This document shows, piece by piece, positions 1 to 64,000 of a DNA stretch of 64,000 nt. This stretch comes from a virus, in the IMG/VR virus record IMGVR_UViG_3300049434_000042, positions 2,265-66,264 of that record, one strand, 5' to 3'. Each line of letters begins with the position of its first letter. Positions within the stretch are counted from its first letter, which is position 1. The position numbers and the translations under genes are program-made. The notes under the pieces were generated by a model. It did no database searches and was not told the DNA's origin. It worked only from the letters and a program-made list of their open reading frames with translations.

Positions 1-171
1 CCCATCCTCCGCGGAGCTCCGGTCACGGTGGTGTGGGTCGGCCAGTGCCGGCGCTGCCTTCGCGTGACTGACGAGCAGGAGACCCCTATGAGCGCTCATA
101 CCGCAGCGGTTCTCTGCTGCAAGTCCATCCCACTGTGGCCGGTGTCGCTCGTCGAGCTGGTCACCCTCTAG
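1..171 (+). CDS. Partial hypothetical protein (3' end)
   Basis: Frame 1 open from the window edge to TAG at 169-171 (PILRGAPV...CRRC...LVTL). Confidence 0.35.
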   Translation, partial: PILRGAPVTVVWVGQCRRCLRVTDEQETPMSAHTAAVLCCKSIPLWPVSLVELVTL

Positions 172-251
172 CCGGGCGGTGGGCCTACGGAGATCACTCC
201 CGGGCCCACTGCCTCACCACTTCCCCTGACAACCTCGAAGGGAGGCCCACG

Positions 252-2255
252 ATGGGCCTCGGTACCGAAGTCGCTCTGATCAGTGCCGCGCTGGCGTTGG
301 TCGGTGCTGGCCTCTTCTGGAAGGCGAAGAGCTACCCGCCGGCGGCGGGGATGGCGATCGTCTTGCTCGTCGCGCTCGACACGATCTCTCACATCCTGCC
401 GATCGTCACGCTCTTACTGATCGCGGCGAAGGTGTACTCGAAGTACACCGGGACGGCGTCGCTCGTGAAGCGGTGGGCGGGTCGAGCTCGGCGGAAGTCG
501 GGGGTCGCCTCCTCGTTCGACGTTTTCTGGCGCGCGTCGTGGTTCGCGATGCGCCGGCAGGCCCACATCCTCCGGCCGAGCTTCGCTTCGTTGCCGTCGA
601 CGAAGGGCCTCGATTCGCTGGCGAAGCTATGGGCGGCTATCACGCTGACCGTCGTGGGTTGCTTCCTCGTTCCGTCGGGTGCGCTGTATGTGCTGCCGGC
701 GGCCGCGTGCGGGATCCTGCTCGGCCACCTATGGCGGCGTGGGTCTGGCTGTCCGTCGATGGCGAGGCGGTGGCGGGTATGGGGGACGACGCTCTCGCTC
801 GTCGTGGGTGTGCCGTTGCACGCGTTCTCGATCCGGCTTGCTCAGGTTGGGTGGTTCACACTTCGGCAGCCGATCGAGCTCGTGACCCTGATTTTCGGGG
901 GCCCTCGGAAGGGCAAGTCGGGTTTGCTGATGCGGATCATTATCGACGCGCCGGGTGCTGTGATCGCGACGTCGACGAGGACGGATCTGTACGACTCGAC
1001 GCAGGGCATGAGGAGTCTCGGCGGGCGGCCGGTGTACGTGTTCAATGCGGCCGGGCTCGGGAAGCTGGCGTCGACGGTGACGTTCCCGGTGCTGGCGGGT
1101 TGCACCGATCCCGTCGTCGCGATGGGCCGGGCGGAAGACATGCTCTCGGGTCAGGTTGGTGGCGGGGAGCGGGAGCATTGGGTCGCCGAGGCGAAGCGGA
1201 TCTTCGGGATCTTCCTGCACGCGGCCGCGCTCGATAAGCGTCCCCTCGAAGACGTGCAGCGGTGGATCTCTGACACCGACCGATGGCACCGTGAGATCAC
1301 GGCGGCTCTCAAAAAGTCGTCGCAGCAGATCTACGGGCCGATGGTCGAGCAGTTCCTCAAGACGAACGACCGGACGCGGACCTCGGTCACGAACGGGCTC
1401 TCGCCGGCGCTGGCGTGGCTGGCGTCTCCTGCAGCGGTGGCGGCCGCGTCGGATCTGTGCCCGCTGGACGTCGAGGATCTGCTGCGTCGGCGTGGCACGG
1501 TGTACCTGCTCGGCGCGAAAGAGACTCATACCGCGCCACTGCTGGCCGGGTTGACTGGTCTTATTGCGCGGGAGGCTCGCCGTTTAGCTGCGTCGGATTC
1601 GAGCGTGTCATCGGGTCGCCGGCTCGATCCTCACCTGACGTTGGCCCTCGACGAATGCGCACTGATTTGCCCTATCCCTCTCGACGACTGGTCGGCTGAT
1701 ATGGGTGGCCGCGGTGTTCACATTGTGGCGTGTTTCCAGTCTCGGGCAGATATTCGCGCGAAGTGGGGAGTCGAAGGCGGTAAGCGCATTTTCAATAACT
1801 CGGGCGCGATGGTCCTATTCGGTGGGACGAATGACGAAGAGGACGCGCGGCTTTGGTCGACTCGGACCGGGGTCCGGGATGAGCTCGTCGGCGGGCAGAC
1901 GCGGCAGGTGCCGGTTTTGACTCCGCAGCAGATCGCGGATTTGCCGCCGTGGCGTGTGGTGCTATTCCCGTCGGGGATGCCGTGTTCGCTCGGGAAGGTC
2001 AAGCCGGCGTGGAAGTACCGGGACTATAAGCGGTGGATGCGTCACGAGGCAGCCGCTACGCAGGCTGCGGTCGATTCGGTTATCGCTGCGGCGGAGCGGG
2101 AGACGGAGCTCGCGGAGTCGGTGCCGGCGTTGTCGTGGTCGGGCGACGGTGTGTACCGGTCGGGTGGCGCGGTCGACGAGCCGGTCGGTCCGGTGCCGGC
2201 GCAGCGGTCGGTCGACCCGCGGTCGAATAGTCGGGCGGGTGGTTCGGGTGAGTGA
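252..2255 (+). CDS. virD4: Type IV coupling protein, VirD4/TraG/TraD family
   Basis: GGAGG RBS before ATG 252; N-terminal TM segments; Walker A GGPRKGKSG; ATSTRTD; Walker B LALDECALICP; FQSRADI..KWG motif. Confidence 0.9.
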   Translation: MGLGTEVALISAALALVGAGLFWKAKSYPPAAGMAIVLLVALDTISHILPIVTLLLIAAKVYSKYTGTASLVKRWAGRARRKSGVASSFDVFWRASWFAMRRQAHILRPSFASLPSTKGLDSLAKLWAAITLTVVGCFLVPSGALYVLPAAACGILLGHLWRRGSGCPSMARRWRVWGTTLSLVVGVPLHAFSIRLAQVGWFTLRQPIELVTLIFGGPRKGKSGLLMRIIIDAPGAVIATSTRTDLYDSTQGMRSLGGRPVYVFNAAGLGKLASTVTFPVLAGCTDPVVAMGRAEDMLSGQVGGGEREHWVAEAKRIFGIFLHAAALDKRPLEDVQRWISDTDRWHREITAALKKSSQQIYGPMVEQFLKTNDRTRTSVTNGLSPALAWLASPAAVAAASDLCPLDVEDLLRRRGTVYLLGAKETHTAPLLAGLTGLIAREARRLAASDSSVSSGRRLDPHLTLALDECALICPIPLDDWSADMGGRGVHIVACFQSRADIRAKWGVEGGKRIFNNSGAMVLFGGTNDEEDARLWSTRTGVRDELVGGQTRQVPVLTPQQIADLPPWRVVLFPSGMPCSLGKVKPAWKYRDYKRWMRHEAAATQAAVDSVIAAAERETELAESVPALSWSGDGVYRSGGAVDEPVGPVPAQRSVDPRSNSRAGGSGE

Positions 2256-2889
2256 ACCGACGAACGGTCGGTCGGAGGGTCATTCGACCGCGTTCGACTG
2301 GAAAGGTGCGTTCCGGTCGTTCGGGCAGGAGTTGGAGCGGGTCAACCGTCGGGTTACCGACCTCGACGAGCTGCTCGCCACGCTCGCCCGGGATGTGACG
2401 GCGATCAATGAAACCTTGGAGGACGCGAAGGGCCAGGCCACGGTGTCGTGGCTGCTGCTGGCGGATCCGGTGGCGGCCGTGGCGGTGCTCGGGGATCTGG
2501 CGGTGTGGTGTGAGGAGGTCTACCTCCGGTACGACGACGCGGCGTTGCCGGCGTGCTGGCTGTGGCATGCCGGGCTCGTCGAGGAGCTCCTCACCCTCCG
2601 CCAGGGTCACGCTGACGCCTTCCACTCGAAGTCACGCTCTGCAGCGAAGGCTCTGGACTGGCACGAGCGGTACCGGCCCGGCGTAGTCAAGCGGCTCCTC
2701 GAAACGGTCCGGGACTGCGACCTCTCCAAGCACGAGCCACCAGCACTGCCGAGGCCTACCCCTCTCAAGCTCACGATCGAACGAGCAGCAGTAGCTCACG
2801 CGCAGGGACTCACCATCACTCCAACCTCTGACGAGATCACCGAAGCAGACGCCTACCAGCCGGACTACACACCCACGCAGCAGCAGTAA
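2248..2889 (+). CDS. Conjugation-associated protein (DUF4913-like)
   Basis: GTG overlaps the T4CP end; coiled coil followed by LPACWLWHAGLVEELLTL..DWH, a motif typical of genes beside actinobacterial T4CPs. Confidence 0.6.
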   Translation: MSEPTNGRSEGHSTAFDWKGAFRSFGQELERVNRRVTDLDELLATLARDVTAINETLEDAKGQATVSWLLLADPVAAVAVLGDLAVWCEEVYLRYDDAALPACWLWHAGLVEELLTLRQGHADAFHSKSRSAAKALDWHERYRPGVVKRLLETVRDCDLSKHEPPALPRPTPLKLTIERAAVAHAQGLTITPTSDEITEADAYQPDYTPTQQQ

Positions 2890-2911
2890 CGAAGGCACCC
2901 TCTCAACCGAT
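2886..2911 (+). promoter_or_regulatory. SigD-like promoter GTAAC-N17-CGAT upstream of the relaxase
   Basis: Exact match to the motif repeated 10 times in the window. Confidence 0.7.
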
Positions 2912-3079
2912 CACTCATCTACAGAGCAAGATCACGAGAGCAGGTCAACCCATGAACACACAAGATCCAAATACACAATCCACTACCAAGATCACGAAGT
3001 CAGTCACACCTAGGCATCCCGATGTCCAGGTGATCGACTTCGCGCTTCGCGCTCGTCTATCGAAGATCAACGGCACGCC
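2912..3079. other. Candidate oriT / relaxosome-binding region
   Basis: Intergenic, A/C-rich, directly upstream of relaxase; CAAGATCACGA at 2927 and 2987, variants at 2961 and 3062; GCGC-TTC-GCGC hairpin 3042-3052. Confidence 0.5.
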
Positions 3080-6000
3080 GTGTTAAGCGTCGGCGTCGGG
3101 TATGACTCTGCGTACTACACGGGCATCGTTGGGTCCGGCCGTGAGGGCTACTACACGGGCGCCTCAGCGACGGGCGAGCCTCCCGGCGTCTGGCACGGTG
3201 CCGGCGCTGCGGAGCTCGGGCTCGTCGGGGAGATCGACCCGGAGCTCATGCACGCTATCTATGACCTACTCCTCGACCCGCGGGATCCGAACACTCACGA
3301 CCGGACGACATGGGGCAAGGCGGAGGGCCTCGGCGCGGCGCACAAGCACTACCAGTCCGCGGAGCAGCTCTACGCAGCGTCACTAGAGCGGGAGCCCGAC
3401 GCCGGCCCGGAGCGACGATCCGAACTCCGGCAAGCGGCGGAGGAAGCGGCCCGGCAGGCGGTCGAGTTGATCGACGCGACGTTCTCGCCGGCGAAGTCGG
3501 TCACGGTCACCGCGGCCAGCTTCGAGCGGATGGCCAACGATGCTGCAGCGCGTGGTGACCACGAGGCGGCCGCCATGTGGTCGATGCGGCATGCGGCGGT
3601 CGAACATGCGGTGATGATGGGGGCGACCGCTTCGGTCGACTACCTGCAGGATGTCGCCGGCTACGGTCGAGTGGGCAAGCACACGGCGGGTGGTCCTAAC
3701 CGTTGGGTCGACTCACATAAGTGGGTGGTCGCGCAGTTCCTACAGCACGACAGTCGACTGCACGATCCTCAGTTGCACGTACATCAGGTAATCCTCAACC
3801 GTCAGCTATGCGCCGACGGGAAGTGGCGCGCGCTCGACTCGCGGGCGATCCATGGGTACAAGCGGGCAGCCGGCGCGATGGGTGAACGGGTCATGGAGGC
3901 CGAGCTCGCACGGTCGCTCGGTCTGCAGTTCGAGACGCGCGTCGACGGTCAGGCCCGGGAGGTCGTGGGAGTCGACCACAGGGTTATGGATCTGTTCTCA
4001 GAGCGGTCGAAACACATCAGCGCGAAGACCGCGGAGCTCGCCGACGCTTTCCGGGAACGGTACGGCAGGGAGCCGTCGGCGCGGGACATGACGATGCTCA
4101 AGACCGAGTCCACGCTCATTACTCGTAACGCGAAAGAATACGGCGGGGAGAGTTTCGTTGAGCGTATGGACCGGTGGGAGGCGCAGTGCCGCGCGGAGAT
4201 CCCGGCCGGGTTGGCCGCGGTCGCCGAAGCCGTTCTCGAGAACGCAGCGCGGCCCGCGGAGCCGGCGACGTGGGTGCCTCGGGACGTAACCGAACGGGCC
4301 CTCGCAACGCTGACGGATAAGGGTCAGACGTGGGGCGACTCGGACGTCACGGGCGCGGTTGATAAGGCGTTGCCGGCAAATCTCGGGCTCGCTCCGCAAG
4401 ACGTCCGGCCATTCTTGGAAAGTGTCGTCGCGGAGACGCTGGCGGCCGCTATCCCGGTCAAGAAAGGCGAGACCACCACCAATCTGCCGAGCGCTCTGCG
4501 TTTGGAGAATGGACGCTCGGCGTATGAGGCACCAGCGGCCCGCCGGTGGACGGCGGAGGGTGTGGTCGCCGCGGAGCGGTTGCTGCGTGATGCCGCCGTG
4601 CTGCGGGGGGCAGCGACGGTGAGCTTGGAGCAGGCCGAGGAGTACATCGCGCGGTATGCGTCGTCGGATCATCGCCTCGGTGAGGATCAGGCCGCGATGC
4701 TGCGGGGGATCCTGACGTCGGGGGCGTTGACGGAGACGGTGTGCGCGCCGGCGGGGACGGGCAAGACCTTCGCCGTTGGAGCGGCCGCAGAGGCGTGGCG
4801 GGAGATGGGTCGCAGCGTCGTCGGGCTGGCCACTACGCAGAATGCGACGGAAGAGCTCGCGGCGGAGGGGTTGGACTGTCGGAACATCGCCGGGTGGCTC
4901 AAGGCGCAGGAGCGGATCGAGCAGGGTCACCCACGGCCGGGCGATGAGCTCTTCGAGTTGACGCCGGAGTCGATGGTGTTCCTCGACGAGGCGAGTATGA
5001 CGTCGACGCTCGACCTCGCACGGGTAGCGGAGAAGTGCAACGACGCCGGCGCGAAACTGGTCTTCGTTGGTGACCCGGCGCAGCTCTCACCGGTGGGCCC
5101 GGGTGGTGCGTTGGCTGACCTCGCAGAGCACGGGATCCGGTACGAGCTCTCGACGGTGCGACGGTTCGCTGACCAGTGGGAGCGGGATGCCTCACTGCGG
5201 TTACGGGCGGGCGATAAGTCGGCGATCGCGGATTACGACAAACATGGCCGGCTGCGCGATGGGGGAAGTCGGGAGGAGACGGAGGCGGCCGCTGCCCGGG
5301 CGTGGCTGGCCGACACGCTCGCGGGGAAAGAGTCGCTCCTACTGGTCGGTACAAATGACGCAGCGGACCGGATCGCGGGGCAGTTGCGGGACACGCTCGT
5401 CGAGCTCGGCATGGTCGAGGAGGCCGGTGTTCCGCTCGGGATGCAAGGCACTGTCGCCGGCGTCGGTGATCTCGTGCAGGCCCGTCGCAACGGCTGGGAA
5501 CTGACGGGATACGAGGGGAACACGCGGGCACCGATCAACCGTCAGGCCTACGAGGTGACGGCGACCCGCGATGACGGCGGTCTCGTGGTGCGGGCTTTGC
5601 ATGCCGACCCGGAGGATCCGGCGGCCAAATTAACGCTGCCGGGCTCCTACGTTGATTCGGCGATGTGTTTGGCGTATGCCTCGACGGTTCACGCTGCGGA
5701 GGGCCGGACGGTCGACACTGGTCACGAGATCATCGGTGACGGTATGGACGCCTCCGGGGCCCTGGTGGGCCTCACGCGTGGTCGTGAGTCCAACACGGCG
5801 TGGGCGGTGACGCAGCGGACCGCGCAGGACGCGGAGCCGGGGCAGGTTCACGAGGTCGAGGAACGCTCCGCGGTGGGTGTGATGCGGGATCTGCTCGAAC
5901 GGGCGGAGGAGCAGCGAACGGCGACGGCGCAGCAGGAGCAGGCCGCGATCGACGAGGTGTCGACCCGGTCCCACGCGGAGAAGCTCATAGATGGTGTCAA

Positions 6001-7438
6001 TCAGGTACTCGCGGACCGCTCGGCCGGTGTTCTCGACGCTCTGCACGCGGAGGGTGTCCTCTCGGCGCACGACCGTGAGCGGTTGGCCGGGGATACCGGG
6101 ATGGGTGCCCTCGATCAGCTGCTCCGGCGCGTTGAGCTTGCCGGCCACGATCCGCGGGAGGCGCTCGCGACCGCGGTGACGCAGCAGGGTCTCGACTCGG
6201 CGCAGTCGCCGGCGCAGGTGTTGCACTGGCGGGTGAGAACGTCATATGACGATCGTCTGACTCCGGTGGCTCGGTCGCATGCGGATCTCATTCCGGCGGA
6301 TGTGCCGGCGGAGTGGCGGCCGTGGCTGACTGACCGGGCCGACGCTGCGGACGATCGTCGGCGGGAACTCGGCGCGCAGGTGGCGGAGGAGGGCCCGCAG
6401 TGGCTCGTCGAGGCTCTCGGTGCGGCGCCGGAAGATGCGATCGCGCGGGCTGAGTACGAGCACAAGGCTGGCTATGCGGCCGCGTACCGGGAGCAGACGG
6501 GTCACACGGCGGAGGCGGATCCGTTGGGTTCGGCGCCTCCTGCAGGGCTGCCGGAGAAGTTCGCCCTATGGCACGCGGGGCATGCTGCGCTCGACCTGCC
6601 GGACGCCGGCGCGGATGAGGCGAAGATGTCCGACGGGCAGCTCCGCAACCGTGTGCGCGCGTACGAGCGTGAGACTTTCTGGGCTCCGAAGTACGTCGGC
6701 GACCAGCTTGCAGCGACGTCGACGGCAGCCGATCAGGCGAGGGTTGACGCGCAGATTTGGGGGGCCCGGGCGGAGGTCGAGACTGAGGCCGAGGCTGCGG
6801 TGCAGTTGCGTGAGGCGGCTCAAGCGGCCGCGGCGGAGGCGGAGCTTCTAGCGACGAGGGCTGCGCAGCTTGATAAGAGCGACACGCAGCGCGCGGATTG
6901 GTTTATTCATACGTCGAAGACGAGGGAGGCCTCGGAGCGTGCTCGTGCGGCGTTGGGGGCCCGTGGTGTGGACCTCGACGCGCCGGCGGAGCGGACGACT
7001 GCGGCGGAGTGGCTGGCTGCGCATGTCGAGGAGCAGCGGGCCGATGAGCGTGGGCGGCCGGTGCGTGATGAGGTCGAGCTCGTCGACGAGGAGTCGGAGG
7101 CGGTGCGCGCGGAGGTCGACGAGGCGACGACGCCGGCGTTCGCTGATGGTCTACCGGAGACGGCGCTGCAGGATATTCGGGAGACTGCGGTCCCGGATGT
7201 GACGGAGCTGGCCGACGAGGCTGTCCAACGCCGGGTGCCGGCGGTCGATGAGACGGCGGAGGCGGTGGATCGGGCGCATGAGGCTGCGCGGGAGATCCAA
7301 GCTAGGGCGACTCTCGACGCACAGAACGAGGACGACCGTCACGCGCAGCAGCTCTCGGCGTGGGCAGCCGCGGATGAGGCTCGCGAGTACGAGTCAACGG
7401 AGTGGCAGCGGGACGAAGAGCCGGCGTGGGAGCACTAG
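3080..7438 (+). CDS. mobF: MobF (TrwC/TraI-type) conjugative relaxase with SF1 helicase domain
   Basis: YYT..EGYYT..GEPPGVWHG; DATFSPAKSVT; HUH QHDSR..DPQLHVH; Walker A APAGTGKT; DEASM; GDPAQL; YASTVHAAEG; GLTRGR. Confidence 0.95.
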   Translation: MLSVGVGYDSAYYTGIVGSGREGYYTGASATGEPPGVWHGAGAAELGLVGEIDPELMHAIYDLLLDPRDPNTHDRTTWGKAEGLGAAHKHYQSAEQLYAASLEREPDAGPERRSELRQAAEEAARQAVELIDATFSPAKSVTVTAASFERMANDAAARGDHEAAAMWSMRHAAVEHAVMMGATASVDYLQDVAGYGRVGKHTAGGPNRWVDSHKWVVAQFLQHDSRLHDPQLHVHQVILNRQLCADGKWRALDSRAIHGYKRAAGAMGERVMEAELARSLGLQFETRVDGQAREVVGVDHRVMDLFSERSKHISAKTAELADAFRERYGREPSARDMTMLKTESTLITRNAKEYGGESFVERMDRWEAQCRAEIPAGLAAVAEAVLENAARPAEPATWVPRDVTERALATLTDKGQTWGDSDVTGAVDKALPANLGLAPQDVRPFLESVVAETLAAAIPVKKGETTTNLPSALRLENGRSAYEAPAARRWTAEGVVAAERLLRDAAVLRGAATVSLEQAEEYIARYASSDHRLGEDQAAMLRGILTSGALTETVCAPAGTGKTFAVGAAAEAWREMGRSVVGLATTQNATEELAAEGLDCRNIAGWLKAQERIEQGHPRPGDELFELTPESMVFLDEASMTSTLDLARVAEKCNDAGAKLVFVGDPAQLSPVGPGGALADLAEHGIRYELSTVRRFADQWERDASLRLRAGDKSAIADYDKHGRLRDGGSREETEAAAARAWLADTLAGKESLLLVGTNDAADRIAGQLRDTLVELGMVEEAGVPLGMQGTVAGVGDLVQARRNGWELTGYEGNTRAPINRQAYEVTATRDDGGLVVRALHADPEDPAAKLTLPGSYVDSAMCLAYASTVHAAEGRTVDTGHEIIGDGMDASGALVGLTRGRESNTAWAVTQRTAQDAEPGQVHEVEERSAVGVMRDLLERAEEQRTATAQQEQAAIDEVSTRSHAEKLIDGVNQVLADRSAGVLDALHAEGVLSAHDRERLAGDTGMGALDQLLRRVELAGHDPREALATAVTQQGLDSAQSPAQVLHWRVRTSYDDRLTPVARSHADLIPADVPAEWRPWLTDRADAADDRRRELGAQVAEEGPQWLVEALGAAPEDAIARAEYEHKAGYAAAYREQTGHTAEADPLGSAPPAGLPEKFALWHAGHAALDLPDAGADEAKMSDGQLRNRVRAYERETFWAPKYVGDQLAATSTAADQARVDAQIWGARAEVETEAEAAVQLREAAQAAAAEAELLATRAAQLDKSDTQRADWFIHTSKTREASERARAALGARGVDLDAPAERTTAAEWLAAHVEEQRADERGRPVRDEVELVDEESEAVRAEVDEATTPAFADGLPETALQDIRETAVPDVTELADEAVQRRVPAVDETAEAVDRAHEAAREIQARATLDAQNEDDRHAQQLSAWAAADEAREYESTEWQRDEEPAWEH

Positions 7439-8022
7439 GAGGCGTACCGGGCGCGGGTTTCGTCGATGAGGTCGACGAGCTCGCGGTACCGGCGCGCGGT
7501 GGCTACCGCTTCGGTGTTCAGGGCGAGGCGTTGCTCGGCGTGCCGGTACCGGGCCGGTCGCAGCATGGTTGCAGCGGTGACGAGTTGCTGCGCGGTGACG
7601 GGCTGGCCGTCCTCTTGCCGGAGTGGCAGGGGGAGCGGGGAGACCTGCCCGTCGGTGCCGAGGAGCCAGCGCAGGCAGCGCCAGGTTCCGTCGGCGTAGC
7701 CGGGGTCCGTGGTGACGATCGCCCACGCTGGCACTTTGAGTTGTTGGCAGATCAGGGTCAGTGGTGGTGGGCTCTTCTGCTCCGTGAGGCTGAGCGCTGT
7801 CCAGAGCTCGGCGCGAGCGTGGTTTTCCTCGACGGGTTGCTCGTCGCGGTCGGTGATGGGCCCTACGCGGCCGCCACGTACCCACGCGATCGACGCTGCA
7901 GCACCGATGACCCATGGCCGGCGGGTGTCTTCGGCAACGCGGAATGCCAGCCAGTGAAAGTCGTCGACTTCGGCTGGTCGAGGTGTCACCCATTGCGGGG
8001 TGCGCGCCACCCATTCACCCAC
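7435..8022 (-). CDS. Hypothetical protein
   Basis: 195-aa ORF with protein-like composition, converging on the relaxase (stops share CTAG). Confidence 0.6.
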   Translation of the reverse strand: MGEWVARTPQWVTPRPAEVDDFHWLAFRVAEDTRRPWVIGAAASIAWVRGGRVGPITDRDEQPVEENHARAELWTALSLTEQKSPPPLTLICQQLKVPAWAIVTTDPGYADGTWRCLRWLLGTDGQVSPLPLPLRQEDGQPVTAQQLVTAATMLRPARYRHAEQRLALNTEAVATARRYRELVDLIDETRARYAS

Positions 8023-8084
8023 GGGCCGAGTATGCCTTACATGGTTGTAATTCCGCCTGTCCCTCGTGGTGTGGACTGCGCGGA

Positions 8085-8280
8085 CGCCTCCGGCGACTCA
8101 TCGTTTTCTCCCTCCCCACCCTCGTCGGGATGGTCTAACCGCGTCCCGAATGCGTCAAGGGCGAACCGTCGCGGGCCCCTGCACCCACGACGAACCGCTC
8201 GCTGCGCTCACCGCTGCGCGGCCCTTGACGCCTCCGTGCCACGGCTAGAGGCCGCCGGGTGTCGGGTGAGGGAGGGGTCT
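8085..8280. promoter_or_regulatory. Frpo/ssi-like single-stranded DNA foldback (ssDNA promoter or priming site)
   Basis: Perfect inverted repeat GCGTCAAGGGC (8152-8162) / GCCCTTGACGC (8221-8231) containing TTGAC; outer imperfect pairing 8110-8121 with 8264-8276; small triloop hairpins. Confidence 0.55.
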
Positions 8281-8417
8281 GGTGTTTGTTCTCGCTGCTC
8301 AGGGCCCGTATTCAGCTCGGGTGGTTCCGCCATTCGGTCGTATGTGGTGACCCCCGGCTAGCGTACTATTAGAGGTGCTGGCGACGGCTGGCTAAGCACG
8401 GAGGAAGAGGTGCCGTT

Positions 8418-8996
8418 ATGGCAAGTCGAAGTGATCGGATCGCAGCCGAAGGTTGCCGGGATGATCTCGATAAGCGTGCGCAGATGCTCGGTCACTCAAT
8501 GAAATGGGAGCTCGGAGCGGACTCGACGAAACGCGGGTGCTGCTATCACTTCGTAGGTCGGTGTGAGAACTGCGGGGCGATGGCGACGGCGATGCCCGGT
8601 TGTTCGTCGTGCCCCACAGTGCTAGACGCGCGGCGGGCGATCTGCAGCGGGCCCGGTACGGCGATCCTGACGGAGATCGAGGAGTCGCGTTCATCGGAAC
8701 TCATCGCCGGCGCGGTCACTGCGTTCGGTCGAGCGGTGGCGGAAGACCAGCAGGGCGAGGTCGATGGCGAGCGGATTGGAATCGCTACCCGGGAGCTCGT
8801 CTTCCACATCGACGAAGCGGACGCGGCGATCAGGATGGCTGGCCGGGAGCTCGATCTCCTGCTCGGTGAGTTGTACGACGTTGAGCTAGTGGGAGCTACT
8901 GGTGACGACATGCGCCATGAGCTTGAGGTGGCAAGTCGGGCGATGCGGAACGTTCTCCGGGCAGTGCAGCTCCGACGCACCCTGCTCGCACCATGA
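8418..8996 (+). CDS. Hypothetical protein with Cys-rich N-terminus
   Basis: GGAGGAAGAGG RBS; CENC, CSSC motifs. Confidence 0.7.
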   Translation: MASRSDRIAAEGCRDDLDKRAQMLGHSMKWELGADSTKRGCCYHFVGRCENCGAMATAMPGCSSCPTVLDARRAICSGPGTAILTEIEESRSSELIAGAVTAFGRAVAEDQQGEVDGERIGIATRELVFHIDEADAAIRMAGRELDLLLGELYDVELVGATGDDMRHELEVASRAMRNVLRAVQLRRTLLAP

Positions 8997-9199
8997 GTGA
9001 ACCGTTGCAGCCGCGTGATTGGGGCGTGTCGTGGTTCGCCGGCCGGGCACTGCCGGGGACGTGCCAGCGGTGCCAGCAGGCAGGGCCGGTGTTCACCGGT
9101 TACGAGGGCGGTCAGGTGACCGCGGTGGTGATGTGCGGGTTCTGTGGCCCGTTGGCTATTCGGGAGACGCGGATGAGCTGCGGGGTCCGTCGTGGCTAA
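8993..9199 (+). CDS. Small zinc-ribbon protein
   Basis: ATGA overlap; CQRC and CGFC. Confidence 0.6.
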   Translation: MSEPLQPRDWGVSWFAGRALPGTCQRCQQAGPVFTGYEGGQVTAVVMCGFCGPLAIRETRMSCGVRRG

Positions 9200-9551
9200 G
9201 CAATCCCGGACGCTGGTCGGTGACGCCGAGGCGCGTCGTCGTGACGCCGGCGGGGGCATGGCCGGGGAGCACGCGGCGGAGACGGCGGTGCTCGATCGAG
9301 GTGGGTTGTGGATCGAAGGCGCGTGGTACTGGCGGGTGGACCTCGAAGCGCAGCAGCGCGCCGAGCGGGAGGCCCGCAGCAGGGCACACGCGCCGAAGAC
9401 TCGCCGGGACGGTGGACCGTTGCCGTCGCTAGCGCATTACCGGCCTACGGAGCGGTGGGTTCCTCACCCTCGTGGGCACGAGCCGTATTTCGCGGGCGCG
9501 GTGGCGCGGTTGTGGGCATGGGTTCCACCAATGGAAGGGAGCGCAGGGTGA
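9192..9551 (+). CDS. Hypothetical protein
   Basis: Overlap-coupled within the operon. Confidence 0.55.
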   Translation: MAKQSRTLVGDAEARRRDAGGGMAGEHAAETAVLDRGGLWIEGAWYWRVDLEAQQRAEREARSRAHAPKTRRDGGPLPSLAHYRPTERWVPHPRGHEPYFAGAVARLWAWVPPMEGSAG

Positions 9552-9826
9552 GTGAGGCGCACGAGGTGAGAAAGGGCCTGCAAGCGGCCGCGACGGCACT
9601 GGCCGGGATGGCGCTGCAGCAAGACCGGATCGCGGACATGCTCGCGACGTGGGATAAGCGGGCGAGCTGGGAAGACGGGATGACCGTTCCCGACAGTGTC
9701 TACGTAGACGAGCGCCGGCAGGCGCGGACGTGGGCGTCGGCGGCCGCGGAGCTACGAGCGGCGATCGCACCGTCATCGGAAGACATCAGGGCAGCACTGG
9801 CGAAGTTGGAGGCGAGAGCGCAATGA
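9548..9826 (+). CDS. Hypothetical protein
   Basis: GTGA overlap, RBS. Confidence 0.6.
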   Translation: MSEAHEVRKGLQAAATALAGMALQQDRIADMLATWDKRASWEDGMTVPDSVYVDERRQARTWASAAAELRAAIAPSSEDIRAALAKLEARAQ

Positions 9827-10011
9827 CAAACGTGCAGCGGGACGGGCGCGGCGCGTGGGTATGGCTGTCTGACGAGGAGCTCACAGTTGTGCACACGGCG
9901 CTTATGGAGTCCGCGAACACGGAGCGGAGGCTCTCGTTCAATGGGCACGACGAGCAGGTTCGGGTAGTCGAGGGTCTGATCGCCCGGGTACTGGGAGCGG
10001 TGCCGGCATGA
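9823..10011 (+). CDS. Hypothetical protein
   Basis: ATGA overlap. Confidence 0.55.
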   Translation: MTNVQRDGRGAWVWLSDEELTVVHTALMESANTERRLSFNGHDEQVRVVEGLIARVLGAVPA

Positions 10012-10355
10012 CCGACGAGGACAAAGTCGCGGCCGCGCAGCAGATCGCGGAGCAGATGGCGCTGCAGCTTCACCTTGCGGTAGTCGTGACGCCGGTGGGC
10101 GAGGACGGCTGGCGTTGGGGGCAGCCATCGGTCGTCGAGGCGAGTCACGTCCTCTCGGTGCTCGATGACGGTGGGTACGAGCCGGGTGGCTTCACTCGGA
10201 CTTTGATTGAGGCGATGCTGCGGGCGGATGCGTTGAGTCTCGGCAAACTGGCGCTCGCTTTCCCGGGCTATGCCTCAGCCATCTATGCGTACAAGTTCGA
10301 CCTCGACGGGCTCGACCGGCTCCGAGTGGTCGTTTGGGGGAATCGGAGGCCATGA
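10008..10355 (+). CDS. Phage hypothetical protein (F..LI.AML+AD...L...F family)
   Basis: ATGA overlap; motif shared with 15750-16151. Confidence 0.65.
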   Translation: MTDEDKVAAAQQIAEQMALQLHLAVVVTPVGEDGWRWGQPSVVEASHVLSVLDDGGYEPGGFTRTLIEAMLRADALSLGKLALAFPGYASAIYAYKFDLDGLDRLRVVVWGNRRP

Positions 10356-10798
10356 CTGAGGAGGAGCGTCGGACGTTGCGGGCGGATCTCCTGCTCGCCT
10401 TTCAGGACTCGGAAGTTATCAAGGTCGCCGAGGACGGCAAGCCGGTGCGGTGGGATTCCGCGACGGGTGAGGAAGCCGAGCGGATGGCGGATCTCGTGTT
10501 CGCGGTGCTCGACGAGCATGGTCTCGACGTCGTCGAGGTGCCCGGTGCGTCTCGGGGTGAGCGGGAGGCCGCGGAGCTGGCCACTAGCTACCGGGTGACC
10601 GACGCCGGCGGCCAATTGATCGAGGAGGGGTCGCCCGTCCGGTATCCGAATGGCGTCGAGGGGATCTTCGGCCGGGTCATCACCCCCGGCTGCGTCGAGG
10701 TGGACGGGTTCGCGCAGCTATCGAGCAAGTTCGGGCTGACGGTTATCTCCGTCGCGCCGGCGGAGCTCACGATGCCGGATTTGCCTGCAGAGCAGTAA
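10352..10798 (+). CDS. Hypothetical protein
   Basis: GGAGG RBS, ATGA overlap. Confidence 0.65.
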   Translation: MTEEERRTLRADLLLAFQDSEVIKVAEDGKPVRWDSATGEEAERMADLVFAVLDEHGLDVVEVPGASRGEREAAELATSYRVTDAGGQLIEEGSPVRYPNGVEGIFGRVITPGCVEVDGFAQLSSKFGLTVISVAPAELTMPDLPAEQ

Positions 10799-10820
10799 CG
10801 CTCGGACGTCGAGCAGCGAT
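10795..10820 (+). promoter_or_regulatory. SigD-like promoter upstream of whiB
   Basis: GTAAC-N17-CGATAC. Confidence 0.7.
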
Positions 10821-10865
10821 ACATCAGAAAGGGCCCGTCGACGGATCGGCCCGCACAGCACGGAG

Positions 10866-11285
10866 GTGAGATCAGTGGACTGGCGGCATCGTGGATCGTG
10901 TCGGGACGAAGACCCGGAGCTCTTTTTCCCAGCTCCGAAAGACACGCGTGCGCTGGCCGAGGCCCGTTCGGTGTGTGAGACCTGCCCGGTAGTGGCGGAG
11001 TGCCTCAAGTGGGCCCTCGATAACGGTCAGATCGACGGGGTGTGGGGCGGTCTGAGTGAGGACGAGCTCCGTAAGCACCCTGATCGGAAGGGTCAGACCG
11101 GGGGGATCGAGGCCTACGTCGAGTGCCGTCGGTGTCACAAGATGCTGCCGGTAGAGCGTTTCGGCCGTGACCGGAATCGGTCGAGTGGCCGTAAGGCGCG
11201 GTGCGGGAAGTGTGTTTATGCGGCGGAGTCGGATCGACGGGCGCGGAAGCGAACGGAGGTGCAGGAGTCGCTGTTTGCTAGCTAG
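10866..11285 (+). CDS. whiB: WhiB-family transcriptional regulator with extra C-terminal Cys domain
   Basis: W....C...DPELFF..A..VC..CPV..EC..WAL....GVWGGLSE; C-terminal CRRC..CGKC. Confidence 0.93.
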   Translation: MRSVDWRHRGSCRDEDPELFFPAPKDTRALAEARSVCETCPVVAECLKWALDNGQIDGVWGGLSEDELRKHPDRKGQTGGIEAYVECRRCHKMLPVERFGRDRNRSSGRKARCGKCVYAAESDRRARKRTEVQESLFAS

Positions 11286-11290
11286 TTAGT

Positions 11291-11319
11291 GGGGCCCGGC
11301 TGACGTGGTCGGGCCCTTT
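11291..11319 (+). terminator. Intrinsic terminator after whiB
   Basis: GGGGCCCGGC / GTCGGGCCCT stem followed by TT. Confidence 0.55.
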
Positions 11320-11337
11320 CAGCACGGAGGCGAGGAG

Positions 11338-14300
11338 ATGGCAGTGAGTGAACCATTTGACGGTCTTAACGAGGAATGGCTAGCTGAGGAAGATGCTCGG
11401 TCTTTGGCATTTCAGGCGACCGGTGGGCGGTCGTGGTATCAGTCGCCGAGCGACGGGACGTGGCGGTCGGTCACCGGTGGGTGGTCGCCGTCGGAGCTCG
11501 CTAATCGGATGACGATGGGGGACGCGACTCCTCGGCATGAGGCGGCCGCGGCTGACTTCTGGGCGATGGCGGCCCATCAGGCGTACGTCAATGCGAATTA
11601 CCGCGCGGAGGAGGAGCTGCAGCGCGACGTCGACGAGGAGACCTCGCAGTCGCAGCAGGCCGCGGTCGAGGCTACGGAGCTGGTCGACTTGACGGGGCAG
11701 ATCCTCGTCGAGTTGCAGGATGAGGCCGATCGGCTCAACGACCGGGCCGACGCGGTCGAGCAAGCACAGTTTGAGGCCTATAACGCTCGGGTCGAAGCGG
11801 TCAAAGCGGTGCATGAACAGTTGATCGACCGGGATTTGTACGACTCTCACCGTCATCAGGACGACTACAGCGACGAGATCTGGGCGCAGGCTGAGCAGCT
11901 CGTCGACGTGGGCATCACGAGCGCTGACGTCGACGTGATGACGGGCCAGCGCGACACCTACCACGAGGAGTACGACGACCTGTACGAGCAGCACCAGCAC
12001 GCCGAGTTTGAGCGGCAGCGTGACGAGCGTAAGGCGCAGATGGCCGCGGAGGGCCCGGTGTCGGAGGCGTGGCGCGCAGCGGTGGGAGTGACGTACCACG
12101 AGCAGGTACTCGAATACGGCAACGATGGTCGACCGGAAGACGATCGGTTTTTGACCGACGCCGAGCAGGCCACGCGAACGGCTGCGGTCGACCTGATCGC
12201 CCGGGCGACGGGTGTCTCCCCCGGGTACGTGCATAGCGAATTGCAGGACGCAGCCCACGCTTACGGGCAGGCGCCGGGCACTGACTATGACCCGGACTAC
12301 TTAGCTCCGCCGGACTGGTCAGAGTTTGTGAGCGGCTACGAGCGTCTCGGTTTCGAGCCGGCTCCGCCGGAGGCAGTCGAGGGCCCTTTAGTCCTAGAGG
12401 ACGGCACCACTTTCACGGCTGACGAGCCAGCACCGGTCAAGCTCACAGAAGCGGGCGAGGCGGAGGCACTGGCTAGCGCGTGGGATGCGCAGGCCGAGCG
12501 GATGCGGGGCGATGTTGCCAGTGACTTGCTCGCGGCGAATGTCGAAGAGCTCACCGGGGCGACTCTGACCGAGGAGATCCCGGAGGCCTTGCTCGATCGG
12601 GGTATGAGCTCCGATGAGTTGTCGGCCGAGCTCTTCCCGGAAGGTGATGCTGCGGTCGGCGACAACCTCGCACGTATGGAAGAGACCGCCGGCGTGCTCC
12701 CTGATACATGGGAGGCAAAGAATCCCGACGCTCCGTGGGCAGCGCATGAGGACAACGTCGCGGCCGCGGTCGATGCGTTCGGGCCGGATGTGTTCCGTCC
12801 GTTGCCGGCTGAGCTAGTCGACGCGGTTGCGGCGGAAGCGGCCGCGGGCTCGGAGCTCGAACTGGCCGCAGGTGAGCGGGAGCGTGAGGAGCACACTGAC
12901 CACCTCTTCGAGGAGGCTCTCGCGACGGATCCGGCGTTCGCTGCGCGGATCGCAGATAGCGCCCGGTCGCATGCCGAGGCGGCTCTCGGTCGGGAGCTCG
13001 AACCGTGGGAACACGCAGCGATCGACAATGCGGCCAGGGAGGGTGCCGAGCTCGACGCCGACGATCTGACGACGAAGCGGGCCGAGCGGGACTACGAGGA
13101 CGCGATGAGCGCTGGTCTGGCCCGAGAGGAGGCTCTCGCAAATGCGGAAGCGGACCTCGGTCGAGATCTGACCTTCGAGGAAGCGGTTGCCGCGGTGGCC
13201 AGCGTCGACGCGCAGGACGGTGACGGGCTCGACGAGCGGGTCGACGACGAGGCAGCTACGGCGGAGCGGTGGGACGATACCGTCGCCTCCGCCGGCGCGT
13301 GGCAGGACTTCCTCCGTGGTCAGGAGACGGCGAAGGTGGCCGAGCTCGAAGCGGAGGCCGGCGCGCTGCAGCAAGACCTCGACGCGGGCAACGTGCCAGC
13401 AGCAGAGGAACACGCGGTAGCCGAGCACGTCCAGCACCTCGAAGAGGAAGCGGCGATCGCTCGCGGGGAGTGGCCGTTCGAGAGCGCAGCACCGACGCCG
13501 GCGATGCAAGAGCAGATCGACACGCACCGTGCGGCGTGGGATGCGGCTACCGAGGACGTGGCCCGGATGCAGGGCACGACGGTCGACACCCTCGACGTGC
13601 CGATCGTGACGGCTGATGACTTCGCTGAGCTCGTCGAGCGGGCCGAGGCTGCAGTGCGGGAGGAGGAGCGGCTCGCAGGCGCGGACGCGGCCGCTGACGT
13701 CCAAGAGCAAGCCGACCTAGCCGGCGCGGCAACGGAGCCGGCGGAGTATTGGACGCCGGCGCGTGAGGCGGAAGCTGCAGCGCAGTATCAGCGGGCTTTC
13801 AACGCGGCCAACGCCGACCCGGCGACTATTCCGCCGGAGGTGTACGCGAAGGGTTGGGATGCGGTAGCTGACTACCAGCAGGAGCAGGTCGACGCCGACC
13901 CGGATCCGGCGGGTTGGGCTTCCCTGCCGGCTGACGTGCCGGAGTGGGTAGCGGAGCAAGGCTCCGAGGCGACTGCTGATTACGTCGCCGAGCGGGCCGA
14001 TCGAGAGTCCGTTCCGTCACCGGTGGCCGGTGATGAGGAGCTCGGCGACGACGAGCCGGATCGTGAGGGTCACGGGGTGCCGTCAGATGAGGAAGTCGAG
14101 GCGCGGGGTTACGGGCTAGATGCGTACGAGCAGGCCCTCGCAGACCCGGATGACGACGACGGGACGGTGTACGACGATCCAAAGTTTCGGGCTGAGCTCG
14201 AAGCGGCTGCAGCGGCCCGGGCGGAGGCAGCGGAGCAGGGAAAATCGGAGGCCGCGGAGGCAGTACAGGCAGCGCATGAGGCCACGCAGGAAACGGTCGA

Positions 14301-14379
14301 CGCGCAGCAGTCAGCCGACGCGGCCGCACCAGCGGCGGAGTCAGCCGCGGAGAGCAGTGGGGATGGTGACGGGTCGTGA
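11338..14379 (+). CDS. Large, extremely acidic Ala/Glu/Asp-rich protein (1013 aa)
   Basis: GGAGGCGAGGAG RBS; long ORF with very few Lys and no recognisable catalytic motif. Confidence 0.85.
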   Translation: MAVSEPFDGLNEEWLAEEDARSLAFQATGGRSWYQSPSDGTWRSVTGGWSPSELANRMTMGDATPRHEAAAADFWAMAAHQAYVNANYRAEEELQRDVDEETSQSQQAAVEATELVDLTGQILVELQDEADRLNDRADAVEQAQFEAYNARVEAVKAVHEQLIDRDLYDSHRHQDDYSDEIWAQAEQLVDVGITSADVDVMTGQRDTYHEEYDDLYEQHQHAEFERQRDERKAQMAAEGPVSEAWRAAVGVTYHEQVLEYGNDGRPEDDRFLTDAEQATRTAAVDLIARATGVSPGYVHSELQDAAHAYGQAPGTDYDPDYLAPPDWSEFVSGYERLGFEPAPPEAVEGPLVLEDGTTFTADEPAPVKLTEAGEAEALASAWDAQAERMRGDVASDLLAANVEELTGATLTEEIPEALLDRGMSSDELSAELFPEGDAAVGDNLARMEETAGVLPDTWEAKNPDAPWAAHEDNVAAAVDAFGPDVFRPLPAELVDAVAAEAAAGSELELAAGEREREEHTDHLFEEALATDPAFAARIADSARSHAEAALGRELEPWEHAAIDNAAREGAELDADDLTTKRAERDYEDAMSAGLAREEALANAEADLGRDLTFEEAVAAVASVDAQDGDGLDERVDDEAATAERWDDTVASAGAWQDFLRGQETAKVAELEAEAGALQQDLDAGNVPAAEEHAVAEHVQHLEEEAAIARGEWPFESAAPTPAMQEQIDTHRAAWDAATEDVARMQGTTVDTLDVPIVTADDFAELVERAEAAVREEERLAGADAAADVQEQADLAGAATEPAEYWTPAREAEAAAQYQRAFNAANADPATIPPEVYAKGWDAVADYQQEQVDADPDPAGWASLPADVPEWVAEQGSEATADYVAERADRESVPSPVAGDEELGDDEPDREGHGVPSDEEVEARGYGLDAYEQALADPDDDDGTVYDDPKFRAELEAAAAARAEAAEQGKSEAAEAVQAAHEATQETVDAQQSADAAAPAAESAAESSGDGDGS

Positions 14380-14582
14380 GTGGTGGTCATTGGTGGTCGT
14401 GGTTCTCGGGTGAGTGTTCTAACCCGGTGCAGGTGGTGGCGCAGCCGACGGCGACTGGCGCGGTGAGGGACGCTCACGCGGCGACGAGGGAGACGATCGC
14501 GGTAAGCACGCGTTCCTCGTCGTCGGGTGCTGCCTCGTCGGCTAGCGGTACCTACTGCGTGGGCAAGGCGGCGGGGTCGTGA
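14376..14582 (+). CDS. Small protein carrying the AVxxAHxAxxE motif
   Basis: GTGA overlaps at both ends. Confidence 0.6.
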   Translation: MSGGHWWSWFSGECSNPVQVVAQPTATGAVRDAHAATRETIAVSTRSSSSGAASSASGTYCVGKAAGS

Positions 14583-15544
14583 CGGAGGGTCCGGTGTTGC
14601 CGCCGTACTACCTCACCCACGAGACGCCGGCGGGCCGGAGGTACGCGTACCCGCGGCCGGGTCGAGACGCTGACTACGGGCTGATGTTCCCGATAGCGGC
14701 GTCGACTCCCGTTCAGTGGTCGACGGTGTCAGGGTCGGTGGTGCAGCGCGGGGACTGGCTGATTTCGACGGTGCCCATGGAGCAGGTCACGGTGACGTGG
14801 CAGCCGCCGGACGAGCCGGGCCCGTGGGTGAAGCGGACCGAGGCACCGGAGGAACCGATCGCTCGGCAAGCGTGGATGCACGCGCCGGCGGAGCCGACGA
14901 TCAGCGACGTCGAGCACTACCGCAGTTATGGATGTGACCTCGACGAGTGCTGTCTCCGGTGCCAGTTCCACCGTGCGGTTTACGCGCGGACGACGGTGCA
15001 GCCTCCGGCGAAGTCGAGGCAGTTCGATTTCGGTCTGTGGCGGCCGCTGCCGGGTGATGTGGATATGTACCCGGGGCAGCAGTGGGTCGTCGACGAGCCG
15101 AGCCTCTTAGCGGTGTTCGGGCGTCACACGGCGCATATGTGGCCGGGTCAGGTGCCGGGGTTCCGTGAGGCGGTCAAGAAAGCGCTCGACGGTCATCCTC
15201 GGGTCGAGCACGTCTTCGAGGATCGGGCTCGGCTCCGGCCCGGTACTTACGAGGTGGTGTCGCGGATCCCGTGGGAGAAGCCTCGGACGGTGCTCCGTGA
15301 CCGGTACGGGCGTGGTGGCCGAAAGCTGCGGGGTCGGGAGCAGGTGCCGTCGCCGATCGCTCACTCGTGGCGGGTGACATTGAACGTCGCCGAGGGCCTG
15401 CACGCGTCGTCGAAGGCGCGGGCGGTCGGTTCGTGGGACGCCGAGATCGAGCGGGTGGTCGGGCGGTTCTTGCCGGCGGATGTTGTGGCTTGTGATCGCT
15501 GTGATGGTCACGGGCATCTACTACGTGAGGAGGTGCCGGAGTGA
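14579..15544 (+). CDS. Hypothetical protein with Cys motifs
   Basis: 321-aa ORF; CCLRC and CDRCDGHG. Confidence 0.75.
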   Translation: MTEGPVLPPYYLTHETPAGRRYAYPRPGRDADYGLMFPIAASTPVQWSTVSGSVVQRGDWLISTVPMEQVTVTWQPPDEPGPWVKRTEAPEEPIARQAWMHAPAEPTISDVEHYRSYGCDLDECCLRCQFHRAVYARTTVQPPAKSRQFDFGLWRPLPGDVDMYPGQQWVVDEPSLLAVFGRHTAHMWPGQVPGFREAVKKALDGHPRVEHVFEDRARLRPGTYEVVSRIPWEKPRTVLRDRYGRGGRKLRGREQVPSPIAHSWRVTLNVAEGLHASSKARAVGSWDAEIERVVGRFLPADVVACDRCDGHGHLLREEVPE

Positions 15545-15753
15545 GCGACGATCGGGTCGAGGTGTGGGAACGGGTGCGTTGCCCGCATTGCACTAAGCCG
15601 GTGTTGACGTCGAACGAGGGCCGGACATTGCGGGCCCACTCCCGGTCGAGGAAGCCGCGCCGGCGTTGTGATGGGTCGGATATGCGGGTCGTCGATGCGT
15701 TGGGGAGAGCTGGCGCTGACGTCGAGCACGTCCGACGGGGGAGGTCGAAGTGA
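15541..15753 (+). CDS. Small zinc-finger protein
   Basis: CPHC..LRAH..CDGS; GTGA overlap. Confidence 0.6.
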   Translation: MSDDRVEVWERVRCPHCTKPVLTSNEGRTLRAHSRSRKPRRRCDGSDMRVVDALGRAGADVEHVRRGRSK

Positions 15754-16151
15754 GTTGGTACGACTATCAGCGGGCGAAAGAGTTGTACGTCTCCGATGTC
15801 CCGTTCTATGCCTTGATCATGGCGGCGATGCTCAAAGCGGACTCGCGTAACTCAGCCTTCCTCGGTGCGGTGTTCGGTCAGGTGCAGCGGGAGCTCGACG
15901 CGCGGTACAACGCGCCGGGAGGGAAGCTGCCCGGTGATGACGAGCCGATCAACGTGGTTGTCACGGTGATCACTGCAGAAGAGCTGCAGGCCATGGCCGA
16001 GAGGGAGATCGTGCACCGGTGTCCGGCGATCGGGGAGGGCCGTACGCAGTGCTGCAATCAGATCGTTTTCGAGCTCCCTCGGGATCACCGGATGACGGAT
16101 CTCCCGGGTTTGGTGACCTGCAGGGGACCGGAGGCTCCTCATGCGGTTTAG
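15750..16151 (+). CDS. Phage hypothetical protein
   Basis: PFYALIMAAMLKADSRN..ELDARYNAPGG plus C-terminal Cys/His module. Confidence 0.7.
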   Translation: MSWYDYQRAKELYVSDVPFYALIMAAMLKADSRNSAFLGAVFGQVQRELDARYNAPGGKLPGDDEPINVVVTVITAEELQAMAEREIVHRCPAIGEGRTQCCNQIVFELPRDHRMTDLPGLVTCRGPEAPHAV

Positions 16152-16233
16152 CGCGGGTGAGCTGGCCTACGCGGGGATTGTCCTGCTAACGGGCATGTTC
16201 GCTTTCCTGATGGTGATGGGTTGGCTTCCGTAA
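16141..16233 (+). CDS. 30-aa membrane microprotein
   Basis: MRFSAGELAYAGIVLLTGMFAFLMVMGWLP; GGAGG RBS; TAATG overlap with next gene. Confidence 0.55.
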   Translation: MRFSAGELAYAGIVLLTGMFAFLMVMGWLP

Positions 16234-16415
16234 TGGAGGCGTTCGAGGCGGTGGTGCTGGCGCTGCTCACCGTGGCGTGCGTCGGCGCCGGCGCCGAGCT
16301 CGTGTTCTATGTGCTGGCCGGGCGACCAGTGGGCGTGTTGCTGGCCGGAGGGTGCCTGATCGTGGGCCTCTCCGGCGGTGCCGCTTTCTGGTGGCCCTCT
16401 TCCGCTGTGGTGTAA
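16233..16415 (+). CDS. Small two-TM membrane protein
   Basis: Hydrophobic; 3' end overlaps the tRNA. Confidence 0.5.
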   Translation: MEAFEAVVLALLTVACVGAGAELVFYVLAGRPVGVLLAGGCLIVGLSGGAAFWWPSSAVV

Positions 16416-16472
16416 CTGGCAGCACCCCGGACTTTGGTTCCGGGAGTCTAGGTTCGATCCCTGGCAGCGGAG
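16401..16472 (+). tRNA. tRNA-Gln (anticodon UUG); CCA not encoded
   Basis: Acceptor TCCGCTG/CAGCGGA; D arm; anticodon stem CCGGA-CTTTGGT-TCCGG; T arm CTAGG-TTCGATC-CCTGG. Confidence 0.93.
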
Positions 16473-16474
16473 CA

Positions 16475-16500
16475 GTAACGGGCGGTGTCTCGCCGGCGAT
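16475..16500 (+). promoter_or_regulatory. SigD-like promoter
   Basis: GTAAC-N17-CGATAG. Confidence 0.65.
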
Positions 16501-16556
16501 AGTCCGGGTGTGAGGCGCGCACCCGGCGGGCCCGGAAGGTAGAAGAGGTGGGCCGA

Positions 16557-16688
16557 GTGATCGCTTTCCTGCTCGGGGATCTGGTGATCGGGGACCTTCG
16601 CGTCCCGGTGTGGTTCCTCGTCCTCGGTCTCGTGATCGGGGTTGGTACCGCGCTGGAGATCCTCCTAGATGTGAGGAGGGGGAGGTGA
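16557..16688 (+). CDS. 43-aa membrane microprotein
   Basis: GAGG RBS; one TM segment; GTGA overlap. Confidence 0.55.
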   Translation: MIAFLLGDLVIGDLRVPVWFLVLGLVIGVGTALEILLDVRRGR

Positions 16689-16861
16689 GCGGTCCGGTCG
16701 GGGTGGCCCGGGTGTGTGTGCTCGATCTGATCGGGCGGTGTGTTCAGGTCGCCTCGACGACATGGCAGGGCTTGCCGTGCTGTGAGGCGTGCGCTGAGCG
16801 GTGCGCTGAGCTCGACGAGAGGTATCCGATCGGCCAGCCGGTAGAGGAGTGGACGCATTGA
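16685..16861 (+). CDS. Small Cys-rich protein
   Basis: GGAGG RBS; CCEACAERC. Confidence 0.5.
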   Translation: MSGPVGVARVCVLDLIGRCVQVASTTWQGLPCCEACAERCAELDERYPIGQPVEEWTH

Positions 16862-17046
16862 GCTCACGAGAGCCGACCGACCGGGACACGCTACTCGCGC
16901 TCGGAGGGCTGACCGCGTTTTTCGCAGTGGTAACGGCGGCCGCGGTAGTCCTGTTGCCGCTGATGGTGGCGGCCGTTCCCGGGCTGATCGCGATGGTCTT
17001 CGGACTGTTTTTCTTGTGGGCCCTGCTCGGTCTGCCGATTGGGTAA
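16858..17046 (+). CDS. Small membrane protein
   Basis: TTGA overlap; two TM segments. Confidence 0.6.
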   Translation: MSSREPTDRDTLLALGGLTAFFAVVTAAAVVLLPLMVAAVPGLIAMVFGLFFLWALLGLPIG

Positions 17047-17068
17047 CGCTGCGGATATACCGGGCGAT
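17043..17068 (+). promoter_or_regulatory. SigD-like promoter
   Basis: GTAAC-N17-CGATAT; tandem GATATACCGGG at 17054 and 17066. Confidence 0.65.
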
Positions 17069-17109
17069 ATACCGGGTGTCAGGCACGCAGCGGGAACACT
17101 TCGGAGGTT

Positions 17110-17409
17110 GTGATGGTCAGCACGGCGGCAGTGATGACGGAGATCAGGGGTCGGGTCGCTGAGCGGATCGAAACGCTCTCTTGCCCGGATCCGTTCGACA
17201 ACCGCGCAACGTGCGCGACTATGGTGCGGGTGCTCCAAACGTTGAGCTTGTGGGCAGTCAACGATCGGACCGTCGCGGGCACGCTCGCCGATCACCCGGA
17301 CTGCCACATGATGAGCCACCTACTCGGAGAGTCGCTCGACTGTCAGCTCGATCTAGGCCCGGCTGGTGAGGTTGAGCAGTTCGGTCGGCAAGGCGTTATC
17401 CGCTGGTAG
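17110..17409 (+). CDS. Hypothetical protein
   Basis: GGAGG RBS; lies between promoter and terminator. Confidence 0.65.
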   Translation: MMVSTAAVMTEIRGRVAERIETLSCPDPFDNRATCATMVRVLQTLSLWAVNDRTVAGTLADHPDCHMMSHLLGESLDCQLDLGPAGEVEQFGRQGVIRW

Positions 17410-17414
17410 GGAGG

Positions 17415-17456
17415 GCGAGGGCCCCGGGGTGTAACAACCCTGGGGCCCTTTGCGAT
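17415..17456 (+). terminator. Hairpin terminator overlapping a SigD-like promoter (17431-17456)
   Basis: GCGAGGGCCCCGGGGT-GTAACA-ACCCTGGGGCCCTTTGC; GTAAC lies in the loop. Confidence 0.6.
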
Positions 17457-17474
17457 ACACCGGGTGTGGACGAC

Positions 17475-17600
17475 ATGATCGGCGCGTACTTCGAGCTTAT
17501 GAGTCGGGCAACCCTGGTCGACTACCTCTTCGCTGGGTTCCTCACGGTGTGTCTGCTGACGATCGGCCACCTGCTCAGCCAGTCCCGGAGGAGGGTGTAA
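17475..17600 (+). CDS. 41-aa membrane microprotein
   Basis: MIGAYFELMSRATLVDYLFAGFLTVCLLTIGHLLSQSRRRV. Confidence 0.5.
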   Translation: MIGAYFELMSRATLVDYLFAGFLTVCLLTIGHLLSQSRRRV

Positions 17601-17622
17601 CGAAGCCGGCGGGGCGAGCGAT
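17597..17622 (+). promoter_or_regulatory. SigD-like promoter
   Basis: GTAAC-N17-CGATAG. Confidence 0.65.
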
Positions 17623-17663
17623 AGACAGTATGTAAGCGTCGGAACTACTCGTAGGAGCCAGCA

Positions 17664-17819
17664 GTGAGCACCACCATTCTCAGCCAGGAAGCCGCCGAAG
17701 CCCTCGCAATCGCGTTGACGCTCGAAGACCGGTGGAAGAGCTACCGGAGGATGGTGCAGATCGCGATCTACATGGCAGCCATGGCCGTCGTGCTGATGGT
17801 GGCGTCGGTTCTGATCTGA
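17664..17819 (+). CDS. 51-aa tail-anchored membrane protein
   Basis: AGGAG RBS; C-terminal TM segment. Confidence 0.6.
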   Translation: MSTTILSQEAAEALAIALTLEDRWKSYRRMVQIAIYMAAMAVVLMVASVLI

Positions 17820-17831
17820 CCCGGAGACCCT

Positions 17832-17878
17832 CACGAGGGCCGGTCACTAAGGCGAGTAGCCGGTGACCGGCCCTCGTG
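17832..17878. terminator. Bidirectional terminator where the two arms converge
   Basis: Perfect 16-bp inverted repeat CACGAGGGCCGGTCAC / GTGACCGGCCCTCGTG. Confidence 0.75.
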
Positions 17879-17913
17879 GCGTTAGACCTACCCAGTATGC
17901 GCTGGTCAGCGGT

Positions 17914-18147
17914 TTAGAGCAGGTTTAGAGCACCAGTCCAGCGGCCTAGCCAGTAGCGCTGCCGCGCGGTGACCGGTCGTGGTGTGCGGCGGATGCGGAT
18001 CTCTTCGCCGGCGCTAGTGGTGATGACGAGGTGACCGGATGAGTCGAGCAGGCAGAGCAGCGCATGGCCGGCGTCATGGTGGACGTCGACGTCGAGGTCA
18101 TGGATGGTCACCCACGTTGCGGTAGGCAGCGCACCGGATACGACCAT
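17914..18147 (-). CDS. Hypothetical protein
   Basis: RBS; last gene of the - arm. Confidence 0.55.
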   Translation of the reverse strand: MVVSGALPTATWVTIHDLDVDVHHDAGHALLCLLDSSGHLVITTSAGEEIRIRRTPRPVTARQRYWLGRWTGALNLL

Positions 18148-18160
18148 GGTGGGCCTCTTC

Positions 18161-18817
18161 CTAGAGCAGGATCCGGGAGATGGTGATGTAGGCGCCGCAG
18201 TGGGTCGGGCCGAGGCCCCATCCGGCGTAGTCCTTATCGCCGGTCGCGCGTTTGACTTGACCGTCGTCGGGCATGACGCCGGCGATGACGAGCGCGTCGA
18301 GGGTGCCGCGGAGGTACTTATCGACGTCGGGTGCCACGACGGGCGCGGTGCGTTCGTTTGGTGGTGCGGTGTCGGGGCGCCGAACGGAGAAGAGGCACTC
18401 GACGAGCAGTGGGGCCCGGGCGGGGAACGAGTGCCGGTACCGGCCTCCGACCGCGGCCGCGACGGCGCGGCGCCAGGCTTTGACTTTCGCGTCGGCGACC
18501 TCGACGAGGGCGACTTTCCCAGTAAAGCGGCGGGCGCGGCCGGTGCCCTCGTAGATCGGGAAGGCGTCTTTCGAGCCTTGCGGGGCGGGGTGACCGCGGA
18601 CGGTGATGCGGATCTGCCCGATGGTTTGGATCGGCGGTGTGTTGAGCTCGGGTGCTTTCTTGAGGAGCTCGTCGCGCTGCAGGTCGTGAGCAGTGATGGC
18701 GGCTACGTAGGTTGGGCAGTGCGGTACGTGGTGGGTGGTGCCGGCGCAGCACGCGGAGTCGAGGGGGACTTCGATGACGTCGTCGAAGAGGCCCGGCAGG
18801 CTTAGCTGACCGTTCAT
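18161..18817 (-). CDS. rusA: RusA-family Holliday junction resolvase
   Basis: G.PAPQGSK..WR..V..PDVDKYLRGTLDAL..GVMPDDGQV. Confidence 0.9.
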   Translation of the reverse strand: MNGQLSLPGLFDDVIEVPLDSACCAGTTHHVPHCPTYVAAITAHDLQRDELLKKAPELNTPPIQTIGQIRITVRGHPAPQGSKDAFPIYEGTGRARRFTGKVALVEVADAKVKAWRRAVAAAVGGRYRHSFPARAPLLVECLFSVRRPDTAPPNERTAPVVAPDVDKYLRGTLDALVIAGVMPDDGQVKRATGDKDYAGWGLGPTHCGAYITISRILL

Positions 18818-19122
18818 TGCTGCCCCTTCGAGGGTTCCCAGCTACCGGGGATGATACGGAGCCGGATGAGCGCGCCGGCGTAGCCGACGGACTCGGTCGG
18901 GTTATCGCGTGCGCGGGCGATGTGTTCGAGGACGCGGGCAGCGATGACGACATAGCGCCGGCGGTGTTCGAGGTCGAGGCGGTCCCATGGCTGGTAGTCG
19001 CCTTCGGCGATGTAGCTGGCTAGGTCGGCGACTTCGGGTAGAGCGTTGACGAGGGCCCCGTCAGGGTCAGGGACGTCGACGATCCGGCTCGCGCCGTTGA
19101 TCGTGAGGGTCACGGTGATCAC
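18814..19122 (-). CDS. Hypothetical protein
   Basis: Coupled by 4-bp overlaps. Confidence 0.6.
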   Translation of the reverse strand: MITVTLTINGASRIVDVPDPDGALVNALPEVADLASYIAEGDYQPWDRLDLEHRRRYVVIAARVLEHIARARDNPTESVGYAGALIRLRIIPGSWEPSKGQQ

Positions 19123-19391
19123 TCGCTATCCCACTCCCTGCCTTCGTCGTTGCGGTGGCGGCCGTGGTGCCCTGCTGGCCGGGTGCAGGTGTAGACGAGC
19201 TTTGTGCCGTTGAGCTCGGGCCCGAATATGGAGTCGAGGCAGGCGATGCTTGCTTGCCGGCTGCAGAGCTGCGCGAGGAGCTCGCGGCTTTGTCGTTGGC
19301 CGGCGTCGAGGCGGATGAGCCGGCGGAGCAGGTATCGAAAGAGGACGAAGTCGAGCAGGGCGTTGGTGATGACTACGACGGCCGTGTTCAC
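19119..19391 (-). CDS. Membrane-anchored protein with C..C..H..H module
   Basis: N-terminal TM; CTRPAGHHGRH. Confidence 0.6.
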   Translation of the reverse strand: MNTAVVVITNALLDFVLFRYLLRRLIRLDAGQRQSRELLAQLCSRQASIACLDSIFGPELNGTKLVYTCTRPAGHHGRHRNDEGREWDSE

Positions 19392-19639
19392 GGCGGCCGC
19401 GGATCCGCCCGGCGCGAGTTGCGGTCTTGCCAGGGCCCGTCACCGATGCGGGTGCCACCACACGCGCAAATCTGCGACCAGTCGCGGAGGTTGACCCATC
19501 CCTGCGTCTGCGCCCGGCATAGGTGCCAGATGCGCGGGACGGGCGCGTCGGCCCATGGGATGCCTCCCCGATGTTCCCATCCGTTCTCGCCGGCGATGAA
19601 CGAGGAGGAGTGCCGGCGGCCCGCGAGGTGGCGGCTCAT
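19388..19639 (-). CDS. Phage hypothetical protein
   Basis: GIPW.DAP.P..WH.C..QT.G..CACG. Confidence 0.65.
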   Translation of the reverse strand: MSRHLAGRRHSSSFIAGENGWEHRGGIPWADAPVPRIWHLCRAQTQGWVNLRDWSQICACGGTRIGDGPWQDRNSRRADPRPP

Positions 19640-19857
19640 GGCCGGCGTCCGTTGCTCGCGTCGCGGGTTCGGTAGGCCTCTGCGAGGAGCTTGCGGACCA
19701 TGAGGGAGAGGTTGCCTTCGGCTTCGACGCCGGCGTCGGCTTTGAGCCGGTCGAGGCCACTGCCGGAGACGCTGATCGTGATGCGTTGTCGGGGGGTCGC
19801 TGTCACATCCGACAGTGTATGAGGTTGCCCGACATTCTCTGCAATCGTATGAGCCAT
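19636..19857 (-). CDS. Ribbon-helix-helix (Arc/CopG-like) DNA-binding protein
   Basis: RQRITISV..LDRLKA.A..GNLSLMVRKLLAEA. Confidence 0.65.
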   Translation of the reverse strand: MAHTIAENVGQPHTLSDVTATPRQRITISVSGSGLDRLKADAGVEAEGNLSLMVRKLLAEAYRTRDASNGRRP

Positions 19858-19883
19858 TTAGCGGCTAGCCGAGGCCCGGGAGG

Positions 19884-19898
19884 GGAACCTACGTTCGA
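19884..19898. promoter_or_regulatory. Candidate LexA (SOS) box
   Basis: GGAAC-CTAC-GTTCGA matches the Gram-positive/actinobacterial GAAC-N4-GTTC box, in a divergent intergenic gap. Confidence 0.55.
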
Positions 19899-19902
19899 GT
19901 GT

Positions 19903-20055
19903 ATGAACGTTTGCGGAGCCGAGGTGTATCCCCTATGCGACCGTGACGCCGGCTGGGAGTGTGTGCTCCCCCCTCATGGGCCCGGCGTTCATCACAGAGA
20001 CCTAGACGGCACCCGGTGGCCCGTCGACGAGCTCGGGCCCGTGTTCCTAGGCTGA
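19903..20055 (+). CDS. Small C..C..H..H protein
   Basis: MNVCGAE..WECVLPPHGPGVHHRD. Confidence 0.5.
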   Translation: MNVCGAEVYPLCDRDAGWECVLPPHGPGVHHRDLDGTRWPVDELGPVFLG

Positions 20056-20059
20056 CCGA

Positions 20060-20245
20060 ATGTCCCCTGACTTGCTGCTGGCCGTGCGGTTCTCCCTAGC
20101 CAACCCTGACCCGCTCGGCGTGGCCCTCTTCCTGCTCGCGATCGCGGGGATCGTGTCCGTGCTCACCGCGCTCTTCCTTAGCCACTTGCCGAGCGACGCG
20201 GAGCAAGCGGAGATAGACGAGGCGACTCGAAGGCTGCGCGGCTGA
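20060..20245 (+). CDS. Small membrane protein
   Basis: Single TM segment. Confidence 0.55.
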   Translation: MSPDLLLAVRFSLANPDPLGVALFLLAIAGIVSVLTALFLSHLPSDAEQAEIDEATRRLRG

Positions 20246-20433
20246 TGGTGTGGGTACAGGTCACCAGCGCGCACCGGTGTGAGATCCCGGATGACTGGCG
20301 GGCGATGGGCCCGGGCTCGATCTGGGAGTGCACATCGTGTGACCGGCAGTGGGTTGTCGGCATGAGTGCGTTGCACTTGCGGCCGCCGAAGTTGATCCGG
20401 TGGGTCGGCCGGATCCTCGGCGAGGACATCTAG
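20245..20433 (+). CDS. Small zinc-binding protein
   Basis: HRC.IP..GSIWEC..CDRQW; TGATG overlap. Confidence 0.6.
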   Translation: MVWVQVTSAHRCEIPDDWRAMGPGSIWECTSCDRQWVVGMSALHLRPPKLIRWVGRILGEDI

Positions 20434-21212
20434 GCCGCTTCGACGGCGACGCTGCCGGGGATGCACGCTGCGGGGTCGAACTCGGCGGCGTACCGGCGGA
20501 AGCGGTAGAGCGGGTTTGTTCGCATGCCGTTGAGCAGGTCACGCTCGTGGAATGGTGTGCCGACGAGCATCACGCGCGTGGGTGGCATGAGCAGGGTGCG
20601 GCGTTCGTCCCACCAGCGGGTACGGACTTTGCGGATGGTCCCGGGGTGTGCCATACCGCCGACTGAGCCAAACCACCAACGGTGTGTGCGTTTGCGGCCG
20701 AGCTCTGTCATGCACCCTTCCTCTTCGAGCACGTCGTCTCCGACGATCCGGTCGGGGTGCGCGCCGCGGACTGCCTTACCTGCGCCAGCGACGGTGACTT
20801 TTGACCCGTTCGCGAACTCGATTTCGGTCATGTTGTCGACGAATGCGGTAGCAACCATCCACGGGGCGACGAGCTCCATGGTCGCTTTGATATTCGCGAG
20901 GAGCGCTTTGGCCTGGTCGAGGGTGGCCGAGAAGATGTAGGTCCATAGGCCGGGTGTGTTCAGGGACTCCCAAACGGTGCCGTTGACGGCGATCGTTGCG
21001 GACTTCCCGTGCTCGCGGGGGGCGATGATGCACCCTCGTGACCACGTCATAGCCAGTTCGCACCACTCCCAGTGAAACGGGGCGAGCTCGTAGCCGAGGC
21101 GCCGTTCGGCCCAGACGCCGAGGTGAGCTCGGCAGGCTAACGCTTCCGCTTCGGCCGCGGTGAGGTCCATCAGCGCGGGGTGTAGGCCTCCGCCGTCCGC
21201 GTAGGGCGGCAC
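20430..21212 (-). CDS. terL: Terminase large subunit, ATPase half only
   Basis: Walker A APREHGKS; SATLDQA; IEFANGS; VRGAHPDRIVGDD (Walker B); motif III VGTPFHERDL; stops before the nuclease domain. Confidence 0.88.
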   Translation of the reverse strand: MPPYADGGGLHPALMDLTAAEAEALACRAHLGVWAERRLGYELAPFHWEWCELAMTWSRGCIIAPREHGKSATIAVNGTVWESLNTPGLWTYIFSATLDQAKALLANIKATMELVAPWMVATAFVDNMTEIEFANGSKVTVAGAGKAVRGAHPDRIVGDDVLEEEGCMTELGRKRTHRWWFGSVGGMAHPGTIRKVRTRWWDERRTLLMPPTRVMLVGTPFHERDLLNGMRTNPLYRFRRYAAEFDPAACIPGSVAVEAA

Positions 21213-21215
21213 TGG

Positions 21216-21572
21216 TTACCGCTGCCGTTCGTAGCCGCACGCGCACCGGTCAAACGTCGGGTAGCGGGTTATGAGGTGGGTCGGGTGTAGGCAGGTGCGG
21301 GCGATGATGGTGGCGCCGAGCGCGGGATTGGGTGACTTCCAGCGGCGGGCTTCGGGTGGGTGCCCGTTGGTGCTGGCCAGTTCGCGTCGGGTGAGGCCGA
21401 GCGCGTCGACGAGCTGCGGGAGTGTCAATCCGCTGGTAGATATTACTGCGATTGCCTCACGGAGCCACGCGGAAGGCGACAGTGCGTCGCGTGCGGCCAT
21501 GGCTTCGAGGGTGGTGTGTATCTCGGGTGGTGCCCGAAAGGACAATGGTTTGTGTGTAGCCGCGCCAGACAT
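21216..21572 (-). CDS. RHH-type DNA-binding protein with C-terminal Cys/His motif
   Basis: KPLSFRAP..L.AMAA...SPSAWLREAI; CLHP..CACG. Confidence 0.6.
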   Translation of the reverse strand: MSGAATHKPLSFRAPPEIHTTLEAMAARDALSPSAWLREAIAVISTSGLTLPQLVDALGLTRRELASTNGHPPEARRWKSPNPALGATIIARTCLHPTHLITRYPTFDRCACGYERQR

Positions 21573-21619
21573 AGCGCGGAGACTACCTGCAGTAATACGG
21601 GATTACCTGCAGCTAGCAG

Positions 21620-21847
21620 CTATTCGATGATTCGCAGGGCCCGCGCCTGATTGTGAAGTCGTTGGACGTAGCCCTTCGTGACGAGTTGCGAGATCAGCGC
21701 GGCCGCGGACGAGGTCGAGGAAACACCGGTGAGGCGGGCGAGCTCGCGCACGGTGGGCACCATGTGGACGGTGCGGATGTACTCGCGCAGCGCGTCGAGC
21801 ATTACCTGCTGACGGGGGGTGAGCTTCGGGCGTTCAGCGGTGTTCAC
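21620..21847 (-). CDS. LexA N-terminal DNA-binding domain protein (no peptidase domain)
   Basis: LTPRQ..ML..LREYI....PTVRELA..GVSSTSS..L..KGY..R...ARAL. Confidence 0.85.
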   Translation of the reverse strand: MNTAERPKLTPRQQVMLDALREYIRTVHMVPTVRELARLTGVSSTSSAAALISQLVTKGYVQRLHNQARALRIIE

Positions 21848-22035
21848 TGGGGGGCCTCCTGCTCGACGAGCCCGCACTTCCGAGCGTGGAGCCCGGGGTC
21901 TAGCTGGCCATAGATCTCGGTCCGGGCTGCAGTGTTAGGCGGGTACTGGCAGGGCCCGCAGCAGTGGCTTTGACCGGGCCAGCGCGGTCGCTCGCAGCCG
22001 GGGGTGACACACGGGAGGGCCGTGGAGTCGCTCAC
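21844..22035 (-). CDS. Small Cys-rich protein
   Basis: C.TPGC..HCCGPC..H..C. Confidence 0.5.
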   Translation of the reverse strand: MSDSTALPCVTPGCERPRWPGQSHCCGPCQYPPNTAARTEIYGQLDPGLHARKCGLVEQEAPQ

Positions 22036-22139
22036 ACGTTCGAGACTAACTCACCTACGTGCACTTAGGTACACCAATAGGAGTAGGCCGAGCTCGCCAC
22101 ACGCGACGGTGACCGCGCCGACGAGGAGTAGGTGTGCGG

Positions 22140-22637
22140 TCATTCGGGCTCGGTCCCGGTGCGGGGTAGCGCGCGGTGCAGCCGGAGAGCCATTTCGCGG
22201 ACGGATCCGGGCGCGGTGAAGTCTTCGGGGGGCAGCACTTCGGCCAGCGTGCGGGTAGTGACTTGCTGGTCGGCGCCGGGGGTGTCGAGCTGCAGGATCA
22301 CGGGACGGTCTAGGCCGTTGAGCTGCCGGCGTGAGCGCTCGATCTCGACGAGGACGCGCATAGCGGGGACGTTGCCATGCTCAGCCTCTCGCCAGGCGAT
22401 GCGCCAGACCTCGTCGAGTCGGAGGTTGGACGCTTTGCGCTGTACGGCGATCGCGTCGGGCTCGGGCGCTTTCCCGTAGAACTGCTGGACGAGGCGGTAC
22501 GCGTTGCCGGGGTTGCCGAGGCGCAGTTTGTCGGCGATCTGCCGGTAGGACAGTCCGCGGAGGTGCAGGGCCCCGGCGTCAGCACGGCGTTTATCTGCGC
22601 GCTGGCGCCGGGACTCGGGTCGAGGGGTGTCAGGCAA
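22140..22637 (-). CDS. Putative terminase small subunit (HTH)
   Basis: LRGLSYRQIA..AY; RLD.VW..AW..A..GN..A..IE..R..LNGLD.P pattern of actinophage TerS-like proteins; TTG start inferred. Confidence 0.6.
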   Translation of the reverse strand: MPDTPRPESRRQRADKRRADAGALHLRGLSYRQIADKLRLGNPGNAYRLVQQFYGKAPEPDAIAVQRKASNLRLDEVWRIAWREAEHGNVPAMRVLVEIERSRRQLNGLDRPVILQLDTPGADQQVTTRTLAEVLPPEDFTAPGSVREMALRLHRALPRTGTEPE

Positions 22638-23198
22638 CGGGGTCCTAGACGTCGCCGTAAGAGCCGCGGTAGTGCGCACCGTGGGTTTCGATCGGGAGCT
22701 CGGTGCCATCGGATCCGTCGCCGGCGTAGCTGACAGCGGGAGAAGCCTCGTCGGTGCCGGTGCTGGCCGGTGCGCTGTGAGCACCGGTGTCGGTATCGCT
22801 GCGGGTCGAGGCCTTGCGGCTGTCGTCGCCGGCGTCGTGGTCGGAGGTGCGGCGGGTGGTCCGGGTGTCTGTCATACCGCGGATACTAAGCGTCAGCACC
22901 GGGCCTAACGGTGAGTTGACCACGACGGGCCGGAGTAGGTGCCTACGTCCGGGCTCGTCGGGTGGTGTTGCCTGTACGGCGTGGGTCACGGGGTGACGGT
23001 GTCAGGGTGCTGGCCGGGACTGGTCGCGGGGTGGTCGTCCGGCGTGGGCGGTTCGGCCCAGTGGCGGCCGCGTTTGATCCCGCCGGAGTCCCTCTCGAAA
23101 CACAGTTGATCGTAGATAGGGGTCGGTTGGTCGGGCCCGACAACCACGCGTCGATCCTTTCCAGCGCGGCCGCTAGTCGATCATCCATACCCGGATAA

Positions 23199-23870
23199 CT
23201 AGGCTCGGGGGTGATCCGTCGCGCGTGGCCCCCATTGTGGTTCGTCAGGGGGCGGTAGGCGTCGGCCGGGGGAGTCGGCTAGGACCACGGTCGAGGGGGA
23301 GTGTAGGAGCTCGATCTGCAGGCTCATGGTGCTCTCACCGGTGCCGACGAGGGCCCAGTGCGACGGCTGGTAGGGGATCCGTTCGACGGAGTACGGCAGG
23401 TACAGGGGATGTTTGGGGGTGCCGTTCTGATTGATCCCTACGCATGAGAGCCGGTCGGCGTGGCGGGACTGGCGGATGAGCTCTAACACTCGGGAGGCCC
23501 TGCCGGCGACGAGGTGAGCGGCCGCGTTGCCGTTGCCCCATCCGACGATGATGTCGCCGACGCGTGGGTCGGCCAGCGTGTACCGGATCCACTGGTCGTT
23601 GAGATCACCGATCGCCTCGACGCGAAGCAGGCCCTCGGGTTTGGTGGCGCGGTAGGCAAAGAGGTTGAGCAGGATCACCCCGCCGTATCCCCATTGGTCG
23701 GCCAGCATGCGGCATTTCACGAGGGTGGGATCGTTGATCTTCGCGTCGGCGGTTGAGGGGTTGAGCAGGATCCATACGAGGATCGGCCGGCTGGTATCCC
23801 ATATGCGGGTGAGGGTGTAGCGGTAGAGCGGCCGCGGTTCCTCGTGGGAGAGCTCAGCTTCGGCGATCAC
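23199..23870 (-). CDS. DUF1643 family protein
   Basis: YRYTLTR.W..LNPSTAD..DPT..C..WGYG..NLFAYRAT.P..GWG..PKHPLY. Confidence 0.88.
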   Translation of the reverse strand: MIAEAELSHEEPRPLYRYTLTRIWDTSRPILVWILLNPSTADAKINDPTLVKCRMLADQWGYGGVILLNLFAYRATKPEGLLRVEAIGDLNDQWIRYTLADPRVGDIIVGWGNGNAAAHLVAGRASRVLELIRQSRHADRLSCVGINQNGTPKHPLYLPYSVERIPYQPSHWALVGTGESTMSLQIELLHSPSTVVLADSPGRRLPPPDEPQWGPRATDHPRA

Positions 23871-24196
23871 GGGCCACCTACCGGGATGTAGGGCGAGCAG
23901 GCCTCACAGAGTCGAATGATCGGCCCGCGGGGACCGAGGCGGGCGAGCCACGTCGCGGTGTAAATGACGTGTTCGGGCTCTCCCCCTCGGCTGGTGAGGT
24001 GGTATCCGAGGGGGGTCACGCAGCCGTAGCAGCGGGCCCGGTCGACGGCTCCGATGAGCTCGTCGAGGGCTTCGCCGAAGGGACCGAGGAGACCTTCGTA
24101 GTCGGCGTGGATCCGGTTAGAGTCGATCAGCGGGGGAGTCTCGACGGCCAGATACTCAATCCACAAGATCCGGGGATCGTCAGCGCGGCCGATCAT
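23867..24196 (-). CDS. Hypothetical zinc-binding protein
   Basis: CYGC and CEAC; coupled overlaps. Confidence 0.6.
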   Translation of the reverse strand: MIGRADDPRILWIEYLAVETPPLIDSNRIHADYEGLLGPFGEALDELIGAVDRARCYGCVTPLGYHLTSRGGEPEHVIYTATWLARLGPRGPIIRLCEACSPYIPVGGP

Positions 24197-24387
24197 AGGG
24201 GCACCTTCGAGATCTGCGTGTCGCGGTAGATCGCCATTTGAGCGGTAGCCGCGGCGAAGTGGGCTTGTGAGGCGAGCAGGGCCTCGACGACGGGTGGCCC
24301 GGAGGCGAGCTCGTGAGCGGCCGCGAGGTATTCCTCCCCACGCCGGTAGTGCCCTTGAGCGGATAGGCCGCGGATTCGGTCACTCAT
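24193..24387 (-). CDS. Hypothetical protein
   Basis: ATGA overlaps. Confidence 0.55.
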   Translation of the reverse strand: MSDRIRGLSAQGHYRRGEEYLAAAHELASGPPVVEALLASQAHFAAATAQMAIYRDTQISKVPL

Positions 24388-24929
24388 CGGAGCTCACTGA
24401 TTTGCTTCGCAAGGTACGCGGCGGGGTTGTCAGCGACGGCAGCGAAGTTACGGGTGCCGGCGTCGAGGAGGTAGCCGAGGACGTACGCAGGGTCGCGGTC
24501 GGAGTGCATGGCGATGTAGGAGCCGATGCGGTAACGCAGGGCGCCGTAGGCCTCACTGGTGCGGATCTCGGCTGCGACGTCGGCGTCGAAGAGTCCGCTG
24601 AGTGCGTGCTCGATCTGCTGGTCGAGGTTGCGCGCCGGTCGGGCAGTGTTGACTTTGCCGGCAGTCGTCATGCCGCGGGCTTCGATGACGACGGGATCCG
24701 GCGCCGGTTGGTCGGTGCCGAGCAGCTCTTGCCACGCTTTGCGCTCGGCGGGGATCATGTCGTCTGCCATTCCGGCGGCCGCGAAACCGCGGATCTCGGC
24801 GAGTTTCGCGTGCACGCCGGCGATCTGGACTCTGACGTCGATCGAGAGCTTATCCATGTCGGCGCCGAGGGCGATGCCAGTCAGGATCGCTTCGGCTTGT
24901 GCGAAGTGTTCGGCCGCGTATCTGCTCAC
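24384..24929 (-). CDS. Hypothetical protein
   Basis: GGAGGAG RBS. Confidence 0.65.
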   Translation of the reverse strand: MSRYAAEHFAQAEAILTGIALGADMDKLSIDVRVQIAGVHAKLAEIRGFAAAGMADDMIPAERKAWQELLGTDQPAPDPVVIEARGMTTAGKVNTARPARNLDQQIEHALSGLFDADVAAEIRTSEAYGALRYRIGSYIAMHSDRDPAYVLGYLLDAGTRNFAAVADNPAAYLAKQISELR

Positions 24930-24994
24930 GATGAGACTCCTCCGTGCTTTGGGGCGGGTGACCCGTCGGCCACCTCACCACCAATAGTACAGAG

Positions 24995-25552
24995 TTAGGG
25001 GGTCGCTACACAATACGAGGCGATTTGTGCCAGGGTCCGCTGGTCTCGGTCCGTGGTGGGCAGGGTGATGCGGTACTCGACGAGTACTGCTGCCCACCGT
25101 TGCTCGTACCAGCATCGGGCACCGACGTCGGGGGGGAGGTAGTCGGCGGGCCCGCGTTCGCCCTTCGAGCGGTTCTCGTGGACGGAGGTAAGGACGAGGT
25201 TTGTAGGGTCGTTGGCGAACGATTGGCGCTGTCTAGGTGTCCACTTGTCGGCACCGTGGCGCCACATCCAAGCGCGGGGGACGATCTCGTCGACGTCGAC
25301 GTTCGACCTGCCGTTGACGGTCTGTCCGGTGTAGGGGTCGGTGATGGTGACGTCGAGGACGCGCGGGGGGCACGGTCCGGGCATGGCGAGGAGCTCTTCG
25401 CGGGTGTTGCAGCCGTCGTGGTCCTCATCAGCCCATTTCGCGCCGAACTTATCGCGGGAGTAGCCGCCGTGGTCGACGAGCGGGAGGAAGCCTGCAGCGA
25501 CGGTCAACGCGGCCGCGACGGCGCCGGCGACGATGGTTGCGGGTTTAGTCAT
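24995..25552 (-). CDS. Secreted HNH nuclease-family protein (DUF1524-like); catalytic His apparently replaced
   Basis: Signal peptide; YSR..FG..W.D.D.DGCNTRE.L; DPYTG; VDVDEIVP; FANDP.NL; NRSKG..P. Confidence 0.8.
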   Translation of the reverse strand: MTKPATIVAGAVAAALTVAAGFLPLVDHGGYSRDKFGAKWADEDHDGCNTREELLAMPGPCPPRVLDVTITDPYTGQTVNGRSNVDVDEIVPRAWMWRHGADKWTPRQRQSFANDPTNLVLTSVHENRSKGERGPADYLPPDVGARCWYEQRWAAVLVEYRITLPTTDRDQRTLAQIASYCVATP

Positions 25553-25853
25553 GCTCGCGATGTTCTCGCGGATCTGGCGGGTACTGGTGGTCGACACACA
25601 GCACGGCGACGGCTAGCGCCATCGTTGGGTGATCTGCGCCGAGCGATCCGCCGACGCCGGACAATCTTCGGTGTTCCGCGGCAGTGGCCAGCACCGCGGC
25701 GATGGCGACTCCGAGCGGGCCCGGGAACCGCTGCTCGGCGGCGTGGCTGGCGTCGCGGTAGAGCTGCAGGACGCTAGTGCGGTGGGATATGTGCCTAGTC
25801 GCGTCGTGGGTCAGGCCGAGCAGTCGGGCTAGCGCATCATTCTCGGTGCTCAT
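25545..25853 (-). CDS. Hypothetical protein
   Basis: ATGA overlap. Confidence 0.5.
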   Translation of the reverse strand: MSTENDALARLLGLTHDATRHISHRTSVLQLYRDASHAAEQRFPGPLGVAIAAVLATAAEHRRLSGVGGSLGADHPTMALAVAVLCVDHQYPPDPREHREHD

Positions 25854-25883
25854 GTACGCGGCCGGTACTCGTGGTCGACACAC
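25580..25883. repeat. 19/20-bp direct repeat GGTACT(G/C)GTGGTCGACACAC
   Basis: Copies at 25580-25599 and 25864-25883. Confidence 0.8.
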
Positions 25884-26248
25884 GCTGGCCACCATGCCCG
25901 GCAGTCCGAAGCTGCGCCGGAGCTGACTCGGGGGAATGCGCGGGGTGTGTTTCGTTCGGCAGCCGGCGACTGATAGTGGCATTTCGGGTAGTCGTTGGAG
26001 GTGCCGCGGTTGGTGCTGGTGCGGTGGAAGCGGCAGTTTCCGCAGCGTCGGCCCGGGGAGCTCGGTTCCGGCGCGGCCGCTTCGACGTGCAGGGGGAGGT
26101 AGCGGCCGGCGACGTGCCCGGACAGTGGGTGCACGCCGGAGCGGATCCGGGTGCTTTGCACTTCGGTGAGGCGCCGGCCCGGGGACTGTTTCGCCGGCGG
26201 GGACACCCGGGCCATGCCGAAGAGCGCCGGCTGATCGTCGTTGGCCAT
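25850..26248 (-). CDS. Actinophage hypothetical Cys-rich protein
   Basis: G.HPL..CGNC..YPKC..SD.RAWWPAC. Confidence 0.7.
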   Translation of the reverse strand: MANDDQPALFGMARVSPPAKQSPGRRLTEVQSTRIRSGVHPLSGHVAGRYLPLHVEAAAPEPSSPGRRCGNCRFHRTSTNRGTSNDYPKCHYQSPAAERNTPRAFPRVSSGAASDCRAWWPACVDHEYRPRT

Positions 26249-26251
26249 GGG

Positions 26252-26647
26252 TCAGTCCGGGCTATGCGCGGTGAAGTCGCCGGAGTCGTCGCGGATGGGT
26301 TGGCCACCCATGGCGCAGTAGGCGCGTCGGACGTCGTCGATGGCTACCTCGTTATTGATCGTCCCGTTGGGGTCGTGGCCGATCGCGGCGCGGAAGAGCC
26401 GAACGTCGTACCGGAGGCTCGCGATGGTGTCGGTGTAGCCACGGTCGAGGCCGACGGCTAGCTCGTAGTCGGGGAGCTCGACCTCGACGACGGGCCCGGC
26501 TTCGGCTAGCAGGTTGTCCCATGAGAGGCCACGGCCGCGAATCCACCACCAGCCGTTATCGCGGCTGGCTATCTGGCCTCGACGAGTGAGGACGTGGGCG
26601 ACGTTCGCGATCTCGGGGGTGCCGGCCTTAAATACGCGGGGTCTCAT
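26252..26647 (-). CDS. Hypothetical protein
   Basis: ATGA overlap. Confidence 0.6.
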   Translation of the reverse strand: MRPRVFKAGTPEIANVAHVLTRRGQIASRDNGWWWIRGRGLSWDNLLAEAGPVVEVELPDYELAVGLDRGYTDTIASLRYDVRLFRAAIGHDPNGTINNEVAIDDVRRAYCAMGGQPIRDDSGDFTAHSPD

Positions 26648-27411
26648 GCGCGGACCTGCTCTTCGATTTCGGCTAGTCCGATGAGGGCTGCGTCGAGGCT
26701 TGTGCATTGCGTGGCTGCGCGCCGGCCGAGGTCGACCGGGACGCCGTTGCGGTCTTGTGCGCGGCGGGCGACGGCGTCGAGGGTCTCTTTGATCCCGGGG
26801 ATGATCTCGCGTAGAGCGGTGATGTGGCCGATCGCAATGGTTACGTGGTCGTCGTGGCCGGTGTGGTGGTGACGGTCGGCCCAGGAGTGGCCTCTCGTGC
26901 TGTCTCGGTGCCAGGTGGGCGGCACAGTGGCGTAGGAGACGTGGCCGGGCTCGCGGTCGCAGGTCCAGCCGTAGTCGGTGTGGATTTGCCCGCAGCGGTT
27001 CTCGGTGTCGATGGTCTCGGCTAGGCGGATCGTGGCGTGTAGGGCGCTCGCGCGGACGCGGCCGGCGATGATGTCGGCGGAGGGTGGCTCTTCGCTGACG
27101 GTGCCGAAGCGGTCGGTGATCTCGTCGCTGCTAAGGATGAGGATCCATCGGTCGGAGTATTCCTCGTCGCCGTTCGGGTCGTCGCGTCGGAAGTCGAGCC
27201 CGGATCCGGTGTAAACGGTGTCGACGCCGGCGGGGATCTCTTCGCCGGGGCCCCACGTCCGGGGGTAGATGCCGAGGCCGCGGAGGGCTTGCCGGGCCAT
27301 GGCCTGTAGGGCGTTGCGGCTCTTCCCGTAGGGCATGTCTTGCACTTCGGGGGTGTCGCCCCACGCGGTGACGATCTGGTCGACGAGTTGGTCTTCGGAC
27401 AGTCGGGTCAT
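26644..27411 (-). CDS. Hypothetical protein
   Basis: GGAGG RBS; contains C..C..H..H module. Confidence 0.65.
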   Translation of the reverse strand: MTRLSEDQLVDQIVTAWGDTPEVQDMPYGKSRNALQAMARQALRGLGIYPRTWGPGEEIPAGVDTVYTGSGLDFRRDDPNGDEEYSDRWILILSSDEITDRFGTVSEEPPSADIIAGRVRASALHATIRLAETIDTENRCGQIHTDYGWTCDREPGHVSYATVPPTWHRDSTRGHSWADRHHHTGHDDHVTIAIGHITALREIIPGIKETLDAVARRAQDRNGVPVDLGRRAATQCTSLDAALIGLAEIEEQVRA

Positions 27412-27635
27412 CGGTTACCTCCGGGTGGGTTGATCGCGGTCAGGCAGGACGGGCAGGCGAGGTCGTCGGGTAGGGCTGGTCGGAGCTCCATCAGTGGGAT
27501 GTCGGTGTTTGGGTCGGCGCAGTAGGTCATTGCGGTGGCAGCGAATAGGAGGCGCACGCAGTGGGAGATCACTGGCAGGCCGGCTCGTTTGTCGCACCAC
27601 CAGTGACCCTCGATGGTTGGGTGCACTACTTCCAC
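27408..27635 (-). CDS. Small Cys-rich protein
   Basis: Coupled; CPSC. Confidence 0.5.
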   Translation of the reverse strand: MEVVHPTIEGHWWCDKRAGLPVISHCVRLLFAATAMTYCADPNTDIPLMELRPALPDDLACPSCLTAINPPGGNR

Positions 27636-28006
27636 CTGCCGCGGGTGGCGAAGCGTAGGGCCCGGCGCCACCAGCGGCGGTACGCGCGCCGGCTTCGGCG
27701 GAGGGTGAAGAGCGCGCGGTCGGTGTCGACGAGATCGGGGATCCGTTGGTCTTCGGGGCAGAGCTCCTCCCGCCACGCGCCGAGCAGGGCCCGGAGCACG
27801 TTCTCCTGATCGGCGAAGGCAGCGTCGGTGAGTGTCTTACTGTCGAGGATGGCGGCGAGGGTCTCGCGTTCCGCGTCGGTGATCCTGCCGCCGGCGGCAA
27901 TCACGTTGAGCATGTCGTCGTCGCGCTGTACCGCTGCCAGGTCGGCGACGGTCTCGTCGGTCGGGCGGCCGTAGTGGCTACGGGGGGTGCCGCCGGTGCC
28001 GTTCAC
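27626..28006 (-). CDS. Anti-sigma-D factor RsdA-like N-terminal domain protein
   Basis: DLAAVQRDDDMLNVIAAG...LRALLGAWREEL resembles the RsdA SigD-binding domain; no TM segment. Confidence 0.6.
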   Translation of the reverse strand: MNGTGGTPRSHYGRPTDETVADLAAVQRDDDMLNVIAAGGRITDAERETLAAILDSKTLTDAAFADQENVLRALLGAWREELCPEDQRIPDLVDTDRALFTLRRSRRAYRRWWRRALRFATRGRWK

Positions 28007-28323
28007 AGCAGGACGTCGAGGTCGATGCGGGCGTTGTCGACGAGCATGGGCCGGACGAGACGCTCGGCGCATTCGGGGCACTGCAGCTCGTCGACGTCGG
28101 GGACTGCGACGGTGCCGAGGCCGTGGGCGGAGTCGGTGCCGCAAGTCGACGTCGTCCAGACCTGCACTCCATCGGTGGTCTCGACCGCTTCGGCGTTAAC
28201 GATCCAGTCCACCTCGGTCATACCGTCGAGCCGGGCGATCGTGTGGTTTTGAGCTTCGACCCTGCGTGCGGTCCGGTCGACGGCGGAGAGGATCTCTGCG
28301 TTGAGTGCGGTAGCGATGGTCAT
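28003..28323 (-). CDS. Hypothetical protein
   Basis: GGAGG RBS; CPECA. Confidence 0.65.
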   Translation of the reverse strand: MTIATALNAEILSAVDRTARRVEAQNHTIARLDGMTEVDWIVNAEAVETTDGVQVWTTSTCGTDSAHGLGTVAVPDVDELQCPECAERLVRPMLVDNARIDLDVLL

Positions 28324-28406
28324 TGTGTGTTCCTCCGTGCTGTGTCGGTGTCCCGTCGGACCCTGACCTCCCCGATACTACTGTCCTACGGGTCAGGTCA
28401 CAAAGA

Positions 28407-28448
28407 ATAGATCCGGTGCAGGGCGTGTGTGCCTTACACCGGATCTAT
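28407..28448 (-). terminator. Hairpin terminator
   Basis: ATAGATCCGGTG / CACCGGATCTAT stem followed by TCTTT on - strand. Confidence 0.65.
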
Positions 28449-28472
28449 CGGGTACTGCTGGCGGATCGTTAC
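28447..28472 (-). promoter_or_regulatory. SigD-like promoter
   Basis: GTAAC-N17-CGATAG on - strand. Confidence 0.65.
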
Positions 28473-28475
28473 AGG

Positions 28476-29090
28476 TCAGCCGACCTTGACGAAGTCCTTA
28501 CATCCGCTGAACTTGACGGCTTTGTCGGTCGGCTCGATGGTGACCACTGCGGGGCCCTGACTGACGTCGCTTGTGATGATCTCGTTCAGGGTGCCTCCGG
28601 TACCGGAGAGCCGCTGCCACATGCACACCGGGATCACGCTCGGAGTCGGGCCGGCTGACTTATAGGTACCGGAGGGGATCTCGGCGCCGACGAGCCAGCT
28701 TCCGTCACCGAAGCTCTCGACCATGTGTAGCTGTCCGGCGCCGGCGGCGTGACCGGTCGAGGGTGCCACTGCAGGGACCATGGTCGGCGATCCGTCGTGG
28801 GAGGCGTGGCTAGCGATGGCGAACACTCCGACGGTGACCAGCAGGCCGAAGAATGCGCCGATGGCGCCGAGGACGATGCCGGCTACGGCTTGACCGGATC
28901 CGACGTCCGGGCCTCGGCGGGCTTGGCGGTAACCCATGATGCCGACGCCGAGCGCGAGGCTGGCGGTAAAGAAGCCGACGATCGGTACCCAACAGAAGAA
29001 CACGCCGAGGATGCCGAGGACGAGGGCGACCGTGGCCGGTTTGTTGCCGCGTGAGGGTGCAGGGGTGGGCTGGTCGATTACGGTGGTCAT
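28476..29090 (-). CDS. DUF4190-like membrane protein with extracellular domain
   Basis: N..A..ALVLGI..G.GQAVAGIVLG; FGDG.WLVG..I..GTY..C.W.RL..F.GC. Confidence 0.8.
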   Translation of the reverse strand: MTTVIDQPTPAPSRGNKPATVALVLGILGVFFCWVPIVGFFTASLALGVGIMGYRQARRGPDVGSGQAVAGIVLGAIGAFFGLLVTVGVFAIASHASHDGSPTMVPAVAPSTGHAAGAGQLHMVESFGDGSWLVGAEIPSGTYKSAGPTPSVIPVCMWQRLSGTGGTLNEIITSDVSQGPAVVTIEPTDKAVKFSGCKDFVKVG

Positions 29091-29110
29091 TGCGGAGTCC
29101 TTTCCGTTGG

Positions 29111-29152
29111 GGCCCGGTCGGAGTGTTCGGAGCGGGATGCTCCGACCGGGCC
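29111..29152 (-). terminator. Hairpin
   Basis: GGCCCGGTCGGAG / CTCCGACCGGGCC 13-bp inverted repeat. Confidence 0.6.
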
Positions 29153-29174
29153 GGTAGTTACTTACATGCGGTGT

Positions 29175-29199
29175 ATCGCCGGCGGGCGGAGAGTGTTAC
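29175..29199 (-). promoter_or_regulatory. SigD-like promoter (N16 spacer)
   Basis: GTAAC-N16-CGATAC. Confidence 0.5.
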
Positions 29200-29990
29200 A
29201 CCGGCAGGGGGTCGGGCTCGACTCGAACTGGGAGCTCGGGATCGAAGACGCGGACGGTCGGGGCGAGGTGTTCGCCGTTGTCGGCGTCGAGGGGTACAGG
29301 CATGGCTACGCAGTGCCAGCCTCCGCCGACTTCCCAGACCCATCCTTTTAGTTGGTGCTGCTGATAGCAGCGGATGTCCATCTTCCGGCGTTTCGCGACG
29401 GCGGAGATGAGGGCGAGGTTCTCGGCTCGTAGGCCGGTGCCGTAGCTGGCGGGGATGACTTTGCCGTCGACTTTGACCTCGGCGCCGATCTTCGGGGTCA
29501 ATTTGTTCACGATGTCGCGGGGGAAGTCGGTCGAGTCGAGGAGGTGGACGGTGAGCACTTTGCCCCCGGGGATGGTTTGGGGATCCTCCCGGAAGGTCAA
29601 GGTCTCGCCGGAGAGCTCGATCTCCGTTTGGTGGGTGCGGTCTTTGCCCAGTGTGTTGATCAGGGGGCGGAAGAGGTCGATGACGGCGTTGACGTCGACG
29701 GCGGCGACGAGGCAGGGCCGGTGAAAGGTGCCGCCGGAGTCCACCCATGTGTGAGCTTGAGCGATGATTTTGCCGTTTAGCGCGGTGGCGACGAGCAGGC
29801 CAGTCTCGACGGTGTCGAGCATGGATTCAGTGCCGCCGTCTTCGTCGTCGGGGATGGCAAACTCGCCCGTCGAAGTGTGCAGCAGCACGGCGGTGAGGTG
29901 CGGTACGAGGTCTTTCGCTTTCGCTGCGCAGCAGATGGTGTCTTTGAGCAGCGCGACGAGGGTGCGGGTAGGCAGGGTTACTCGGCTCAT
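29196..29990 (-). CDS. Beta-clamp-like (DnaN fold) protein
   Basis: L..LL...AAK...P.L.AVLL..LVAT...I.A..DFP..AMP pattern; located in the replication module. Confidence 0.45.
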   Translation of the reverse strand: MSRVTLPTRTLVALLKDTICCAAKAKDLVPHLTAVLLHTSTGEFAIPDDEDGGTESMLDTVETGLLVATALNGKIIAQAHTWVDSGGTFHRPCLVAAVDVNAVIDLFRPLINTLGKDRTHQTEIELSGETLTFREDPQTIPGGKVLTVHLLDSTDFPRDIVNKLTPKIGAEVKVDGKVIPASYGTGLRAENLALISAVAKRRKMDIRCYQQHQLKGWVWEVGGGWHCVAMPVPLDADNGEHLAPTVRVFDPELPVRVEPDPLPV

Positions 29991-30460
29991 GCGGCGATCC
30001 TTTCTGCGGGGGCGAACTGTGGACAGTGGCGGCCGGCGACGGTGCCGTCGGGTAGCCACTCGGCGTGGCCGTTTCGGCGTAGCCAGTCGATCTGACGTTC
30101 GGTGAGCCACTCGCGGCGAATCTTGAGTCGGCCGGAGTCTTTCGCGACGTGGTGACCGTTCGCGGTCTCGTCGCACAGTGGCCAGCCGTTCTCGACGACG
30201 GACGGGCCACCTTGTGAGCGCTTAATCAGGTGATCCATTTGTGTTCGGGTGCTGCCGCAGCCGGGTATCGAGCACACCGGTCCGTACTCGGCGGTGCATT
30301 GCGCGTGCCAGGGTGCGTCGTTTCGGCGTCTGCTCTTGGAGCTGCAGCCGGCGGGGCGGGGTTGCTTGGACATGCCGCGGGCCCGTCGGGCGGTTGCCTG
30401 ACGGGCCTCATAGGCGCGGATTTTCTCGAGACTGGGGCGGGCGAAGCCGCTGCGTTTCAC
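29987..30460 (-). CDS. HNH endonuclease
   Basis: C..PGC..MDHLIKRSQGG...N..PLC..HH. Confidence 0.85.
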   Translation of the reverse strand: MKRSGFARPSLEKIRAYEARQATARRARGMSKQPRPAGCSSKSRRRNDAPWHAQCTAEYGPVCSIPGCGSTRTQMDHLIKRSQGGPSVVENGWPLCDETANGHHVAKDSGRLKIRREWLTERQIDWLRRNGHAEWLPDGTVAGRHCPQFAPAERIAA

Positions 30461-31767
30461 ACGGTCTCCTCTTCTGCAGGTGCTTTCTTGCGGCTGACTT
30501 TTTTCCCTGCCGGCGCGCGGCTGGCGCAGTTGAGGAGGTCGTCACGCAGCGAAGGGTCGAGGGTGGCGCCGGCGCGTTTGAGGGATTCACCGGAGCCGGT
30601 CAGGGCGAGGCGGTATTCGGCCTCGTGGTCAGGGAGGAGGAGGTCGGCGACGGCGACGGGGTCGACGGTGACTTTCGTCGCCTCTTCCGACGTCCAGATT
30701 TGCTCACCGATGCGGAGGGTTTTCGCGGCGTGTGTTTCCTGATCGAGTGCGCCTCGGAGGTCGTCGACTTGATTTTTGAGGAGCTTCGAGACCATGGATG
30801 CCCGGGGGTAGGTCTCGGCTAGCTGCCGCGGAGTGCGCCCGGACATGCGGACTCGCATGCTTTCGCCGACGTCGGGCAGTGCTTGCCAGGCAGGGCAGCC
30901 GAAGCGCACCGCGCAGTAGGTACACCCGTCGTTGAGGATTGGTGCCGGCGCGTTGTCGCGGAGCATGGTTCGGGCCATGGCGCAGGCCCACGCGTACCAG
31001 AGATCGCGTTCGCCTTTCGAGTACTCGTGGGCGAGGTCTCGGTAGCGGAGCAGGTCGAGGTAGCAGACGACGCGGTCGGGCGGGGTGCCGTACTTCTGTG
31101 CCCACCACTGTCGGATGAGCCAGTCATAGCCGAGGAGCTGGACGTCGCCGCGGAGGCTCTCGCGCTCGACGGGGCGGGCGGCTGATTTGTGGTCGATGAC
31201 GCGGGCGACGGTTTCGTCTTCGTCGTTGGGGTCGATCGAGACGTTGTCGATGATGCCTCGGAAGTAGACCGGGCCGAAGTCGTCGTCGACGTAGAGCTCG
31301 AATGTTGCGTCGAGCTCGGTCGCGATGGTGGCGTAGCGGTTCAGGGGCCCGCCGCGGTCGAGGTAGCCGAGGAGTATTTCGACGGCGTCGGCGTAGTCGG
31401 GCATCGTGAGTGACGGTGACCAGACGCGGCCGAGTGCGTCTTCCGGGCCGATCGCGTCGGTCTCCATGAGGTGCAGCGCAGAGTGTAGGACGGTGCCGAG
31501 CTCACTGGGGCGGGTAACGAGCTCGGGTGTCTCTCCGTGGCCGTAGGTCAGGGCGTAGGCCCGTGGGCAGCCTCGGACCTCTTCGGCGTTGGTGCCGAGT
31601 AGGTCGACGGCTCCGTATCGGCGGTACTGGCTTATGGATACCTGCGGGTGGCCCTGCGAGTTGCGGGGGACGATCAGGGTTGGTGGTGCGGGGTCGTGGT
31701 ATCCGCGTCGGTGTGGTGGGAGCGCGCAGGTTCCCCCGGGGCACGGTTCGCCGCATGTGGTGGTCAT
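30457..31767 (-). CDS. PD-(D/E)XK RecB/Cas4-like exonuclease
   Basis: S.SQ..CPR..GT.LH.AL; RGIID; VIDHKS; QL.GY; C..C....CP. Confidence 0.85.
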   Translation of the reverse strand: MTTTCGEPCPGGTCALPPHRRGYHDPAPPTLIVPRNSQGHPQVSISQYRRYGAVDLLGTNAEEVRGCPRAYALTYGHGETPELVTRPSELGTVLHSALHLMETDAIGPEDALGRVWSPSLTMPDYADAVEILLGYLDRGGPLNRYATIATELDATFELYVDDDFGPVYFRGIIDNVSIDPNDEDETVARVIDHKSAARPVERESLRGDVQLLGYDWLIRQWWAQKYGTPPDRVVCYLDLLRYRDLAHEYSKGERDLWYAWACAMARTMLRDNAPAPILNDGCTYCAVRFGCPAWQALPDVGESMRVRMSGRTPRQLAETYPRASMVSKLLKNQVDDLRGALDQETHAAKTLRIGEQIWTSEEATKVTVDPVAVADLLLPDHEAEYRLALTGSGESLKRAGATLDPSLRDDLLNCASRAPAGKKVSRKKAPAEEETV

Positions 31768-32129
31768 TAGAAAGCGGGCTCCTCTCCCGGCTCGATCCGG
31801 GGTGCTGGTGGTGTACGTACGAGGGTGGCGACCATGGCCCGGACGTGGGTCTTCCGCTCTTTCTTGCCGCGGGAGACCTCGACTTCCTGCTGCGTGAGCT
31901 CACCGACGATGTGGACGAAGGCGCCTTTCTGCCAGGTGGCGACGAGCTCGGCGACGTCTTCCCACGCTTGGACTCTGACGAAGACGGTTTCGACGATGTC
32001 GGCTTCGGTGCGCCGGTCATAGCGGACGTGCTTAACGATCACGGTCAGGGTTGCTCGGATGGCGCGCTGGCCGACGTCTTCGAGGTCGGGCTCTTTGAGG
32101 AGGATCCCGGCGATCTCTACGCGGTTCAT
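31767..32129 (-). CDS. ssb: Single-stranded DNA-binding protein
   Basis: N.V.I.G.L..EP; T.F..V.AW..AE...KG..V...G.L; acidic EEPAF tail. Confidence 0.85.
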   Translation of the reverse strand: MNRVEIAGILLKEPDLEDVGQRAIRATLTVIVKHVRYDRRTEADIVETVFVRVQAWEDVAELVATWQKGAFVHIVGELTQQEVEVSRGKKERKTHVRAMVATLVRTPPAPRIEPGEEPAF

Positions 32130-32337
32130 GCTTCGACCTGCCTTTCATGCTTTGCCGCTTGACCGCTCGGCGTCTTAGGGTGGTGATCAGACGGTGAGTG
32201 ACACGGTCCCGACGGGGACCTAGTCGGTTGCTCTGCCGTCGGGCCCCCCTGCCGGACGGTTTTGGGAAGGTGAGCTGCAGTGTCTAGCCATCCGCTGCGC
32301 TCCCCCTCCGTGCTGGCCGTTCGCCAGGGGGCCCACC

Positions 32338-33147
32338 TCATACCTCCTGTTTCGTCGCCATGCGGGACTCTTCGATCTCTCGGATCGAGCGTTTGATCGC
32401 GTTGCGCATGATGGCGGCGTTCTCGACGGAAAGCCGGCGGATCTCGATTGCTTCGATCGGGCCACCCTCGACGGCGGTCTTGACGACGTCGGTGCCGAGG
32501 CGCTCGCGGCAGTACTTCGCGACGCGGCCGTTCGAGGTCTCTTCGTCTTCGCCGCGTAGGACGCGAACTTGCTCGATCACCGACAGTAGGTCGGCGTGGG
32601 TGTCGCGGGGTGCGGCCGCGCGCTGGTCGTGCTGCCGGACGCGTTCCTCAGTTTTGACGTCGGCGCGTTCGTAGCTTTGTGAGTCGGGCTCTTCGTGTAG
32701 CTCTCGGGTGGGGATGAGGAGGGCCTGCAGTAGGGCGATACGCAGCGCGACGGACATGGCTTTGGGTGTGGATTTGTCACCGGAGTCCATGGCTTCGCCG
32801 GGGACGATGACGTCGAGGAAGTCGATCGGGCCTTGGAAGCGGTAGCCGACGGAGAGGGTGACCTCCCGCATCTTCGAGCCGCTGGTCGAGACGATGTCGC
32901 GGGTCTGCGCGGTGGCCAGTTGGGGCAGGATGAGTATTCCGAGCTCGGCGAACACGGGCGAGACGGTGTTGACGACGTCGTCGATGCCGCGGAAGTCGTA
33001 ATTCTGTTTGACGTTGTGGCCGAGTTTGCCGACGGCGCCGACGCGTCGCTTCGCTTCCATAAGTAGCCGGTAGATCGTCCAAGTGGTGTAGTCGAGGTCG
33101 GTGTCGAGCTCTGCGAGGTCGTCGGGTGCTGGCGCCACGGTGGTCAT
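32338..33147 (-). CDS. ERF-family ssDNA annealing protein
   Basis: V.K.G.N..Q.YDFRGIDDV..GEAMDSGDKST.KAMSVA.R.AL.Q...IPT..PD. Confidence 0.9.
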   Translation of the reverse strand: MTTVAPAPDDLAELDTDLDYTTWTIYRLLMEAKRRVGAVGKLGHNVKQNYDFRGIDDVVNTVSPVFAELGILILPQLATAQTRDIVSTSGSKMREVTLSVGYRFQGPIDFLDVIVPGEAMDSGDKSTPKAMSVALRIALLQALLIPTRELHEEPDSQSYERADVKTEERVRQHDQRAAAPRDTHADLLSVIEQVRVLRGEDEETSNGRVAKYCRERLGTDVVKTAVEGGPIEAIEIRRLSVENAAIMRNAIKRSIREIEESRMATKQEV

Positions 33148-33755
33148 GCGGGGTTCTCCCTCGTCGTTGTGATGTCGAGTACTGCCTCGACACCGATCGA
33201 CCATGCGATCACTTGAGTTATCGCTGTGTGTTCCTCGGGTGTTACACCCTCCGTGACATGCCGGCGGGTGTCGGATTCGCGCCACGGCTGACGGACGGGA
33301 GCGAGGAAGAGGATCTCCCCCCGGTCAGGGGTGACGATGTAAACGATCAGGTAGTCGGGGAGTGCGTCTTTGGGCCGGCGCCCGTCGGGCCGGAGGATCG
33401 GGATCCCTTGGACTGACCAGCCTTGCCAGCGGATGAGTCTGATCGGGGCGACGTGTTGGTTTCGTTGCGAGGTCACGGTGTAGGCGACGTCGAGTTTCGC
33501 GGCCGGCGGCAGTGAGGGCTTGTGCGTGGGTTCGGCGCCGGGATTCACTTCGTAGTAGGCGTACCGGCGGTCGATGTCGGCGTCGTCGGGGTGGTGGCCG
33601 CGCCGGCGGATGACGCCTTTGTCGCGGAGCTGCGCGAGGAGCGCGGTGACGTAGGACGGCGAGATCCGCAGCTCCGCGGCGATCTGGGAGGGACGCATGT
33701 TCTCGGAGATGCAGCGAAAGACCGACCATTCGGCGTCGGTTAGGCCAGGTTGCAT
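33144..33755 (-). CDS. Winged-helix DNA-binding protein
   Basis: LT.AE..V...PSQIA.EL.IS.SYV...L..L.DKG.I. Confidence 0.7.
   Translation of the reverse strand: MQPGLTDAEWSVFRCISENMRPSQIAAELRISPSYVTALLAQLRDKGVIRRRGHHPDDADIDRRYAYYEVNPGAEPTHKPSLPPAAKLDVAYTVTSQRNQHVAPIRLIRWQGWSVQGIPILRPDGRRPKDALPDYLIVYIVTPDRGEILFLAPVRQPWRESDTRRHVTEGVTPEEHTAITQVIAWSIGVEAVLDITTTRENPA
33220..33245 (-). promoter_or_regulatory. SigD-like promoter upstream of erf
   Basis: GTAAC-N17-CGATAA. Confidence 0.65.
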
Positions 33756-33846
33756 CGTGTGATCGCCTCCGTGCTTGTGGTGCGGGGTCGTCACCCCGTG
33801 ACCTGCTGAAACTGATCATACAGTAGGTGGGGGTCGGCCCACAGAG

Positions 33847-35190
33847 TCACATATTGCGACCGACGAACTCGGACCGGGCCCGGGCGTAGTAGCCGGAGAA
33901 CGAGAGGACGACGTCGTCGGTTTGGCCGTTGCGGTTCTTACCGATGATCAGAGTGATCTCTCCGGGGCGGTCCTCTTCGCGGTGCAGGAGGATGACGACG
34001 TGGGCGTCCGCTTCGATCTGGCCGGATTCGCGGAGGTCGGCGACGACGGGCCGGGACTTTGAGCGGGTCTCCGGCCCGCGGTTGAGTTGGTGCAGGAGAA
34101 CGATCGGGATGTCGAGCTCTTTCGCTAGTTGGGTGAGCTCGCGGGACATGCGGGCGACTTCCTCTTGACGGTTGCCGCTCTTCGTCGATACGGCCGTGAT
34201 CAAATTGAGTTGGTCGATGACGACGAGGCCGAGGCCTTCGCGTTTGCGTTGCCGGCAGGCCGCGGCGATCTCGGCGACGGTGATCCCTGACCGGGTGTGG
34301 ACCCATAGCGGCCAGTTGCGGATCCGGTCGGCGCAGCGGATGACGCGGCCGCGGTCCTCTTCGCTGAGCTCGTGGCGGATGAGGTGACGCAGGGGCACGC
34401 TGGCGGTGTCGGCGATAAGCCGGGCCATCACCTCGGATTCGGGCATTTCGAGGGAGAAGAGCAGGGTCGGCACGTTGAGTTGTGCGGCCGCGCGTGCGCA
34501 GGAGAAGCCGATGATGCTCTTGCCGACGCCGGGGCGGGCGGCAACGATGATGAGCTGCCCGCGGCCTAGGCCTCCGTTGAGGATGTCGTCGACGTCTGGC
34601 CACGGGGTCTGTACGACACCGGGTGGCGGTTCGTCGAGGCTGTCTACGTAGCCGTCGACGATGTCGAGCAGTGCTGGCGCGGCAGCGGATTCGCGGAGTG
34701 CAGCCGCGTCGACGAGCTCGCGTGCCATGAGCTGTAGCTCGTCGAGGTCGGCGCCGGATCCGCCGATTTGCCAGATGCGGTGGCCGGCTTGGACGAGGCG
34801 CCGGCGTGATGCTTTCTCGGCGACTATCGAGGCGTAGTAGGTGGCGTTTGCTGCGGTGGGGCATGCGCGGGTGAGGTTGTGTAGCCAGACGCCTCCGCCG
34901 GCGCGGGCGATGTGTTCGTCTCGGCTGGTCTCCTCGAACACGGTCAGCGCGTCGATCGGTTTCCCGGCTGCGCGCATGTCGAGCAGGGTTGACCAGAGTT
35001 GCGCGTGTATGGGCCGGTAGAAGTCGTCGGGGGTGACGATCGCGACGACGTCGTCGAGGACGTGCTCCGACATGAGGACGGCGCCGAGGAGCGCTGCCTC
35101 GGATTCGGTGCTGGCGTCGGGGTCGGCCGCGGTGGCGGTGTCGTCGTCGGGGTAGTCGTCGGGTGGTGGTTCGAGCAGCGTCGAGGTCAT
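33847..35190 (-). CDS. dnaB: Replicative DNA helicase
   Basis: E.A.LG..DFY.P.H; AARPGVGKS; FSLEM; VVIDQL; QLNR; DLRESGQIEADA; KNRNG. Confidence 0.96.
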   Translation of the reverse strand: MTSTLLEPPPDDYPDDDTATAADPDASTESEAALLGAVLMSEHVLDDVVAIVTPDDFYRPIHAQLWSTLLDMRAAGKPIDALTVFEETSRDEHIARAGGGVWLHNLTRACPTAANATYYASIVAEKASRRRLVQAGHRIWQIGGSGADLDELQLMARELVDAAALRESAAAPALLDIVDGYVDSLDEPPPGVVQTPWPDVDDILNGGLGRGQLIIVAARPGVGKSIIGFSCARAAAQLNVPTLLFSLEMPESEVMARLIADTASVPLRHLIRHELSEEDRGRVIRCADRIRNWPLWVHTRSGITVAEIAAACRQRKREGLGLVVIDQLNLITAVSTKSGNRQEEVARMSRELTQLAKELDIPIVLLHQLNRGPETRSKSRPVVADLRESGQIEADAHVVILLHREEDRPGEITLIIGKNRNGQTDDVVLSFSGYYARARSEFVGRNM

Positions 35191-35831
35191 CGTGTGCTCC
35201 GGCGGCGATCGGGCCCGGTGAAGGCGACGCGGGTGCACATTTCGTCGAGCCGGGATGTGGTGCGGTCACCAAACGTGGTCCCGAACTCGGATGATTTGAC
35301 GTTGCTCGTGATGATCGTGGGCCGGAGGTGCTCGTTTCGGTCGTTGATCAGGCCGAGTAGGACGCTCTCGTTCCACGTGGAACGGACCTCCGAGCCCAAA
35401 TCGTCGAGGAGCAGGACGGGGCAGGTGGCGAGGGTGTCGTATTCCTGCTCGGCGTTGACGTCGGGGCGTGGCCGGAGGCGGCCGAAGAGCCGGCGTTCGG
35501 TTAGTGCGCGCCACCTGCAGACGACGACGCCGGCGGAGAGGGCCCGCAGCGCGCCGTAGGCCTCCCAGGTCTTGCCGGTGCCTACGGGCCCGACGAGCAG
35601 CAGTGACCCGCCGGTGCGGATGGTGGGCAGGCCTACTCGGCGTTCGGTGACTGCCCGGTCGACGAGGTCGACTACCCACGAGCGGACGACGGGGTTTGTC
35701 GCAGTGGCGTCGGCGTAGCGGGGAGGGACGTGCTCGGCTGCCCACGCGCGGCCCTGCTCAGTGAGAGCCTCGACGTCGAGTGGGTCGAGGCCGTCTTTGG
35801 TGCTGGCGTAGGCGATCGTTGGATCGGTCAT
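35187..35831 (-). CDS. DnaC/IstB-like helicase loader ATPase
   Basis: GPVGTGKT; LLLDDLGSE; PTIITSN; GDR..SRL.EM..GPDRR. Confidence 0.9.
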   Translation of the reverse strand: MTDPTIAYASTKDGLDPLDVEALTEQGRAWAAEHVPPRYADATATNPVVRSWVVDLVDRAVTERRVGLPTIRTGGSLLLVGPVGTGKTWEAYGALRALSAGVVVCRWRALTERRLFGRLRPRPDVNAEQEYDTLATCPVLLLDDLGSEVRSTWNESVLLGLINDRNEHLRPTIITSNVKSSEFGTTFGDRTTSRLDEMCTRVAFTGPDRRRSTR

Positions 35832-36682
35832 CGGAGTGGCCCTTCGTAATCGAGGTCACTCCGGGTATCGCGGTACGCGGTGTGTCCGTTACGGGCGGTG
35901 CTCGGCGTGCTGGTCGGTGTTTCGTCGTCCCAGCAGCCAGACCGGAGCCACGTCGACGGGTGTTTGACGAGCTTCGGGTCGCGTGAGCAGGTCTCGGCGT
36001 AGCGTTTCGCGCCGAGCGTGAGGGCCTCGACGTCGACGAGTCGCCGGCGCAAGACGGAGTCCCACTCTTTCCGGGCGCCGATCTTGCCGACTTTGCGCGG
36101 GTAAACCGCCCACCATGCGTCGAAAGCGGCTCCGTTCCCGTCGTGGCCGGGTTTAGACCCTGCCTTCGAGGAAGGGGCAGGGGGCATGCCTGGCAGGAGT
36201 AGCTCGTCGGTCGCCGCGCTAGCGGTGATCAAAGGTTTAGGGGTGTTCTTAGGTTGTTGGTCTTCTAGATTCTTAGTCTTCTTACTGCTAGTTGGCTTTA
36301 CCGGCGCCGGGTCAGCCGTCGCCGGAAAACCCGGCGCCGGTTCCGACGTGGGCTTTTGTGGCTGGACGTGCAGCCGGAAGACGACGACGCCGAGTCGGCC
36401 GAAGCGGTCGCGTTCTTGCCGTTTGGTGAGGTAGCCGGCGCGCTGCAGCTCTGTGAAGCGGGCCCGGTGAGCGTCGCGGCCGTCGGTGCTTTGCGCGATG
36501 AGTGCATCGACGGTCATTCGGAAGCCGGGGGCGTTGGAGGCGAGCTCGCAGACCAGTCCTTTCGCGCCGAGGCTGAGCTCGGGGCAGCGGACGATCGAGT
36601 TTGGTACTCGGGTCCAGCCGGGGTCGGCCCATGCGTCGTCTAGTTCGACGTAGGTGCCGGGGTCTGCTCGGCGGTCAGCCAT
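35828..36682 (-). CDS. Phage replication initiator (O-like)
   Basis: T.VPN...LS..AKG; GRDA....EL..AGY; FD.WW..YPRKVGK..A..KHP.TWL...WDDE. Confidence 0.85.
   Translation of the reverse strand: MADRRADPGTYVELDDAWADPGWTRVPNSIVRCPELSLGAKGLVCELASNAPGFRMTVDALIAQSTDGRDAHRARFTELQRAGYLTKRQERDRFGRLGVVVFRLHVQPQKPTSEPAPGFPATADPAPVKPTSSKKTKNLEDQQPKNTPKPLITASAATDELLLPGMPPAPSSKAGSKPGHDGNGAAFDAWWAVYPRKVGKIGARKEWDSVLRRRLVDVEALTLGAKRYAETCSRDPKLVKHPSTWLRSGCWDDETPTSTPSTARNGHTAYRDTRSDLDYEGPLR
35867..35892 (-). promoter_or_regulatory. SigD-like promoter upstream of loader-dnaB
   Basis: GTAAC-N17-CGATAC. Confidence 0.65.
36231..36352. other. Candidate replication origin inside the initiator gene
   Basis: Palindromic iterons CCG(G/T)CGCCGG at 36301, 36316, 36331 (15-bp period) beside an AT-rich tract 36231-36300. 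Confidence 0.65.
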
Positions 36683-36987
36683 GCCGTACCGCGCTGAGGC
36701 TGAGGGTGGCGCCGGGGATCCCTGCTGGGGGGCAGATACCCGGCGCCGCGGGGACAGTACCCCGGATAGCACAAACCCTCGGCGACCGACGCGGGTCTGC
36801 CGAGGGTTGGGCTGGCTTGGCGAGCCTGCACCTTGCGAGTGCAGGGATGACTTTAGCAGGGGTAGGGGACATCAGGGGTGCTCCTCGCAAGGTGTGCGCC
36901 GGGTCTCCGTTGGACGGGCCTGACGGTGTGTCGTTGTCGCGTCTCCGGGTGCCACGCCGGTGACGGACAGAACTTTACTCTCCGTAC

Positions 36988-37013
36988 ATCGCTGCCCGGT
37001 GCGGGAACGTTAC
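36988..37013 (-). promoter_or_regulatory. SigD-like promoter upstream of the replication operon
   Basis: GTAAC-N17-CGATGT. Confidence 0.65.
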
Positions 37014-37459
37014 GCGCCGTTGACCTGCGCGACGTTTAGTGAGTGGCGGTGGCGGCCGTGGCGGGTTTTGCCCCATGGTTTCGCCACGGAGATCGCAATG
37101 ATCGCGACGAGGGAGAGGGTGGCGCAGCTACGCGCGGTGAGTACTGAGAGTGGGTCGAGGAGGCCGGCGAGGCTGGCCAGTCCGGGCGCGATGACGACGA
37201 GGGAGATCTGCGCTTTGACGGTGACCCATCGGTATCGGCGGAGTCCCCACGGGGTGCCGTAAGCGAGGAGAAGCCCGGTGGCCAGCGATGTCGCTGCGGT
37301 CGGGGTGACGATCCATCGCGCGATGAACGGTGCGGCTGGTGAGGTTGGGTCGGTGAGGGTGATGGTGATGACGACGGCGCAGAGCGTGGCCCATCCTGCT
37401 CCGGTGAGGATGTGCAGGGTGAGGAGTGCTGTGCGTAGTGGTCGTGGGAATCGCGCCAT
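37010..37459 (-). CDS. Four-TM membrane protein (DUF2269-like)
   Basis: R..LL.LHI....W..TG.LL..GTPWGL.RY.WV.VK..ISV.KPWG. Confidence 0.75.
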   Translation of the reverse strand: MARFPRPLRTALLTLHILTGAGWATLCAVVITITLTDPTSPAAPFIARWIVTPTAATSLATGLLLAYGTPWGLRRYRWVTVKAQISLVVIAPGLASLAGLLDPLSVLTARSCATLSLVAIIAISVAKPWGKTRHGRHRHSLNVAQVNGA

Positions 37460-37558
37460 TCCCGGTGCCGCCGTTTCGAGCTGTGCCGCCGTGCTGACTC
37501 GGTGTCAGCGCGTGCGTGACGATCCCAGCTCTCGGAGGGTAACCACTGCGGGGTGTGC

Positions 37559-37810
37559 TTAGCGGGGCTCTGAGGCCGTGTTTTTGCCTTCGAGCTCGGC
37601 TAGCCGGGTCTGCAGGGCTTCGATGAGGGCGAGCGGGTCGGGTACGGCGGCCGCTTCGATCGCGGTGGTGCGGTGCGGGCAGCTCTCCTCGTGGCAGGCG
37701 ACGTCGGCGAACGCGGTCAGGAGCTCTTGACCGTCTTCGGTGACGAGGTGGTCGCCTTGCCAGACGAGCGCACCGCACGGGCCGTAGCAGGTAACGGCGT
37801 AGTTGCTCAT
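37559..37810 (-). CDS. Hypothetical tail-associated protein
   Basis: GGAGG RBS; follows the fibre gene. Confidence 0.6.
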   Translation of the reverse strand: MSNYAVTCYGPCGALVWQGDHLVTEDGQELLTAFADVACHEESCPHRTTAIEAAAVPDPLALIEALQTRLAELEGKNTASEPR

Positions 37811-37826
37811 TAGTCGCGCCTCCGGG

Positions 37827-39746
37827 TCAGGGTCGCAGCCAGGTTAGTGAGACGTGCCCGGTGCCGCCGAAGCCGACGTCGGTGGTGACGCTTGAGCCAT
37901 TGTTCTGCCAGGTGCCGACGTAGATCTTGTCGTTGACGGCGACGCGGAACACGGCCACGCAGTTGAGGGTGACCGGCGCGGTGGCGACGTTGACTTTCGT
38001 GTCGCCTCCCTGCCTGCCGGCGACGGCGAAGGTGCCGGTGCCTTTCTCGATCCATAGGTGGCGCTCTCCGGCGGTTGCCCCGACGTAGCGGAGGCCGGCG
38101 GTGACGAGGATGAGGCCGGCGCGGTTCGCGTTGAAGTCGGTATTGCCGGTGCCGGATGCGGTGAAGTCGTTAGATGTGTAGACCGAGGTTTGGAATGGTG
38201 TCTTCGTGTCCGTCGAGGTGACGACGGTCATCAGCGTTGTGTGGTGGTACCGGGCCTCGTGCTGCGTGGCGGCCGCGCCGGAGCTGATGGCGAGGAAGGC
38301 TTCCCAAACGCTGCCGGTGTAGCGGTAAAGCATCATGTCCGTGGTGTTGAGGATGAGCTTGCCGGTAAACAACGCCGTGGCGTTCGCGGTGGCGGTGACT
38401 ACCTCAATCGGCGTGGACGTGCGCCATCCGCTCGCCTGACCGCTGTCTGCGATGTTCGTTTGGCCGTTGCTGCCGACTCCGAAACGCGCCGGCGTGCTCG
38501 CGGCGGTGGCGATGTAGAGGTCGCCCTTCGTGGTGAGGGTCGATTTATCAGCCTTGCCGTCGAGCGCGGTCTGCTGAGCGGTGCTGACCGGTTTCCCGGT
38601 GTCCGCGGTGTTGTCGACGCTGCCGAGCCCGACGTCGGCTTTGACGAGGACGAGCGCGGTCTTGACCTGCGCCGGGGTCCGGGAGGCCCACGCGCCGGCG
38701 ACGCTCTGTATGACGTTGTCGGTCGTGGCGGTGAGGCCGGCGATGGTGGTCAGGTCCGCGTCGAGGGGTTGCTTGCCGTCGAGGGCGGTCTGCTGCAGGG
38801 TGCTGACGGGTTTGGCCGTGTCGGCGGTGTTGTCGACGGATCCGAGGCCTACGTCGGCTTTAGCGAGGGCGAGGCTGGTCTTGACTTGCGTCGGTGTGCG
38901 GTTCGCCCACGCGCCGGCGATCCGTTGCATAAGGTCGTTATCCGCGGGGGCGATCGCGGCGATCGTGGTCAGGTCAGTGTCGAGGGGTTGTTTTCCGTCG
39001 AGGGCGGTTTGCTGCGCGGTCGAGACGGGCTTCGCGGTGTCGGCGGTGTTATTTACGTTGCCGAGGCCTACGTCTCCGGCTGTGAGCGCGAGGTCGGTTT
39101 TGAGTTGCGCGGGGGTGCGGGATGTCCAGGCGCCGGCTTTGCGTTGGATCGTCGCGTCGTTGGCAGGAGCGAGCGCAGCGATCGCGGTGAGGTCGGAGTC
39201 GAGGGGTTGATAGCGGGCGTCTCCTCTCGCGTCGGTGTGGTACTGCGTGTGATCGTCGTCGCCGAGGCCGGTTAAGAATCCGTGGTCGGTGACTCCGGCG
39301 ACGGGGTTTTGCCAGCTAATGCCGGAGGCTGCGGATGCGTCGCGGGTGGGGAGCTGCCCGTCGACGGTACCCGCGGGGATGATGACGGACGTCCCAGCGG
39401 CCGAGGAGCCGATGAGTTGGCCCTTCGCGGTGAACGCGGCGCTCGTGAGGTCGCCGGCGGGCCCGGTTGGTCCGGTGGGCCCTGCAGAGCCGGTGTTCCC
39501 GGTGGGCCCGGTCGCGCCGGTGGGTCCGGTGTTCCCGGTGGGTCCGGGGATGCCTTGGATCCCTTGCGAGCCAGTCGCTCCGGTCGCGCCAGTAGCTCCG
39601 GTGGCGCCGGCGGGTCCGGTGGTGCCTTGCGGGCCGGCGACGGGCACGACCTCGACGGTGCTCGACGGTGGGGCGCCCATGACGATTTCGGGGACGCCCG
39701 GGGGGTCGACGACGACTTCGGCACCGTCGCCGAGGCTAAGCGACAT
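37827..39746 (-). CDS. Tail fibre with collagen-like GXY segment and tandem repeats
   Basis: [13 protein letters not shown] run; VGLG.VDNTAD..KPVS repeats. Confidence 0.85.
38553..39209 (-). repeat. 3 x 219-bp (73-aa) imperfect tandem repeat in the fibre gene
   Basis: QPLD.DL units start at 39209, 38990 and 38771. Confidence 0.85.
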
Positions 39747-40050
39747 GCACCGACCCCCGGTGCCATATGGTCGGCTCCCCTCCCGACGGGGTGTGCCGGA
39801 GAACTACTGATCGGTTGTCGGCGGCGATGAGAGCGGCGACTTGTGCGACGGTTTTATCCCAGGATGCGCGGGCCCCGGAGATGGTGGCGGCCCAGGTGAT
39901 CGCGGCGCCGGAGCCGGTGAAGTAAAGCTCGATGGTGTCGCTCGGTACCCAGTTCGTGCCGGTGCGGTCGATGATCGCTGCAGCCCACTTGCCGCCGGCG
40001 GTGACGGTGACGGTGATGTCGGGAGGATCCCAGCCGAGGCGGATACTCAC
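39736..40050 (-). CDS. Minor tail / fibre adaptor protein
   Basis: LG.DP..W.ATI.G..A.W...V..W..G.V pattern; precedes the fibre gene. Confidence 0.6.
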
Positions 40051-40068
40051 GGGATCCTCCCTTCCGGG

Positions 40069-40140
40069 TTATTTCTTGCCGCGGTTGCGCTTGAGACGCT
40101 TATCAGCCTTCGTGCCCTTGCTCGGTTTCCCCTTCGCCAT
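40069..40140 (-). CDS. 23-aa basic micropeptide
   Basis: MAKGKPSKGTKADKRLKRNRGKK; TGATG overlap with holin stop. Confidence 0.6.
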   Translation of the reverse strand: MAKGKPSKGTKADKRLKRNRGKK

Positions 40141-40487
40141 CACAGGCCGCCGGCGGTCAGCGGGGCGGTGGGTGTGGCCGGGATGAGGGGCACGAGCTCA
40201 CTGTCGACGACGAGCGCCGGCGAGGTGATCGGGGTGACGTCCTTTTGTGCGTGCTTCGCGGTGCCGAACGCTCCGAAGATGCCGGAGCCGGCGGAGACGA
40301 CGGCTAGCAGCGCGGAGAAGAGCACATTGACCGAGGCGGATCCGGTGTTCACGGCGTCGGCTTGCGCGGAGCTGAGCACGCCGTTGGAGACGGCGAAGGT
40401 GAGGACCGCGCCGATCCCGCCGGCGACGAGGGCCCAGATGCGGGCTGCGTCGAGGAGCGGCTTAGGGCGGTCAGCGGTGAGCGGCAC
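40140..40487 (-). CDS. Holin-like membrane protein
   Basis: GGAGG RBS; two TM segments; VTP motif; directly after the endolysin. Confidence 0.75.
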   Translation of the reverse strand: MPLTADRPKPLLDAARIWALVAGGIGAVLTFAVSNGVLSSAQADAVNTGSASVNVLFSALLAVVSAGSGIFGAFGTAKHAQKDVTPITSPALVVDSELVPLIPATPTAPLTAGGL

Positions 40488-40524
40488 GGTTACCTCCGGT
40501 AGTTGACGGTTGCGGCGGATTCTG

Positions 40525-41568
40525 TCAGTGCTCGACTTCCGGTGTGACAGATCCATAGGCCCGCGTGGCGAGGCGCACGACGAGGAGGTCATCGCCGGCG
40601 GGGAGCTCCCACTTCTGCGTGTCGAACGCGGACACGTAGCGGCCGCCGGTCTTCGCTTTCGGGTCGTACCGGTCGACGTAATGCCGGCCTGATGGTGCAG
40701 ACCACGCCTCCTCGACGAACGCGCCGCGGTAGCCGAAGGCAGCGCGCATGATGATGCGGCCGCGCCATCCTCCGACGAGGCCGGGTGTGGCGATGGTGTG
40801 CTCGACGGCTGGCCATCCGCCGATCGGGACGTCTTCGGGCTTCGCACCTTCGGGGATCGGGGTTGGGGGGATCGGGTAAGCCATGTCTGCCTCCGGTGTG
40901 GTGCGGGCGATGAGGGGGACGGGTGCGCCGATGAGTGAGGCGAAGCTGTCTCGGGTGCCGAGGTAGGCGTTCACGTCGATGGCGCGGCCGGCGACGAGCG
41001 CGGATTGCGCGAATTGGAGGACTCCGACGGGGTTGCCTCCGTAGCTGACCCATCGTGAGGGGGTCACCGCGGCGTACAGGTCGGTGGCGAGCGCCTTGCG
41101 GTTCGAGGGGTAGGAGCTCGATACGAGGACGGGCAAGCCAGCCAGCGGGGGGGATCCGATGCGCTGCCAGTACCACTTCGGGAGGTAGAGCAGGGGGATT
41201 CGGGCGCCGTAGGCGGTGGCGGTGACGTAGAACTCGTGGATCGCTTGGATCGTGAGCGTCGGGGTTTTGTCGTCGGCTGCGAGGGCTTCGGCGTCGATCA
41301 TCCCGGGGACGTCGCAGAGCTTGAGGCCGTCGGCGAAGAGACGGGCTTGCTCGCGGATGTTGCCAGGCCGGAGGTAGTGGTAGCCGGCGCAGACCATGCC
41401 GACGGCTTTGCCGCGGCGGATCCAATCGCGGGAGCCCATGGCGATGTAGCCGTCGCCGAGGCCTTCGGAGAGTTTCGCGATGAGAAAGTCGAAGCCTTCG
41501 CGGTGGATCTGTTCGATCGAGATCCCGGCTTGGAATCCGGGGTGAATGTCGACACCGAAGATCGTCAC
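40525..41568 (-). CDS. Endolysin, GH25 muramidase-like
   Basis: FGVDI..Q..I..EG.DF.I.K.SEG; GYHYL; IDAE; Y.P.WYW; LQF; DVN. Confidence 0.88.
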   Translation of the reverse strand: MTIFGVDIHPGFQAGISIEQIHREGFDFLIAKLSEGLGDGYIAMGSRDWIRRGKAVGMVCAGYHYLRPGNIREQARLFADGLKLCDVPGMIDAEALAADDKTPTLTIQAIHEFYVTATAYGARIPLLYLPKWYWQRIGSPPLAGLPVLVSSSYPSNRKALATDLYAAVTPSRWVSYGGNPVGVLQFAQSALVAGRAIDVNAYLGTRDSFASLIGAPVPLIARTTPEADMAYPIPPTPIPEGAKPEDVPIGGWPAVEHTIATPGLVGGWRGRIIMRAAFGYRGAFVEEAWSAPSGRHYVDRYDPKAKTGGRYVSAFDTQKWELPAGDDLLVVRLATRAYGSVTPEVEH

Positions 41569-41672
41569 CGGTCACCTCGCAGAATGCGGAGGGCCTGACT
41601 GTCTCGTCGCCACCAGATGACGGACCTGATGGCGACGAGGGTCAGTGCTGCCCAGATGAGCCAGCGGATCAG
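41565..41672 (-). CDS. 35-aa TM micropeptide (CTG start inferred)
   Basis: Fills the gap with 4-bp overlaps at both ends (CTGA and GTGA). Confidence 0.4.
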   Translation of the reverse strand: MIRWLIWAALTLVAIRSVIWWRRDSQALRILRGDR

Positions 41673-42115
41673 ACAGTCCCGCCGGTGGTGTCGTCGGCCG
41701 GGGGCACGTCGCCACCAGTGCCGCCGGCGTCGGCGGGCGGGGTCGGCAGCGGGTCAGCCGGGGTACCGGAACCGATGGCTTGCAGATCAGCGATCAGGGG
41801 TGACAGTGCGTCGCTGACCTCGGTCACTGCGGCGTCCTCACCGGATGCAAGGCGGGCCTGCAGGTCGGCGAGCTCTCCGCTGATGCGGTTGGTCTGGCTG
41901 TTGACTTCGCCACGGAACTCAGTCAGGAAATCGGCAAGGCGGGTCATGCGTACCTCCCAGGCTCGAACACGGCGGGTAAGGCGGCCGAGGCGCTGATCGT
42001 GCGCCGCGAGTTGTGCAGTGTGATCTTCGATGGTGGCGTTGAGAGCTTGGATCAGGCGATTCTGCAGCCAGTCGGTCAGGCTGATGGCGATCCGGCGTAC
42101 GGGGTTGCCTGCCAC
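41669..42115 (-). CDS. Coiled-coil protein (possible internal start at 41947)
   Basis: RBS before GTG 42115 and GGAGG before ATG 41947. Confidence 0.65.
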   Translation of the reverse strand: MAGNPVRRIAISLTDWLQNRLIQALNATIEDHTAQLAAHDQRLGRLTRRVRAWEVRMTRLADFLTEFRGEVNSQTNRISGELADLQARLASGEDAAVTEVSDALSPLIADLQAIGSGTPADPLPTPPADAGGTGGDVPPADDTTGGTV

Positions 42116-42240
42116 GGTTGCTCCCTTGCCTTCGAGGTCGCTTCGCATGTTGGCATCCGGGAGGGACGGGCTTGTGATCTTCGCGGGAGTGTTCGGCTTC
42201 GGGTCTTACACCGGGCGAGGAACGAGACCGGGGCCCGCTC

Positions 42241-42612
42241 TTAAACGATCGGATCCCACGGAAAGTCGATGTTGTGCTGTTTGAGCAGGGCCCGGGCTCG
42301 GTCGTAGTTCGCGGTCTGCTCCTGCTGGCGTTGGGTGAGCAGCCGTACGCGGGCGGCTGCCTCTTCGTACTGTGTCGTGGCTGTTGCTGCGGTGTCGGTG
42401 AGCCGGGAAACGCGCAGTTCGAGGCGTTCAATTTCGGCGCGCATCGGATCGAGTAGAACGATGGTGGCGTCGGCGACTTTGCGGAGTGAGTCCGTGTCGA
42501 GGCTGCGTCGTTGGGAGCGGATCGTTGCGAGCTGGAAGAGGCCTCCGCCGGTGAATAGCGCAACGATGATCGCTGCGATGGTGCCGAGCAGGCCTCCGCC
42601 GGTCGGGTTCAC
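42241..42612 (-). CDS. Membrane-anchored coiled-coil lysis-cassette protein
   Basis: N-terminal TM plus coiled coil. Confidence 0.7.
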   Translation of the reverse strand: MNPTGGGLLGTIAAIIVALFTGGGLFQLATIRSQRRSLDTDSLRKVADATIVLLDPMRAEIERLELRVSRLTDTAATATTQYEEAAARVRLLTQRQQEQTANYDRARALLKQHNIDFPWDPIV

Positions 42613-43076
42613 TGCGCGGACTCCGCTCTCTTGATCCGGGCGACGGTTCGTTTCCAGCGGTTCAGTTCGCAGGTGATGTCGAAGATTCGCCACATGCCGG
42701 CGATACCGAACATGGAGGAGATGATCGTGCCGAGTCCGAAGACGGTTCCGGTGGCGACGTAGACGAGGGCGATCGGGTAGACGAGTAGTACTCCGGTGAA
42801 GGGGAGTAGTCCGATGCGTTCCCAGATGAGCCGGTCGCGCAGGTCGGGTAACCATACGGCGACGGTCACGGTGAGGCCGGCGGTGAGGAGTAGCCCGTAG
42901 TAGATGTGTCGCCATGGTTCGGGGATGAAACGGTCGACGGCCGAGACGGGGCTCGGGGGCAGTAGCAGACCGACCGCGCCGGCGACGGCGGAGGCCATCA
43001 TGGTGAGAACCGCGATCGGGTGACGACCGTCGCGGATGGTGAGGACTGTCGCGACGGATGCGTTACCCGGCGGCAT
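42609..43076 (-). CDS. Four-TM membrane protein (lysis cassette)
   Basis: Hydrophobic segments; GRHP motif. Confidence 0.7.
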   Translation of the reverse strand: MPPGNASVATVLTIRDGRHPIAVLTMMASAVAGAVGLLLPPSPVSAVDRFIPEPWRHIYYGLLLTAGLTVTVAVWLPDLRDRLIWERIGLLPFTGVLLVYPIALVYVATGTVFGLGTIISSMFGIAGMWRIFDITCELNRWKRTVARIKRAESAQ

Positions 43077-43257
43077 CTGCGACTCGTTCCTGACGGGCTG
43101 TGTCGAGCTCGGCGTTAGCGACGTCGAGCAGCGCGCGGGCGATGGCAAGTTGCTGCGCTTGGCTGGCGATGATGCGGCCGAGGTGGTCGATGATCGCGCT
43201 GTATTCGACGCCGACGGTGCCGGGTGGTGGCTGCTCTGGCTGGTCAGGACTTGACAC
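43063..43257 (-). CDS. Small coiled-coil protein
   Basis: Follows the tail-tip gene. Confidence 0.55.
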   Translation of the reverse strand: MSSPDQPEQPPPGTVGVEYSAIIDHLGRIIASQAQQLAIARALLDVANAELDTARQERVADAAG

Positions 43258-46200
43258 GGGCGCGGAGGTCGTCAATGTCTCTCCCCTGTTCGATGATCTT
43301 GCGGTACATACGGCGGAGTATCTCCCACTGCAGGCCCATCATTGAGCCGTGGTCGATGTGCGGGGCGGTGGGTTCGGCGGGGGTGTAGACGCGGACACCT
43401 TCGGGGAGGTCTTCGGCCATGGGCCCGTAGTGCCGTTGGATCGGGAGGCCGGGGTCTTCGACCTGCACGTCGATGACGTCGGTGACGGTCTTCCCGTCTT
43501 TGTCGAGGCGCTGGCGGCGTAGGGGTTTCGGCTTTGGTCGAGCGTCGTGGTCTCGGCGGTACTCCCAGCGTTTCGCCGGCGCTGCGTCGAGCACAGCGAG
43601 GACGTCTTCGTCGATGTCGGCGATGTTGGTTTTCGTGGCGATCCCGGATGACTGCGTGACGGTCGAGGCGGTGAAACCGACGTGCAGGCTCGTGTTGCCG
43701 GCGGCGACGGCGTAAAGCCAGTTCGACTGAAAGGCGAGGGCGGAGCCTTTCGCGGGGCACGCGAGGATGAAGGCGTTGTCGGCGTCGCGGAACATTTGGC
43801 CGAGGCCGACTGCCTGCGTCCCGCTGTCTGTGGTGAAGGCGAACTCGTGGACGGGTTGGTCTCGGAGGCCGTGGGCGACGAAGAGCAGCCGTGATCCGTT
43901 CATGCCGGCGGAGTACTGCCGGGCATATACCGCAGATTCAGTAGATGAGAGCAGGTCGGCGGTCGAGTCGAACCATCCGAACGCTGCCTCGTAGTACCAC
44001 ATTCGGAGTACCGCTTCGCCACCTAGACCGGTGTAGCGGTCGCCCTTGATGTAGGTCAGGGAGTAGCCGGGTACTCCTCCTGGTATGTCGGAGGTGAATA
44101 TCGACACGTACTTGCCGAGGGTGCCGTTCGCGGGGTAGAGCCGCATTTCGGCGGGGGCGGTGCCTCCGGGGTTGATTACCATCCGGGCGCCGGAGGCTGC
44201 GGTTTTGATCTCGCCGAGGATCGAGACGGCGCCGGCGTTGGTGACTTGGAAGGTTTTTGTGCCGGCGGCGTTCCATGCGTAGAGCTCGGCGGAGCTCATT
44301 CCGAAGCGGGCTCCGGTGGCTGCGGTGCGGATGTCGCCGGAGAGGGTGACGATCGCGGTCAGGGTTCCGGTTACGAGCTTGCCGACGTCGAGGTCGATGA
44401 TCTGCGCGGAGCCGATCGACACGGCAGCGATGTCGGGGTTGAGGATCTGGCGGGGCATGGCCGACGCTTTGACCGATGCGCCGGAGCGGTTGCCGGAGGT
44501 GTCGACGGAGACGAACCGAACAAACTGTGTGACGCCGTACGCGCCTTTTGTGTAGCCGACGGCTGAGGCGCCGGTGATCGTGTCGTACAGGGTCGCGGTT
44601 GTGGGTGGGAAGTTGTCGACGGTGGAGACGTGGACCTCGACGCACTTAAAGTCGGCGGGCATCGTTTCGCCGAGCGATCCTAGGCCGTTCCACTCGATCC
44701 GAATGCTGCCGATAAACGCGGTCAGGAGCGGTGTGCTCGGGATGGGTGGCGCGTTGGTGTCGTTGGCTGTGGTGTGTAGGACCGCGGTCGACCAGCCGGA
44801 GAAGTTGCCGGCGACGTCGGTTGCACCGATGCGGATCTCGATCTGCACGCCGGGCCGGACGGCGGAGAACGAGGTGTGTAGTTCACCGGTGGTGGCGGCC
44901 ATTGTCCACGCGAGGAACGGGTTGGTCGGTGCCATGCCCGCGGCGGTGTAGCGCCAGAAAACGGTATAGGTGCCTAGGTCGGTGAGGGCGGTGCCGTCCT
45001 GGTTTAGGAGGATCGCGTCCCATGTGACAGTGACCGCGGCGAGGGTGACGTTCTCGGTCGTGGTGTAGGCGATCGAGGTCACTGATAGGCCGGTGGGAGG
45101 GCTTGGAGGTACCCCGTCGATCAAGCTGTCCGGTATTTGACGGGCGTTTGACGTGCCGGTGATGGTGGTGCCGCCGGCGATGCCTTCGAGGCGGTGCGCG
45201 AGGCGGTCTTCGCGGTCGGCGATGAGGTCGTTTAGGGCGACGGTGGCGGTGAGCTCTCCGTTCGCGTCACCGGCGAGTGTCCACGCTTTGACGCGGAGGC
45301 GTTCGAGGCCGACGCCGAGCTCGGACCACGACCAGTCGTGAATATCGAAGTCGTCGATCGGGAAGGGTCCGTCGCCGGGGGCGATGCCGTGGGTTTTCTC
45401 CATTTGCCCGGAGACGGCGCCGGTGAGGTAGTACTGCCCGTAGGCGGTGAGGGTGTCGGGGTCTCGTATGGAGCCTTGTGAGACGGAGCCTTCGATTCGG
45501 CGGCCGCGGCGGGTGAGTGCGGCGGCGTCTTCTATCCACTGGTAGAGACCGTCGGCTCCGACGACGAGCGCGGCCGTGACGGATCCGCGGGTTGAGTGTT
45601 TACGGGGGGAGTCTTTGAGGGTTTGGCCTTCGCGGAAGACCAGCGGGGGCAGGGTGAGGGTGCGGTCAACGCCGAGTGTGTCGATTTCGTAGAGGCGGAG
45701 GTCGTTTCCGATGACGCGGAACTCGCCGAGGCCGGCTTGCACGAGGGCCTGTAGCACTTTGAGGTAGTCGGTGCCGGGGGTGAGTTTCAGTGTGATGATT
45801 TGTGACCATGCGACGCCGTTGGAGTCGTGGGTTCCGGTGAAGGTGGCGAAGGTCATGTCGGTTAGCGCGCCGCGGAGCTGAGCTTCGACCATGAGCGTCG
45901 AGACGATCGTGCCCATTGTGCAGGAGTAGTAGTGGCCGTCTTGCTCGATCGTTGAGTCGCCGTCGGCGGCTGCCATACCGGATTTGGGTTTGACGAGGGC
46001 CTCGGCGAGTCGGCCGGTTGCGAGGGTGCCGGTGTATGTCCAGACGGCAGCTTCGGCGATGTCGTCGCCTTGGGCTTCGGAGAGGATCGAGCGGAGCTCG
46101 TGGCGGGTGGTGCCGTCGATGGCGACTTCGATGCGGACGTCGCGGTCGAGTGTGACGCCTTCGTGCAGGGTCGCCCAGTTGATCCCGGTCGTCGGGTAGT

Positions 46201-46318
46201 GCAGTTGCAGCGCGCCGGCGTCGTTGGCTACGGGGGCGATGTCCCACGATTCGTAGTCGGGGAGTGGGCACCGGCGGGTGCCGTCAGTGTTGAGGATCCA
46301 AAACTCGACGAGCTCCAT
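43244..46318 (-). CDS. Tail tip / minor tail protein with FN3-like domains and C-terminal S74-type chaperone
   Basis: Position after Dit; PP.PTGL..GNFS.WS; K.NI..W.Y..G.MAED. Confidence 0.85.
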   Translation of the reverse strand: MELVEFWILNTDGTRRCPLPDYESWDIAPVANDAGALQLHYPTTGINWATLHEGVTLDRDVRIEVAIDGTTRHELRSILSEAQGDDIAEAAVWTYTGTLATGRLAEALVKPKSGMAAADGDSTIEQDGHYYSCTMGTIVSTLMVEAQLRGALTDMTFATFTGTHDSNGVAWSQIITLKLTPGTDYLKVLQALVQAGLGEFRVIGNDLRLYEIDTLGVDRTLTLPPLVFREGQTLKDSPRKHSTRGSVTAALVVGADGLYQWIEDAAALTRRGRRIEGSVSQGSIRDPDTLTAYGQYYLTGAVSGQMEKTHGIAPGDGPFPIDDFDIHDWSWSELGVGLERLRVKAWTLAGDANGELTATVALNDLIADREDRLAHRLEGIAGGTTITGTSNARQIPDSLIDGVPPSPPTGLSVTSIAYTTTENVTLAAVTVTWDAILLNQDGTALTDLGTYTVFWRYTAAGMAPTNPFLAWTMAATTGELHTSFSAVRPGVQIEIRIGATDVAGNFSGWSTAVLHTTANDTNAPPIPSTPLLTAFIGSIRIEWNGLGSLGETMPADFKCVEVHVSTVDNFPPTTATLYDTITGASAVGYTKGAYGVTQFVRFVSVDTSGNRSGASVKASAMPRQILNPDIAAVSIGSAQIIDLDVGKLVTGTLTAIVTLSGDIRTAATGARFGMSSAELYAWNAAGTKTFQVTNAGAVSILGEIKTAASGARMVINPGGTAPAEMRLYPANGTLGKYVSIFTSDIPGGVPGYSLTYIKGDRYTGLGGEAVLRMWYYEAAFGWFDSTADLLSSTESAVYARQYSAGMNGSRLLFVAHGLRDQPVHEFAFTTDSGTQAVGLGQMFRDADNAFILACPAKGSALAFQSNWLYAVAAGNTSLHVGFTASTVTQSSGIATKTNIADIDEDVLAVLDAAPAKRWEYRRDHDARPKPKPLRRQRLDKDGKTVTDVIDVQVEDPGLPIQRHYGPMAEDLPEGVRVYTPAEPTAPHIDHGSMMGLQWEILRRMYRKIIEQGRDIDDLRARVKS

Positions 46319-46321
46319 GGG

Positions 46322-47140
46322 TCACGCTCCGGCGTATTTGCGGCAGCCGGTGAGGCGCACGCTGCCGGTGGCGCCGGCGGTTTGGCTGAATGTGCAGCGC
46401 GGCGTTGGGTCGCCGGGTTCGAGGACGAACCACCTCGGGTCGCCTCCGTGGTCGAGGCCGGTGCCGGGTTGATAGCTGACGGTGAGGCCTCCGCCGGTGG
46501 TGATGGCCCATGTCCCGCAGTTGATCGACACCCATTGCGCGCCGGTGAGGACGGCGTTGTACGCGACGTAGATGCCGCTTGGACTGGTGAGCCGGGGGTT
46601 GGTGCAGGCGCCGTCAAAGCGGACGGTGAGGTCGGACATGCGGGCGGTGGCGCCCTCGAAAGCGGCGACGTCCCAAACCCCCGTGCCGGTTTTGCTGGCG
46701 GTTAGCGGGTCGACGTCTTCCCAGTAGGCCGCGGCGCAGATGAGGCTGACGGAGAACGTGGCGCGGGTGCCGCCGGCTTGTGAGGTTGGGTCGATGACGT
46801 CGAGTACTTGCCCGGTGATGGTGCGGTGGGTGCCGTCGGGTGCCTCGTCGACGAGGGTCACGGTGTCGGCGGTGAAAAGCCGACGGAGGCGGTCGAGGTT
46901 GTCGAGGCAGAGCTCGCGCGGGGTGCCGTAGGCGGGGATTTCGCCGTCTTCGTTGGCTCCGACTACCCACATGGGGAGGATTACGGTGTTGCCGGCGTGG
47001 CGTTTCCCGGGGGTAAAGATGGCTCCGTCGCGGCCGGGGACGTCGAGGTTTTTGCCCTTGCGTGGTGGTGTGGTCATGCGCCCAGTTCGGCTGGCCACGT
47101 TGTAGGCGAGGGTGTCAAGGTTCACGCCGTTGGCGATCAC
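46322..47140 (-). CDS. Distal tail protein (Dit)
   Basis: GTGA overlap with TMP; N..VPGR.G..LPMWV..YW.D. Confidence 0.8.
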   Translation of the reverse strand: MIANGVNLDTLAYNVASRTGRMTTPPRKGKNLDVPGRDGAIFTPGKRHAGNTVILPMWVVGANEDGEIPAYGTPRELCLDNLDRLRRLFTADTVTLVDEAPDGTHRTITGQVLDVIDPTSQAGGTRATFSVSLICAAAYWEDVDPLTASKTGTGVWDVAAFEGATARMSDLTVRFDGACTNPRLTSPSGIYVAYNAVLTGAQWVSINCGTWAITTGGGLTVSYQPGTGLDHGGDPRWFVLEPGDPTPRCTFSQTAGATGSVRLTGCRKYAGA

Positions 47141-50100
47141 GAGAACGCTCCCATCAGTTGCAGCGATCGCATGCGCCGGCCGACGGAGTCGCTCGCGGGC
47201 TCGGCGACGGGGTTGTAGACGTTCGTGACGTTCGTGATGGTCTTGCTGCTCTGGTCGGTGTTGCCGAGGCTGGCCGGGCCGGTACCGGTGCCGGTGAGCA
47301 TTTCGCGGAGCCCGGCGAGTTGGGAGATGTCGGGGAGGCCGATCGCGGAGTCCTGCAGCAGGCGGGTCTGCGCGGGGTCGATGATTTGGGCGGTGGCGCG
47401 GAGGCTGCCGAACGTGATCGCTTTGAGGAACGGCAAGAATCGGGCGGTGGCGTCTTTGGGTACTACCCACTCGCCGGCGGTGGCGCGGATGATTTGGTTG
47501 TCGCCGTCACCGGATCCGCCGACCATGCCGCCGGTAGCAAACCCGGGGATGTAGCTGGTCACGCTGGAGATCGCAGCGCTGGCCTTCGCGCGCAGCGAGT
47601 CGATCGCTGTGTTGAGGCGGTCGATCTGGCGTTGGATCCATGAGACGACGCCGTCGATGGTGCGTTGGATCCCTCCCCAGATGTCGGCGACTTTCTGCCC
47701 TGCCCGGTCCCAGGCGCCGGCGAAGTCGGTACCGAGTACCCCGTCAACCATGCCGAGGATGTCTCGGATCGCGTTCGCTTTGTCGTTGGTATTGCCGGTG
47801 ATGATGTCCCAGGCGTCACCGACGGTGCGCTTCGTGGTCTCGAAGGCGTCCCAGAAAGTCGACTTAATCTTCTCGCCGAGGTCTCGGGTTTTCGCGTCTA
47901 GCCCGTCGCTGAACTCTTGAGACTTTTGTGTTACGGCATCCCAGGCGCCGGAGACTTTGTCTTTGCACCAGTCCATGGCTGCGCCGAGCGCGCCCTTGAC
48001 GAGCTCGAATCCGGCATAAATGGCGGCTCCGAGGTCAGGGGCACCGAATAGGCCACCTAGCCAACCCCACAGGGCCTGTGCCCCGTCCCATATCCAGCCA
48101 AAGAATGCGCCGATCCATTGTTTGACGGTGTCCCAGTGGGTGATGATTTCGTAGATGGCGAAGGCGACGGCCGCGATCGCGAGGATGACGAGGCCCACGG
48201 GGGTGAGCAGGGCGAGGAAGAGAAACGCGGCCGCTTCGAGGAGCGGGACGAGCAGGGTCAGGGCTGCGCCGATCGCACCAAACCAGCCGGCGACGAGGCC
48301 GAGGGCGGCGGCCGCGCCGGCGAGGGTCAGGACGAAGCCGATCACAGGGCCCAGGCCGGGTATGGACAGGATCCAAGCTAGTGCCGCGGCTATGCCGTTC
48401 AGGACGGCGAGGAAGCCGACGAGGGCCCCTCCTCCTAGCGCGGTGATGATGTCGGCGAGGTGGGTGGCCAGGGCGACGAGCTGCGGGCCGACGCCGGACT
48501 GCAGCTTCGTGATCAGGTTCTCGATCGCGGGGAGGAGCTCGGTGCGGATTTTCGCGATCAGTGGGGCGAGGTCTTCGTTTTGACCGATCCGCACGATGCT
48601 CAGGACTAGATCGTTGAATAGGCGACCTAGTTCTTTTACGGCGGGGACGATCGACATAAAGTAGTCGTGCAACTTCGTTTGACCGTCAACACTGCCAGTG
48701 AACTCGCGGAGCTTTCGTGTGGCTGCCTCGAAGCTGTTAAGGAGTATTTGCCCGGCGGGTTCGGCGGCTTTGCCGATGTTCCACAGTGAGACGAATAGGT
48801 TACCGAGGATTCGGAGGAGTTGCTCGATAACGTTTCCGGCTTTGTCGAAGAATGCACCCATTTCACCGGAGGTGCGTTTCGCTTCGAGGAATGCCTTAGC
48901 GGTCTCGGATCCCTTGAGGATTAGGTTGGTGAGTCGCTCGGCGAGTGGCAGCGCGGTTACCCATACGTTGCGCAGCGCGTCGGCCCAGTTGAGCGCAGCA
49001 TCGCCGGCGGTGGTGATCATCCGGTTATTGCTGTCGAGGATGGTGGCGAAGTCGCGCGTCCAGGGCCCGGAGCTGACCATGTTCGCGCCCTTGATCGCGA
49101 CGTCGCCGAGGCGGTCTGCGGTGTCGCCGAGCTTGGAGGCGAAGAGGTCGGTGAGGGGTAGCAGGGTGCGGATCGCGGTCTCGAACTTCGGCAGGGCCCG
49201 CTCTTGGATGGCGTCGCGGATCCGGTGCAGGGCGGGGACGACTTCGTTGTTCAGGAAGAGCGCGAAGCGTTGCGCTGCGGGTGAGGCTTTGTCGAAGGCG
49301 TCGGCTGCGCCGCCACCAGCGGTGTCCGCGGCGACGACAGCGTCGCGGTAGGCCTGCGCTAGCTCCCTGCTGGCGTCGGTGACGGCGCGCTGAGCGTCGG
49401 CGTTGGCCCAGTCGGTCTGTTGGATGGTTTGGGAAAGCTGGATCTGTGCGTCTTCGATCGAGCGGGCGGCGTCTTTCCGGGCTTGGGTGAGGGCTGCCTC
49501 GGCGTCGCCGACGTTCTGTGTCGCGTCAGCTACCCGGGCGTGGGCGTCGATTACGGCTTGATCGCCTTCGATGCCGGTCTTCGCGGCTTGCTCGGCTTGC
49601 GTGGCGAGCTGCGCGTTGCGGTGCTGGACCTCGATCAGGGCTTCGTCGGCTTGCTTGACGGCGAGCTGTGCCTCTTGCAGGTCTAGACCGCTGCCGCCGG
49701 CGCGCTGTACGCGGATGAGCTCTTCGCGGGCCCGCTTTGTGCGGATGGTGGCCGCTTCCTCGTCGAGCATCCCGCCGTTGACGGCGTCTTGGAGGTCGAT
49801 GAGGCGTTGTCGGGCTTCGTCGCGGGTGCGGTTGAGGTCGGCCTGCGCGGCGTCGGCGGCTTTGACGGCGTCGGTGTAGGAGCGTTCGGCGGAGGCCACT
49901 TGCTGCGCGGCCGCGCTGATGGCGTCGGCGAGGGATCGTTCGGCGGCTTTGACTTGCTGGTCGCCGGTGATGGCGGTGCGGTTGCGTTGCTCGATCGCGC
50001 GTTCGACGGTGCGTTGCGCGGCCGCGATCCGGTCGGCGCTGGCCTGCGCGGCTTTCGCGGTGCTGGCTGCGCTACTTCCCCCTCCCCCTCCTCCGCTCTG

Positions 50101-50979
50101 GCGGGTTTGTAGCGCTTTGAGGGCTTTGCCTACCCCGGAGAGGGCGATCGCGGCGACTCCGACGCCTTGGGCTAGCGCGCCGGCCATGGCGAGGACACCG
50201 GCTAGGCCGGCGATGGCGGGTGCGGCCGCGGAGGCTACGGAGAGGAGCCCGCCGGCGAGTGCGGCGACGGCACCGATGACGGGCCCGATGAGGGCGGCCG
50301 CGCCGGCGACGACTCCGACGATGGTGCCCAGCGTTTTGAGTTTCGAGGTGTCGACGTCGACTTTGATTTTCGGGCGTTTGCGGTCGACCTGATCGGCTTC
50401 GCGGGAGACCGCGGCCAGCTTCGCCCGGGCCGAGGCGGTGTCGGCGTCGACGTTGAGCTTCGCGTCACGCAGCCCGGCGATGGTCGCTTTGAGCCGCTCG
50501 ATTTTCGCTTCGGCCCGGATGATGTTCGCGTCGACTTCGGCGCTCGTAGGTTGGGTGCGGAGCTGGGAGAGCTCGCCCTCGACGGCGTGGAGCTCGGCGC
50601 GGGCCCGGGCTGCGTCGGCGTCGATCTGCAGCTTCGTGATGCGGAAGCCGGCCAGGTCGGTTTTGAGTTGCCGGATCTCGGTCTTCGCGCGGGTGGCGTC
50701 GACGTCGAGGGTGCTCTTGACCTTGATTTTTGAGAGCTCGCGGACGGATCCGAGGAGGCTCTTGACGTCCTTATCGGCGGCTTTGGAGCTGTCCCCTACT
50801 CCGCGGAGGCTCTTCGACGTGTCGTTGGATTGCTTCTCGACGTTGCCGAGCTCGGTGTCGGTGTCGTGGGCTGCGGAGCGGGTCTCTTTCAGGGCGTCGG
50901 CGGATCGTTTCGCTTCGCGGCGGAGGTTCGCGAAGTCGGCGATCGCCCGGAAGATCGCTTCGCCGGCGTTAGCTGCCAC
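47137..50979 (-). CDS. Tape measure protein
   Basis: 1280 aa, Ala-rich helical, Trp/Phe repeats, IPGFATGG..GE.V. Confidence 0.93.
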   Translation of the reverse strand: MAANAGEAIFRAIADFANLRREAKRSADALKETRSAAHDTDTELGNVEKQSNDTSKSLRGVGDSSKAADKDVKSLLGSVRELSKIKVKSTLDVDATRAKTEIRQLKTDLAGFRITKLQIDADAARARAELHAVEGELSQLRTQPTSAEVDANIIRAEAKIERLKATIAGLRDAKLNVDADTASARAKLAAVSREADQVDRKRPKIKVDVDTSKLKTLGTIVGVVAGAAALIGPVIGAVAALAGGLLSVASAAAPAIAGLAGVLAMAGALAQGVGVAAIALSGVGKALKALQTRQSGGGGGGSSAASTAKAAQASADRIAAAQRTVERAIEQRNRTAITGDQQVKAAERSLADAISAAAQQVASAERSYTDAVKAADAAQADLNRTRDEARQRLIDLQDAVNGGMLDEEAATIRTKRAREELIRVQRAGGSGLDLQEAQLAVKQADEALIEVQHRNAQLATQAEQAAKTGIEGDQAVIDAHARVADATQNVGDAEAALTQARKDAARSIEDAQIQLSQTIQQTDWANADAQRAVTDASRELAQAYRDAVVAADTAGGGAADAFDKASPAAQRFALFLNNEVVPALHRIRDAIQERALPKFETAIRTLLPLTDLFASKLGDTADRLGDVAIKGANMVSSGPWTRDFATILDSNNRMITTAGDAALNWADALRNVWVTALPLAERLTNLILKGSETAKAFLEAKRTSGEMGAFFDKAGNVIEQLLRILGNLFVSLWNIGKAAEPAGQILLNSFEAATRKLREFTGSVDGQTKLHDYFMSIVPAVKELGRLFNDLVLSIVRIGQNEDLAPLIAKIRTELLPAIENLITKLQSGVGPQLVALATHLADIITALGGGALVGFLAVLNGIAAALAWILSIPGLGPVIGFVLTLAGAAAALGLVAGWFGAIGAALTLLVPLLEAAAFLFLALLTPVGLVILAIAAVAFAIYEIITHWDTVKQWIGAFFGWIWDGAQALWGWLGGLFGAPDLGAAIYAGFELVKGALGAAMDWCKDKVSGAWDAVTQKSQEFSDGLDAKTRDLGEKIKSTFWDAFETTKRTVGDAWDIITGNTNDKANAIRDILGMVDGVLGTDFAGAWDRAGQKVADIWGGIQRTIDGVVSWIQRQIDRLNTAIDSLRAKASAAISSVTSYIPGFATGGMVGGSGDGDNQIIRATAGEWVVPKDATARFLPFLKAITFGSLRATAQIIDPAQTRLLQDSAIGLPDISQLAGLREMLTGTGTGPASLGNTDQSSKTITNVTNVYNPVAEPASDSVGRRMRSLQLMGAFS

Positions 50980-50982
50980 TGG

Positions 50983-51360
50983 TCAGCCTCGGATGCGTGT
51001 CCGGGAGGAGACGGGCATGAGGGCAGCGACTTGCGCCATGGTGGGGAGCTCGCGTTTGCGTTCGGATTTGGGCAGGAAGTGGACCTCGGCGGCCGCGGCC
51101 GCGGGCTGGCCTTTTTTTGCGTGCCCTGATGAGGCCCACATGCTCTGCACGAGGTAGCGGGTTTGTAGCTCTAGGCCGCGTAGGTGGGTGCGGTGGTCTT
51201 CCCGCTGCCGGGCGAGGACGACGTCGCGGATTTGCCTGACTCGGCGGAGCGGCAGGTCGAGGATCTGCTCGTCGGTCCACCCGTACTCCCTGCTAATCAG
51301 GTCGAACGTGCGCGCCCACGGCCGACGGGCCCAGTCGGCGGCTACTTCGGAGGAGTCCCC
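50983..51360 (-). CDS. Tail assembly chaperone frameshift extension (gpT-like, -1 frame)
   Basis: Start-less ORF DSSEVAADW..SREYGWTDEQILDLPLRRV..; entered near GGAAGGGG (51357-51364). Confidence 0.75.
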   Translation of the reverse strand, partial: GDSSEVAADWARRPWARTFDLISREYGWTDEQILDLPLRRVRQIRDVVLARQREDHRTHLRGLELQTRYLVQSMWASSGHAKKGQPAAAAAEVHFLPKSERKRELPTMAQVAALMPVSSRTRIRG

Positions 51361-51926
51361 TTCCGGGTGAGTACCTGTGCGAAGCCGAAGAGCTGCCGTG
51401 CTTTTCCCACCAGTGCGGCGAGGTCGTCTTTTTCTTGTGCGACGACGGCGCCGAGGATGTCCATCGTGACGTCGATCGGGGGGTTGCCCATGAGCTCGCC
51501 GAGGGCTTGTTTATCGCTCTTGTTTCGGGGTTCGACGAGGGCGGCGAGGAGGTCGAGGAGCTCGTCGGGTGCGTCGGGGATGGCGGTGATGAGCAGCGCG
51601 AGGACGGTTTGGGTCAGTTCCTCTTTGTCGGCGGAGAGGTCGACGGATGCGATGCCGGCTCCCATTCCGACGGTGAGGACGCGGATCGCGAGGAGGAGCT
51701 CGCGGGTTTGGAGTCGGCGGATGCGGACGGGCATCCCGGCGATGTCGATCAGTGCGGGGTCGGGCATGATCACCGCGAGGTCAGGGTCAGCGGTCGCTGA
51801 TGTAGCGGGAGGAGCCGCTGACCCTGCCTCGTTTACTGCGGCGGTGTTTTCTGGTGAGCCGGGGACCGCTGCCACGGTGCGTGGCTTGCGGGTGGTGCCT
51901 ACCTTGCGGGGAACTGTGGCGGTCAT
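51342..51926 (-). CDS. Tail assembly chaperone (gpG-like)
   Basis: Between major tail and tape measure genes. Confidence 0.8.
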   Translation of the reverse strand: MTATVPRKVGTTRKPRTVAAVPGSPENTAAVNEAGSAAPPATSATADPDLAVIMPDPALIDIAGMPVRIRRLQTRELLLAIRVLTVGMGAGIASVDLSADKEELTQTVLALLITAIPDAPDELLDLLAALVEPRNKSDKQALGELMGNPPIDVTMDILGAVVAQEKDDLAALVGKARQLFGFAQVLTRKGTPPK

Positions 51927-51979
51927 GCCGCTCTCCTAGATTGTCGTGGGCTCGATCCTGGTGGCGGATCTATAACCCG

Positions 51980-52888
51980 TCAGGCAGCCGGCCGTGAGAG
52001 CAGGACGCCGACGCGTTTGCGGTTCGGGTTATCGGCCCACGGTGCACCGGTCTCGTCGCGGTCGGTGAGCAGCGCGCGGCCGTGGTAGTTGACCTTGAGG
52101 CCGTCTTTGTACTTCGGGCCGTCGAAGGTGATCGGTGCAAATTGGACCTTCGCGAGACCAAAGACGAACTCGCGGACGTTGCCGACGGAGTCTTTCGACG
52201 GGACGACGATGATCATTGGTCGGGGCGGTGTGTTGAACGAGGCCTCGGTCCATAGCGGCATGGAGTACGTGGTCTCGGCGAGGCCTCCGGTGCCGGGTGT
52301 GGTCGTGGCTACGGCCACGGTCCCGCCGGTCAGGCCGGCGTTGTTAACGACGAGGACGGGGACGTTGCCGCGGTTGAGGTCGAAGGTCACGACCACGGGG
52401 GTTGTGTTGATCGGCCCGCCGGTGACGGTGATGTCGGCGGGGTCGAGGTTGGCCAGTCCACCTAGCGCGGTGCGGATCTGCGCTGCGCTGGCGTTCCATG
52501 GGATACCGGCTGCGGTCTCACCGTCGAAGGTCAGGGTAAAGGCGCCGGCGGTGACGGGGCCGGTTGCGGTGAGGGTCTGTACCTCGGAGGTGCCGCCGGC
52601 TTCGGTGACCGCTTCGCCGGTCAGGTTCGCTACCAGCGGGAATGAGAGGTAGCCGGCTTGGACGGAGACGTTCGCGCCCTTGAGCCAGTTCCACACGGAG
52701 AGCTCGACGTCGTCGCCTTCGTTAACGTATGAGTCGGTGTCGGGGTCGAGGCTGGCATCGTTAACGCCGTAGATGTCCCAGCCGTCGAGGTCGGTGCGGA
52801 CGAGGGCTTCCTCGAAGGTTTCGGAGCCGTCGAGGATCTGCGCGTGGGAGATCGAGAAACCTTCGAGGATCTGAGTAGGTGCGGTCAT
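51980..52888 (-). CDS. Major tail protein with an inserted accessory domain
   Basis: Position; EGDD motif; inserted EVQT..FTLTF..NA.A..AL domain. Confidence 0.82.
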   Translation of the reverse strand: MTAPTQILEGFSISHAQILDGSETFEEALVRTDLDGWDIYGVNDASLDPDTDSYVNEGDDVELSVWNWLKGANVSVQAGYLSFPLVANLTGEAVTEAGGTSEVQTLTATGPVTAGAFTLTFDGETAAGIPWNASAAQIRTALGGLANLDPADITVTGGPINTTPVVVTFDLNRGNVPVLVVNNAGLTGGTVAVATTTPGTGGLAETTYSMPLWTEASFNTPPRPMIIVVPSKDSVGNVREFVFGLAKVQFAPITFDGPKYKDGLKVNYHGRALLTDRDETGAPWADNPNRKRVGVLLSRPAA

Positions 52889-52963
52889 GCGGGCCTCCTG
52901 CCGGGGCGTAACGACGCTGTCGTCTAGCCGGGGAGTGTGGCCGTCCGGGGGTCGGTAGATCTA

Positions 52964-53170
52964 TTAGCCGCGGCGTTGCCGGCGGTTCGGGTCATACGGT
53001 GCTGACTCGACGAGGTCGCCGGCGAGGTCGTACCGGTGGAGCTGCCTGCAGTCGCGGCAGGCGACCTCGATCAGGTTCGAGTTGCGGTCGATGACGACGT
53101 CAGGGTCACGGTGTAGGCGCATGAATAGCCGGGAGCGGTTGATCGGGCACCGGACGTCGACGGTGGTCAC
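52964..53170 (-). CDS. Small zinc-finger protein (Com-like)
   Basis: DVRCP..LF..IEVACRDC. Confidence 0.55.
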   Translation of the reverse strand: MTTVDVRCPINRSRLFMRLHRDPDVVIDRNSNLIEVACRDCRQLHRYDLAGDLVESAPYDPNRRQRRG

Positions 53171-53397
53171 GGTCCGACGGCGGGGCGCCAGTTCCTCGGC
53201 TCCGCGGGGAGGCGGACGTCGGGGGCACTGTCGATGATGGTGGCGCCGGCGTCGAGGTTGCCGGTGGCTATCCAGTGGGCGACGTGGAGGAGCTCGTCGG
53301 GAGTGTGGTCGACGGTGCCTTCGAGCTCTTGGAGCTCGGCGAAGACACGGAGCCGGGCGCGTTGGTCGTCGTCGAGCTCGTCGAGGTGATGGTTCAT
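53167..53397 (-). CDS. Hypothetical protein
   Basis: TGATG overlap; LL.VA.WI.TG. Confidence 0.55.
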   Translation of the reverse strand: MNHHLDELDDDQRARLRVFAELQELEGTVDHTPDELLHVAHWIATGNLDAGATIIDSAPDVRLPAEPRNWRPAVGP

Positions 53398-53570
53398 CAG
53401 AAGCGCGCCTTCCTGCTGGTGCCCTTGCGGGTTGGTAGCCGGCGGTAGCGGGTTCGTTTGCCGCCGGCGGTGGCGTGCGCTTTCTTGTGCGCGTATCGGC
53501 GGAGTCGTGGGTTGGCAAAGAACAATCGCCATTGCGCTTTACTCTTAAAGCCAGTAGCTCGTTTGCCCAC
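53397..53570 (-). CDS. 57-aa very basic protein (FKSKAQ.R..FA motif)
   Basis: AGGAGG RBS; MGKRATGFKSKAQWRLFFANPRLRRYAHKK... Confidence 0.7.
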   Translation of the reverse strand: MGKRATGFKSKAQWRLFFANPRLRRYAHKKAHATAGGKRTRYRRLPTRKGTSRKARF

Positions 53571-53580
53571 GGTGTGCCTC

Positions 53581-54072
53581 CTACCCGGTGAGGAGCGCGA
53601 CGTTGAGTGCGTACGTCGCGGTGACGATGGCTGCGTCGCCTAGTGGTGTACCCCGTCGGGTGCCCCCTTCGAGGACGGCGGGGGCGAGCCATTGCGTCGA
53701 GGTGTTGACGAGCAGGCCGGGGTTTGATCCGATGCGTCCCCAGATTTGGCCGCGGCGTGGGTTGTGGAGTAGGCGGTGCACTGCTCGCCAGAGCGCGCGG
53801 GCGTTGGTTGCTCGGTCGGTGCGGGCGATGTCGCCGGTTTCGTCGCGGGTGCAGTCGGCCCAGCAATCGACGACGAGGGTGGGGAACTCGGCGCTGGCGC
53901 CTTCGTAGGTGTCTGAGTTTGACCATGAGGGCCCGCGGGTGAGGACTACGGCACGGAGGCCCATGGGTTGGACGGGCTCTTCGAGGCGGTCGGTGTAGAT
54001 GCGGGTTGCGACGTAGCCGGCGACGGTCTCGTCGGCCAGCAGGCGCCGGCGGGCGGCGGGTTCGAGCTCCAT
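53581..54072 (-). CDS. Tail terminator / completion protein
   Basis: Position; L..D..V...V..RIY..VDCWA. Confidence 0.7.
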   Translation of the reverse strand: MELEPAARRRLLADETVAGYVATRIYTDRLEEPVQPMGLRAVVLTRGPSWSNSDTYEGASAEFPTLVVDCWADCTRDETGDIARTDRATNARALWRAVHRLLHNPRRGQIWGRIGSNPGLLVNTSTQWLAPAVLEGGTRRGTPLGDAAIVTATYALNVALLTG

Positions 54073-54476
54073 CAGAGGAACCTGCCGACCGCTGCGTCGA
54101 TGCCGTCGAGGAGGGCCCTCTCGTAGTCGTCGCGGGATTGTGCGAAGGCGACGGTTAGCCAGGCGTGGTCGTGGCCGCGTTGGTGCTCGTAGATGGCGTA
54201 GTCGACGACGCGGTCTCGGCGGCCGGGGACGCTGACGGTTTGCCCGCCGTAGGTGACGTCGCCGAGGACGCGGTTATGGCCGTCGCGTTCGGTGTGGTAC
54301 CTGCCGGTGGTGCGTAGGGCGTTGGTGATGACGTGCACGGTCTCTTGTGAGTGGCCGTAGAACCGTTCTGTGGCTCGGTCCCATTCGCGCAGGACTTCGT
54401 CGGAGGCGTCGAGGTTTTCTAGGCCTTCGATCCATTCGTCGAACTTCACGGGCACGCGGATCCGGCTTCTGGTCAT
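54072..54476 (-). CDS. HK97 gp10-like neck protein
   Basis: V.T.ALR..G..YA.YEH...WL. Confidence 0.7.
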   Translation of the reverse strand: MTRSRIRVPVKFDEWIEGLENLDASDEVLREWDRATERFYGHSQETVHVITNALRTTGRYHTERDGHNRVLGDVTYGGQTVSVPGRRDRVVDYAIYEHQRGHDHAWLTVAFAQSRDDYERALLDGIDAAVGRFL

Positions 54477-54703
54477 CAGTCACCCTCTAGCGTGCTGCGG
54501 ATATTGCGGGTCGTGATGAGTTTCGCCGCTTCGATGATGCCGAGCTGGCCAACCCACTCGACGTCGTCGGTGGCCGAGATCGAGATGCCGACCTCGGAGG
54601 TTTCCATGTCTTTGACTTTCGCGATGAGGATGGCGCCGGTGACGACGTCGGTGCGGTCGAGGTTGAGGGCTTCGATGAGCTCGGCGATCTCCTCGGGTGT
54701 CAC
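54476..54703 (-). CDS. Hypothetical protein
   Basis: Coupled overlaps. Confidence 0.6.
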   Translation of the reverse strand: MTPEEIAELIEALNLDRTDVVTGAILIAKVKDMETSEVGISISATDDVEWVGQLGIIEAAKLITTRNIRSTLEGD

Positions 54704-55155
54704 GGTGAGGTGTCCGCGTCGAGGATCTGCTCGATCGAGAGGACCATGCCGCCGGCGGTGCCGGTACGTTGGCTGGTGATTGTCCAGCGTTCGCGGTTGT
54801 GGTCCCAGACGGACGCGGTCGTTTCGAGCTCGGTCTCGGGTTTGGGGATGGTGATCGTTGCGGTGCGGGTGGCCACGCCCGACGCGTCGTCGTTTTCGGT
54901 GGCCACGATGTCTGACCAGACGGCGGGCCCGTCGTACAGGGTTGACCAGCCGTACTCGGCGACGCCGTCGTCATCGGTGCCGGTTTTGACGCGGTGTCGG
55001 ACGATGACGCGGCCGCTGATTTGTTCTGTGGTCTCGATAGGGACGTCGACGGCCGGGGTGCATGGTGCGCATTCGACGCCGGTGGCGGAGAGGACCACGC
55101 GGACACCGGGGGTCGGGGGGCAGCAGGTTCGGCCGTCGAGGGCTACTCGGACCAT
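54700..55155 (-). CDS. Head-closure (stopper)-like protein
   Basis: Position; D.DG...W..LY.G.A beta-rich pattern. Confidence 0.55.
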   Translation of the reverse strand: MVRVALDGRTCCPPTPGVRVVLSATGVECAPCTPAVDVPIETTEQISGRVIVRHRVKTGTDDDGVAEYGWSTLYDGPAVWSDIVATENDDASGVATRTATITIPKPETELETTASVWDHNRERWTITSQRTGTAGGMVLSIEQILDADTSP

Positions 55156-55179
55156 GGGTCACCTCCCGGCGGTTGTTCA

Positions 55180-55228
55180 GCAGTAGCGGGCCTGCCCGTG
55201 GCGCGACCCCTAACAGGCCCGCTACTGC
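55180..55228 (-). terminator. Terminator after the capsid gene
   Basis: 15-bp perfect inverted repeat GCAGTAGCGGGCCTG / CAGGCCCGCTACTGC. Confidence 0.7.
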
Positions 55229-55267
55229 ACGTCCCCCTGTCCACCACGAACGGCGGGACGGTCTTAG

Positions 55268-56353
55268 TTACGCACCTAGCGTGAGCTGGCCCAGTAGGTG
55301 CGCGTTGGGCATGGTCGGGAAGGCGACTGCTACTGCCTTCGACCACTCGCCGGGAGGCTCGTCGGTGCCGTAGGTCGAGGCCCAGATGCCGGAGGCCATT
55401 TGCTGATAGGGGGTGCCGATCAGCGCGCGGGACTCGGCGGTCGGGCCCCAGAGTGTGTTCCCGACTGGCATGCCGGGGAGCAGGACGCCGACGTTCTGTC
55501 GCATGGGCCTGACCTGCGTGACGCTGCCGTCGGCCGCTTCCGCGCCTACGCTGACGTCATAGGTTTGAATCCGGGGCAGGTCATAGCGGTCCATTGTGGC
55601 TTGCACTTCGCCGGGCATCATGGGCCGGTCGGGTGCGGTGGTCTGGTAGGTCCATCCCTTGATCTGGTCGTTGGTGAGCAGGTAGTTCGCGTACTTCCGT
55701 GAGGTCAGCAGGGTTTGCGGCCGCTGCCCGGTCTCGTCTTGGATCTTCTGACAGATCGTCATCAGGTCCGTCAAGGGTGTGGCGTTGGCTACGTCGGACC
55801 ATGCGGGCCCGTAGTCAGCGGCGACCGAGGTGCCGGCGCCGTCGGCTTGCGTGACGAGGTTGATCTGATACTCGTCGTTGAGACCGAAGTCGAAGCGGAT
55901 CTTAATGCCACCCTCGTCGTAGACGACGGCGTCTTCGGAGAGCGCTTGCATGCGGAGCCACTCGACGCGGGCTTGGATCGAGGCGACGAGGTTGGAGATC
56001 CCTCCGAGGACGCCACGCAGCGCGGTCTGCTGGTCGGCGGTGCCGGTGCGGGGGGTGAGAAAGCGGATGATCTCTTTCTCGGAGATTCGCCGCTTCCGCT
56101 TGATCGGGGGGAGCTCACCCATCACGCGCTGACCTTGTGCCTCACGGCCAGCGATGGGGGCTTCGGCGTCCCAGCCGATGACGTGCGCCATTACCGGGAT
56201 GTTCTGTGCCCCGATGATGTACTGATACTCGACGTCGTCGTGTGTTTGGTTGGGCAGCCACGTCGCGCCCTGGTACGCGGGGAGCGGGAGGAGCGCGCGG
56301 ACGTAGGGCAGGAGCAGCGGCGGGGTGAGCTCTTCGAGCTGCCAAATGTTCAC
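55268..56353 (-). CDS. Major capsid protein (lambda E-like family)
   Basis: A....DAEAPI..GELPPIK.K..I.E; R.EW.R.QAL; DFG; WSD...PL.D; G.T.WGPTAE. Confidence 0.92.
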   Translation of the reverse strand: MNIWQLEELTPPLLLPYVRALLPLPAYQGATWLPNQTHDDVEYQYIIGAQNIPVMAHVIGWDAEAPIAGREAQGQRVMGELPPIKRKRRISEKEIIRFLTPRTGTADQQTALRGVLGGISNLVASIQARVEWLRMQALSEDAVVYDEGGIKIRFDFGLNDEYQINLVTQADGAGTSVAADYGPAWSDVANATPLTDLMTICQKIQDETGQRPQTLLTSRKYANYLLTNDQIKGWTYQTTAPDRPMMPGEVQATMDRYDLPRIQTYDVSVGAEAADGSVTQVRPMRQNVGVLLPGMPVGNTLWGPTAESRALIGTPYQQMASGIWASTYGTDEPPGEWSKAVAVAFPTMPNAHLLGQLTLGA

Positions 56354-57087
56354 TGGTAGATCACCCTTCCGCCCATGTCAGCCTTAAACGCCGAGTCAAC
56401 GCCGGCGCAGCGGGCTTCGAGTACCGACCCGTGGATGAGCATGCCGGCGAGGGTGTCGCCCCACTGGACGTCGATGTCACCGGGGAAGAGGTGCCCGGTG
56501 CCGACTTCGCGGCCGTCGGCTGCGCCGGGGTTGGCTCCGCCGGCGGTAGTCGTACCGATGGTGACGTCTGGCGTGGTGCCGCCACCTAGGCCGGTGGCGT
56601 TCTTTGTCATCGCGGCTACGTCGGTGCCGATGTACTGGCCCTTGAAAGTGACGAGCAGCGCGGACCCGGGAAGCGGCCCGCCGGTGACGAGGACATCACC
56701 GGGGTTGATATTGCTGAGGCCTTCGAGGAGGGTCTGCGCCTGCGCTGCAGTGGCATTGAACGGAATAGTTGCGGTTTGACCGGCAAAGGTGAGCGCGAAC
56801 GTTCCCGAGGTCGGCCCGCCGGTAACGGTGACGGACTGCACTTCGTTGGTTTGCGGGAGGTAGGGCCCGTACTTGCCCGAGACGGTGATCTTGCCGATCG
56901 CGGTGCCACCTCGGAGGATCCGCTGCCCCTTCGCGTTGGCGGGCACGGTCGTGTAGTCGATCGTGATACCACCTTGCTTGACCATGTAGTGCTCGGAGGC
57001 GAGCCAGTCGACGGACGGATCGAGGTCCGTGGTGACGGTCCGTAGCCCGGGGGAGTAACCACCCCCAAACTGTGCCGGTGCTGTCAT
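56350..57087 (-). CDS. Head decoration protein with an inserted accessory domain
   Basis: GT.IGKIT.SGKYGPY...DGRE...HG.V; position before the capsid gene. Confidence 0.8.
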   Translation of the reverse strand: MTAPAQFGGGYSPGLRTVTTDLDPSVDWLASEHYMVKQGGITIDYTTVPANAKGQRILRGGTAIGKITVSGKYGPYLPQTNEVQSVTVTGGPTSGTFALTFAGQTATIPFNATAAQAQTLLEGLSNINPGDVLVTGGPLPGSALLVTFKGQYIGTDVAAMTKNATGLGGGTTPDVTIGTTTAGGANPGAADGREVGTGHLFPGDIDVQWGDTLAGMLIHGSVLEARCAGVDSAFKADMGGRVIYQ

Positions 57088-57109
57088 TTCCTGCTCCTAT
57101 TCGTGGCGG

Positions 57110-58039
57110 CTACTTCGCGGCCGGGGCTGTTTCCCATCCGCGCTGTGTGTTCTCTTCCGCTGCCCACGCGCTCATTTGGCCTGCCTTTGCGCGTACTCGG
57201 GTGGCGTCGGTCTGGCTGACCGGCTGGCCTCCGACGGGGATGCCGACCGAGGTGGGTACGAATCCGGCGGGCTGAGCTCCGTCTTCGCGTAGTGCTCCTC
57301 GGCTGCGCAGTGACCGGATCATTTGCTCTTCGTAGGTGCGTCGAAGGGTCGTGATCCGTTGGGCGACCTGCCCTGCTACGTCGCGGCCGGCTTGATCGGG
57401 GGTGAAGCCGCGGGCGAGCATCCCGGGGATCATCGCTGCGGCGAGGTCGGCGGCGACTGCCTGCTCGTCGACGGAGCCGAAGGTGATCTGACCGGCGGTG
57501 TACTCCCGTGCTGCCATCCGGGCCTCTCGGAGGTCACCGTCTGACGGTCCGGTCGGTACTGGCGCCGGCGGAGGGTACTGCTGCGGTTGCTGCTGCGGTT
57601 GCCCTTGCGGTTGCTGGCCGTGGGCCTGCTGGTACTGCGGGTTGCGCATGGCGTTGACCTGCCGGTCGACCGCTGACTGCACTTGCCGGGAGATGAGGTC
57701 TGCGATCGCGTTCGCGTCGAGTCCCTGCGCCGGCGGTTGGCCGGGTTGCCCCTGCTGGCCGTAGATGTACTGGCCGGGTTGCCCTTGCTGGCCGACCTGC
57801 CCTTGCTGCGGCGCGACGTCGAGCAACCCTGACCACGGGTTGACGGACTGCTGCCCGGGTTGGCCGGGTTGTAGTAGTCCACCCTGTATCTGCTGGCCTT
57901 GCTGATCAGCGGGGGCGCCGGGTGCTTGCTGGCCTACTTGCTGCGGTGCGGCCGGTAGTTGGGCCGGTAGTTGCTGCGGTTGGCCTCCGGTGGTGCCCTG
58001 CTGGCCGGTGTTCGTTTGCTGCGAGTTGGGTTGGGTCAT
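57110..58039 (-). CDS. Scaffolding protein, Gln/Gly/Pro-rich
   Basis: Position; low-complexity QQG N-terminus. Confidence 0.65.
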   Translation of the reverse strand: MTQPNSQQTNTGQQGTTGGQPQQLPAQLPAAPQQVGQQAPGAPADQQGQQIQGGLLQPGQPGQQSVNPWSGLLDVAPQQGQVGQQGQPGQYIYGQQGQPGQPPAQGLDANAIADLISRQVQSAVDRQVNAMRNPQYQQAHGQQPQGQPQQQPQQYPPPAPVPTGPSDGDLREARMAAREYTAGQITFGSVDEQAVAADLAAAMIPGMLARGFTPDQAGRDVAGQVAQRITTLRRTYEEQMIRSLRSRGALREDGAQPAGFVPTSVGIPVGGQPVSQTDATRVRAKAGQMSAWAAEENTQRGWETAPAAK

Positions 58040-58375
58040 GTCGCGCCTTCCGTCTGGCGCGCTCTTCGGCTCCGTTTGCCTCTCGTCCGTTCCGCCCGTG
58101 GGCAGGTTGCCCCGTTCGGCCCGGCGACACCCGGCGTTCGCGCGCCTCTCATGGGGGCGGATCATCCGGGGTTCGTGCTGGCGGTGACCATTGCCGGGGT
58201 GATCACGGCGGTTTCGGGTCTTACAGCCGGTGGCGTGGGTGTGTCACTGCCGGGGGTGTCTCGTCGTTGACGGGGCGGAGCGCGCCGGGCCCCGGGTCGG
58301 GGGGTTTGGTCGGGGGCCGGCGCGGCAGGCTCGTCGACGAGGGGGAGGTACCGACGAGCCCGTCTTTGAGCATAG

Positions 58376-58430
58376 ACGGAGGCCCGCGTTTCCTGCCTCC
58401 CCTGACGGGGCAGTTACCCGGGCCTCCCGT
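58376..58430 (-). terminator. Hairpin
   Basis: GGAGGCCCG / CGGGCCTCC inverted repeat after the MuF operon. Confidence 0.45.
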
Positions 58431-58439
58431 GGGCTGATG

Positions 58440-58649
58440 TTAGTGCCGGAGCGCGGATTTGACCCATCCGGCGAGGTCGTCCCAGCCTTCGGCGGCCAGC
58501 ACGAGGGCCCAGACGGTAGCGGTTGTTTCGGCGTCGAGGTCGGTGTTGCGGATGGCGGTTGCCGCTTCGTCGCGGTAGGCGCGCAGCACGTGGTTTGGTG
58601 AGTTATGCACATGATCGTCTCTGATGACGACGAGCGCGCCGGGGTTCAT
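58440..58649 (-). CDS. Hypothetical protein
   Basis: ATGA overlap. Confidence 0.55.
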   Translation of the reverse strand: MNPGALVVIRDDHVHNSPNHVLRAYRDEAATAIRNTDLDAETTATVWALVLAAEGWDDLAGWVKSALRH

Positions 58650-59437
58650 AGGAGCAGTACCACGAGAATGACTCCGAGGGCGACGAGGCGCCAGGAGTGC
58701 CGGCGGTGCAGCAGGATCCGCTGCGTCTGGCGGTCGAGGGTGGTGGCGGGGTGCCCGGCGGGGACCATGAACGCGAAGGGTTGGCCGTGGCGTGCGGCGT
58801 AGGCGGGGTCGAGGGTGGCCAGTAGGTACGTGTCGTCGCTGACGATGTCGCCGATTCGGAGATTCTGGTCGGGGCGGATGGCTCCGAACATGGTCGATTC
58901 GCGGCGGGTGCGGCTGGTGGTGATGGCTTCGTCGAGGTCGGCGACGTGGGCTGCGAGGTCGAGGTCGAGGGTGCCGGTGCGTAGTTGCCGGTCGAGCTCG
59001 ACGGGGTCGTCGAGGTAGCGGTTAAGTGCGTCGAGGTACTTCTGATCGGGTTGGCCGAGGATCGAGTCGAGCTCTTCGCTGTAGTCGCCTCGGGCGACGT
59101 AGCCTCGGCGTTCGTAGGTGGCTTCGTGTGGGCCGGGGATCATTCTCGCGCCGACGCCGGCGGGGCCCTTGCGGCGTTCGGCGAGTGGCCGGCGCATGAT
59201 TTCGAGGTTGGCTTCGTCGCGGTGGCCGGTGAGGAATCCGTCGAGGTAGGGGATGATCACGGACCTGCACCAGCGGTGAAACGGTGGGTGGTCGAAGTCG
59301 CCTACGAGGGTGCGGAACGGGTCGGCCAGTTCGCGGATTTGGCCGGCGCAGTCGAGGCAGATCATGGTTGTGGCGGGGTCGATCTGCGCGAGTAGTTGCT
59401 TCCGCAGCAGGGGGACTCTAGGAGGCCGCGGCGGCAC
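58646..59437 (-). CDS. MuF (SPP1 gp7-like) C-terminal domain fused to a degenerate ADP-ribosyltransferase-like domain
   Basis: D..T..IC....GQ..F..PPFH..CRS; then Y....LR..LD.A..GD...D..Y...VPAG..ILL.R. Confidence 0.7.
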   Translation of the reverse strand: MPPRPPRVPLLRKQLLAQIDPATTMICLDCAGQIRELADPFRTLVGDFDHPPFHRWCRSVIIPYLDGFLTGHRDEANLEIMRRPLAERRKGPAGVGARMIPGPHEATYERRGYVARGDYSEELDSILGQPDQKYLDALNRYLDDPVELDRQLRTGTLDLDLAAHVADLDEAITTSRTRRESTMFGAIRPDQNLRIGDIVSDDTYLLATLDPAYAARHGQPFAFMVPAGHPATTLDRQTQRILLHRRHSWRLVALGVILVVLLL

Positions 59438-60107
59438 GTGACCAACCCTGGTAGCCGGCGAGGAGTAGGCCGTTGACGACGGCGACGGATCCGGCGCGGG
59501 CCTCTTCGACGCAGCGGGAGCGCAGGGCCCAGAGCACTCCGCGGCCGGGTGCGCCGGCGAGTCGGACGGGGTCTTCGGAGCACCAGCGGCGGGCGAGGTC
59601 GGCGGGTGTCTCTTCGGGGTGTACTGCCCAGACGCGGGCTTGCTCGGTCATTCGGCCGGCGGTGATGCCGACCTCGACGGCGATCCGGGCGCAGGCGGTG
59701 GCGTAGTAGCGGGCTTCGAGGTCGGGGGCGATGGTTTCGGCTGCGAGGACGCCGGCGCCGGCGACGGGTATGGCGTGGGGCCCGACGGTCTGCTGACAAG
59801 TGCGGAGCTGCCGGGCGATCACTGGGAGGGTTTCGCCGCGGGTCAAGGCGAGGAGCTGTGAGATCGCGGGCCCGGCGATGGCGAGGATCTGCTCGGGTGT
59901 GGGTAGGAGCTTCGGCACTGCTCGGCGTAGCGCGGTGCGGGTGCTGGCGCCGGCGGCGACGGTGCGTTCGGTGAGGGATACGGCGACGCCTCGGAGCCCA
60001 GATTCGATGACGGCGGCCGCGCGGTGCTCTTCGACGAGCAGGGCATCCATGAGGGCTTTGCTGGCGTCGGCGACGTCGCGGCCGGCGGAGGGTCGGCCGC
60101 CACTCAT
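59418..60107 (-). CDS. Probable N-terminal half of the MuF-like minor head protein
   Basis: Between portal and the MuF core; helical. Confidence 0.55.
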   Translation of the reverse strand: MSGGRPSAGRDVADASKALMDALLVEEHRAAAVIESGLRGVAVSLTERTVAAGASTRTALRRAVPKLLPTPEQILAIAGPAISQLLALTRGETLPVIARQLRTCQQTVGPHAIPVAGAGVLAAETIAPDLEARYYATACARIAVEVGITAGRMTEQARVWAVHPEETPADLARRWCSEDPVRLAGAPGRGVLWALRSRCVEEARAGSVAVVNGLLLAGYQGWSRAAAAS

Positions 60108-61870
60108 CGGGCGGGCCGGAGGTGGGTGGGATTGTTCACGACGCCTCCGACGGTGCCGGGTGGTGTGTTGGTGCCGCCGACGACTCCGGTACCGGGTGAG
60201 GGTGCTCCGCCGAAGCGGCCGCCGTCGATGCCGCCGAATGCTGCCTGCTGCGCTTGCTGGTCACGCTGGCTTTGAGCGTCGATCTCGCCGGTAATCGTGG
60301 TGATCTCGGTGTTGGTGTACCCGCGTAGCCGGAGGGCCTCTTCTCGAGAAATTAGGTTCGCGGTGAAGTCGTCTCGGATTTGTGCGGCGTCGACTACTCC
60401 GCCGGAGCCGGTGCGGATCTCCGCGGAGCGTTGTGGGTAGACCTTGAGTGGGTCGATTTTCAGGGCTTCGACGACGGCGGTCACGCGGTCGAGTTGGTCT
60501 GCGCCGGCTGTCCAGTGGGCTTGACAGTCGAGGACGATGTTGACGAGGGCGAGCCAGTCGCGGACGAGTTGGTTGCGTAGGACGTCGAAGGTCGATTCGG
60601 TGCGGGTGTTGAGAATCTCCAGCGCGTAGCCGGTGACGGCGCCGAGGCCTTGCAGCGTGGACTGGTCGACGCGGGCGAGTCCGAATGTGCCGTAGAGAGC
60701 GTCGAGGAGCACGGTCCGCTGATGTTCGATCAGCGCCGTGTCTGTGGGGAGTACTACGGGGAAGGCTGCGGTGCCTCCGGGGAAAGTGAGCACGTCGGCC
60801 ACGTCTTTGTGAATCTTGCCGTCGGCTTGAGTTTTCATCATGGCTTGATCGCCGACGACGACGAGGGTTGCGTGCGCGTTGTGAGCAGCGGCGAGGAAGC
60901 CGCGCTGCAGCAGGGAGTCGAGGCGGTCAGCCGTTCGCATGGCGCGGGTGCTGACGACGGACTCGCCGCGCTCGACGCGCAGGCCCTTACGGGATCCGCG
61001 TAGCAGTCCCCACGGGACGAAGGGCACGCCGACTGGGATGCGATCGAGGAGGACGTCCTCGTCTTGCCCGGGGCGCTCTTCCCACCACGTCTCGACGCAT
61101 TGCACGGTGACCGGGCCCGTTTCGGGGGTGCCGTCCGGGCCGGGGTACCAGTAGGCCTCGACACGCCATTCGCGGCGGATGGTGACCTGATGAACGTTGC
61201 CGTCGTCACCGGTGCGCCAGTGGGTCTCCCAGAGAGCGACGAACTCGGGGCGGTCGGATCGTTCGCGGGTGAAATCCATGCGGACGGCGTCGCTCGGGTA
61301 GAAGTCGAGCCAGCAGTTGCCGAGGGCGACGTCGAAGCGGACGCGTACGGGGCAGTCCATCGCGAGGAGAGCTTCGCGGGTGACGCGTTCGACTGAGAGC
61401 TCGTCGTCGTCAGCGGTGCCGGAGAGCTCCGGGGATGAGTCGAGGCATCGGTCGATGACGTCTTGCACGGCTTTGTCTTTCGCCTCGACGGCGAAGTCGG
61501 TCACGAGCCGGTGGGTTAGGTAGTCGACGGAGTCTTCGATCTCCGAGGAGTAGGCGTGGAGTCGGAGGTGCTCGGGGAGGCGCCCGGAGACGATGGCCCG
61601 GGCGAGCATCTTCTCGCCGGCGCGAGCTTGCTCGGCGGTGAGGCCGGCTAGGCACGCGGTGTTGTCGGCGTCGAGTTGGGTGCCGCCGTAGTAGGCGCGG
61701 CGGGCGGCGACCTGATCGCGTCGGACGAGCTCGGCTGCCTGCCGGAAGTCGCCTTCGCTGGCGTAGGTGGCCGTGGCGAGTGGTGTGGAGACCCTCATGC
61801 CGATTTGGCCGGGTTCGTTGTATCCGAGGTCAGGGCTGGTCATGCCGTGATATTGCCCTACGGCGGTCAC
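60104..61870 (-). CDS. Portal protein (SPP1 gp6-like)
   Basis: YY.G; VP+; TGYALE; ISREEAL..GY; position after the terminase nuclease gene. Confidence 0.85.
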   Translation of the reverse strand: MTAVGQYHGMTSPDLGYNEPGQIGMRVSTPLATATYASEGDFRQAAELVRRDQVAARRAYYGGTQLDADNTACLAGLTAEQARAGEKMLARAIVSGRLPEHLRLHAYSSEIEDSVDYLTHRLVTDFAVEAKDKAVQDVIDRCLDSSPELSGTADDDELSVERVTREALLAMDCPVRVRFDVALGNCWLDFYPSDAVRMDFTRERSDRPEFVALWETHWRTGDDGNVHQVTIRREWRVEAYWYPGPDGTPETGPVTVQCVETWWEERPGQDEDVLLDRIPVGVPFVPWGLLRGSRKGLRVERGESVVSTRAMRTADRLDSLLQRGFLAAAHNAHATLVVVGDQAMMKTQADGKIHKDVADVLTFPGGTAAFPVVLPTDTALIEHQRTVLLDALYGTFGLARVDQSTLQGLGAVTGYALEILNTRTESTFDVLRNQLVRDWLALVNIVLDCQAHWTAGADQLDRVTAVVEALKIDPLKVYPQRSAEIRTGSGGVVDAAQIRDDFTANLISREEALRLRGYTNTEITTITGEIDAQSQRDQQAQQAAFGGIDGGRFGGAPSPGTGVVGGTNTPPGTVGGVVNNPTHLRPAR

Positions 61871-62826
61871 TGTGTGCGTCCGCTGGTGACTGCGGCGCGG
61901 AACTCGCTCATCCCGCCGGAGGCCATGCGTAGCCCGTACCAGAGGTGCCAGAGCGCCATAACGGTGTCATCGTGTTCGCCGACGCCTTGGAGTTTGCCGT
62001 CGACGTAGCCAAACGCTGCGAGCTCGATCAGCATGTTTTCGATCTCGCCGACTCGGGTGCCGTTGCTGCGGTAGGGGAAAGACCAGCGGCGGGCGGAGAA
62101 GTCGATGAGGAGCGCGGGGACTCCGATGTGTAGTGATTGCTTCTCTTCGCCGGCGCGGTGGCGTAGGACCGGGACGTCGGAGTGTGCCTCGACGGTTTGG
62201 GCCCAGATGACCTGTGCAGCGTCGGCTTCGATGACGACGAAGTCATCATGGAAGAGGGCCCACTGCTGCGCGATGAGCTCGCACTGCTCGGCGAAGGTCT
62301 TGCCCTCCCACCTGTGAATATCGAGGACGCGTTTGCGGCCGGTGTGCAGGTCGAGCTCTCCCGTGATTTTGACGAGGAAGTCACCTCCGACTTTCTCCGA
62401 CCATGCGAGGTCCCAGGCGGAGACGACTATGAGGCGGTGTTCGAGCCCGTTGGGTTTGAGGTAGTGGGGGAGACAGCCGCGGGCCTGGTCGAGCATCGGA
62501 CGCATGAGACGCCGGGGGAAGAGCGACGACTCGTCGGAGCGTGCGCTGGTCAATAATTCACGGTCATAAAGTATCGGGCCGAGCTCTTTGCGCTTCGCGT
62601 TCAGGCACGCGGTGTTCTTTGGGCAGATCTTGCAGGGGAGCTCTCGTTTGATCTCGGGTCGGAGCTCGGGGGGTGCCTCTTCGACTTTGTCGACGCACTC
62701 CTGCAGGGCGATCGCTGGCCAGCGTGACTGCCATAGGGATACGCGGGTGTTGACGTCGACTACGGCTAGTTCGTCGCCCTCTTCGAGTGGGTCTTCGTCG
62801 AGGACGACGGACCGGCCGAGCACCAT
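61867..62826 (-). CDS. terL: Terminase large subunit, nuclease (RNase H-like) half only
   Basis: LW..RW..ELG...Y.RE; AWDLAWS..GDF; VIEA; EHDDTVMALW; no Walker A/B. Confidence 0.88.
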   Translation of the reverse strand: MVLGRSVVLDEDPLEEGDELAVVDVNTRVSLWQSRWPAIALQECVDKVEEAPPELRPEIKRELPCKICPKNTACLNAKRKELGPILYDRELLTSARSDESSLFPRRLMRPMLDQARGCLPHYLKPNGLEHRLIVVSAWDLAWSEKVGGDFLVKITGELDLHTGRKRVLDIHRWEGKTFAEQCELIAQQWALFHDDFVVIEADAAQVIWAQTVEAHSDVPVLRHRAGEEKQSLHIGVPALLIDFSARRWSFPYRSNGTRVGEIENMLIELAAFGYVDGKLQGVGEHDDTVMALWHLWYGLRMASGGMSEFRAAVTSGRTQ

Positions 62827-62829
62827 GGG

Positions 62830-63117
62830 TCAGCGCCATCCGATGGGGGCGAAGAGCCACCCTTCGTCGATGAGCTGGTCGAGGCTGTTCTCAGTGACGG
62901 GCAGGCTTCCGTTGTATCGGCGTACGCACCATGGGCAGACCTGCCCGGCGTGCGGGTGTAGGCCATGCACGGTGATCTGTTCGTAGGCGTCGGCGCAGCT
63001 TCCGAAGACGTCGGCGCTGATCTCTTCGCTGCGTCGGGGGCAGTACCAGTAGATGTGGTCGGCGTTGATCCCGCGCCACCACGGGGTGATCAGTTCGACG
63101 GGTGCGGTTCGGGTCAT
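62830..63117 (-). CDS. Small Cys/His protein
   Basis: HI..YC..C..CPWC. Confidence 0.55.
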   Translation of the reverse strand: MTRTAPVELITPWWRGINADHIYWYCPRRSEEISADVFGSCADAYEQITVHGLHPHAGQVCPWCVRRYNGSLPVTENSLDQLIDEGWLFAPIGWR

Positions 63118-63422
63118 ATCTGCAGGTCCTTTCGGTCGACTAGTAGTCGGATACCGGGGGCGAGGCGCCCGTGTTGTCGTGCTGCGCGGGCTGCGCCGCG
63201 GGGTCGCATGTCAGCCTCGTCGATGAGTAGGCGCATTAGCCGGGCGATGTTGACCTCGTCGGCTGGCCAGCGCATGCGCTTACCGGATCCGGGGTTTGGG
63301 TTCTCTGGTCGCAGGAATCCCTGCGTTGTCCAGTGGTAGAGCTCACGGACGGTGATGCCGTGCGGGTAGAACGCGTGGCAGGTCACGGTCGTGCGTCCGT
63401 CGAGGGTGTCGCTAATCGTCAC
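63114..63422 (-). CDS. MerR-type HTH DNA-binding protein
   Basis: GIT.R.L.HW...G.L.P...GSG.R..W...V..ARL. Confidence 0.75.
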   Translation of the reverse strand: MTISDTLDGRTTVTCHAFYPHGITVRELYHWTTQGFLRPENPNPGSGKRMRWPADEVNIARLMRLLIDEADMRPRGAARAARQHGRLAPGIRLLVDRKDLQI

Positions 63423-63648
63423 TGTCGCCTCGTAGCTGTTCGGCCAGCGTGGTCGCTTGCTCTTCGGTGAAGACCAGCGTGCCGACGCCGGGAACGCAGA
63501 TCGACATTTCCCAGCGGCCGCGGTGCCATCGGAAGATGAGCTGCCGGCGGGTACTCGTCTCGACGTCGGTTGTTTCGATTACGACGCTGCCGTCTTTATT
63601 GACGGTGACTGGTGGGATCCCGTTGTAAGCGGGCTCGGGCCGGGTCAC
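63412..63648 (-). CDS. Hypothetical protein
   Basis: GTGA overlap. Confidence 0.5.
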   Translation of the reverse strand: MTRPEPAYNGIPPVTVNKDGSVVIETTDVETSTRRQLIFRWHRGRWEMSICVPGVGTLVFTEEQATTLAEQLRGDSDD

Positions 63649-64000
63649 CGGCGGTACGCGTCTCGGTTGTCCCATGCCCGTTTGGCCTCGAACGATCCGC
63701 GTTTGGTCTCGAACCACCAGCGGGCGGAACTAGCTCCGACGCCGGCGCCGAGGATCCCGCAGATGATCCCGGACGGGCCCATCATTTGCACAAGTGCTCC
63801 GAAAATCTCCATAGGTCGCGCCTCCCAGCAGCAGTAAAACACACGATCGGGACTCACGGCCGGTGTCGCTCGGGTAGCCGCTGGTCAGGGGCCCGGGCGC
63901 GGCTTACGCTCGGGTTTCCGTCTCCCGGTGTTGCCTGACACCCTCCTGACGGAGTGCGGCGCCCGTGGCCTGTCTTTGGCCCGGGCGTCGCTGCCGTCTC

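Follow-up and report, generated by a model that had tools for sequence, protein, structure and literature searches.

A siphovirus genome with a MobF relaxase and coupling protein between its terminase halves

The 66,264-bp IMG/VR virus record studied here (G000; G001–G012 are the other contigs and records compared with it) represents the genome of an uncultured tailed virus whose hosts are high-GC soil bacteria. Its minus strand carries a Kitkat-like siphovirus gene set, which converges with a 20-kb plus-strand arm holding an SSB gene, a coupling protein (T4CP) and an intact MobF relaxase-helicase of 1452 aa. This transfer module is conserved as well as intact, an early-type promoter motif proper to the phage lineage precedes it, and the phage may, judging from its genes, spread via cell contact besides virus particles. 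Its host is probably an actinobacterium of the Pseudonocardiales, as judged from the relatives of the arm only. Positions below are those of the window, the whole 64-kb stretch of the record that was analysed; the initial annotation had confined the element to 252–62826, where it is indeed present, but it comprises the whole 66,264-bp record.

Why should a transfer module in a phage matter? Gene transfer by phages and gene transfer by conjugative elements count as distinct pathways, and the host range of each is limited in its own way. Were a phage lineage to retain an intact relaxase and T4CP under its own early control, the line between phage and conjugation would be blurred, and such a phage could reach receptor-less cells and carry a virus through mating networks. 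What appears to be new is the transfer module as genes of a tailed-phage genome, the module itself being known from actinobacterial mobilisable elements; our literature search found no paper describing such a phage.

Transfer genes and virion genes in one record

The arm has the following features.

135–2255, plus strand: T4CP of the VirD4/TraG family (Pfam); likely start, the ATG at 252
2257–2889, plus strand: conserved protein of about 210 aa between T4CP and relaxase; start uncertain
2886–3079, plus strand: intergenic region 5' of the relaxase, candidate oriT
3080–7438, plus strand: intact MobF (TrwC-type) relaxase with SF1B helicase domain, 1452 aa (Pfam, NCBIfam, PDB alignment)
10866–11285, plus strand: WhiB-family regulator (Pfam Whib, 4.8e-24), promoter motif 46 nt upstream
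11305–14379, plus strand: highly acidic protein of 1024 aa (from the translation)
16401–16473, plus strand: tRNA-Gln, anticodon TTG (ARAGORN)
17832–17878: perfect 16-bp hairpin where the two arms converge (read from the sequence)

Assignment of domains and phage genes by Pfam and NCBIfam bears out the initial annotation's description of an intact T4CP and MobF relaxase contiguous with a siphovirus gene set. The T4CP ORF matches T4SS-DNA_transf (4.8e-12) and TraG-D_C (9.6e-16) in Pfam, and its translation has N-terminal hydrophobic (transmembrane) segments, a Walker A motif GGPRKGKSG and an hhhhDE Walker B, so that membrane anchor, Walker A/B and T4CP domain, the marks of the class, are all found. 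Directly upstream, outside the window at genome positions 301–2167, lie an SSB gene (NCBIfam and PHROG SSB) and the gene for a 423-aa membrane protein; a place just 5' of the T4CP is conserved for a DUF2637-type membrane protein. The 210-aa protein matched no family in the Pfam search and shows only a faint WXG100 match (E 0.0064).

The relaxase scores 155.7 bits against Pfam TrwC (2.5e-45; cut-off 25) and 146.7 bits against NCBIfam MobF (cut-off 100), and it also matches AAA_30 (9.5e-51, Pfam) and, in the PDB search, Pif1 helicases. Its three HUH histidines, H223, H233 and H235, line up with their counterparts in TrwC and, like Tyr12, Tyr24 and Tyr25, are invariant across 23 relatives. A TrwC domain above the curated cut-off, HUH and N-terminal tyrosines, and a C-terminal SF1B (RecD/Pif1-like) helicase place the protein in MOBF. 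The seven proteins of its 90% cluster all have 1452 aa and share 97–98% identity with it, and the relaxase appears to be under purifying selection; the DNA of one relative is about 6–9% divergent over the compared stretch. The candidate oriT contains a GTAAC-N17-CGAT motif (2886–2911) and two CAAGATCACGA repeats, and its fold is no better than that of shuffled sequences (z -1.12).

The rest of the arm had been called phage-style. WhiB and tRNA-Gln are present as described, but WhiB is not specifically a phage trait, since it stands beside the relaxase in 15 of 80 bacterial loci. The 1024-aa acidic protein has no match in Pfam, NCBIfam, PHROG, PDB or Atlas, and homologues of its N-terminal part lie close to the relaxase in 4 of the 80 loci. 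Most arm ORFs are orphans, not conserved in other phage contigs. The hairpin at 17832–17878 is likely a two-way terminator.

The phage gene set is as follows.

20430–21212, minus strand: TerL ATPase half, 55% identical to Arthrobacter phage Kitkat gp4 (E 1e-89)
21216–21572: gp3-like gene, upstream of the TerL ATPase half
28447–37013, minus strand: replication/recombination block with four GTAAC-N17-CGAT motifs (Pfam, motif search)
30457–31767, minus strand: PD-(D/E)XK nuclease (Pfam)
32338–33285, minus strand: ERF (Pfam)
33847–35238, minus strand: DnaB (Pfam)
35187–35831, minus strand: DnaC-like (Pfam)
37827–39746, minus strand: collagen-repeat protein (Pfam)
40525–41568, minus strand: GH25 lysin (Pfam)
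43244–50979, minus strand: tail module with a 1024-aa tail protein, a 382-aa protein and a 1280-aa ORF of tape-measure size, names inferred from size and position
55268–56353, minus strand: major capsid protein (Pfam Phage_cap_E, 3e-16), 46% identical to that of Kitkat
60104–61870, minus strand: portal, 39% identical to Kitkat gp15
61867–62826, minus strand: TerL nuclease half, 55% identical to Kitkat gp11, with a weak Terminase_6C match

This is the gene content of a tailed phage (Caudoviricetes, siphovirus type), with a virion predicted from these genes. The tail module has homologues in G003, G004, G005, G007, G008 and G011, and the virion module and split TerL are shared with the Arthrobacter phages Kitkat and KellEzio (Kelleziovirus). 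The arm is placed between the two halves of the split terminase gene, which lie at least 20 kb apart in the record, unlike in the 58.6-kb Kitkat genome, where about 1.9 kb separates them. In Kitkat, G002 and three metagenome contigs the distance is 0.3–2.4 kb, which we take to be ancestral. A tblastn search of a phage collection that contains Kitkat gave no T4CP match and relaxase matches in four other records only. The Arthrobacter phages, the nearest cultured relatives, show no integrase in the portion of their annotation examined.

Linkage, promoter motif and strand bias

Could the arm have been joined to the phage by an assembler? The initial annotation had named chimerism as a danger to its reading, and this is not borne out, as two independent soil assemblies bridge the junction. 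In run X7 (study P4) one 67,050-bp contig is colinear over 9547–27984, with one piece spanning the junction (17131–26341), and in run X3 (study P3) a 19,637-bp contig covers 9525–20087. Contigs of 66,264, 66,466, 67,050 and 67,104 bp carry the genes of the record and differ in their end points. At least four assemblies of 66.3–67.1 kb thus suggest a genome of about 66–67 kb that is circular or circularly permuted, closure being deduced from assembly sizes rather than read in the sequence; counter to this size argument, CheckV gives the record as 86% complete. A relaxase variant and a TerL-nuclease variant have the same length, 22,322 bp, listed for their longest contig.

The motif GTAAC-N17-CGAT, which had been reported ahead of both the relaxase and the phage replication genes, has 10 copies in the window where 0.29 would be expected (none of 100 shuffles reaches 10), and every copy there is oriented with local transcription. 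Of 11 copies in the whole record, seven are on the plus strand in the arm, ahead of the relaxase, WhiB and small ORFs, and one of these seven lies 482 nt 5' of the SSB-T4CP genes; the other four are on the minus strand ahead of the replication genes. Among phage relatives G001 has five copies and G003 eight, and there are none in G002, G004, G005, G008, G012 or Kitkat; 1.55 Mb of bacterial relaxase loci hold just five. It is a promoter-like motif, by this distribution apparently specific to the phage lineage.

A strong one-strand G/T excess at synonymous sites likewise spans both arms regardless of gene direction. Four plus-strand genes have a GC skew of +0.21 to +0.59 at four-fold degenerate sites, and seven minus-strand genes one of -0.37 to -0.66; in homologues elsewhere the range is -0.25 to +0.34. 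The bias is the mark of a mutational history shared by both arms. Promoter motif and synonymous-site bias are two clean markers of long co-evolution of arm and phage part, of a kind usually missing from assembly-based claims of hybrid elements.

The absence of integrase, att repeat and compositional seam held when searched for: no tyrosine or serine recombinase (PF00589, PF00239) matches in the whole 66,264-bp record, the 3' end of the tRNA-Gln has no second copy in the window with 3 mismatches allowed, and no compositional seam was seen; nor were host genes found in the record. With bridging assemblies, near-equal sizes with different ends, shared motif and bias, and a linkage that recurs in other phages, the proposal that arm and phage part are one replicon, not a prophage in an ICE, is supported.

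Relatives of the module

A search for relatives with the same linkage, which the initial annotation had proposed, found six other IMG/VR phage contigs (G004, G005, G007, G008, G011 and G012) with tail genes and a relaxase of the same clade, 46–51% identical, with T4CP and 210-aa protein in the same order. The full T4CP/210-aa/relaxase module is syntenic in G004, G005, G008 and G011, whose tail genes are 27–41% identical to those of the window; in G007 and G012 the relaxase is likewise combined with phage genes. In these contigs too, module and siphovirus gene set are convergent and meet at the tail/lysis end of the latter, and in G008 and G011 the module sits in the middle of the contig, with tail/lysis genes on one side and integrase plus early genes on the other. 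G005 has a portal, a coat protein and a tail tube. These contigs differ from the record in several respects: the head module is another one, with a P22-type coat protein and SPP1-type portal in G005, G008, G011 and G012 have integrases, none shows the strand skew, and their relaxases form a clade of their own. The record's relaxase groups with relaxases on non-phage MAG contigs (support 1.0), and its arm would therefore have been captured separately from that of the other phage clade. Its closest capsid relatives, G001–G003, show no relaxase, all three being fragments, 44–73% complete; G002 is a provirus with a distant T4CP-like gene beyond its integrase.

In bacterial loci the module is very common, and 197 relatives were found. 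T4CP and 210-aa protein accompany the relaxase in 67–71 of 80 bacterial loci and 6 of 9 viral records, the 210-aa homologue adjoining it in 71 of the 80. This is the arrangement of actinobacterial IMEs and mobilisable plasmids that have a MobF relaxase and their own T4CP and no channel, with the order WhiB, DUF2637-type membrane protein, T4CP, protein of about 210 aa, MobF. The record's relaxase is 50–57% identical to Pseudonocardia and Pseudonocardiaceae proteins and 33–37% identical to plasmid MobF genes. Unlike these elements, the record has its module inside a tailed-phage genome, without an integrase and with a phage-lineage promoter motif nearly absent from the bacterial loci. Neighbours of the bacterial copies examined are GntR, Xis-like, Prim-Pol, defence or metabolic genes; phage structural genes are absent there, and no recognisable channel lies within 10–40 kb.

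Proposed mobilisation and its alternatives

Is the phage conjugative in its own right, as first proposed? Pfam scans of the record's 79 ORFs found no VirB4, FtsK or TcpC-type family and no mating-pair-formation gene, and the VirB4-type ATPase PF12846 (AAA_10) was found in none of 12 records, G000 included. ParA, ParB and plasmid Rep initiator families are also missing from the scans, and the gene content supports neither the label of phage-plasmid, a class marked by extrachromosomal lysogeny, nor that of an element conjugative in its own right. The suggested search of the flanks for VirB4/MPF, ParAB and integrase genes, extended over the whole record, turned up none of these. Lack of a VirB4-type channel, integrase and partition gene leads to the reading of a mobilisable phage, not a self-conjugative one, and by its gene content the element could at most be mobilisable through a helper channel.

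The sequences show the gene content, its intactness and linkage, a motif of co-regulation and the recurrence of the module; nicking, transfer and the need for a helper we infer. On balance we lean towards a single Kitkat-like actinobacterial siphovirus of about 66–67 kb whose arm, encoding membrane protein, SSB, T4CP, 210-aa protein, MobF relaxase-helicase and WhiB, would have been acquired, between the terminase halves, from a mobilisation module of actinobacterial integrative elements or plasmids. Relaxase and T4CP would be produced alongside the phage replication genes; the relaxase would nick an oriT, perhaps 2886–3079, the T4CP would pass the relaxase-bound single strand to the mating channel of another element or of the host, and the phage genome would enter cells by contact as well as via virions. 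A bolder form, which we hold to be possible though doubtful, has the phage turning on relaxase and T4CP from its own early promoters and exporting single-stranded copies of its whole genome through any mating channel present in the infected cell, the extreme C-to-T-type bias of one strand being the footprint of a genome that exists for much of its life as displaced single strand, started by the relaxase. This would be a second regular route of spread, not cargo, adopted at least twice by actinophages, and if true it would mean infection by conjugation, independent of the phage receptor.

The strand bias could also be viewed as a mark of replication. The relaxase might be an HUH nickase that starts rolling-circle replication of the whole phage genome rather than export, the T4CP being a passenger or having another role: constant displacement of one strand would give a G/T excess like the one seen, which spans the genome whatever the direction of the genes and is missing from relatives, the relaxase shares its promoter motif with the DnaB/DnaC-like and ERF genes, and an SSB gene lies beside the T4CP. 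We consider this unlikely, as the company that T4CP and 210-aa protein keep with the relaxase marks a transfer module, DnaB/DnaC-type replication genes are present in the phage itself, and G005, G008 and G011 carry the module without skew; G001 has the skew, but its sequence does not cover the arm.

Self-transfer through a channel of unrecognised proteins (the DUF2637-type membrane protein, orphan arm ORFs, host type VII or other secretion) is rather improbable. The module is widespread in bacteria without a VirB4-type neighbour, a membrane protein is conserved next to the T4CP on its 5' side, and PMC8092301 suggests that relaxase plasmids of M. abscessus may use host type VII systems. Yet channel families find no match among the record's proteins, and the orphan ORFs are mostly not kept in other phage contigs.

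In our view it is quite improbable that the phage merely tolerates the arm as functionless cargo, picked up recently as part of an integrative mobilisable element: separate capture and the short ancestral distance between terminase halves would fit it, but all seven relaxase variants are full length, arm genes bear the lineage's promoter motif and synonymous-site bias, and 20 kb would be a heavy load for a capsid-limited genome without benefit. Integrase with att, as expected of such an element, is lacking in G000, and an integrase is found in the relatives G008, G011, G012 and G006.

An artefact, either a chimera or a prophage beside an ICE/IME in a chromosome, is largely refuted and hardly credible, for although the record is a "linear", 86% complete metagenome contig, G002 has its T4CP-like gene beyond an integrase and descriptions of phage-ICE tandems now exist for many species (PMC13651849), the junction is bridged twice, near-equal assemblies end at different points, integrase, att repeat and host gene are absent, and the arm sits between terminase halves with shared motif and bias.

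The record is reminiscent of the tandems and "conjugative prophages" (Streptococcus; Phi1207.3) in which phage DNA can be moved by cell contact (PMC13651849; PMC4260502). Those are either pairs of neighbouring elements, each with its own integrase, or prophages lacking a relaxase; two att-bounded elements with their own recombinases are not seen in the record, where the phage genome itself encodes relaxase and T4CP and channel genes are missing. Like phage-plasmids of the P1, N15 and SSU5 types, the record joins plasmid-type genes to a temperate-phage-like genome, but without initiator or partition genes, its plasmid-type part being a module for transfer rather than maintenance. In P1, mob/oriT accompanies loss of phage function, whereas the virion gene set of the record looks complete.

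Transfer genes in a siphovirus genome

Does a phage genome that carries its own conjugation genes form one replicon, and is that replicon conjugative, mobilisable or a phage-plasmid? The window runs from base 2265 to base 66264 of one virus record of 66,264 bp (G000), with ~66% G+C throughout, in which codon-position statistics and homology reveal two arms. As the initial annotation had proposed, and as domain matches and alignment confirm, a T4CP and a MobF relaxase gene are contiguous with a siphovirus gene set.

Features of the record (window coordinates unless stated otherwise)
genome position 1 to window ~17.8 kb, plus strand: plus-strand genes (codon-position statistics, homology)
just outside the window, plus: 423-aa membrane protein, first in the arm
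just outside the window, plus: SSB, after the membrane protein
135-2255, plus: T4CP (domains; Walker motifs and membrane segments seen in translation)
between T4CP and relaxase, plus: conserved ~210-aa protein
3080-7438, plus: MobF relaxase-helicase, 1452 aa (Pfam, NCBIfam, alignment)
rest of the arm beyond the relaxase, plus: orphan ORFs, WhiB, 1024-aa acidic protein, tRNA-Gln, small membrane ORFs
11305-14379, plus: highly acidic protein, 1024 aa
17832-17878: perfect 16-bp hairpin at the convergence point of both arms (read from sequence)
window ~63.7 kb down to 17.9 kb, minus: minus-strand genes, a full siphovirus gene set (codon-position statistics, homology)
minus arm, head: TerL nuclease half (61867-62826; 55% identity to Arthrobacter phage Kitkat), portal, major capsid protein
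minus arm, tail: tape-measure-sized ORF, tail proteins
minus arm: collagen-repeat protein, GH25 lysin
minus arm, replication/recombination: DnaC-like protein, DnaB, ERF, PD-(D/E)XK nuclease
minus arm: gp3-like gene, TerL ATPase half (20430-21212; 55% identity to Kitkat, E 1e-89)
smaller ORFs of the record: LexA DNA-binding domain, RusA, second SSB, HNH/GmrSD_C, MarR-type regulators, RsdA-like domain

The evidence for the relaxase assignment, made by sequence comparison, is strong: the predicted protein matches Pfam TrwC (2.5e-45) and AAA_30 (9.5e-51) and scores 146.7 bits against NCBIfam MobF (cut-off 100), its three HUH histidines line up with those of TrwC, and neither these residues nor tyrosines 12, 24 and 25 vary across 23 aligned relatives. 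The relaxase is intact and conserved, all 7 of 7 variants being 1452 aa long and 97-98% identical, and the T4CP is also intact. Phage records seldom contain such genes: among 50,697, the T4CP had no match and the relaxase four weak partial ones, the best in Mycobacterium phage Adler (28% identity, covering 30% of the relaxase), and 44 kb of the window, searched by megablast, matched none of these records.

Two terms used in the initial annotation are not borne out by the gene content. Among the 79 ORFs scanned, there is no VirB4-type or other channel gene (VirB4, FtsK and TcpC-type families), and PF12846 (AAA_10) matched 0 of 12 records, G000 among them, which speaks against "conjugative"; nor do the 79 ORFs include ParA, ParB or Rep families, which leaves "phage-plasmid" unsupported. 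On its predicted genes, the element should be termed putatively mobilisable rather than conjugative.

The 1024-aa protein, very rich in Asp, Glu and Ala, had no match in any library searched, PDB sequences and the ESM Atlas giving none usable, and that it might be an anti-restriction or DNA-mimic protein is only a guess. In four MAG loci, its N-terminal part recurs beside the relaxase. Scanning metagenomes with the 423-aa membrane protein turned up no relative. In the collagen-repeat tail/fibre gene (38553-39647), a 219-nt unit is present in three tandem copies, along with a series of 9-nt Gly-X-Y repeats.

Evidence for a single replicon

The proposal that the arm and the phage part form one replicon is well supported by five lines of evidence: bridging assemblies, replicon size, a common promoter motif, a common mutational history, and the lack of a tRNA att repeat or host gene. 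A 67,050-bp Logan contig from soil run X7 (study P4) aligns colinearly to window 9547-27984 (~91-96% identity), with one segment spanning 17131-26341 across the arm junction, and a 19,637-bp contig from run X3 (study P3) spans 9525-20087, again bridging the junction; runs X1 and X2 gave only short, non-bridging contigs (150-600 b, low depth). The relaxase and the TerL nuclease half each belong to a 90% cluster of seven members, and contigs of 66,264 bp (G000), 66,466 and 67,104 bp are listed in both. So is a 22,322-bp JGI contig which, if the listings are one contig, must join both ends of the G000 record. Extrapolation places the ends of the X7 contig near window 57.9 kb and ~6.3 kb past the record's left end, exactly the end points expected of a circle a few hundred bases longer than G000. 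On circularity, which the initial annotation had raised, the assembly sizes point to a circle; CheckV's completeness of 86% disagrees. IMG/VR classes the record as "linear", and its ends share no exact repeat in the range of 5 to 2999 bases. The record contains no tyrosine or serine recombinase and no host gene, in agreement with the reported absence of an integrase and att repeat, and the tRNA-Gln is ruled out as an attachment site, since its 3' end has no second copy.

The motif GTAAC-N17-CGAT, noted earlier before both relaxase and replication genes, has 10 copies in the window, where 0.29 would be expected and none of 100 shuffles reaches 10, and 11 in the record, in both arms and always oriented with local transcription.

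Copies of GTAAC-N17-CGAT in the window
2886, 10795, 16475, 17043, 17431, 17597, plus strand
28472, 33245, 35892, 37013, minus strand

The seven plus-strand copies include one 169 nt before the relaxase, one 46 nt before WhiB and five positions before small ORFs; one plus-strand copy is 482 nt ahead of the SSB-T4CP genes, and phage-type promoter motifs precede both relaxase and T4CP. The replication block contains all four minus-strand copies, including one 36 nt ahead of the DnaC-like gene. Among the phage relatives closest by capsid, there are 5 copies in G001, 8 in G003 and none in G002, and none either in the viral records G004, G005, G008 and G012 or in Kitkat; 1.55 Mb of bacterial relaxase loci hold five scattered copies, none in the nearest relatives of the G000 relaxase. 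This motif, which resembles an ECF-sigma-type promoter, belongs to the phage lineage G000/G001/G003 and not to the transfer module. The small ORFs of the motif-bearing record include one with an RsdA-like anti-sigma domain. Near the convergence point, in the region of small ORFs, GATAYACCGGGYG has three copies (17054-17466) against 0.32 expected, each overlapping the 3' (CGAT) end of a promoter motif copy. The three matches of CAAGATCACGA were equalled in 7 of 100 shuffles and are weak alone, and a sigma-70 consensus scan of 1-20 kb gave no promoters, with terminators not in excess.

The position of the arm can be read from the terminase. In Kitkat, the closest cultured relative (major capsid protein 46% identity), the large subunit is split into an ATPase and a nuclease gene ~1.9 kb apart. 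An upstream check of TerL-nuclease relatives covered six loci, each with at least 2.7 kb of upstream sequence; the halves are 0.3-2.4 kb apart in G002 and three metagenome contigs (L137, L139, L140), and three more distant contigs (L142, L146, L149) had no ATPase-half match upstream. On the circular map of G000, the 20-kb arm and a few kb of small genes lie between the halves, and the spacer would have grown from ~0.3-2.4 kb to >20 kb. G003, whose capsid protein is 78% identical to that of G000, switches to opposite-strand genes ~4 kb past the ATPase half, with the promoter motif there, and the contig then ends.

Strand bias and the role of the relaxase

The plus strand is G- and T-rich across the whole record, regardless of gene direction. 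At four-fold degenerate sites, coding-strand GC skew ranges from +0.21 to +0.59 for four arm genes and from -0.37 to -0.66 for seven phage genes; for their homologues in G003, G004, G005, G008 and G011 it lies between -0.25 and +0.34. This synonymous-site asymmetry (genes 135-62826) is extreme; G001 shares it, and it is absent from G002, G003, G005, G008, G011 and Kitkat. Since the skew is common to both arms, arm and phage part have long been in one replicon, in fixed orientation and under the same strand-specific pressure. The asymmetry suggests that replication is one-way or rolling-circle-like, or that one strand is exposed as single strand for long periods.

What might the relaxase do? 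We lean slightly towards a role in transfer, in which it would nick an oriT, perhaps at 2886-3079, and the T4CP would pass the strand to a helper's mating channel. The fold of this candidate oriT is not exceptional (z -1.12). The main alternative is that the relaxase acts in replication instead, which would account for the strand bias but leaves unexplained both the conserved T4CP and the lack of bias in other module-bearing phages. With the usual F/R388 layout, the strand passed on in conjugative transfer would here be the minus strand, which predicts the opposite sign of bias, and so a link between bias and transfer is left as speculation.

The module in other phages and in bacteria

Relatives with the same linkage were sought and found. 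A relaxase alignment profile recovered nine IMG/VR viral contigs with a full-length relaxase of the G000 family (31-51% identity), whereas a single-relaxase query found none; six of the nine also have the T4CP, and none has a G000-like capsid protein.

Viral records with linked module and phage genes
G004, G005, G008, G011: syntenic T4CP/210-aa/relaxase genes, and tail genes 27-41% identical to the window's
G005: SPP1-type portal, P22-type coat protein, tail tube
G008, G011: module mid-contig, converging on the tail/lysis end; on its other side, serine or tyrosine integrase and typical early genes
G012: 110-kb provirus; module and integrase at opposite ends, virion genes between them
G007: relaxase and tail genes

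In the G002 provirus (L009-L011), a T4CP-like gene (53365-58027, 27% identity) lies just beyond the integrase at the contig end, and could belong to a neighbouring element or be another instance of such linkage.

In a FastTree phylogeny of 78 relaxases (9 viral, 69 from bacterial loci; ORFs outside 1300-1620 aa excluded), those of G004, G005, G006, G008, G011 and G012 form a clade without a bacterial member (support 0.98). The G000 relaxase groups with four MAG contigs (support 1.0), and those that were extended look like non-phage elements. These groupings and the non-phage look of the MAG contigs suggest at least two entries of the module into phages and its long retention in one phage clade, with the caveat that IMG/VR contigs are selected as viral.

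The nearest literature includes phage-ICE tandems (PMC13651849), the conjugative prophage Phi1207.3 (PMC4260502), and phage-plasmid surveys and a review (PMC7969092; PMC12282955). Our literature search found no paper on a phage with both a MobF relaxase and a T4CP; the list of phages with plasmid features in Supplementary Table S4 of PMC7969092 may be relevant to earlier reports of phage relaxases. Another precedent is the plasmid-phage pZL12 of Streptomyces.

The closest relaxase proteins (50-57% identity) are from chromosomes and plasmids of Pseudonocardia and Pseudonocardiaceae. A species-genome scan gave 197 relaxase relatives, of which 80 were kept; within 10 kb of these 80 relaxases are the T4CP (67-68), the 210-aa protein (71), SSB (18), WhiB (15) and a DUF2637 membrane protein (~18-19), GntR and Xis-like regulators also being common. 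No VirB4-type gene is near the bacterial relaxases, and AAA_10 matches in isolate genomes are far from them. The bacterial copies, where examined, do not look like hidden prophages: no phage structural gene was seen near the relaxases, no homologue of one (E 1e-6) was found at six loci in five isolate genomes (20 kb upstream, 40 kb downstream) or on three MAG contigs, and SPP1_portal matched none of the five genomes. The 58 ORFs of two isolate loci match defence, transposase, Prim-Pol and metabolic Pfam families, with no virion family among the 25 of 62 families listed. Downstream of a chromosomal relaxase in G013 (L153, 1049-12647) are several very large genes in a row, one of them for a HEPN_Swt1 + DUF499 protein; they likely form a defence island on the mobilisable element.

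Follow-up and report, generated by a model that had tools for sequence, protein, structure and literature searches.

Two genes for a divided terminase large subunit lie 41 kb apart on a virus record that also carries transfer genes

Background

Can a terminase large subunit (TerL) whose ATPase and nuclease are encoded by genes 41 kb apart still act as one packaging enzyme, and is such a division peculiar to the element that carries it? The question is raised by IMG/VR record IMGVR_UViG_3300049434_000042 (66,264 bp), a metagenome-assembled contig without end repeats that is classed as linear and has a CheckV completeness of 86%. The whole stretch of DNA analysed here, hereafter the window, comprises 64,000 nucleotides (bases 2265–66264 of the record). 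The distance of 41 kb, already noted in a first-pass annotation of the window, holds along the record, but the record is linearised and slightly incomplete; if the genome is circular, the halves are separated by at least about 24 kb in the other direction, a value calculated from one contig's length and placement.

The single-chain TerLs T4 gp17, Sf6 gp2 and P74-26/G20c TerL have the same ATPase motifs and the same nuclease fold on one polypeptide. The lid subdomain of P74-26 TerL is described as capping the active site and as being required for hydrolysis and ring contacts (PMC5389665). Here we ask how the two halves of the present TerL relate to each other, to their homologues and to the DNA between them.

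Results and discussion

The ATPase and nuclease genes

Both genes are on the minus strand (Table 1). The ATPase half was confirmed as an ORF with the three motifs first ascribed to it, and the ASCE ATPase of the TerL class (Walker A, Walker B with its catalytic Glu, and motif III) is thereby present. It is a stand-alone protein that fits the half-length family phrog_28155 'terminase large subunit' (type length about 255 aa) from end to end (E 7.4e-89, residues 14–257 on profile positions 16–257 of 260), and K70, D159, D160 and T219 are invariant in all 23 aligned homologues. Its C-terminus lies about 40 aa past motif III, the chain breaking directly behind the last core strand of the ATPase.

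The nuclease half, likewise a stand-alone protein (type about 320 aa) with an N-terminal LW..RW/Cys4/YDRE region, matches phrog_31692 (E 5.7e-109, residues 22–316 on profile positions 28–325 of 328), and its top Foldseek ranks are TerL nuclease domains (5m1p_A, E 2.7e-7, TMt 0.72). The RNase-H-like nuclease with the conserved acidic triad of the TerL class is present: all 24 aligned sequences have D139, E200, D286 and D287, and at least 90% have D202. As had been reported, the gene adjoins that of the portal protein, whose start overlaps the nuclease stop by 4 bases. In the suggested comparison with the Terminase_6/6C profiles, the nuclease half passed the cut-off of Terminase_6C (PF17289; 22.9 against 22.6 bits), whereas the ATPase half had no Pfam match at E ≤ 1.

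This half had been said to begin at an LW..RW lid region. The motif is indeed near its start (residues 31–37), but it belongs to a clade-specific N-terminal extension, and the equivalent of the canonical lid is probably at about residues 71–130. Compared with the single-chain enzymes, the lid-equivalent and about 70 extra residues with four invariant cysteines are thus carried by the nuclease chain. Within this region L31, W32, R35, W36, C44, C65, C68, C74, R89, E90 and T93 are invariant (24/24), while conservation is lowest over the initial 25 or so residues of the protein.

Table 1. Positions of the TerL halves, their motifs and neighbouring features in the window
Feature	Position	Strand	Evidence or remark
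Type IV coupling protein (TraG/VirD4-like)	135..2255	+	PF12696 E 9.6e-16, PF02534 E 4.8e-12
MobF-type relaxase-helicase (TrwC plus AAA_30), 1452 aa	3080..7438	+	PF08751 E 2.5e-45, PF13604 E 9.5e-51
Hairpin, perfect 18-bp stem	17829..17880	.	Inverted 16-mers; sequence read
RusA-family resolvase	18161..18817	-	PF05866 E 4.4e-8; downstream of ATPase half, same strand
TerL ATPase half, 260 aa	20430..21212	-	RecA/Rossmann core; phrog_28155
Motif III VGTPFH	20547-20564	-	ATPase half
Walker B plus Glu RIVGDDVLEE	20721-20750	-	ATPase half
Walker A APREHGKS	21000-21023	-	ATPase half
Ribbon-helix-helix-like protein, 118 aa	21216..21572	-	phrog_7325 CopG-like E 7e-4; immediately upstream of ATPase half
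TerS-like HTH protein	22140..22784	-	phrog_645 E 1.3e-17, HTH_23 E 0.028; upstream of ATPase half
HNH-type endonuclease	24995..25597	-	PF07510 E 5e-9, PF13395 E 4e-4; ~2 kb upstream of TerS-like gene
Portal protein	60104..61870	-	phrog_33334, E 4.2e-100
TerL nuclease half, 319 aa	61867..62826	-	N-terminal docking/lid-like region (~26-130), then RNase-H-like nuclease
Nuclease catalytic residues	D139 62410-62412; E200/D202 within 62215-62241; D286/D287 within 61957-61980	-	
Conserved N-terminal segment	62548..62736	-	Nuclease half; predicted contact surface for ATPase chain
YDRELLT	62548-62568	-	Nuclease-half N-terminal segment
Four-cysteine cluster C44/C65/C68/C74	62605-62697	-	Nuclease-half N-terminal segment
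LWQSRWP	62716-62736	-	Nuclease-half N-terminal segment

The two domains, joined on one polypeptide in the TerL class, occupy here two ORFs with their own starts and stops, as they also do in relatives. When matched to the full-length profile phrog_38 (760 positions), the halves cover 268–470 and 502–713. Of 150 representatives listed, 78 match both halves, and all of these are fused TerLs matched by one half after the other, except the order-swapped P0128. Each half's own profile matched a single ORF among the 977 six-frame ORFs of the record (next best E 0.49 and 0.87); the record yielded no intact TerL, and Terminase_6N, TerL_ATPase and Terminase_3 were absent. The dN/dS ratio is 0.058 for the ATPase half (paired with the nearest relative, G001; dS saturated) and 0.116 for the nuclease half (against L104), with 0.076 for the portal and 0.084 for a capsid-like gene. 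Judged from these comparisons, the view that the halves are complementary, non-overlapping and undegraded parts of one TerL, both under purifying selection, is supported. With a completeness of 86% for the record, one or both halves could in principle be relics, with a normal TerL in the unsequenced remainder, but the selection on both halves, the intact catalytic residues, the two-gene state of the whole clade, including complete isolate genomes (no third TerL gene is annotated in KellEzio), and a missing piece of probably about 1 kb make this highly improbable.

A clade with a divided TerL

Homologues of both halves (51–57% identity over at least 87% of each) occur in the Arthrobacter phages KellEzio and Kitkat (cluster AT), BeatusComedenti and DanielleIgnace, where the GenBank annotations read 'ATPase domain' and 'nuclease domain'; Klyczek 2017 (PMC5513430) mentions genes 4 and 10 as both related to TerL. 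The four phages share with this record the lengths of the halves, the order ATPase, RusA, nuclease, portal, a phage block running in one direction, and related portal, capsid, tail terminator and tape-measure genes; gene 5 of KellEzio, a 'RusA-like resolvase', adjoins gene 4 in the same relative position as RusA here. Stand-alone ATPase halves form at least 120 clusters (214–291 aa) and stand-alone nuclease halves also at least 120 (293–346 aa). Fusions of the ATPase to a nuclease were found in none of the 22 best representatives (E < 1e-30) and appeared only at 40% identity or less. In a tree of 88 rows, obtained by a quick search without bootstrap and with seven short stand-alone rows placed among fused proteins, 38 stand-alone ATPase halves, that of this record included, form one side of a branch with an SH-aLRT of 99. 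The split TerL defines a large clade, in which it is an inherited trait that had already been annotated, and is not peculiar to this element.

Both halves were found at 19 of the 37 loci of the split group, separated by 167–9115 bp of variable cargo, whereas the two matches lie end to end (offsets −134 to 109 bp) at 57 of the other 60 loci, most of which are more distant. The generalisation of the first-pass annotation that split TerL genes are usually adjacent or interrupted by an intron or intein therefore fails in this clade, whose halves are as a rule not adjacent; in the four Arthrobacter phages the halves are 1.8–2.0 kb apart, with five or six small genes in between (five in KellEzio). 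A two-ORF TerL is also described for Arthrobacter phages of cluster AY, but as adjacent genes 2 and 3 (PMC12820723, citing Gavin et al. 2024). In KellEzio-type loci the ATPase gene is upstream of the nuclease gene on the same strand at 167–9115 bp; here the strand is also the same, but the distance is 41 kb, or no less than about 24 kb in the other direction. The nearest relative (G001; ATPase half 75% identical) is collinear with this record from just past the portal gene to the ATPase gene, and its 7.5 kb beyond the latter contain no nuclease gene. What sets this element apart is the distance between the halves and not the split itself.

Predicted contact between the two chains

A complex model of the two chains reached an ipSAE of 0.72 against 0.00 for the best control, a mark attained by 58 of 80 solved complexes and by 2 of 110 mismatched pairs. 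Three model runs had at least 96% of contacts in common, with a partner pLDDT of at least 77. In the model, the invariant N-terminus of the nuclease chain (interface residues 26, 29–36, 38, 75 and 89–98) is docked on the face of the ATPase chain that carries Walker A and motif III. The contacting segments do not vary among homologues, yet in the monomer model residues 1–35 and 81–99 fall below pLDDT 50. Custom alignments served as input, and the score may echo the model's memory of single-chain TerL structures. Taken with the conserved residues and the signs of selection, the prediction favours a two-chain packaging enzyme, as originally suggested, as the best reading.

Naturally split inteins are known in phage terminase genes, and such an intein on the halves could ligate them into one TerL after translation. 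Some relatives of the ATPase half have intein-sized inserts after Walker A (e.g., P0122, 592 aa). However, neither half matches a Hint/intein family at E ≤ 1, the ATPase half has only about 40 residues beyond motif III, homologues differ at the candidate nucleophile position C249 (C, V or L) and the nuclease half is least conserved over its first 25 or so residues, and we consider protein trans-splicing very unlikely.

The transfer block and the arrangement of the genome

The DNA between the halves includes an opposite-strand (plus) block of about 20 kb with a coupling protein, a MobF relaxase and an SSB, all of which the four Arthrobacter phages lack. The coupling protein matches NF045973 at an E of 1.6e-7, under that model's cut-off, and the relaxase is 33–37% identical to annotated MobF relaxases of actinomycete plasmids. 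No VirB4-type family was matched among the scanned ORFs of the block (11 in Pfam, overlapping sets in PHROGs and NCBIfam), and a 1024-aa ORF has no convincing family. A relaxase plus a coupling protein would be expected of a conjugative or mobilisable element, and a mating-pair-formation ATPase in addition of one capable of self-transfer. The full virion module, the plasmid-type genes and the lack of any integrase found recall phage-plasmids of the P1, N15 and SSU5 types; unlike these, the record yielded no AAA_31 ParA, no ParB_N and no recognised gene for plasmid replication, and its plasmid-type genes are transfer genes. PLSDB holds no plasmid encoding this nuclease half.

At its right end, the transfer block converges with the minus-strand phage block in a gap occupied by the hairpin. 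Beyond it, the ATPase half ends a long minus-strand array beside the TerS-like gene, and the nuclease half heads the structural genes. The placement of the TerS-like gene beside the ATPase half stands, and its synteny with that half is shared by G001/L020 and L030, but the call itself is tentative: the matched phrog_645 carries an 'Rnase E' label, HTH_23 matches at E 0.028, and a 'Terminase small subunit family' cluster is suggested by an atlas lead (score 0.96). Its start is likely the internal one near 22637. Homologues of the ribbon-helix-helix-like protein also lie directly upstream of the ATPase half in three related loci (L003, L005 and L020).

That an assembler wrongly joined plasmid-like and phage blocks might be suspected of a metagenome contig without end repeats. 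Two contigs from independent assemblies, one for each of two other studies, argue against this: a 67,050-bp Logan contig (run X6, record 21) covers window positions 11000–27000 within one record, in eight aligned pieces, and shows the same joined arrangement at about 94% identity, and a 19,637-bp contig (run X2, record 17) runs from the transfer block through into the RusA cluster. Because the independent 67,050-bp contig bridges both, the transfer block and the ATPase side are not misassembled, and a chimera is largely refuted and hardly credible. The conjugation arm had been expected between the halves on a circular map; a transfer block does lie there on the short way round, with one junction bridged by these contigs and the other, which would connect the block's left end with the sequence upstream of the nuclease half, inferred. 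By arithmetic, the piece missing from the record is probably about 1 kb. Several relatives' contigs measure 64–69 kb, and together with the joined form in the X6 contig they make about 67 kb look like a stable genome size.

The same arrangement bears on the possibility that the record shows a cointegrate or integrated state, in which a phage of about 46 kb was inserted in, or recombined with, a mobilisable plasmid or ICE between its TerL genes, such that the free phage genome would have a KellEzio-like gap of a few kilobases. Closing the minus-strand block on itself would yield the canonical gene order of the clade (TerS-like, ATPase, RusA, small genes, nuclease, portal), the transfer block has the opposite orientation and a strong hairpin at one side, and the relaxase resembles those of actinomycete plasmids. 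Yet searches of the record gave no tyrosine integrase, large serine recombinase or resolvase family, the junction zone shares no att-like repeats of more than 16 bases with the contig ends, and the joined form recurs in the other study's 67-kb contig and fits the several relatives of 64–69 kb. We regard a cointegrate as unlikely.

Distance and different operons might also allow the halves to be expressed separately, with packaging occurring only when both are present and with a resulting switch between virion formation and plasmid or transfer life, as first proposed. The positions of the halves, one closing the array by the TerS-like gene and the other heading the structural genes, would suit such a regulatory AND-gate, as would the predicted composite ATPase site, which would make activity need both chains. 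Against it, the split and the separation are older than the transfer block and also occur in relatives without one, such as KellEzio (no integrase annotated), no partition or lysogeny genes were found in the record, and promoter and terminator scans gave nothing above shuffles; we think it improbable. Little credence is likewise given to the wider proposal of a single ~67-kb circular replicon serving both as a complete virion-forming phage and as a plasmid mobilised by its relaxase and coupling protein, with the two-chain TerL as a packaging licence that is off during replication and conjugation.

Conclusions

The explanation that we consider probable is that this genome belongs to a KellEzio-like siphophage of a soil actinomycete and has the two-polypeptide TerL of its clade, forming a non-covalent heterodimer, together with an inter-half cargo site enlarged by a transfer module. 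Chain A would be the ATPase core, and chain B the nuclease preceded by a docking, lid-like N-terminus, whose invariant segments would pack on the Walker A/motif III face and the last strand of chain A. Only the heterodimer would be a packaging-competent ATPase, and it would assemble on the portal as ordinary TerLs do. The stretch separating the two genes would be the cargo-insertion site of the clade, which in this lineage would have grown to at least about 24 kb by holding the RusA cluster and the transfer module of about 20 kb, so that on the linearised record a 46-kb array of phage genes in one direction has one half at either end.

Current understanding is not overturned, as the split itself is already annotated in GenBank. 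The inter-half site can accept at least 20 kb of foreign DNA with neither half lost, and one phage of the clade has gained both a relaxase and a coupling protein, a combination of virion and conjugative-transfer genes that is uncommon. A TerL naturally cut behind its ATPase core, so that the nuclease chain carries the lid-like part, offers a ready means of studying the packaging motor; it could reveal how lid movement and interdomain communication drive the motor, and the culturable Arthrobacter phages of the clade make direct testing possible.

Gene blocks and the two terminase genes

The window corresponds to bases 2265–66264 of a single virus record (66,264 bp, 66.5% G+C). The record is linear according to IMG/VR and 86% complete according to CheckV, and a GC3-based gene call arranged it in two converging gene blocks. 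In its own direction, the minus-strand block starts with three small genes and the gene for the nuclease half of the terminase large subunit (TerL), continues with the portal, head, tail, tape-measure and tail-fibre genes and one for a GH25 lysin, and then with genes for DnaB, a DnaC/IstB-like loader, ERF, a PD-(D/E)XK nuclease, an HNH endonuclease and DUF1643, followed by a TerS-like HTH protein, three small DNA-binding-type genes and the ATPase half of TerL. A RusA cluster lies beyond the ATPase half, after two small plus-strand ORFs. The plus-strand block encodes SSB, a TraG/VirD4-like coupling protein, a 1452-aa TrwC/AAA_30 relaxase and several ORFs without a family. Megablast searches of plasmids and phages with 20–24 kb pieces of the record gave zero matches.

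Coordinates of the two gene blocks and of single features (contig, whole record)
Feature	Position	Strand	Remark
Plus-strand (transfer) block	contig 301-20083	+	GC3-based gene call
Minus-strand (phage) block	contig 66121 down to 20178	-	GC3-based gene call
Coupling protein, MobF relaxase-helicase, SSB	window 135-7438 and contig 1688-2167	+	contig part in L100, the record's first 2.6 kb
1024-aa ORF	window 11305-14379	+	transfer block
Hairpin	window 17829-17880		perfect 18-bp stem, where the blocks converge
TerL ATPase half	window 20430-21212	-	260 aa
118-aa protein	window 21216-21572	-	ribbon-helix-helix-like
TerL nuclease half	window 61867-62826	-	319 aa
Cysteine segment of nuclease half	window 62605-62697	-	residues 44-74
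102-aa ORF	window 63114-63422	-	two genes upstream of nuclease half

Both halves matched half-length protein families from end to end, phrog_28155 for the ATPase half (E 7.4e-89) and phrog_31692 for the nuclease half (E 5.7e-109), and their matches to the full-length family phrog_38 cover the consecutive segments 268–470 and 502–713, which bears out the first-pass annotation of a TerL split into complementary genes. Both the ATPase motifs and the acidic residues of the nuclease could be identified, and they are invariant (D202 nearly so) across 23 and 24 homologues, respectively, of 48–94% identity. The structure predicted for the nuclease half (mean pLDDT 72.7) best matched the TerL nuclease domain of G20c (5m1p_A, E 2.7e-7), followed in order by those of T4 gp17, RB49, P22, P74-26 and Sf6, with 28 PDB matches at E ≤ 0.001. 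A phmmer search of the PDB sequences with the nuclease half gave zero matches, and the ATPase profile found P74-26 TerL alone, weakly (E 0.0034).

As had been proposed, neither gene looks degraded: besides the conserved motifs and acidic residues, dN/dS was 0.116 for the nuclease half relative to a 95%-identical relative (0.076 for portal and 0.084 for a capsid-like gene) and 0.058 for the ATPase half relative to a 75%-identical relative, a pair in which dS is saturated. Each half occurs once among the 977 six-frame ORFs of the record, where no intact terL was found and the three TerL ATPase Pfam families had no additional match. That the halves are relics, with an intact TerL hidden elsewhere, is highly improbable, since both the selection on them and the relatives with complete genomes speak against it. 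Joining of the halves by trans-splicing through a split intein is hardly credible either, as they are without intein signatures.

Several small features flank the two genes. The gene for the 118-aa protein lies upstream of the ATPase half at a distance of 3 bases, with homologues in the equivalent position in three loci of relatives (L003, L005 and L020), and it might act with the ATPase half as its partner or regulator, or else be the true small terminase. The 102-aa ORF, which by eye looks like a MerR/excisionase-type HTH protein, keeps its position in the related locus L105 (50% identity); apart from this homologue, the 2.4 kb that precede the nuclease half in L105 yielded only compositional noise when compared by tblastx with the record and with the tail of the relative G001. 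Around the two halves, scans for promoter and terminator consensus sequences gave no signal above shuffled sequence. The hairpin is likely a bidirectional terminator, and directly behind it, at 17881, there is a 7-base insertion in two soil metagenome runs (X2 and X6).

The two-gene terminase as a trait of a clade

The two-gene TerL is a known and previously annotated trait of the clade. At a coverage of at least 80% of either half, we found only six phage records, which belong to four Arthrobacter phages (KellEzio, Kitkat, BeatusComedenti and DanielleIgnace; 51–57% identity) and in which the genes are already annotated as "terminase large subunit, ATPase domain" and "terminase large subunit, nuclease domain". 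In KellEzio, the halves are genes 4 and 10, with a RusA-like resolvase and four hypothetical genes between them; Klyczek 2017 (PMC5513430) likewise describes two TerL-related genes, 4 and 10, and a 2026 note (PMC12820723) states that in most cluster AY phages TerL is spread over two adjacent ORFs. Searches of open-access literature text turned up no work on how a two-gene TerL functions.

Protein searches extended the conservation of the split to at least 120 clusters each of stand-alone ATPase halves (214–291 aa) and nuclease halves (293–346 aa), including proteins from the genomes of Actinomycetospora termitidis and Saccharopolyspora tripterygii. ATPase-to-nuclease fusions were absent from the 22 best hits of an exhaustive representative search and first appeared at ≤40% identity. 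A single-protein search of genome contigs returned nothing, while its profile counterpart returned four loci. In a quick tree of 88 rows, leaving out representatives with <170 aligned residues, fused proteins >700 aa and the protein P0128, 38 stand-alone halves formed one side of a branch (SH-aLRT 99), a topology that fits a single origin of the split; seven short stand-alone rows, which may be fragments, were placed among the fused proteins. The first-pass annotation had also suggested that separately regulated halves might switch the element between packaging and plasmid life. We regard such a switch as unlikely; it is superfluous for explaining a clade-wide split. Of that annotation as a whole the observation is confirmed and the interpretation supported in part.

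The homologues include some unusual forms. Four ATPase halves with two-stretch matches (P0122, 592 aa; P0124, 408 aa; P0126, 382 aa; P0129, 390 aa) carry large, intein-sized inserts just after the Walker A region, inside the already split gene. P0128 (272 aa) has the order swapped, its N-terminal part resembling nuclease-half residues 154–271 and its C-terminal part ATPase-half residues 99–260, probably an assembly or gene-call artefact. An uncultured Actinomycetota MAG of 5.2 Mb (L006) encodes a 51% identical ATPase half and had no match to our nuclease-half query; an orphan half and a decayed prophage are both conceivable. Both halves (44–45% identical, 9.1 kb apart) are encoded on an IMG/VR contig of 27,098 bp with 35% G+C (L031/L117), and the split clade is thus not confined to high-G+C hosts.

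Distance between the halves

We surveyed the gap in 97 fetched loci, setting aside L002, a second stretch of KellEzio. The split group comprised 37 of these, with an ATPase identity of 36–75% (at least 42% wherever both halves were seen); both halves were present in 19 of the 37, lying 167–9115 bp apart and always in the order ATPase to nuclease. Among the other 60 loci (26–35% identity), the matches abutted in 57, which therefore have fused genes, one had a 1.8-kb split and two ended too early to decide. The cargo of the gap varies among relatives, such as an NAD-dependent epimerase in L034 and an ArdC-N protein in L032.

The nearest relative with a long contig, G001 (55,957 bp, 65% complete, ATPase half 75% identical), is collinear with the minus block over the stretch that follows the portal, up to the ATPase gene, past which it has 7.5 kb of unrelated small genes. 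No nuclease half was found in its entire 65% complete record, so that a wide separation is common to at least two members of the sub-lineage. Among the loci compared, the window has the most extreme arrangement of a two-gene TerL, with a transfer module in the gap.

Contiguity and form of the genome

Parts of window 14500–24000 were present in soil metagenome runs of eleven studies, and contiguity was assessed by aligning Logan contigs of four runs from four studies to window 11000–27000. In run X6, a single contig of 67,050 bp spans this region in eight pieces at ~94% identity, and in run X2 a contig of 19,637 bp links the transfer block, the hairpin and the RusA cluster and reaches window 20087, with a second contig over window 20075–23190; runs X1 and X10 left parts of the region without cover and carry no weight either way. 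The transfer block is thus joined to the ATPase side in assemblies independent of IMG/VR, which argues against misassembly and contradicts a chimera of plasmid-like and phage blocks, an explanation that we consider very unlikely.

By placement arithmetic, the X6 contig would start near window 58,186 and extend ~7.05 kb past the left end of the record, while the record itself continues for 5.8 kb beyond window 58,186. Two linearisations of a ~67 kb circle, or a circularly permuted genome, would explain these offsets, and on this arithmetic the genome is probably such a circle (or permuted), with ~1 kb missing from the record. A search with an exact 36-base pattern taken from the record's right end retrieved no IMG/VR contig able to bridge the ends. 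If the circle holds, the distance from the ATPase stop to the nuclease start is ~24–25 kb via the transfer block and 41 kb via the phage block. Of the proposal that the conjugation arm lies between the halves on a circular map, the ATPase-side junction is established by the X6 and X2 contigs, and the circle itself is suggested by the arithmetic.

A cointegrate or integrated state, with the phage block joined to a plasmid-like transfer block between the TerL genes, is consistent with the gene order; it is nevertheless improbable, as no recombinase was found in the record and the longest att-like direct repeat between the junction zone (contig 19000–23000) and the contig ends was a 16-mer, at chance level. 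The recurrence of the ~67 kb size further weakens it; the homologous proteins P0272, P0008/P0279 and P0015/P0286 are encoded on contigs of 64–69 kb.

Transfer module and nature of the element

The MobF-type relaxase shares 33–37% identity with relaxases encoded on plasmids of Streptomyces, Nocardiopsis, Natronoglycomyces and Amycolatopsis. Family searches found no tyrosine or serine recombinase and no AAA_31 ParA or ParB_N in the record, and no VirB4-type ATPase among the plus-block ORFs scanned. The element therefore combines full virion and transfer (MOB) modules without recognised integration or partition genes; it could be a phage that is mobilisable, or a hybrid of phage and plasmid, from a soil actinomycete. 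Candidate ways of life are that of a plasmid, a lytic one like that of the cultured relatives, or one in which the relaxase-helicase is used for replication. No plasmid in PLSDB encodes this nuclease half, and no IMG/VR contig carries a close relative of the coupling protein. The 1024-aa ORF of the transfer block has no Pfam or NCBIfam family and no usable atlas hit, with only a marginal PHROGs match to phrog_28427 (function unknown, E 0.0095).

A predicted two-chain ATPase site

In fused relatives, a segment matching ATPase-half residues ~41–243 is followed, ≤~15 residues later, by a match to nuclease-half residues ~71–293. The chain break therefore falls just after the last core strand (FRRYAAEF), and the nuclease chain holds the probable lid-equivalent helices (~71–130) together with a clade-specific extension of ~70 residues, in which L31, W32, R35, W36 and four cysteines (C44, C65, C68 and C74) are invariant. 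All 24 homologues keep these cysteines, whose segment is absent from fused TerLs, and the four may form a zinc-binding module.

Modelling of the two chains as a complex gave ipSAE values of 0.74, 0.72 and 0.72 versus 0.00 for all three controls. Among solved complexes, 58 of 80 reached the mark that this pair passed, as did 2 of 110 mismatched pairs. The score may stem from model memory of single-chain TerL structures and expresses likeness to them rather than demonstrated binding. The runs had at least 96% of contacts in common, with a partner pLDDT of at least 77, and the two-chain motor proposed earlier thereby gains a predicted interface. In the model, residues 26, 29–36, 38, 75 and 89–98 of the nuclease chain contact residues 42, 44, 46, 63–68 (the Walker A loop), 219–225 and 228 (motif III), 240–247, 255 and 257 of the ATPase chain. 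The nuclease-chain contact segments are invariant in homologues, yet have a pLDDT <50 in the chain folded alone, as would be expected for a segment that folds upon binding.

In P74-26 TerL, the lid forms a cap over the active site and shifts upon hydrolysis, and it has a part in both ATP hydrolysis and ring contacts (PMC5389665). By analogy and from the model, the ATPase site of the clade would be a composite of both chains; packaging would then need both chains, with heterodimers assembled on the portal.
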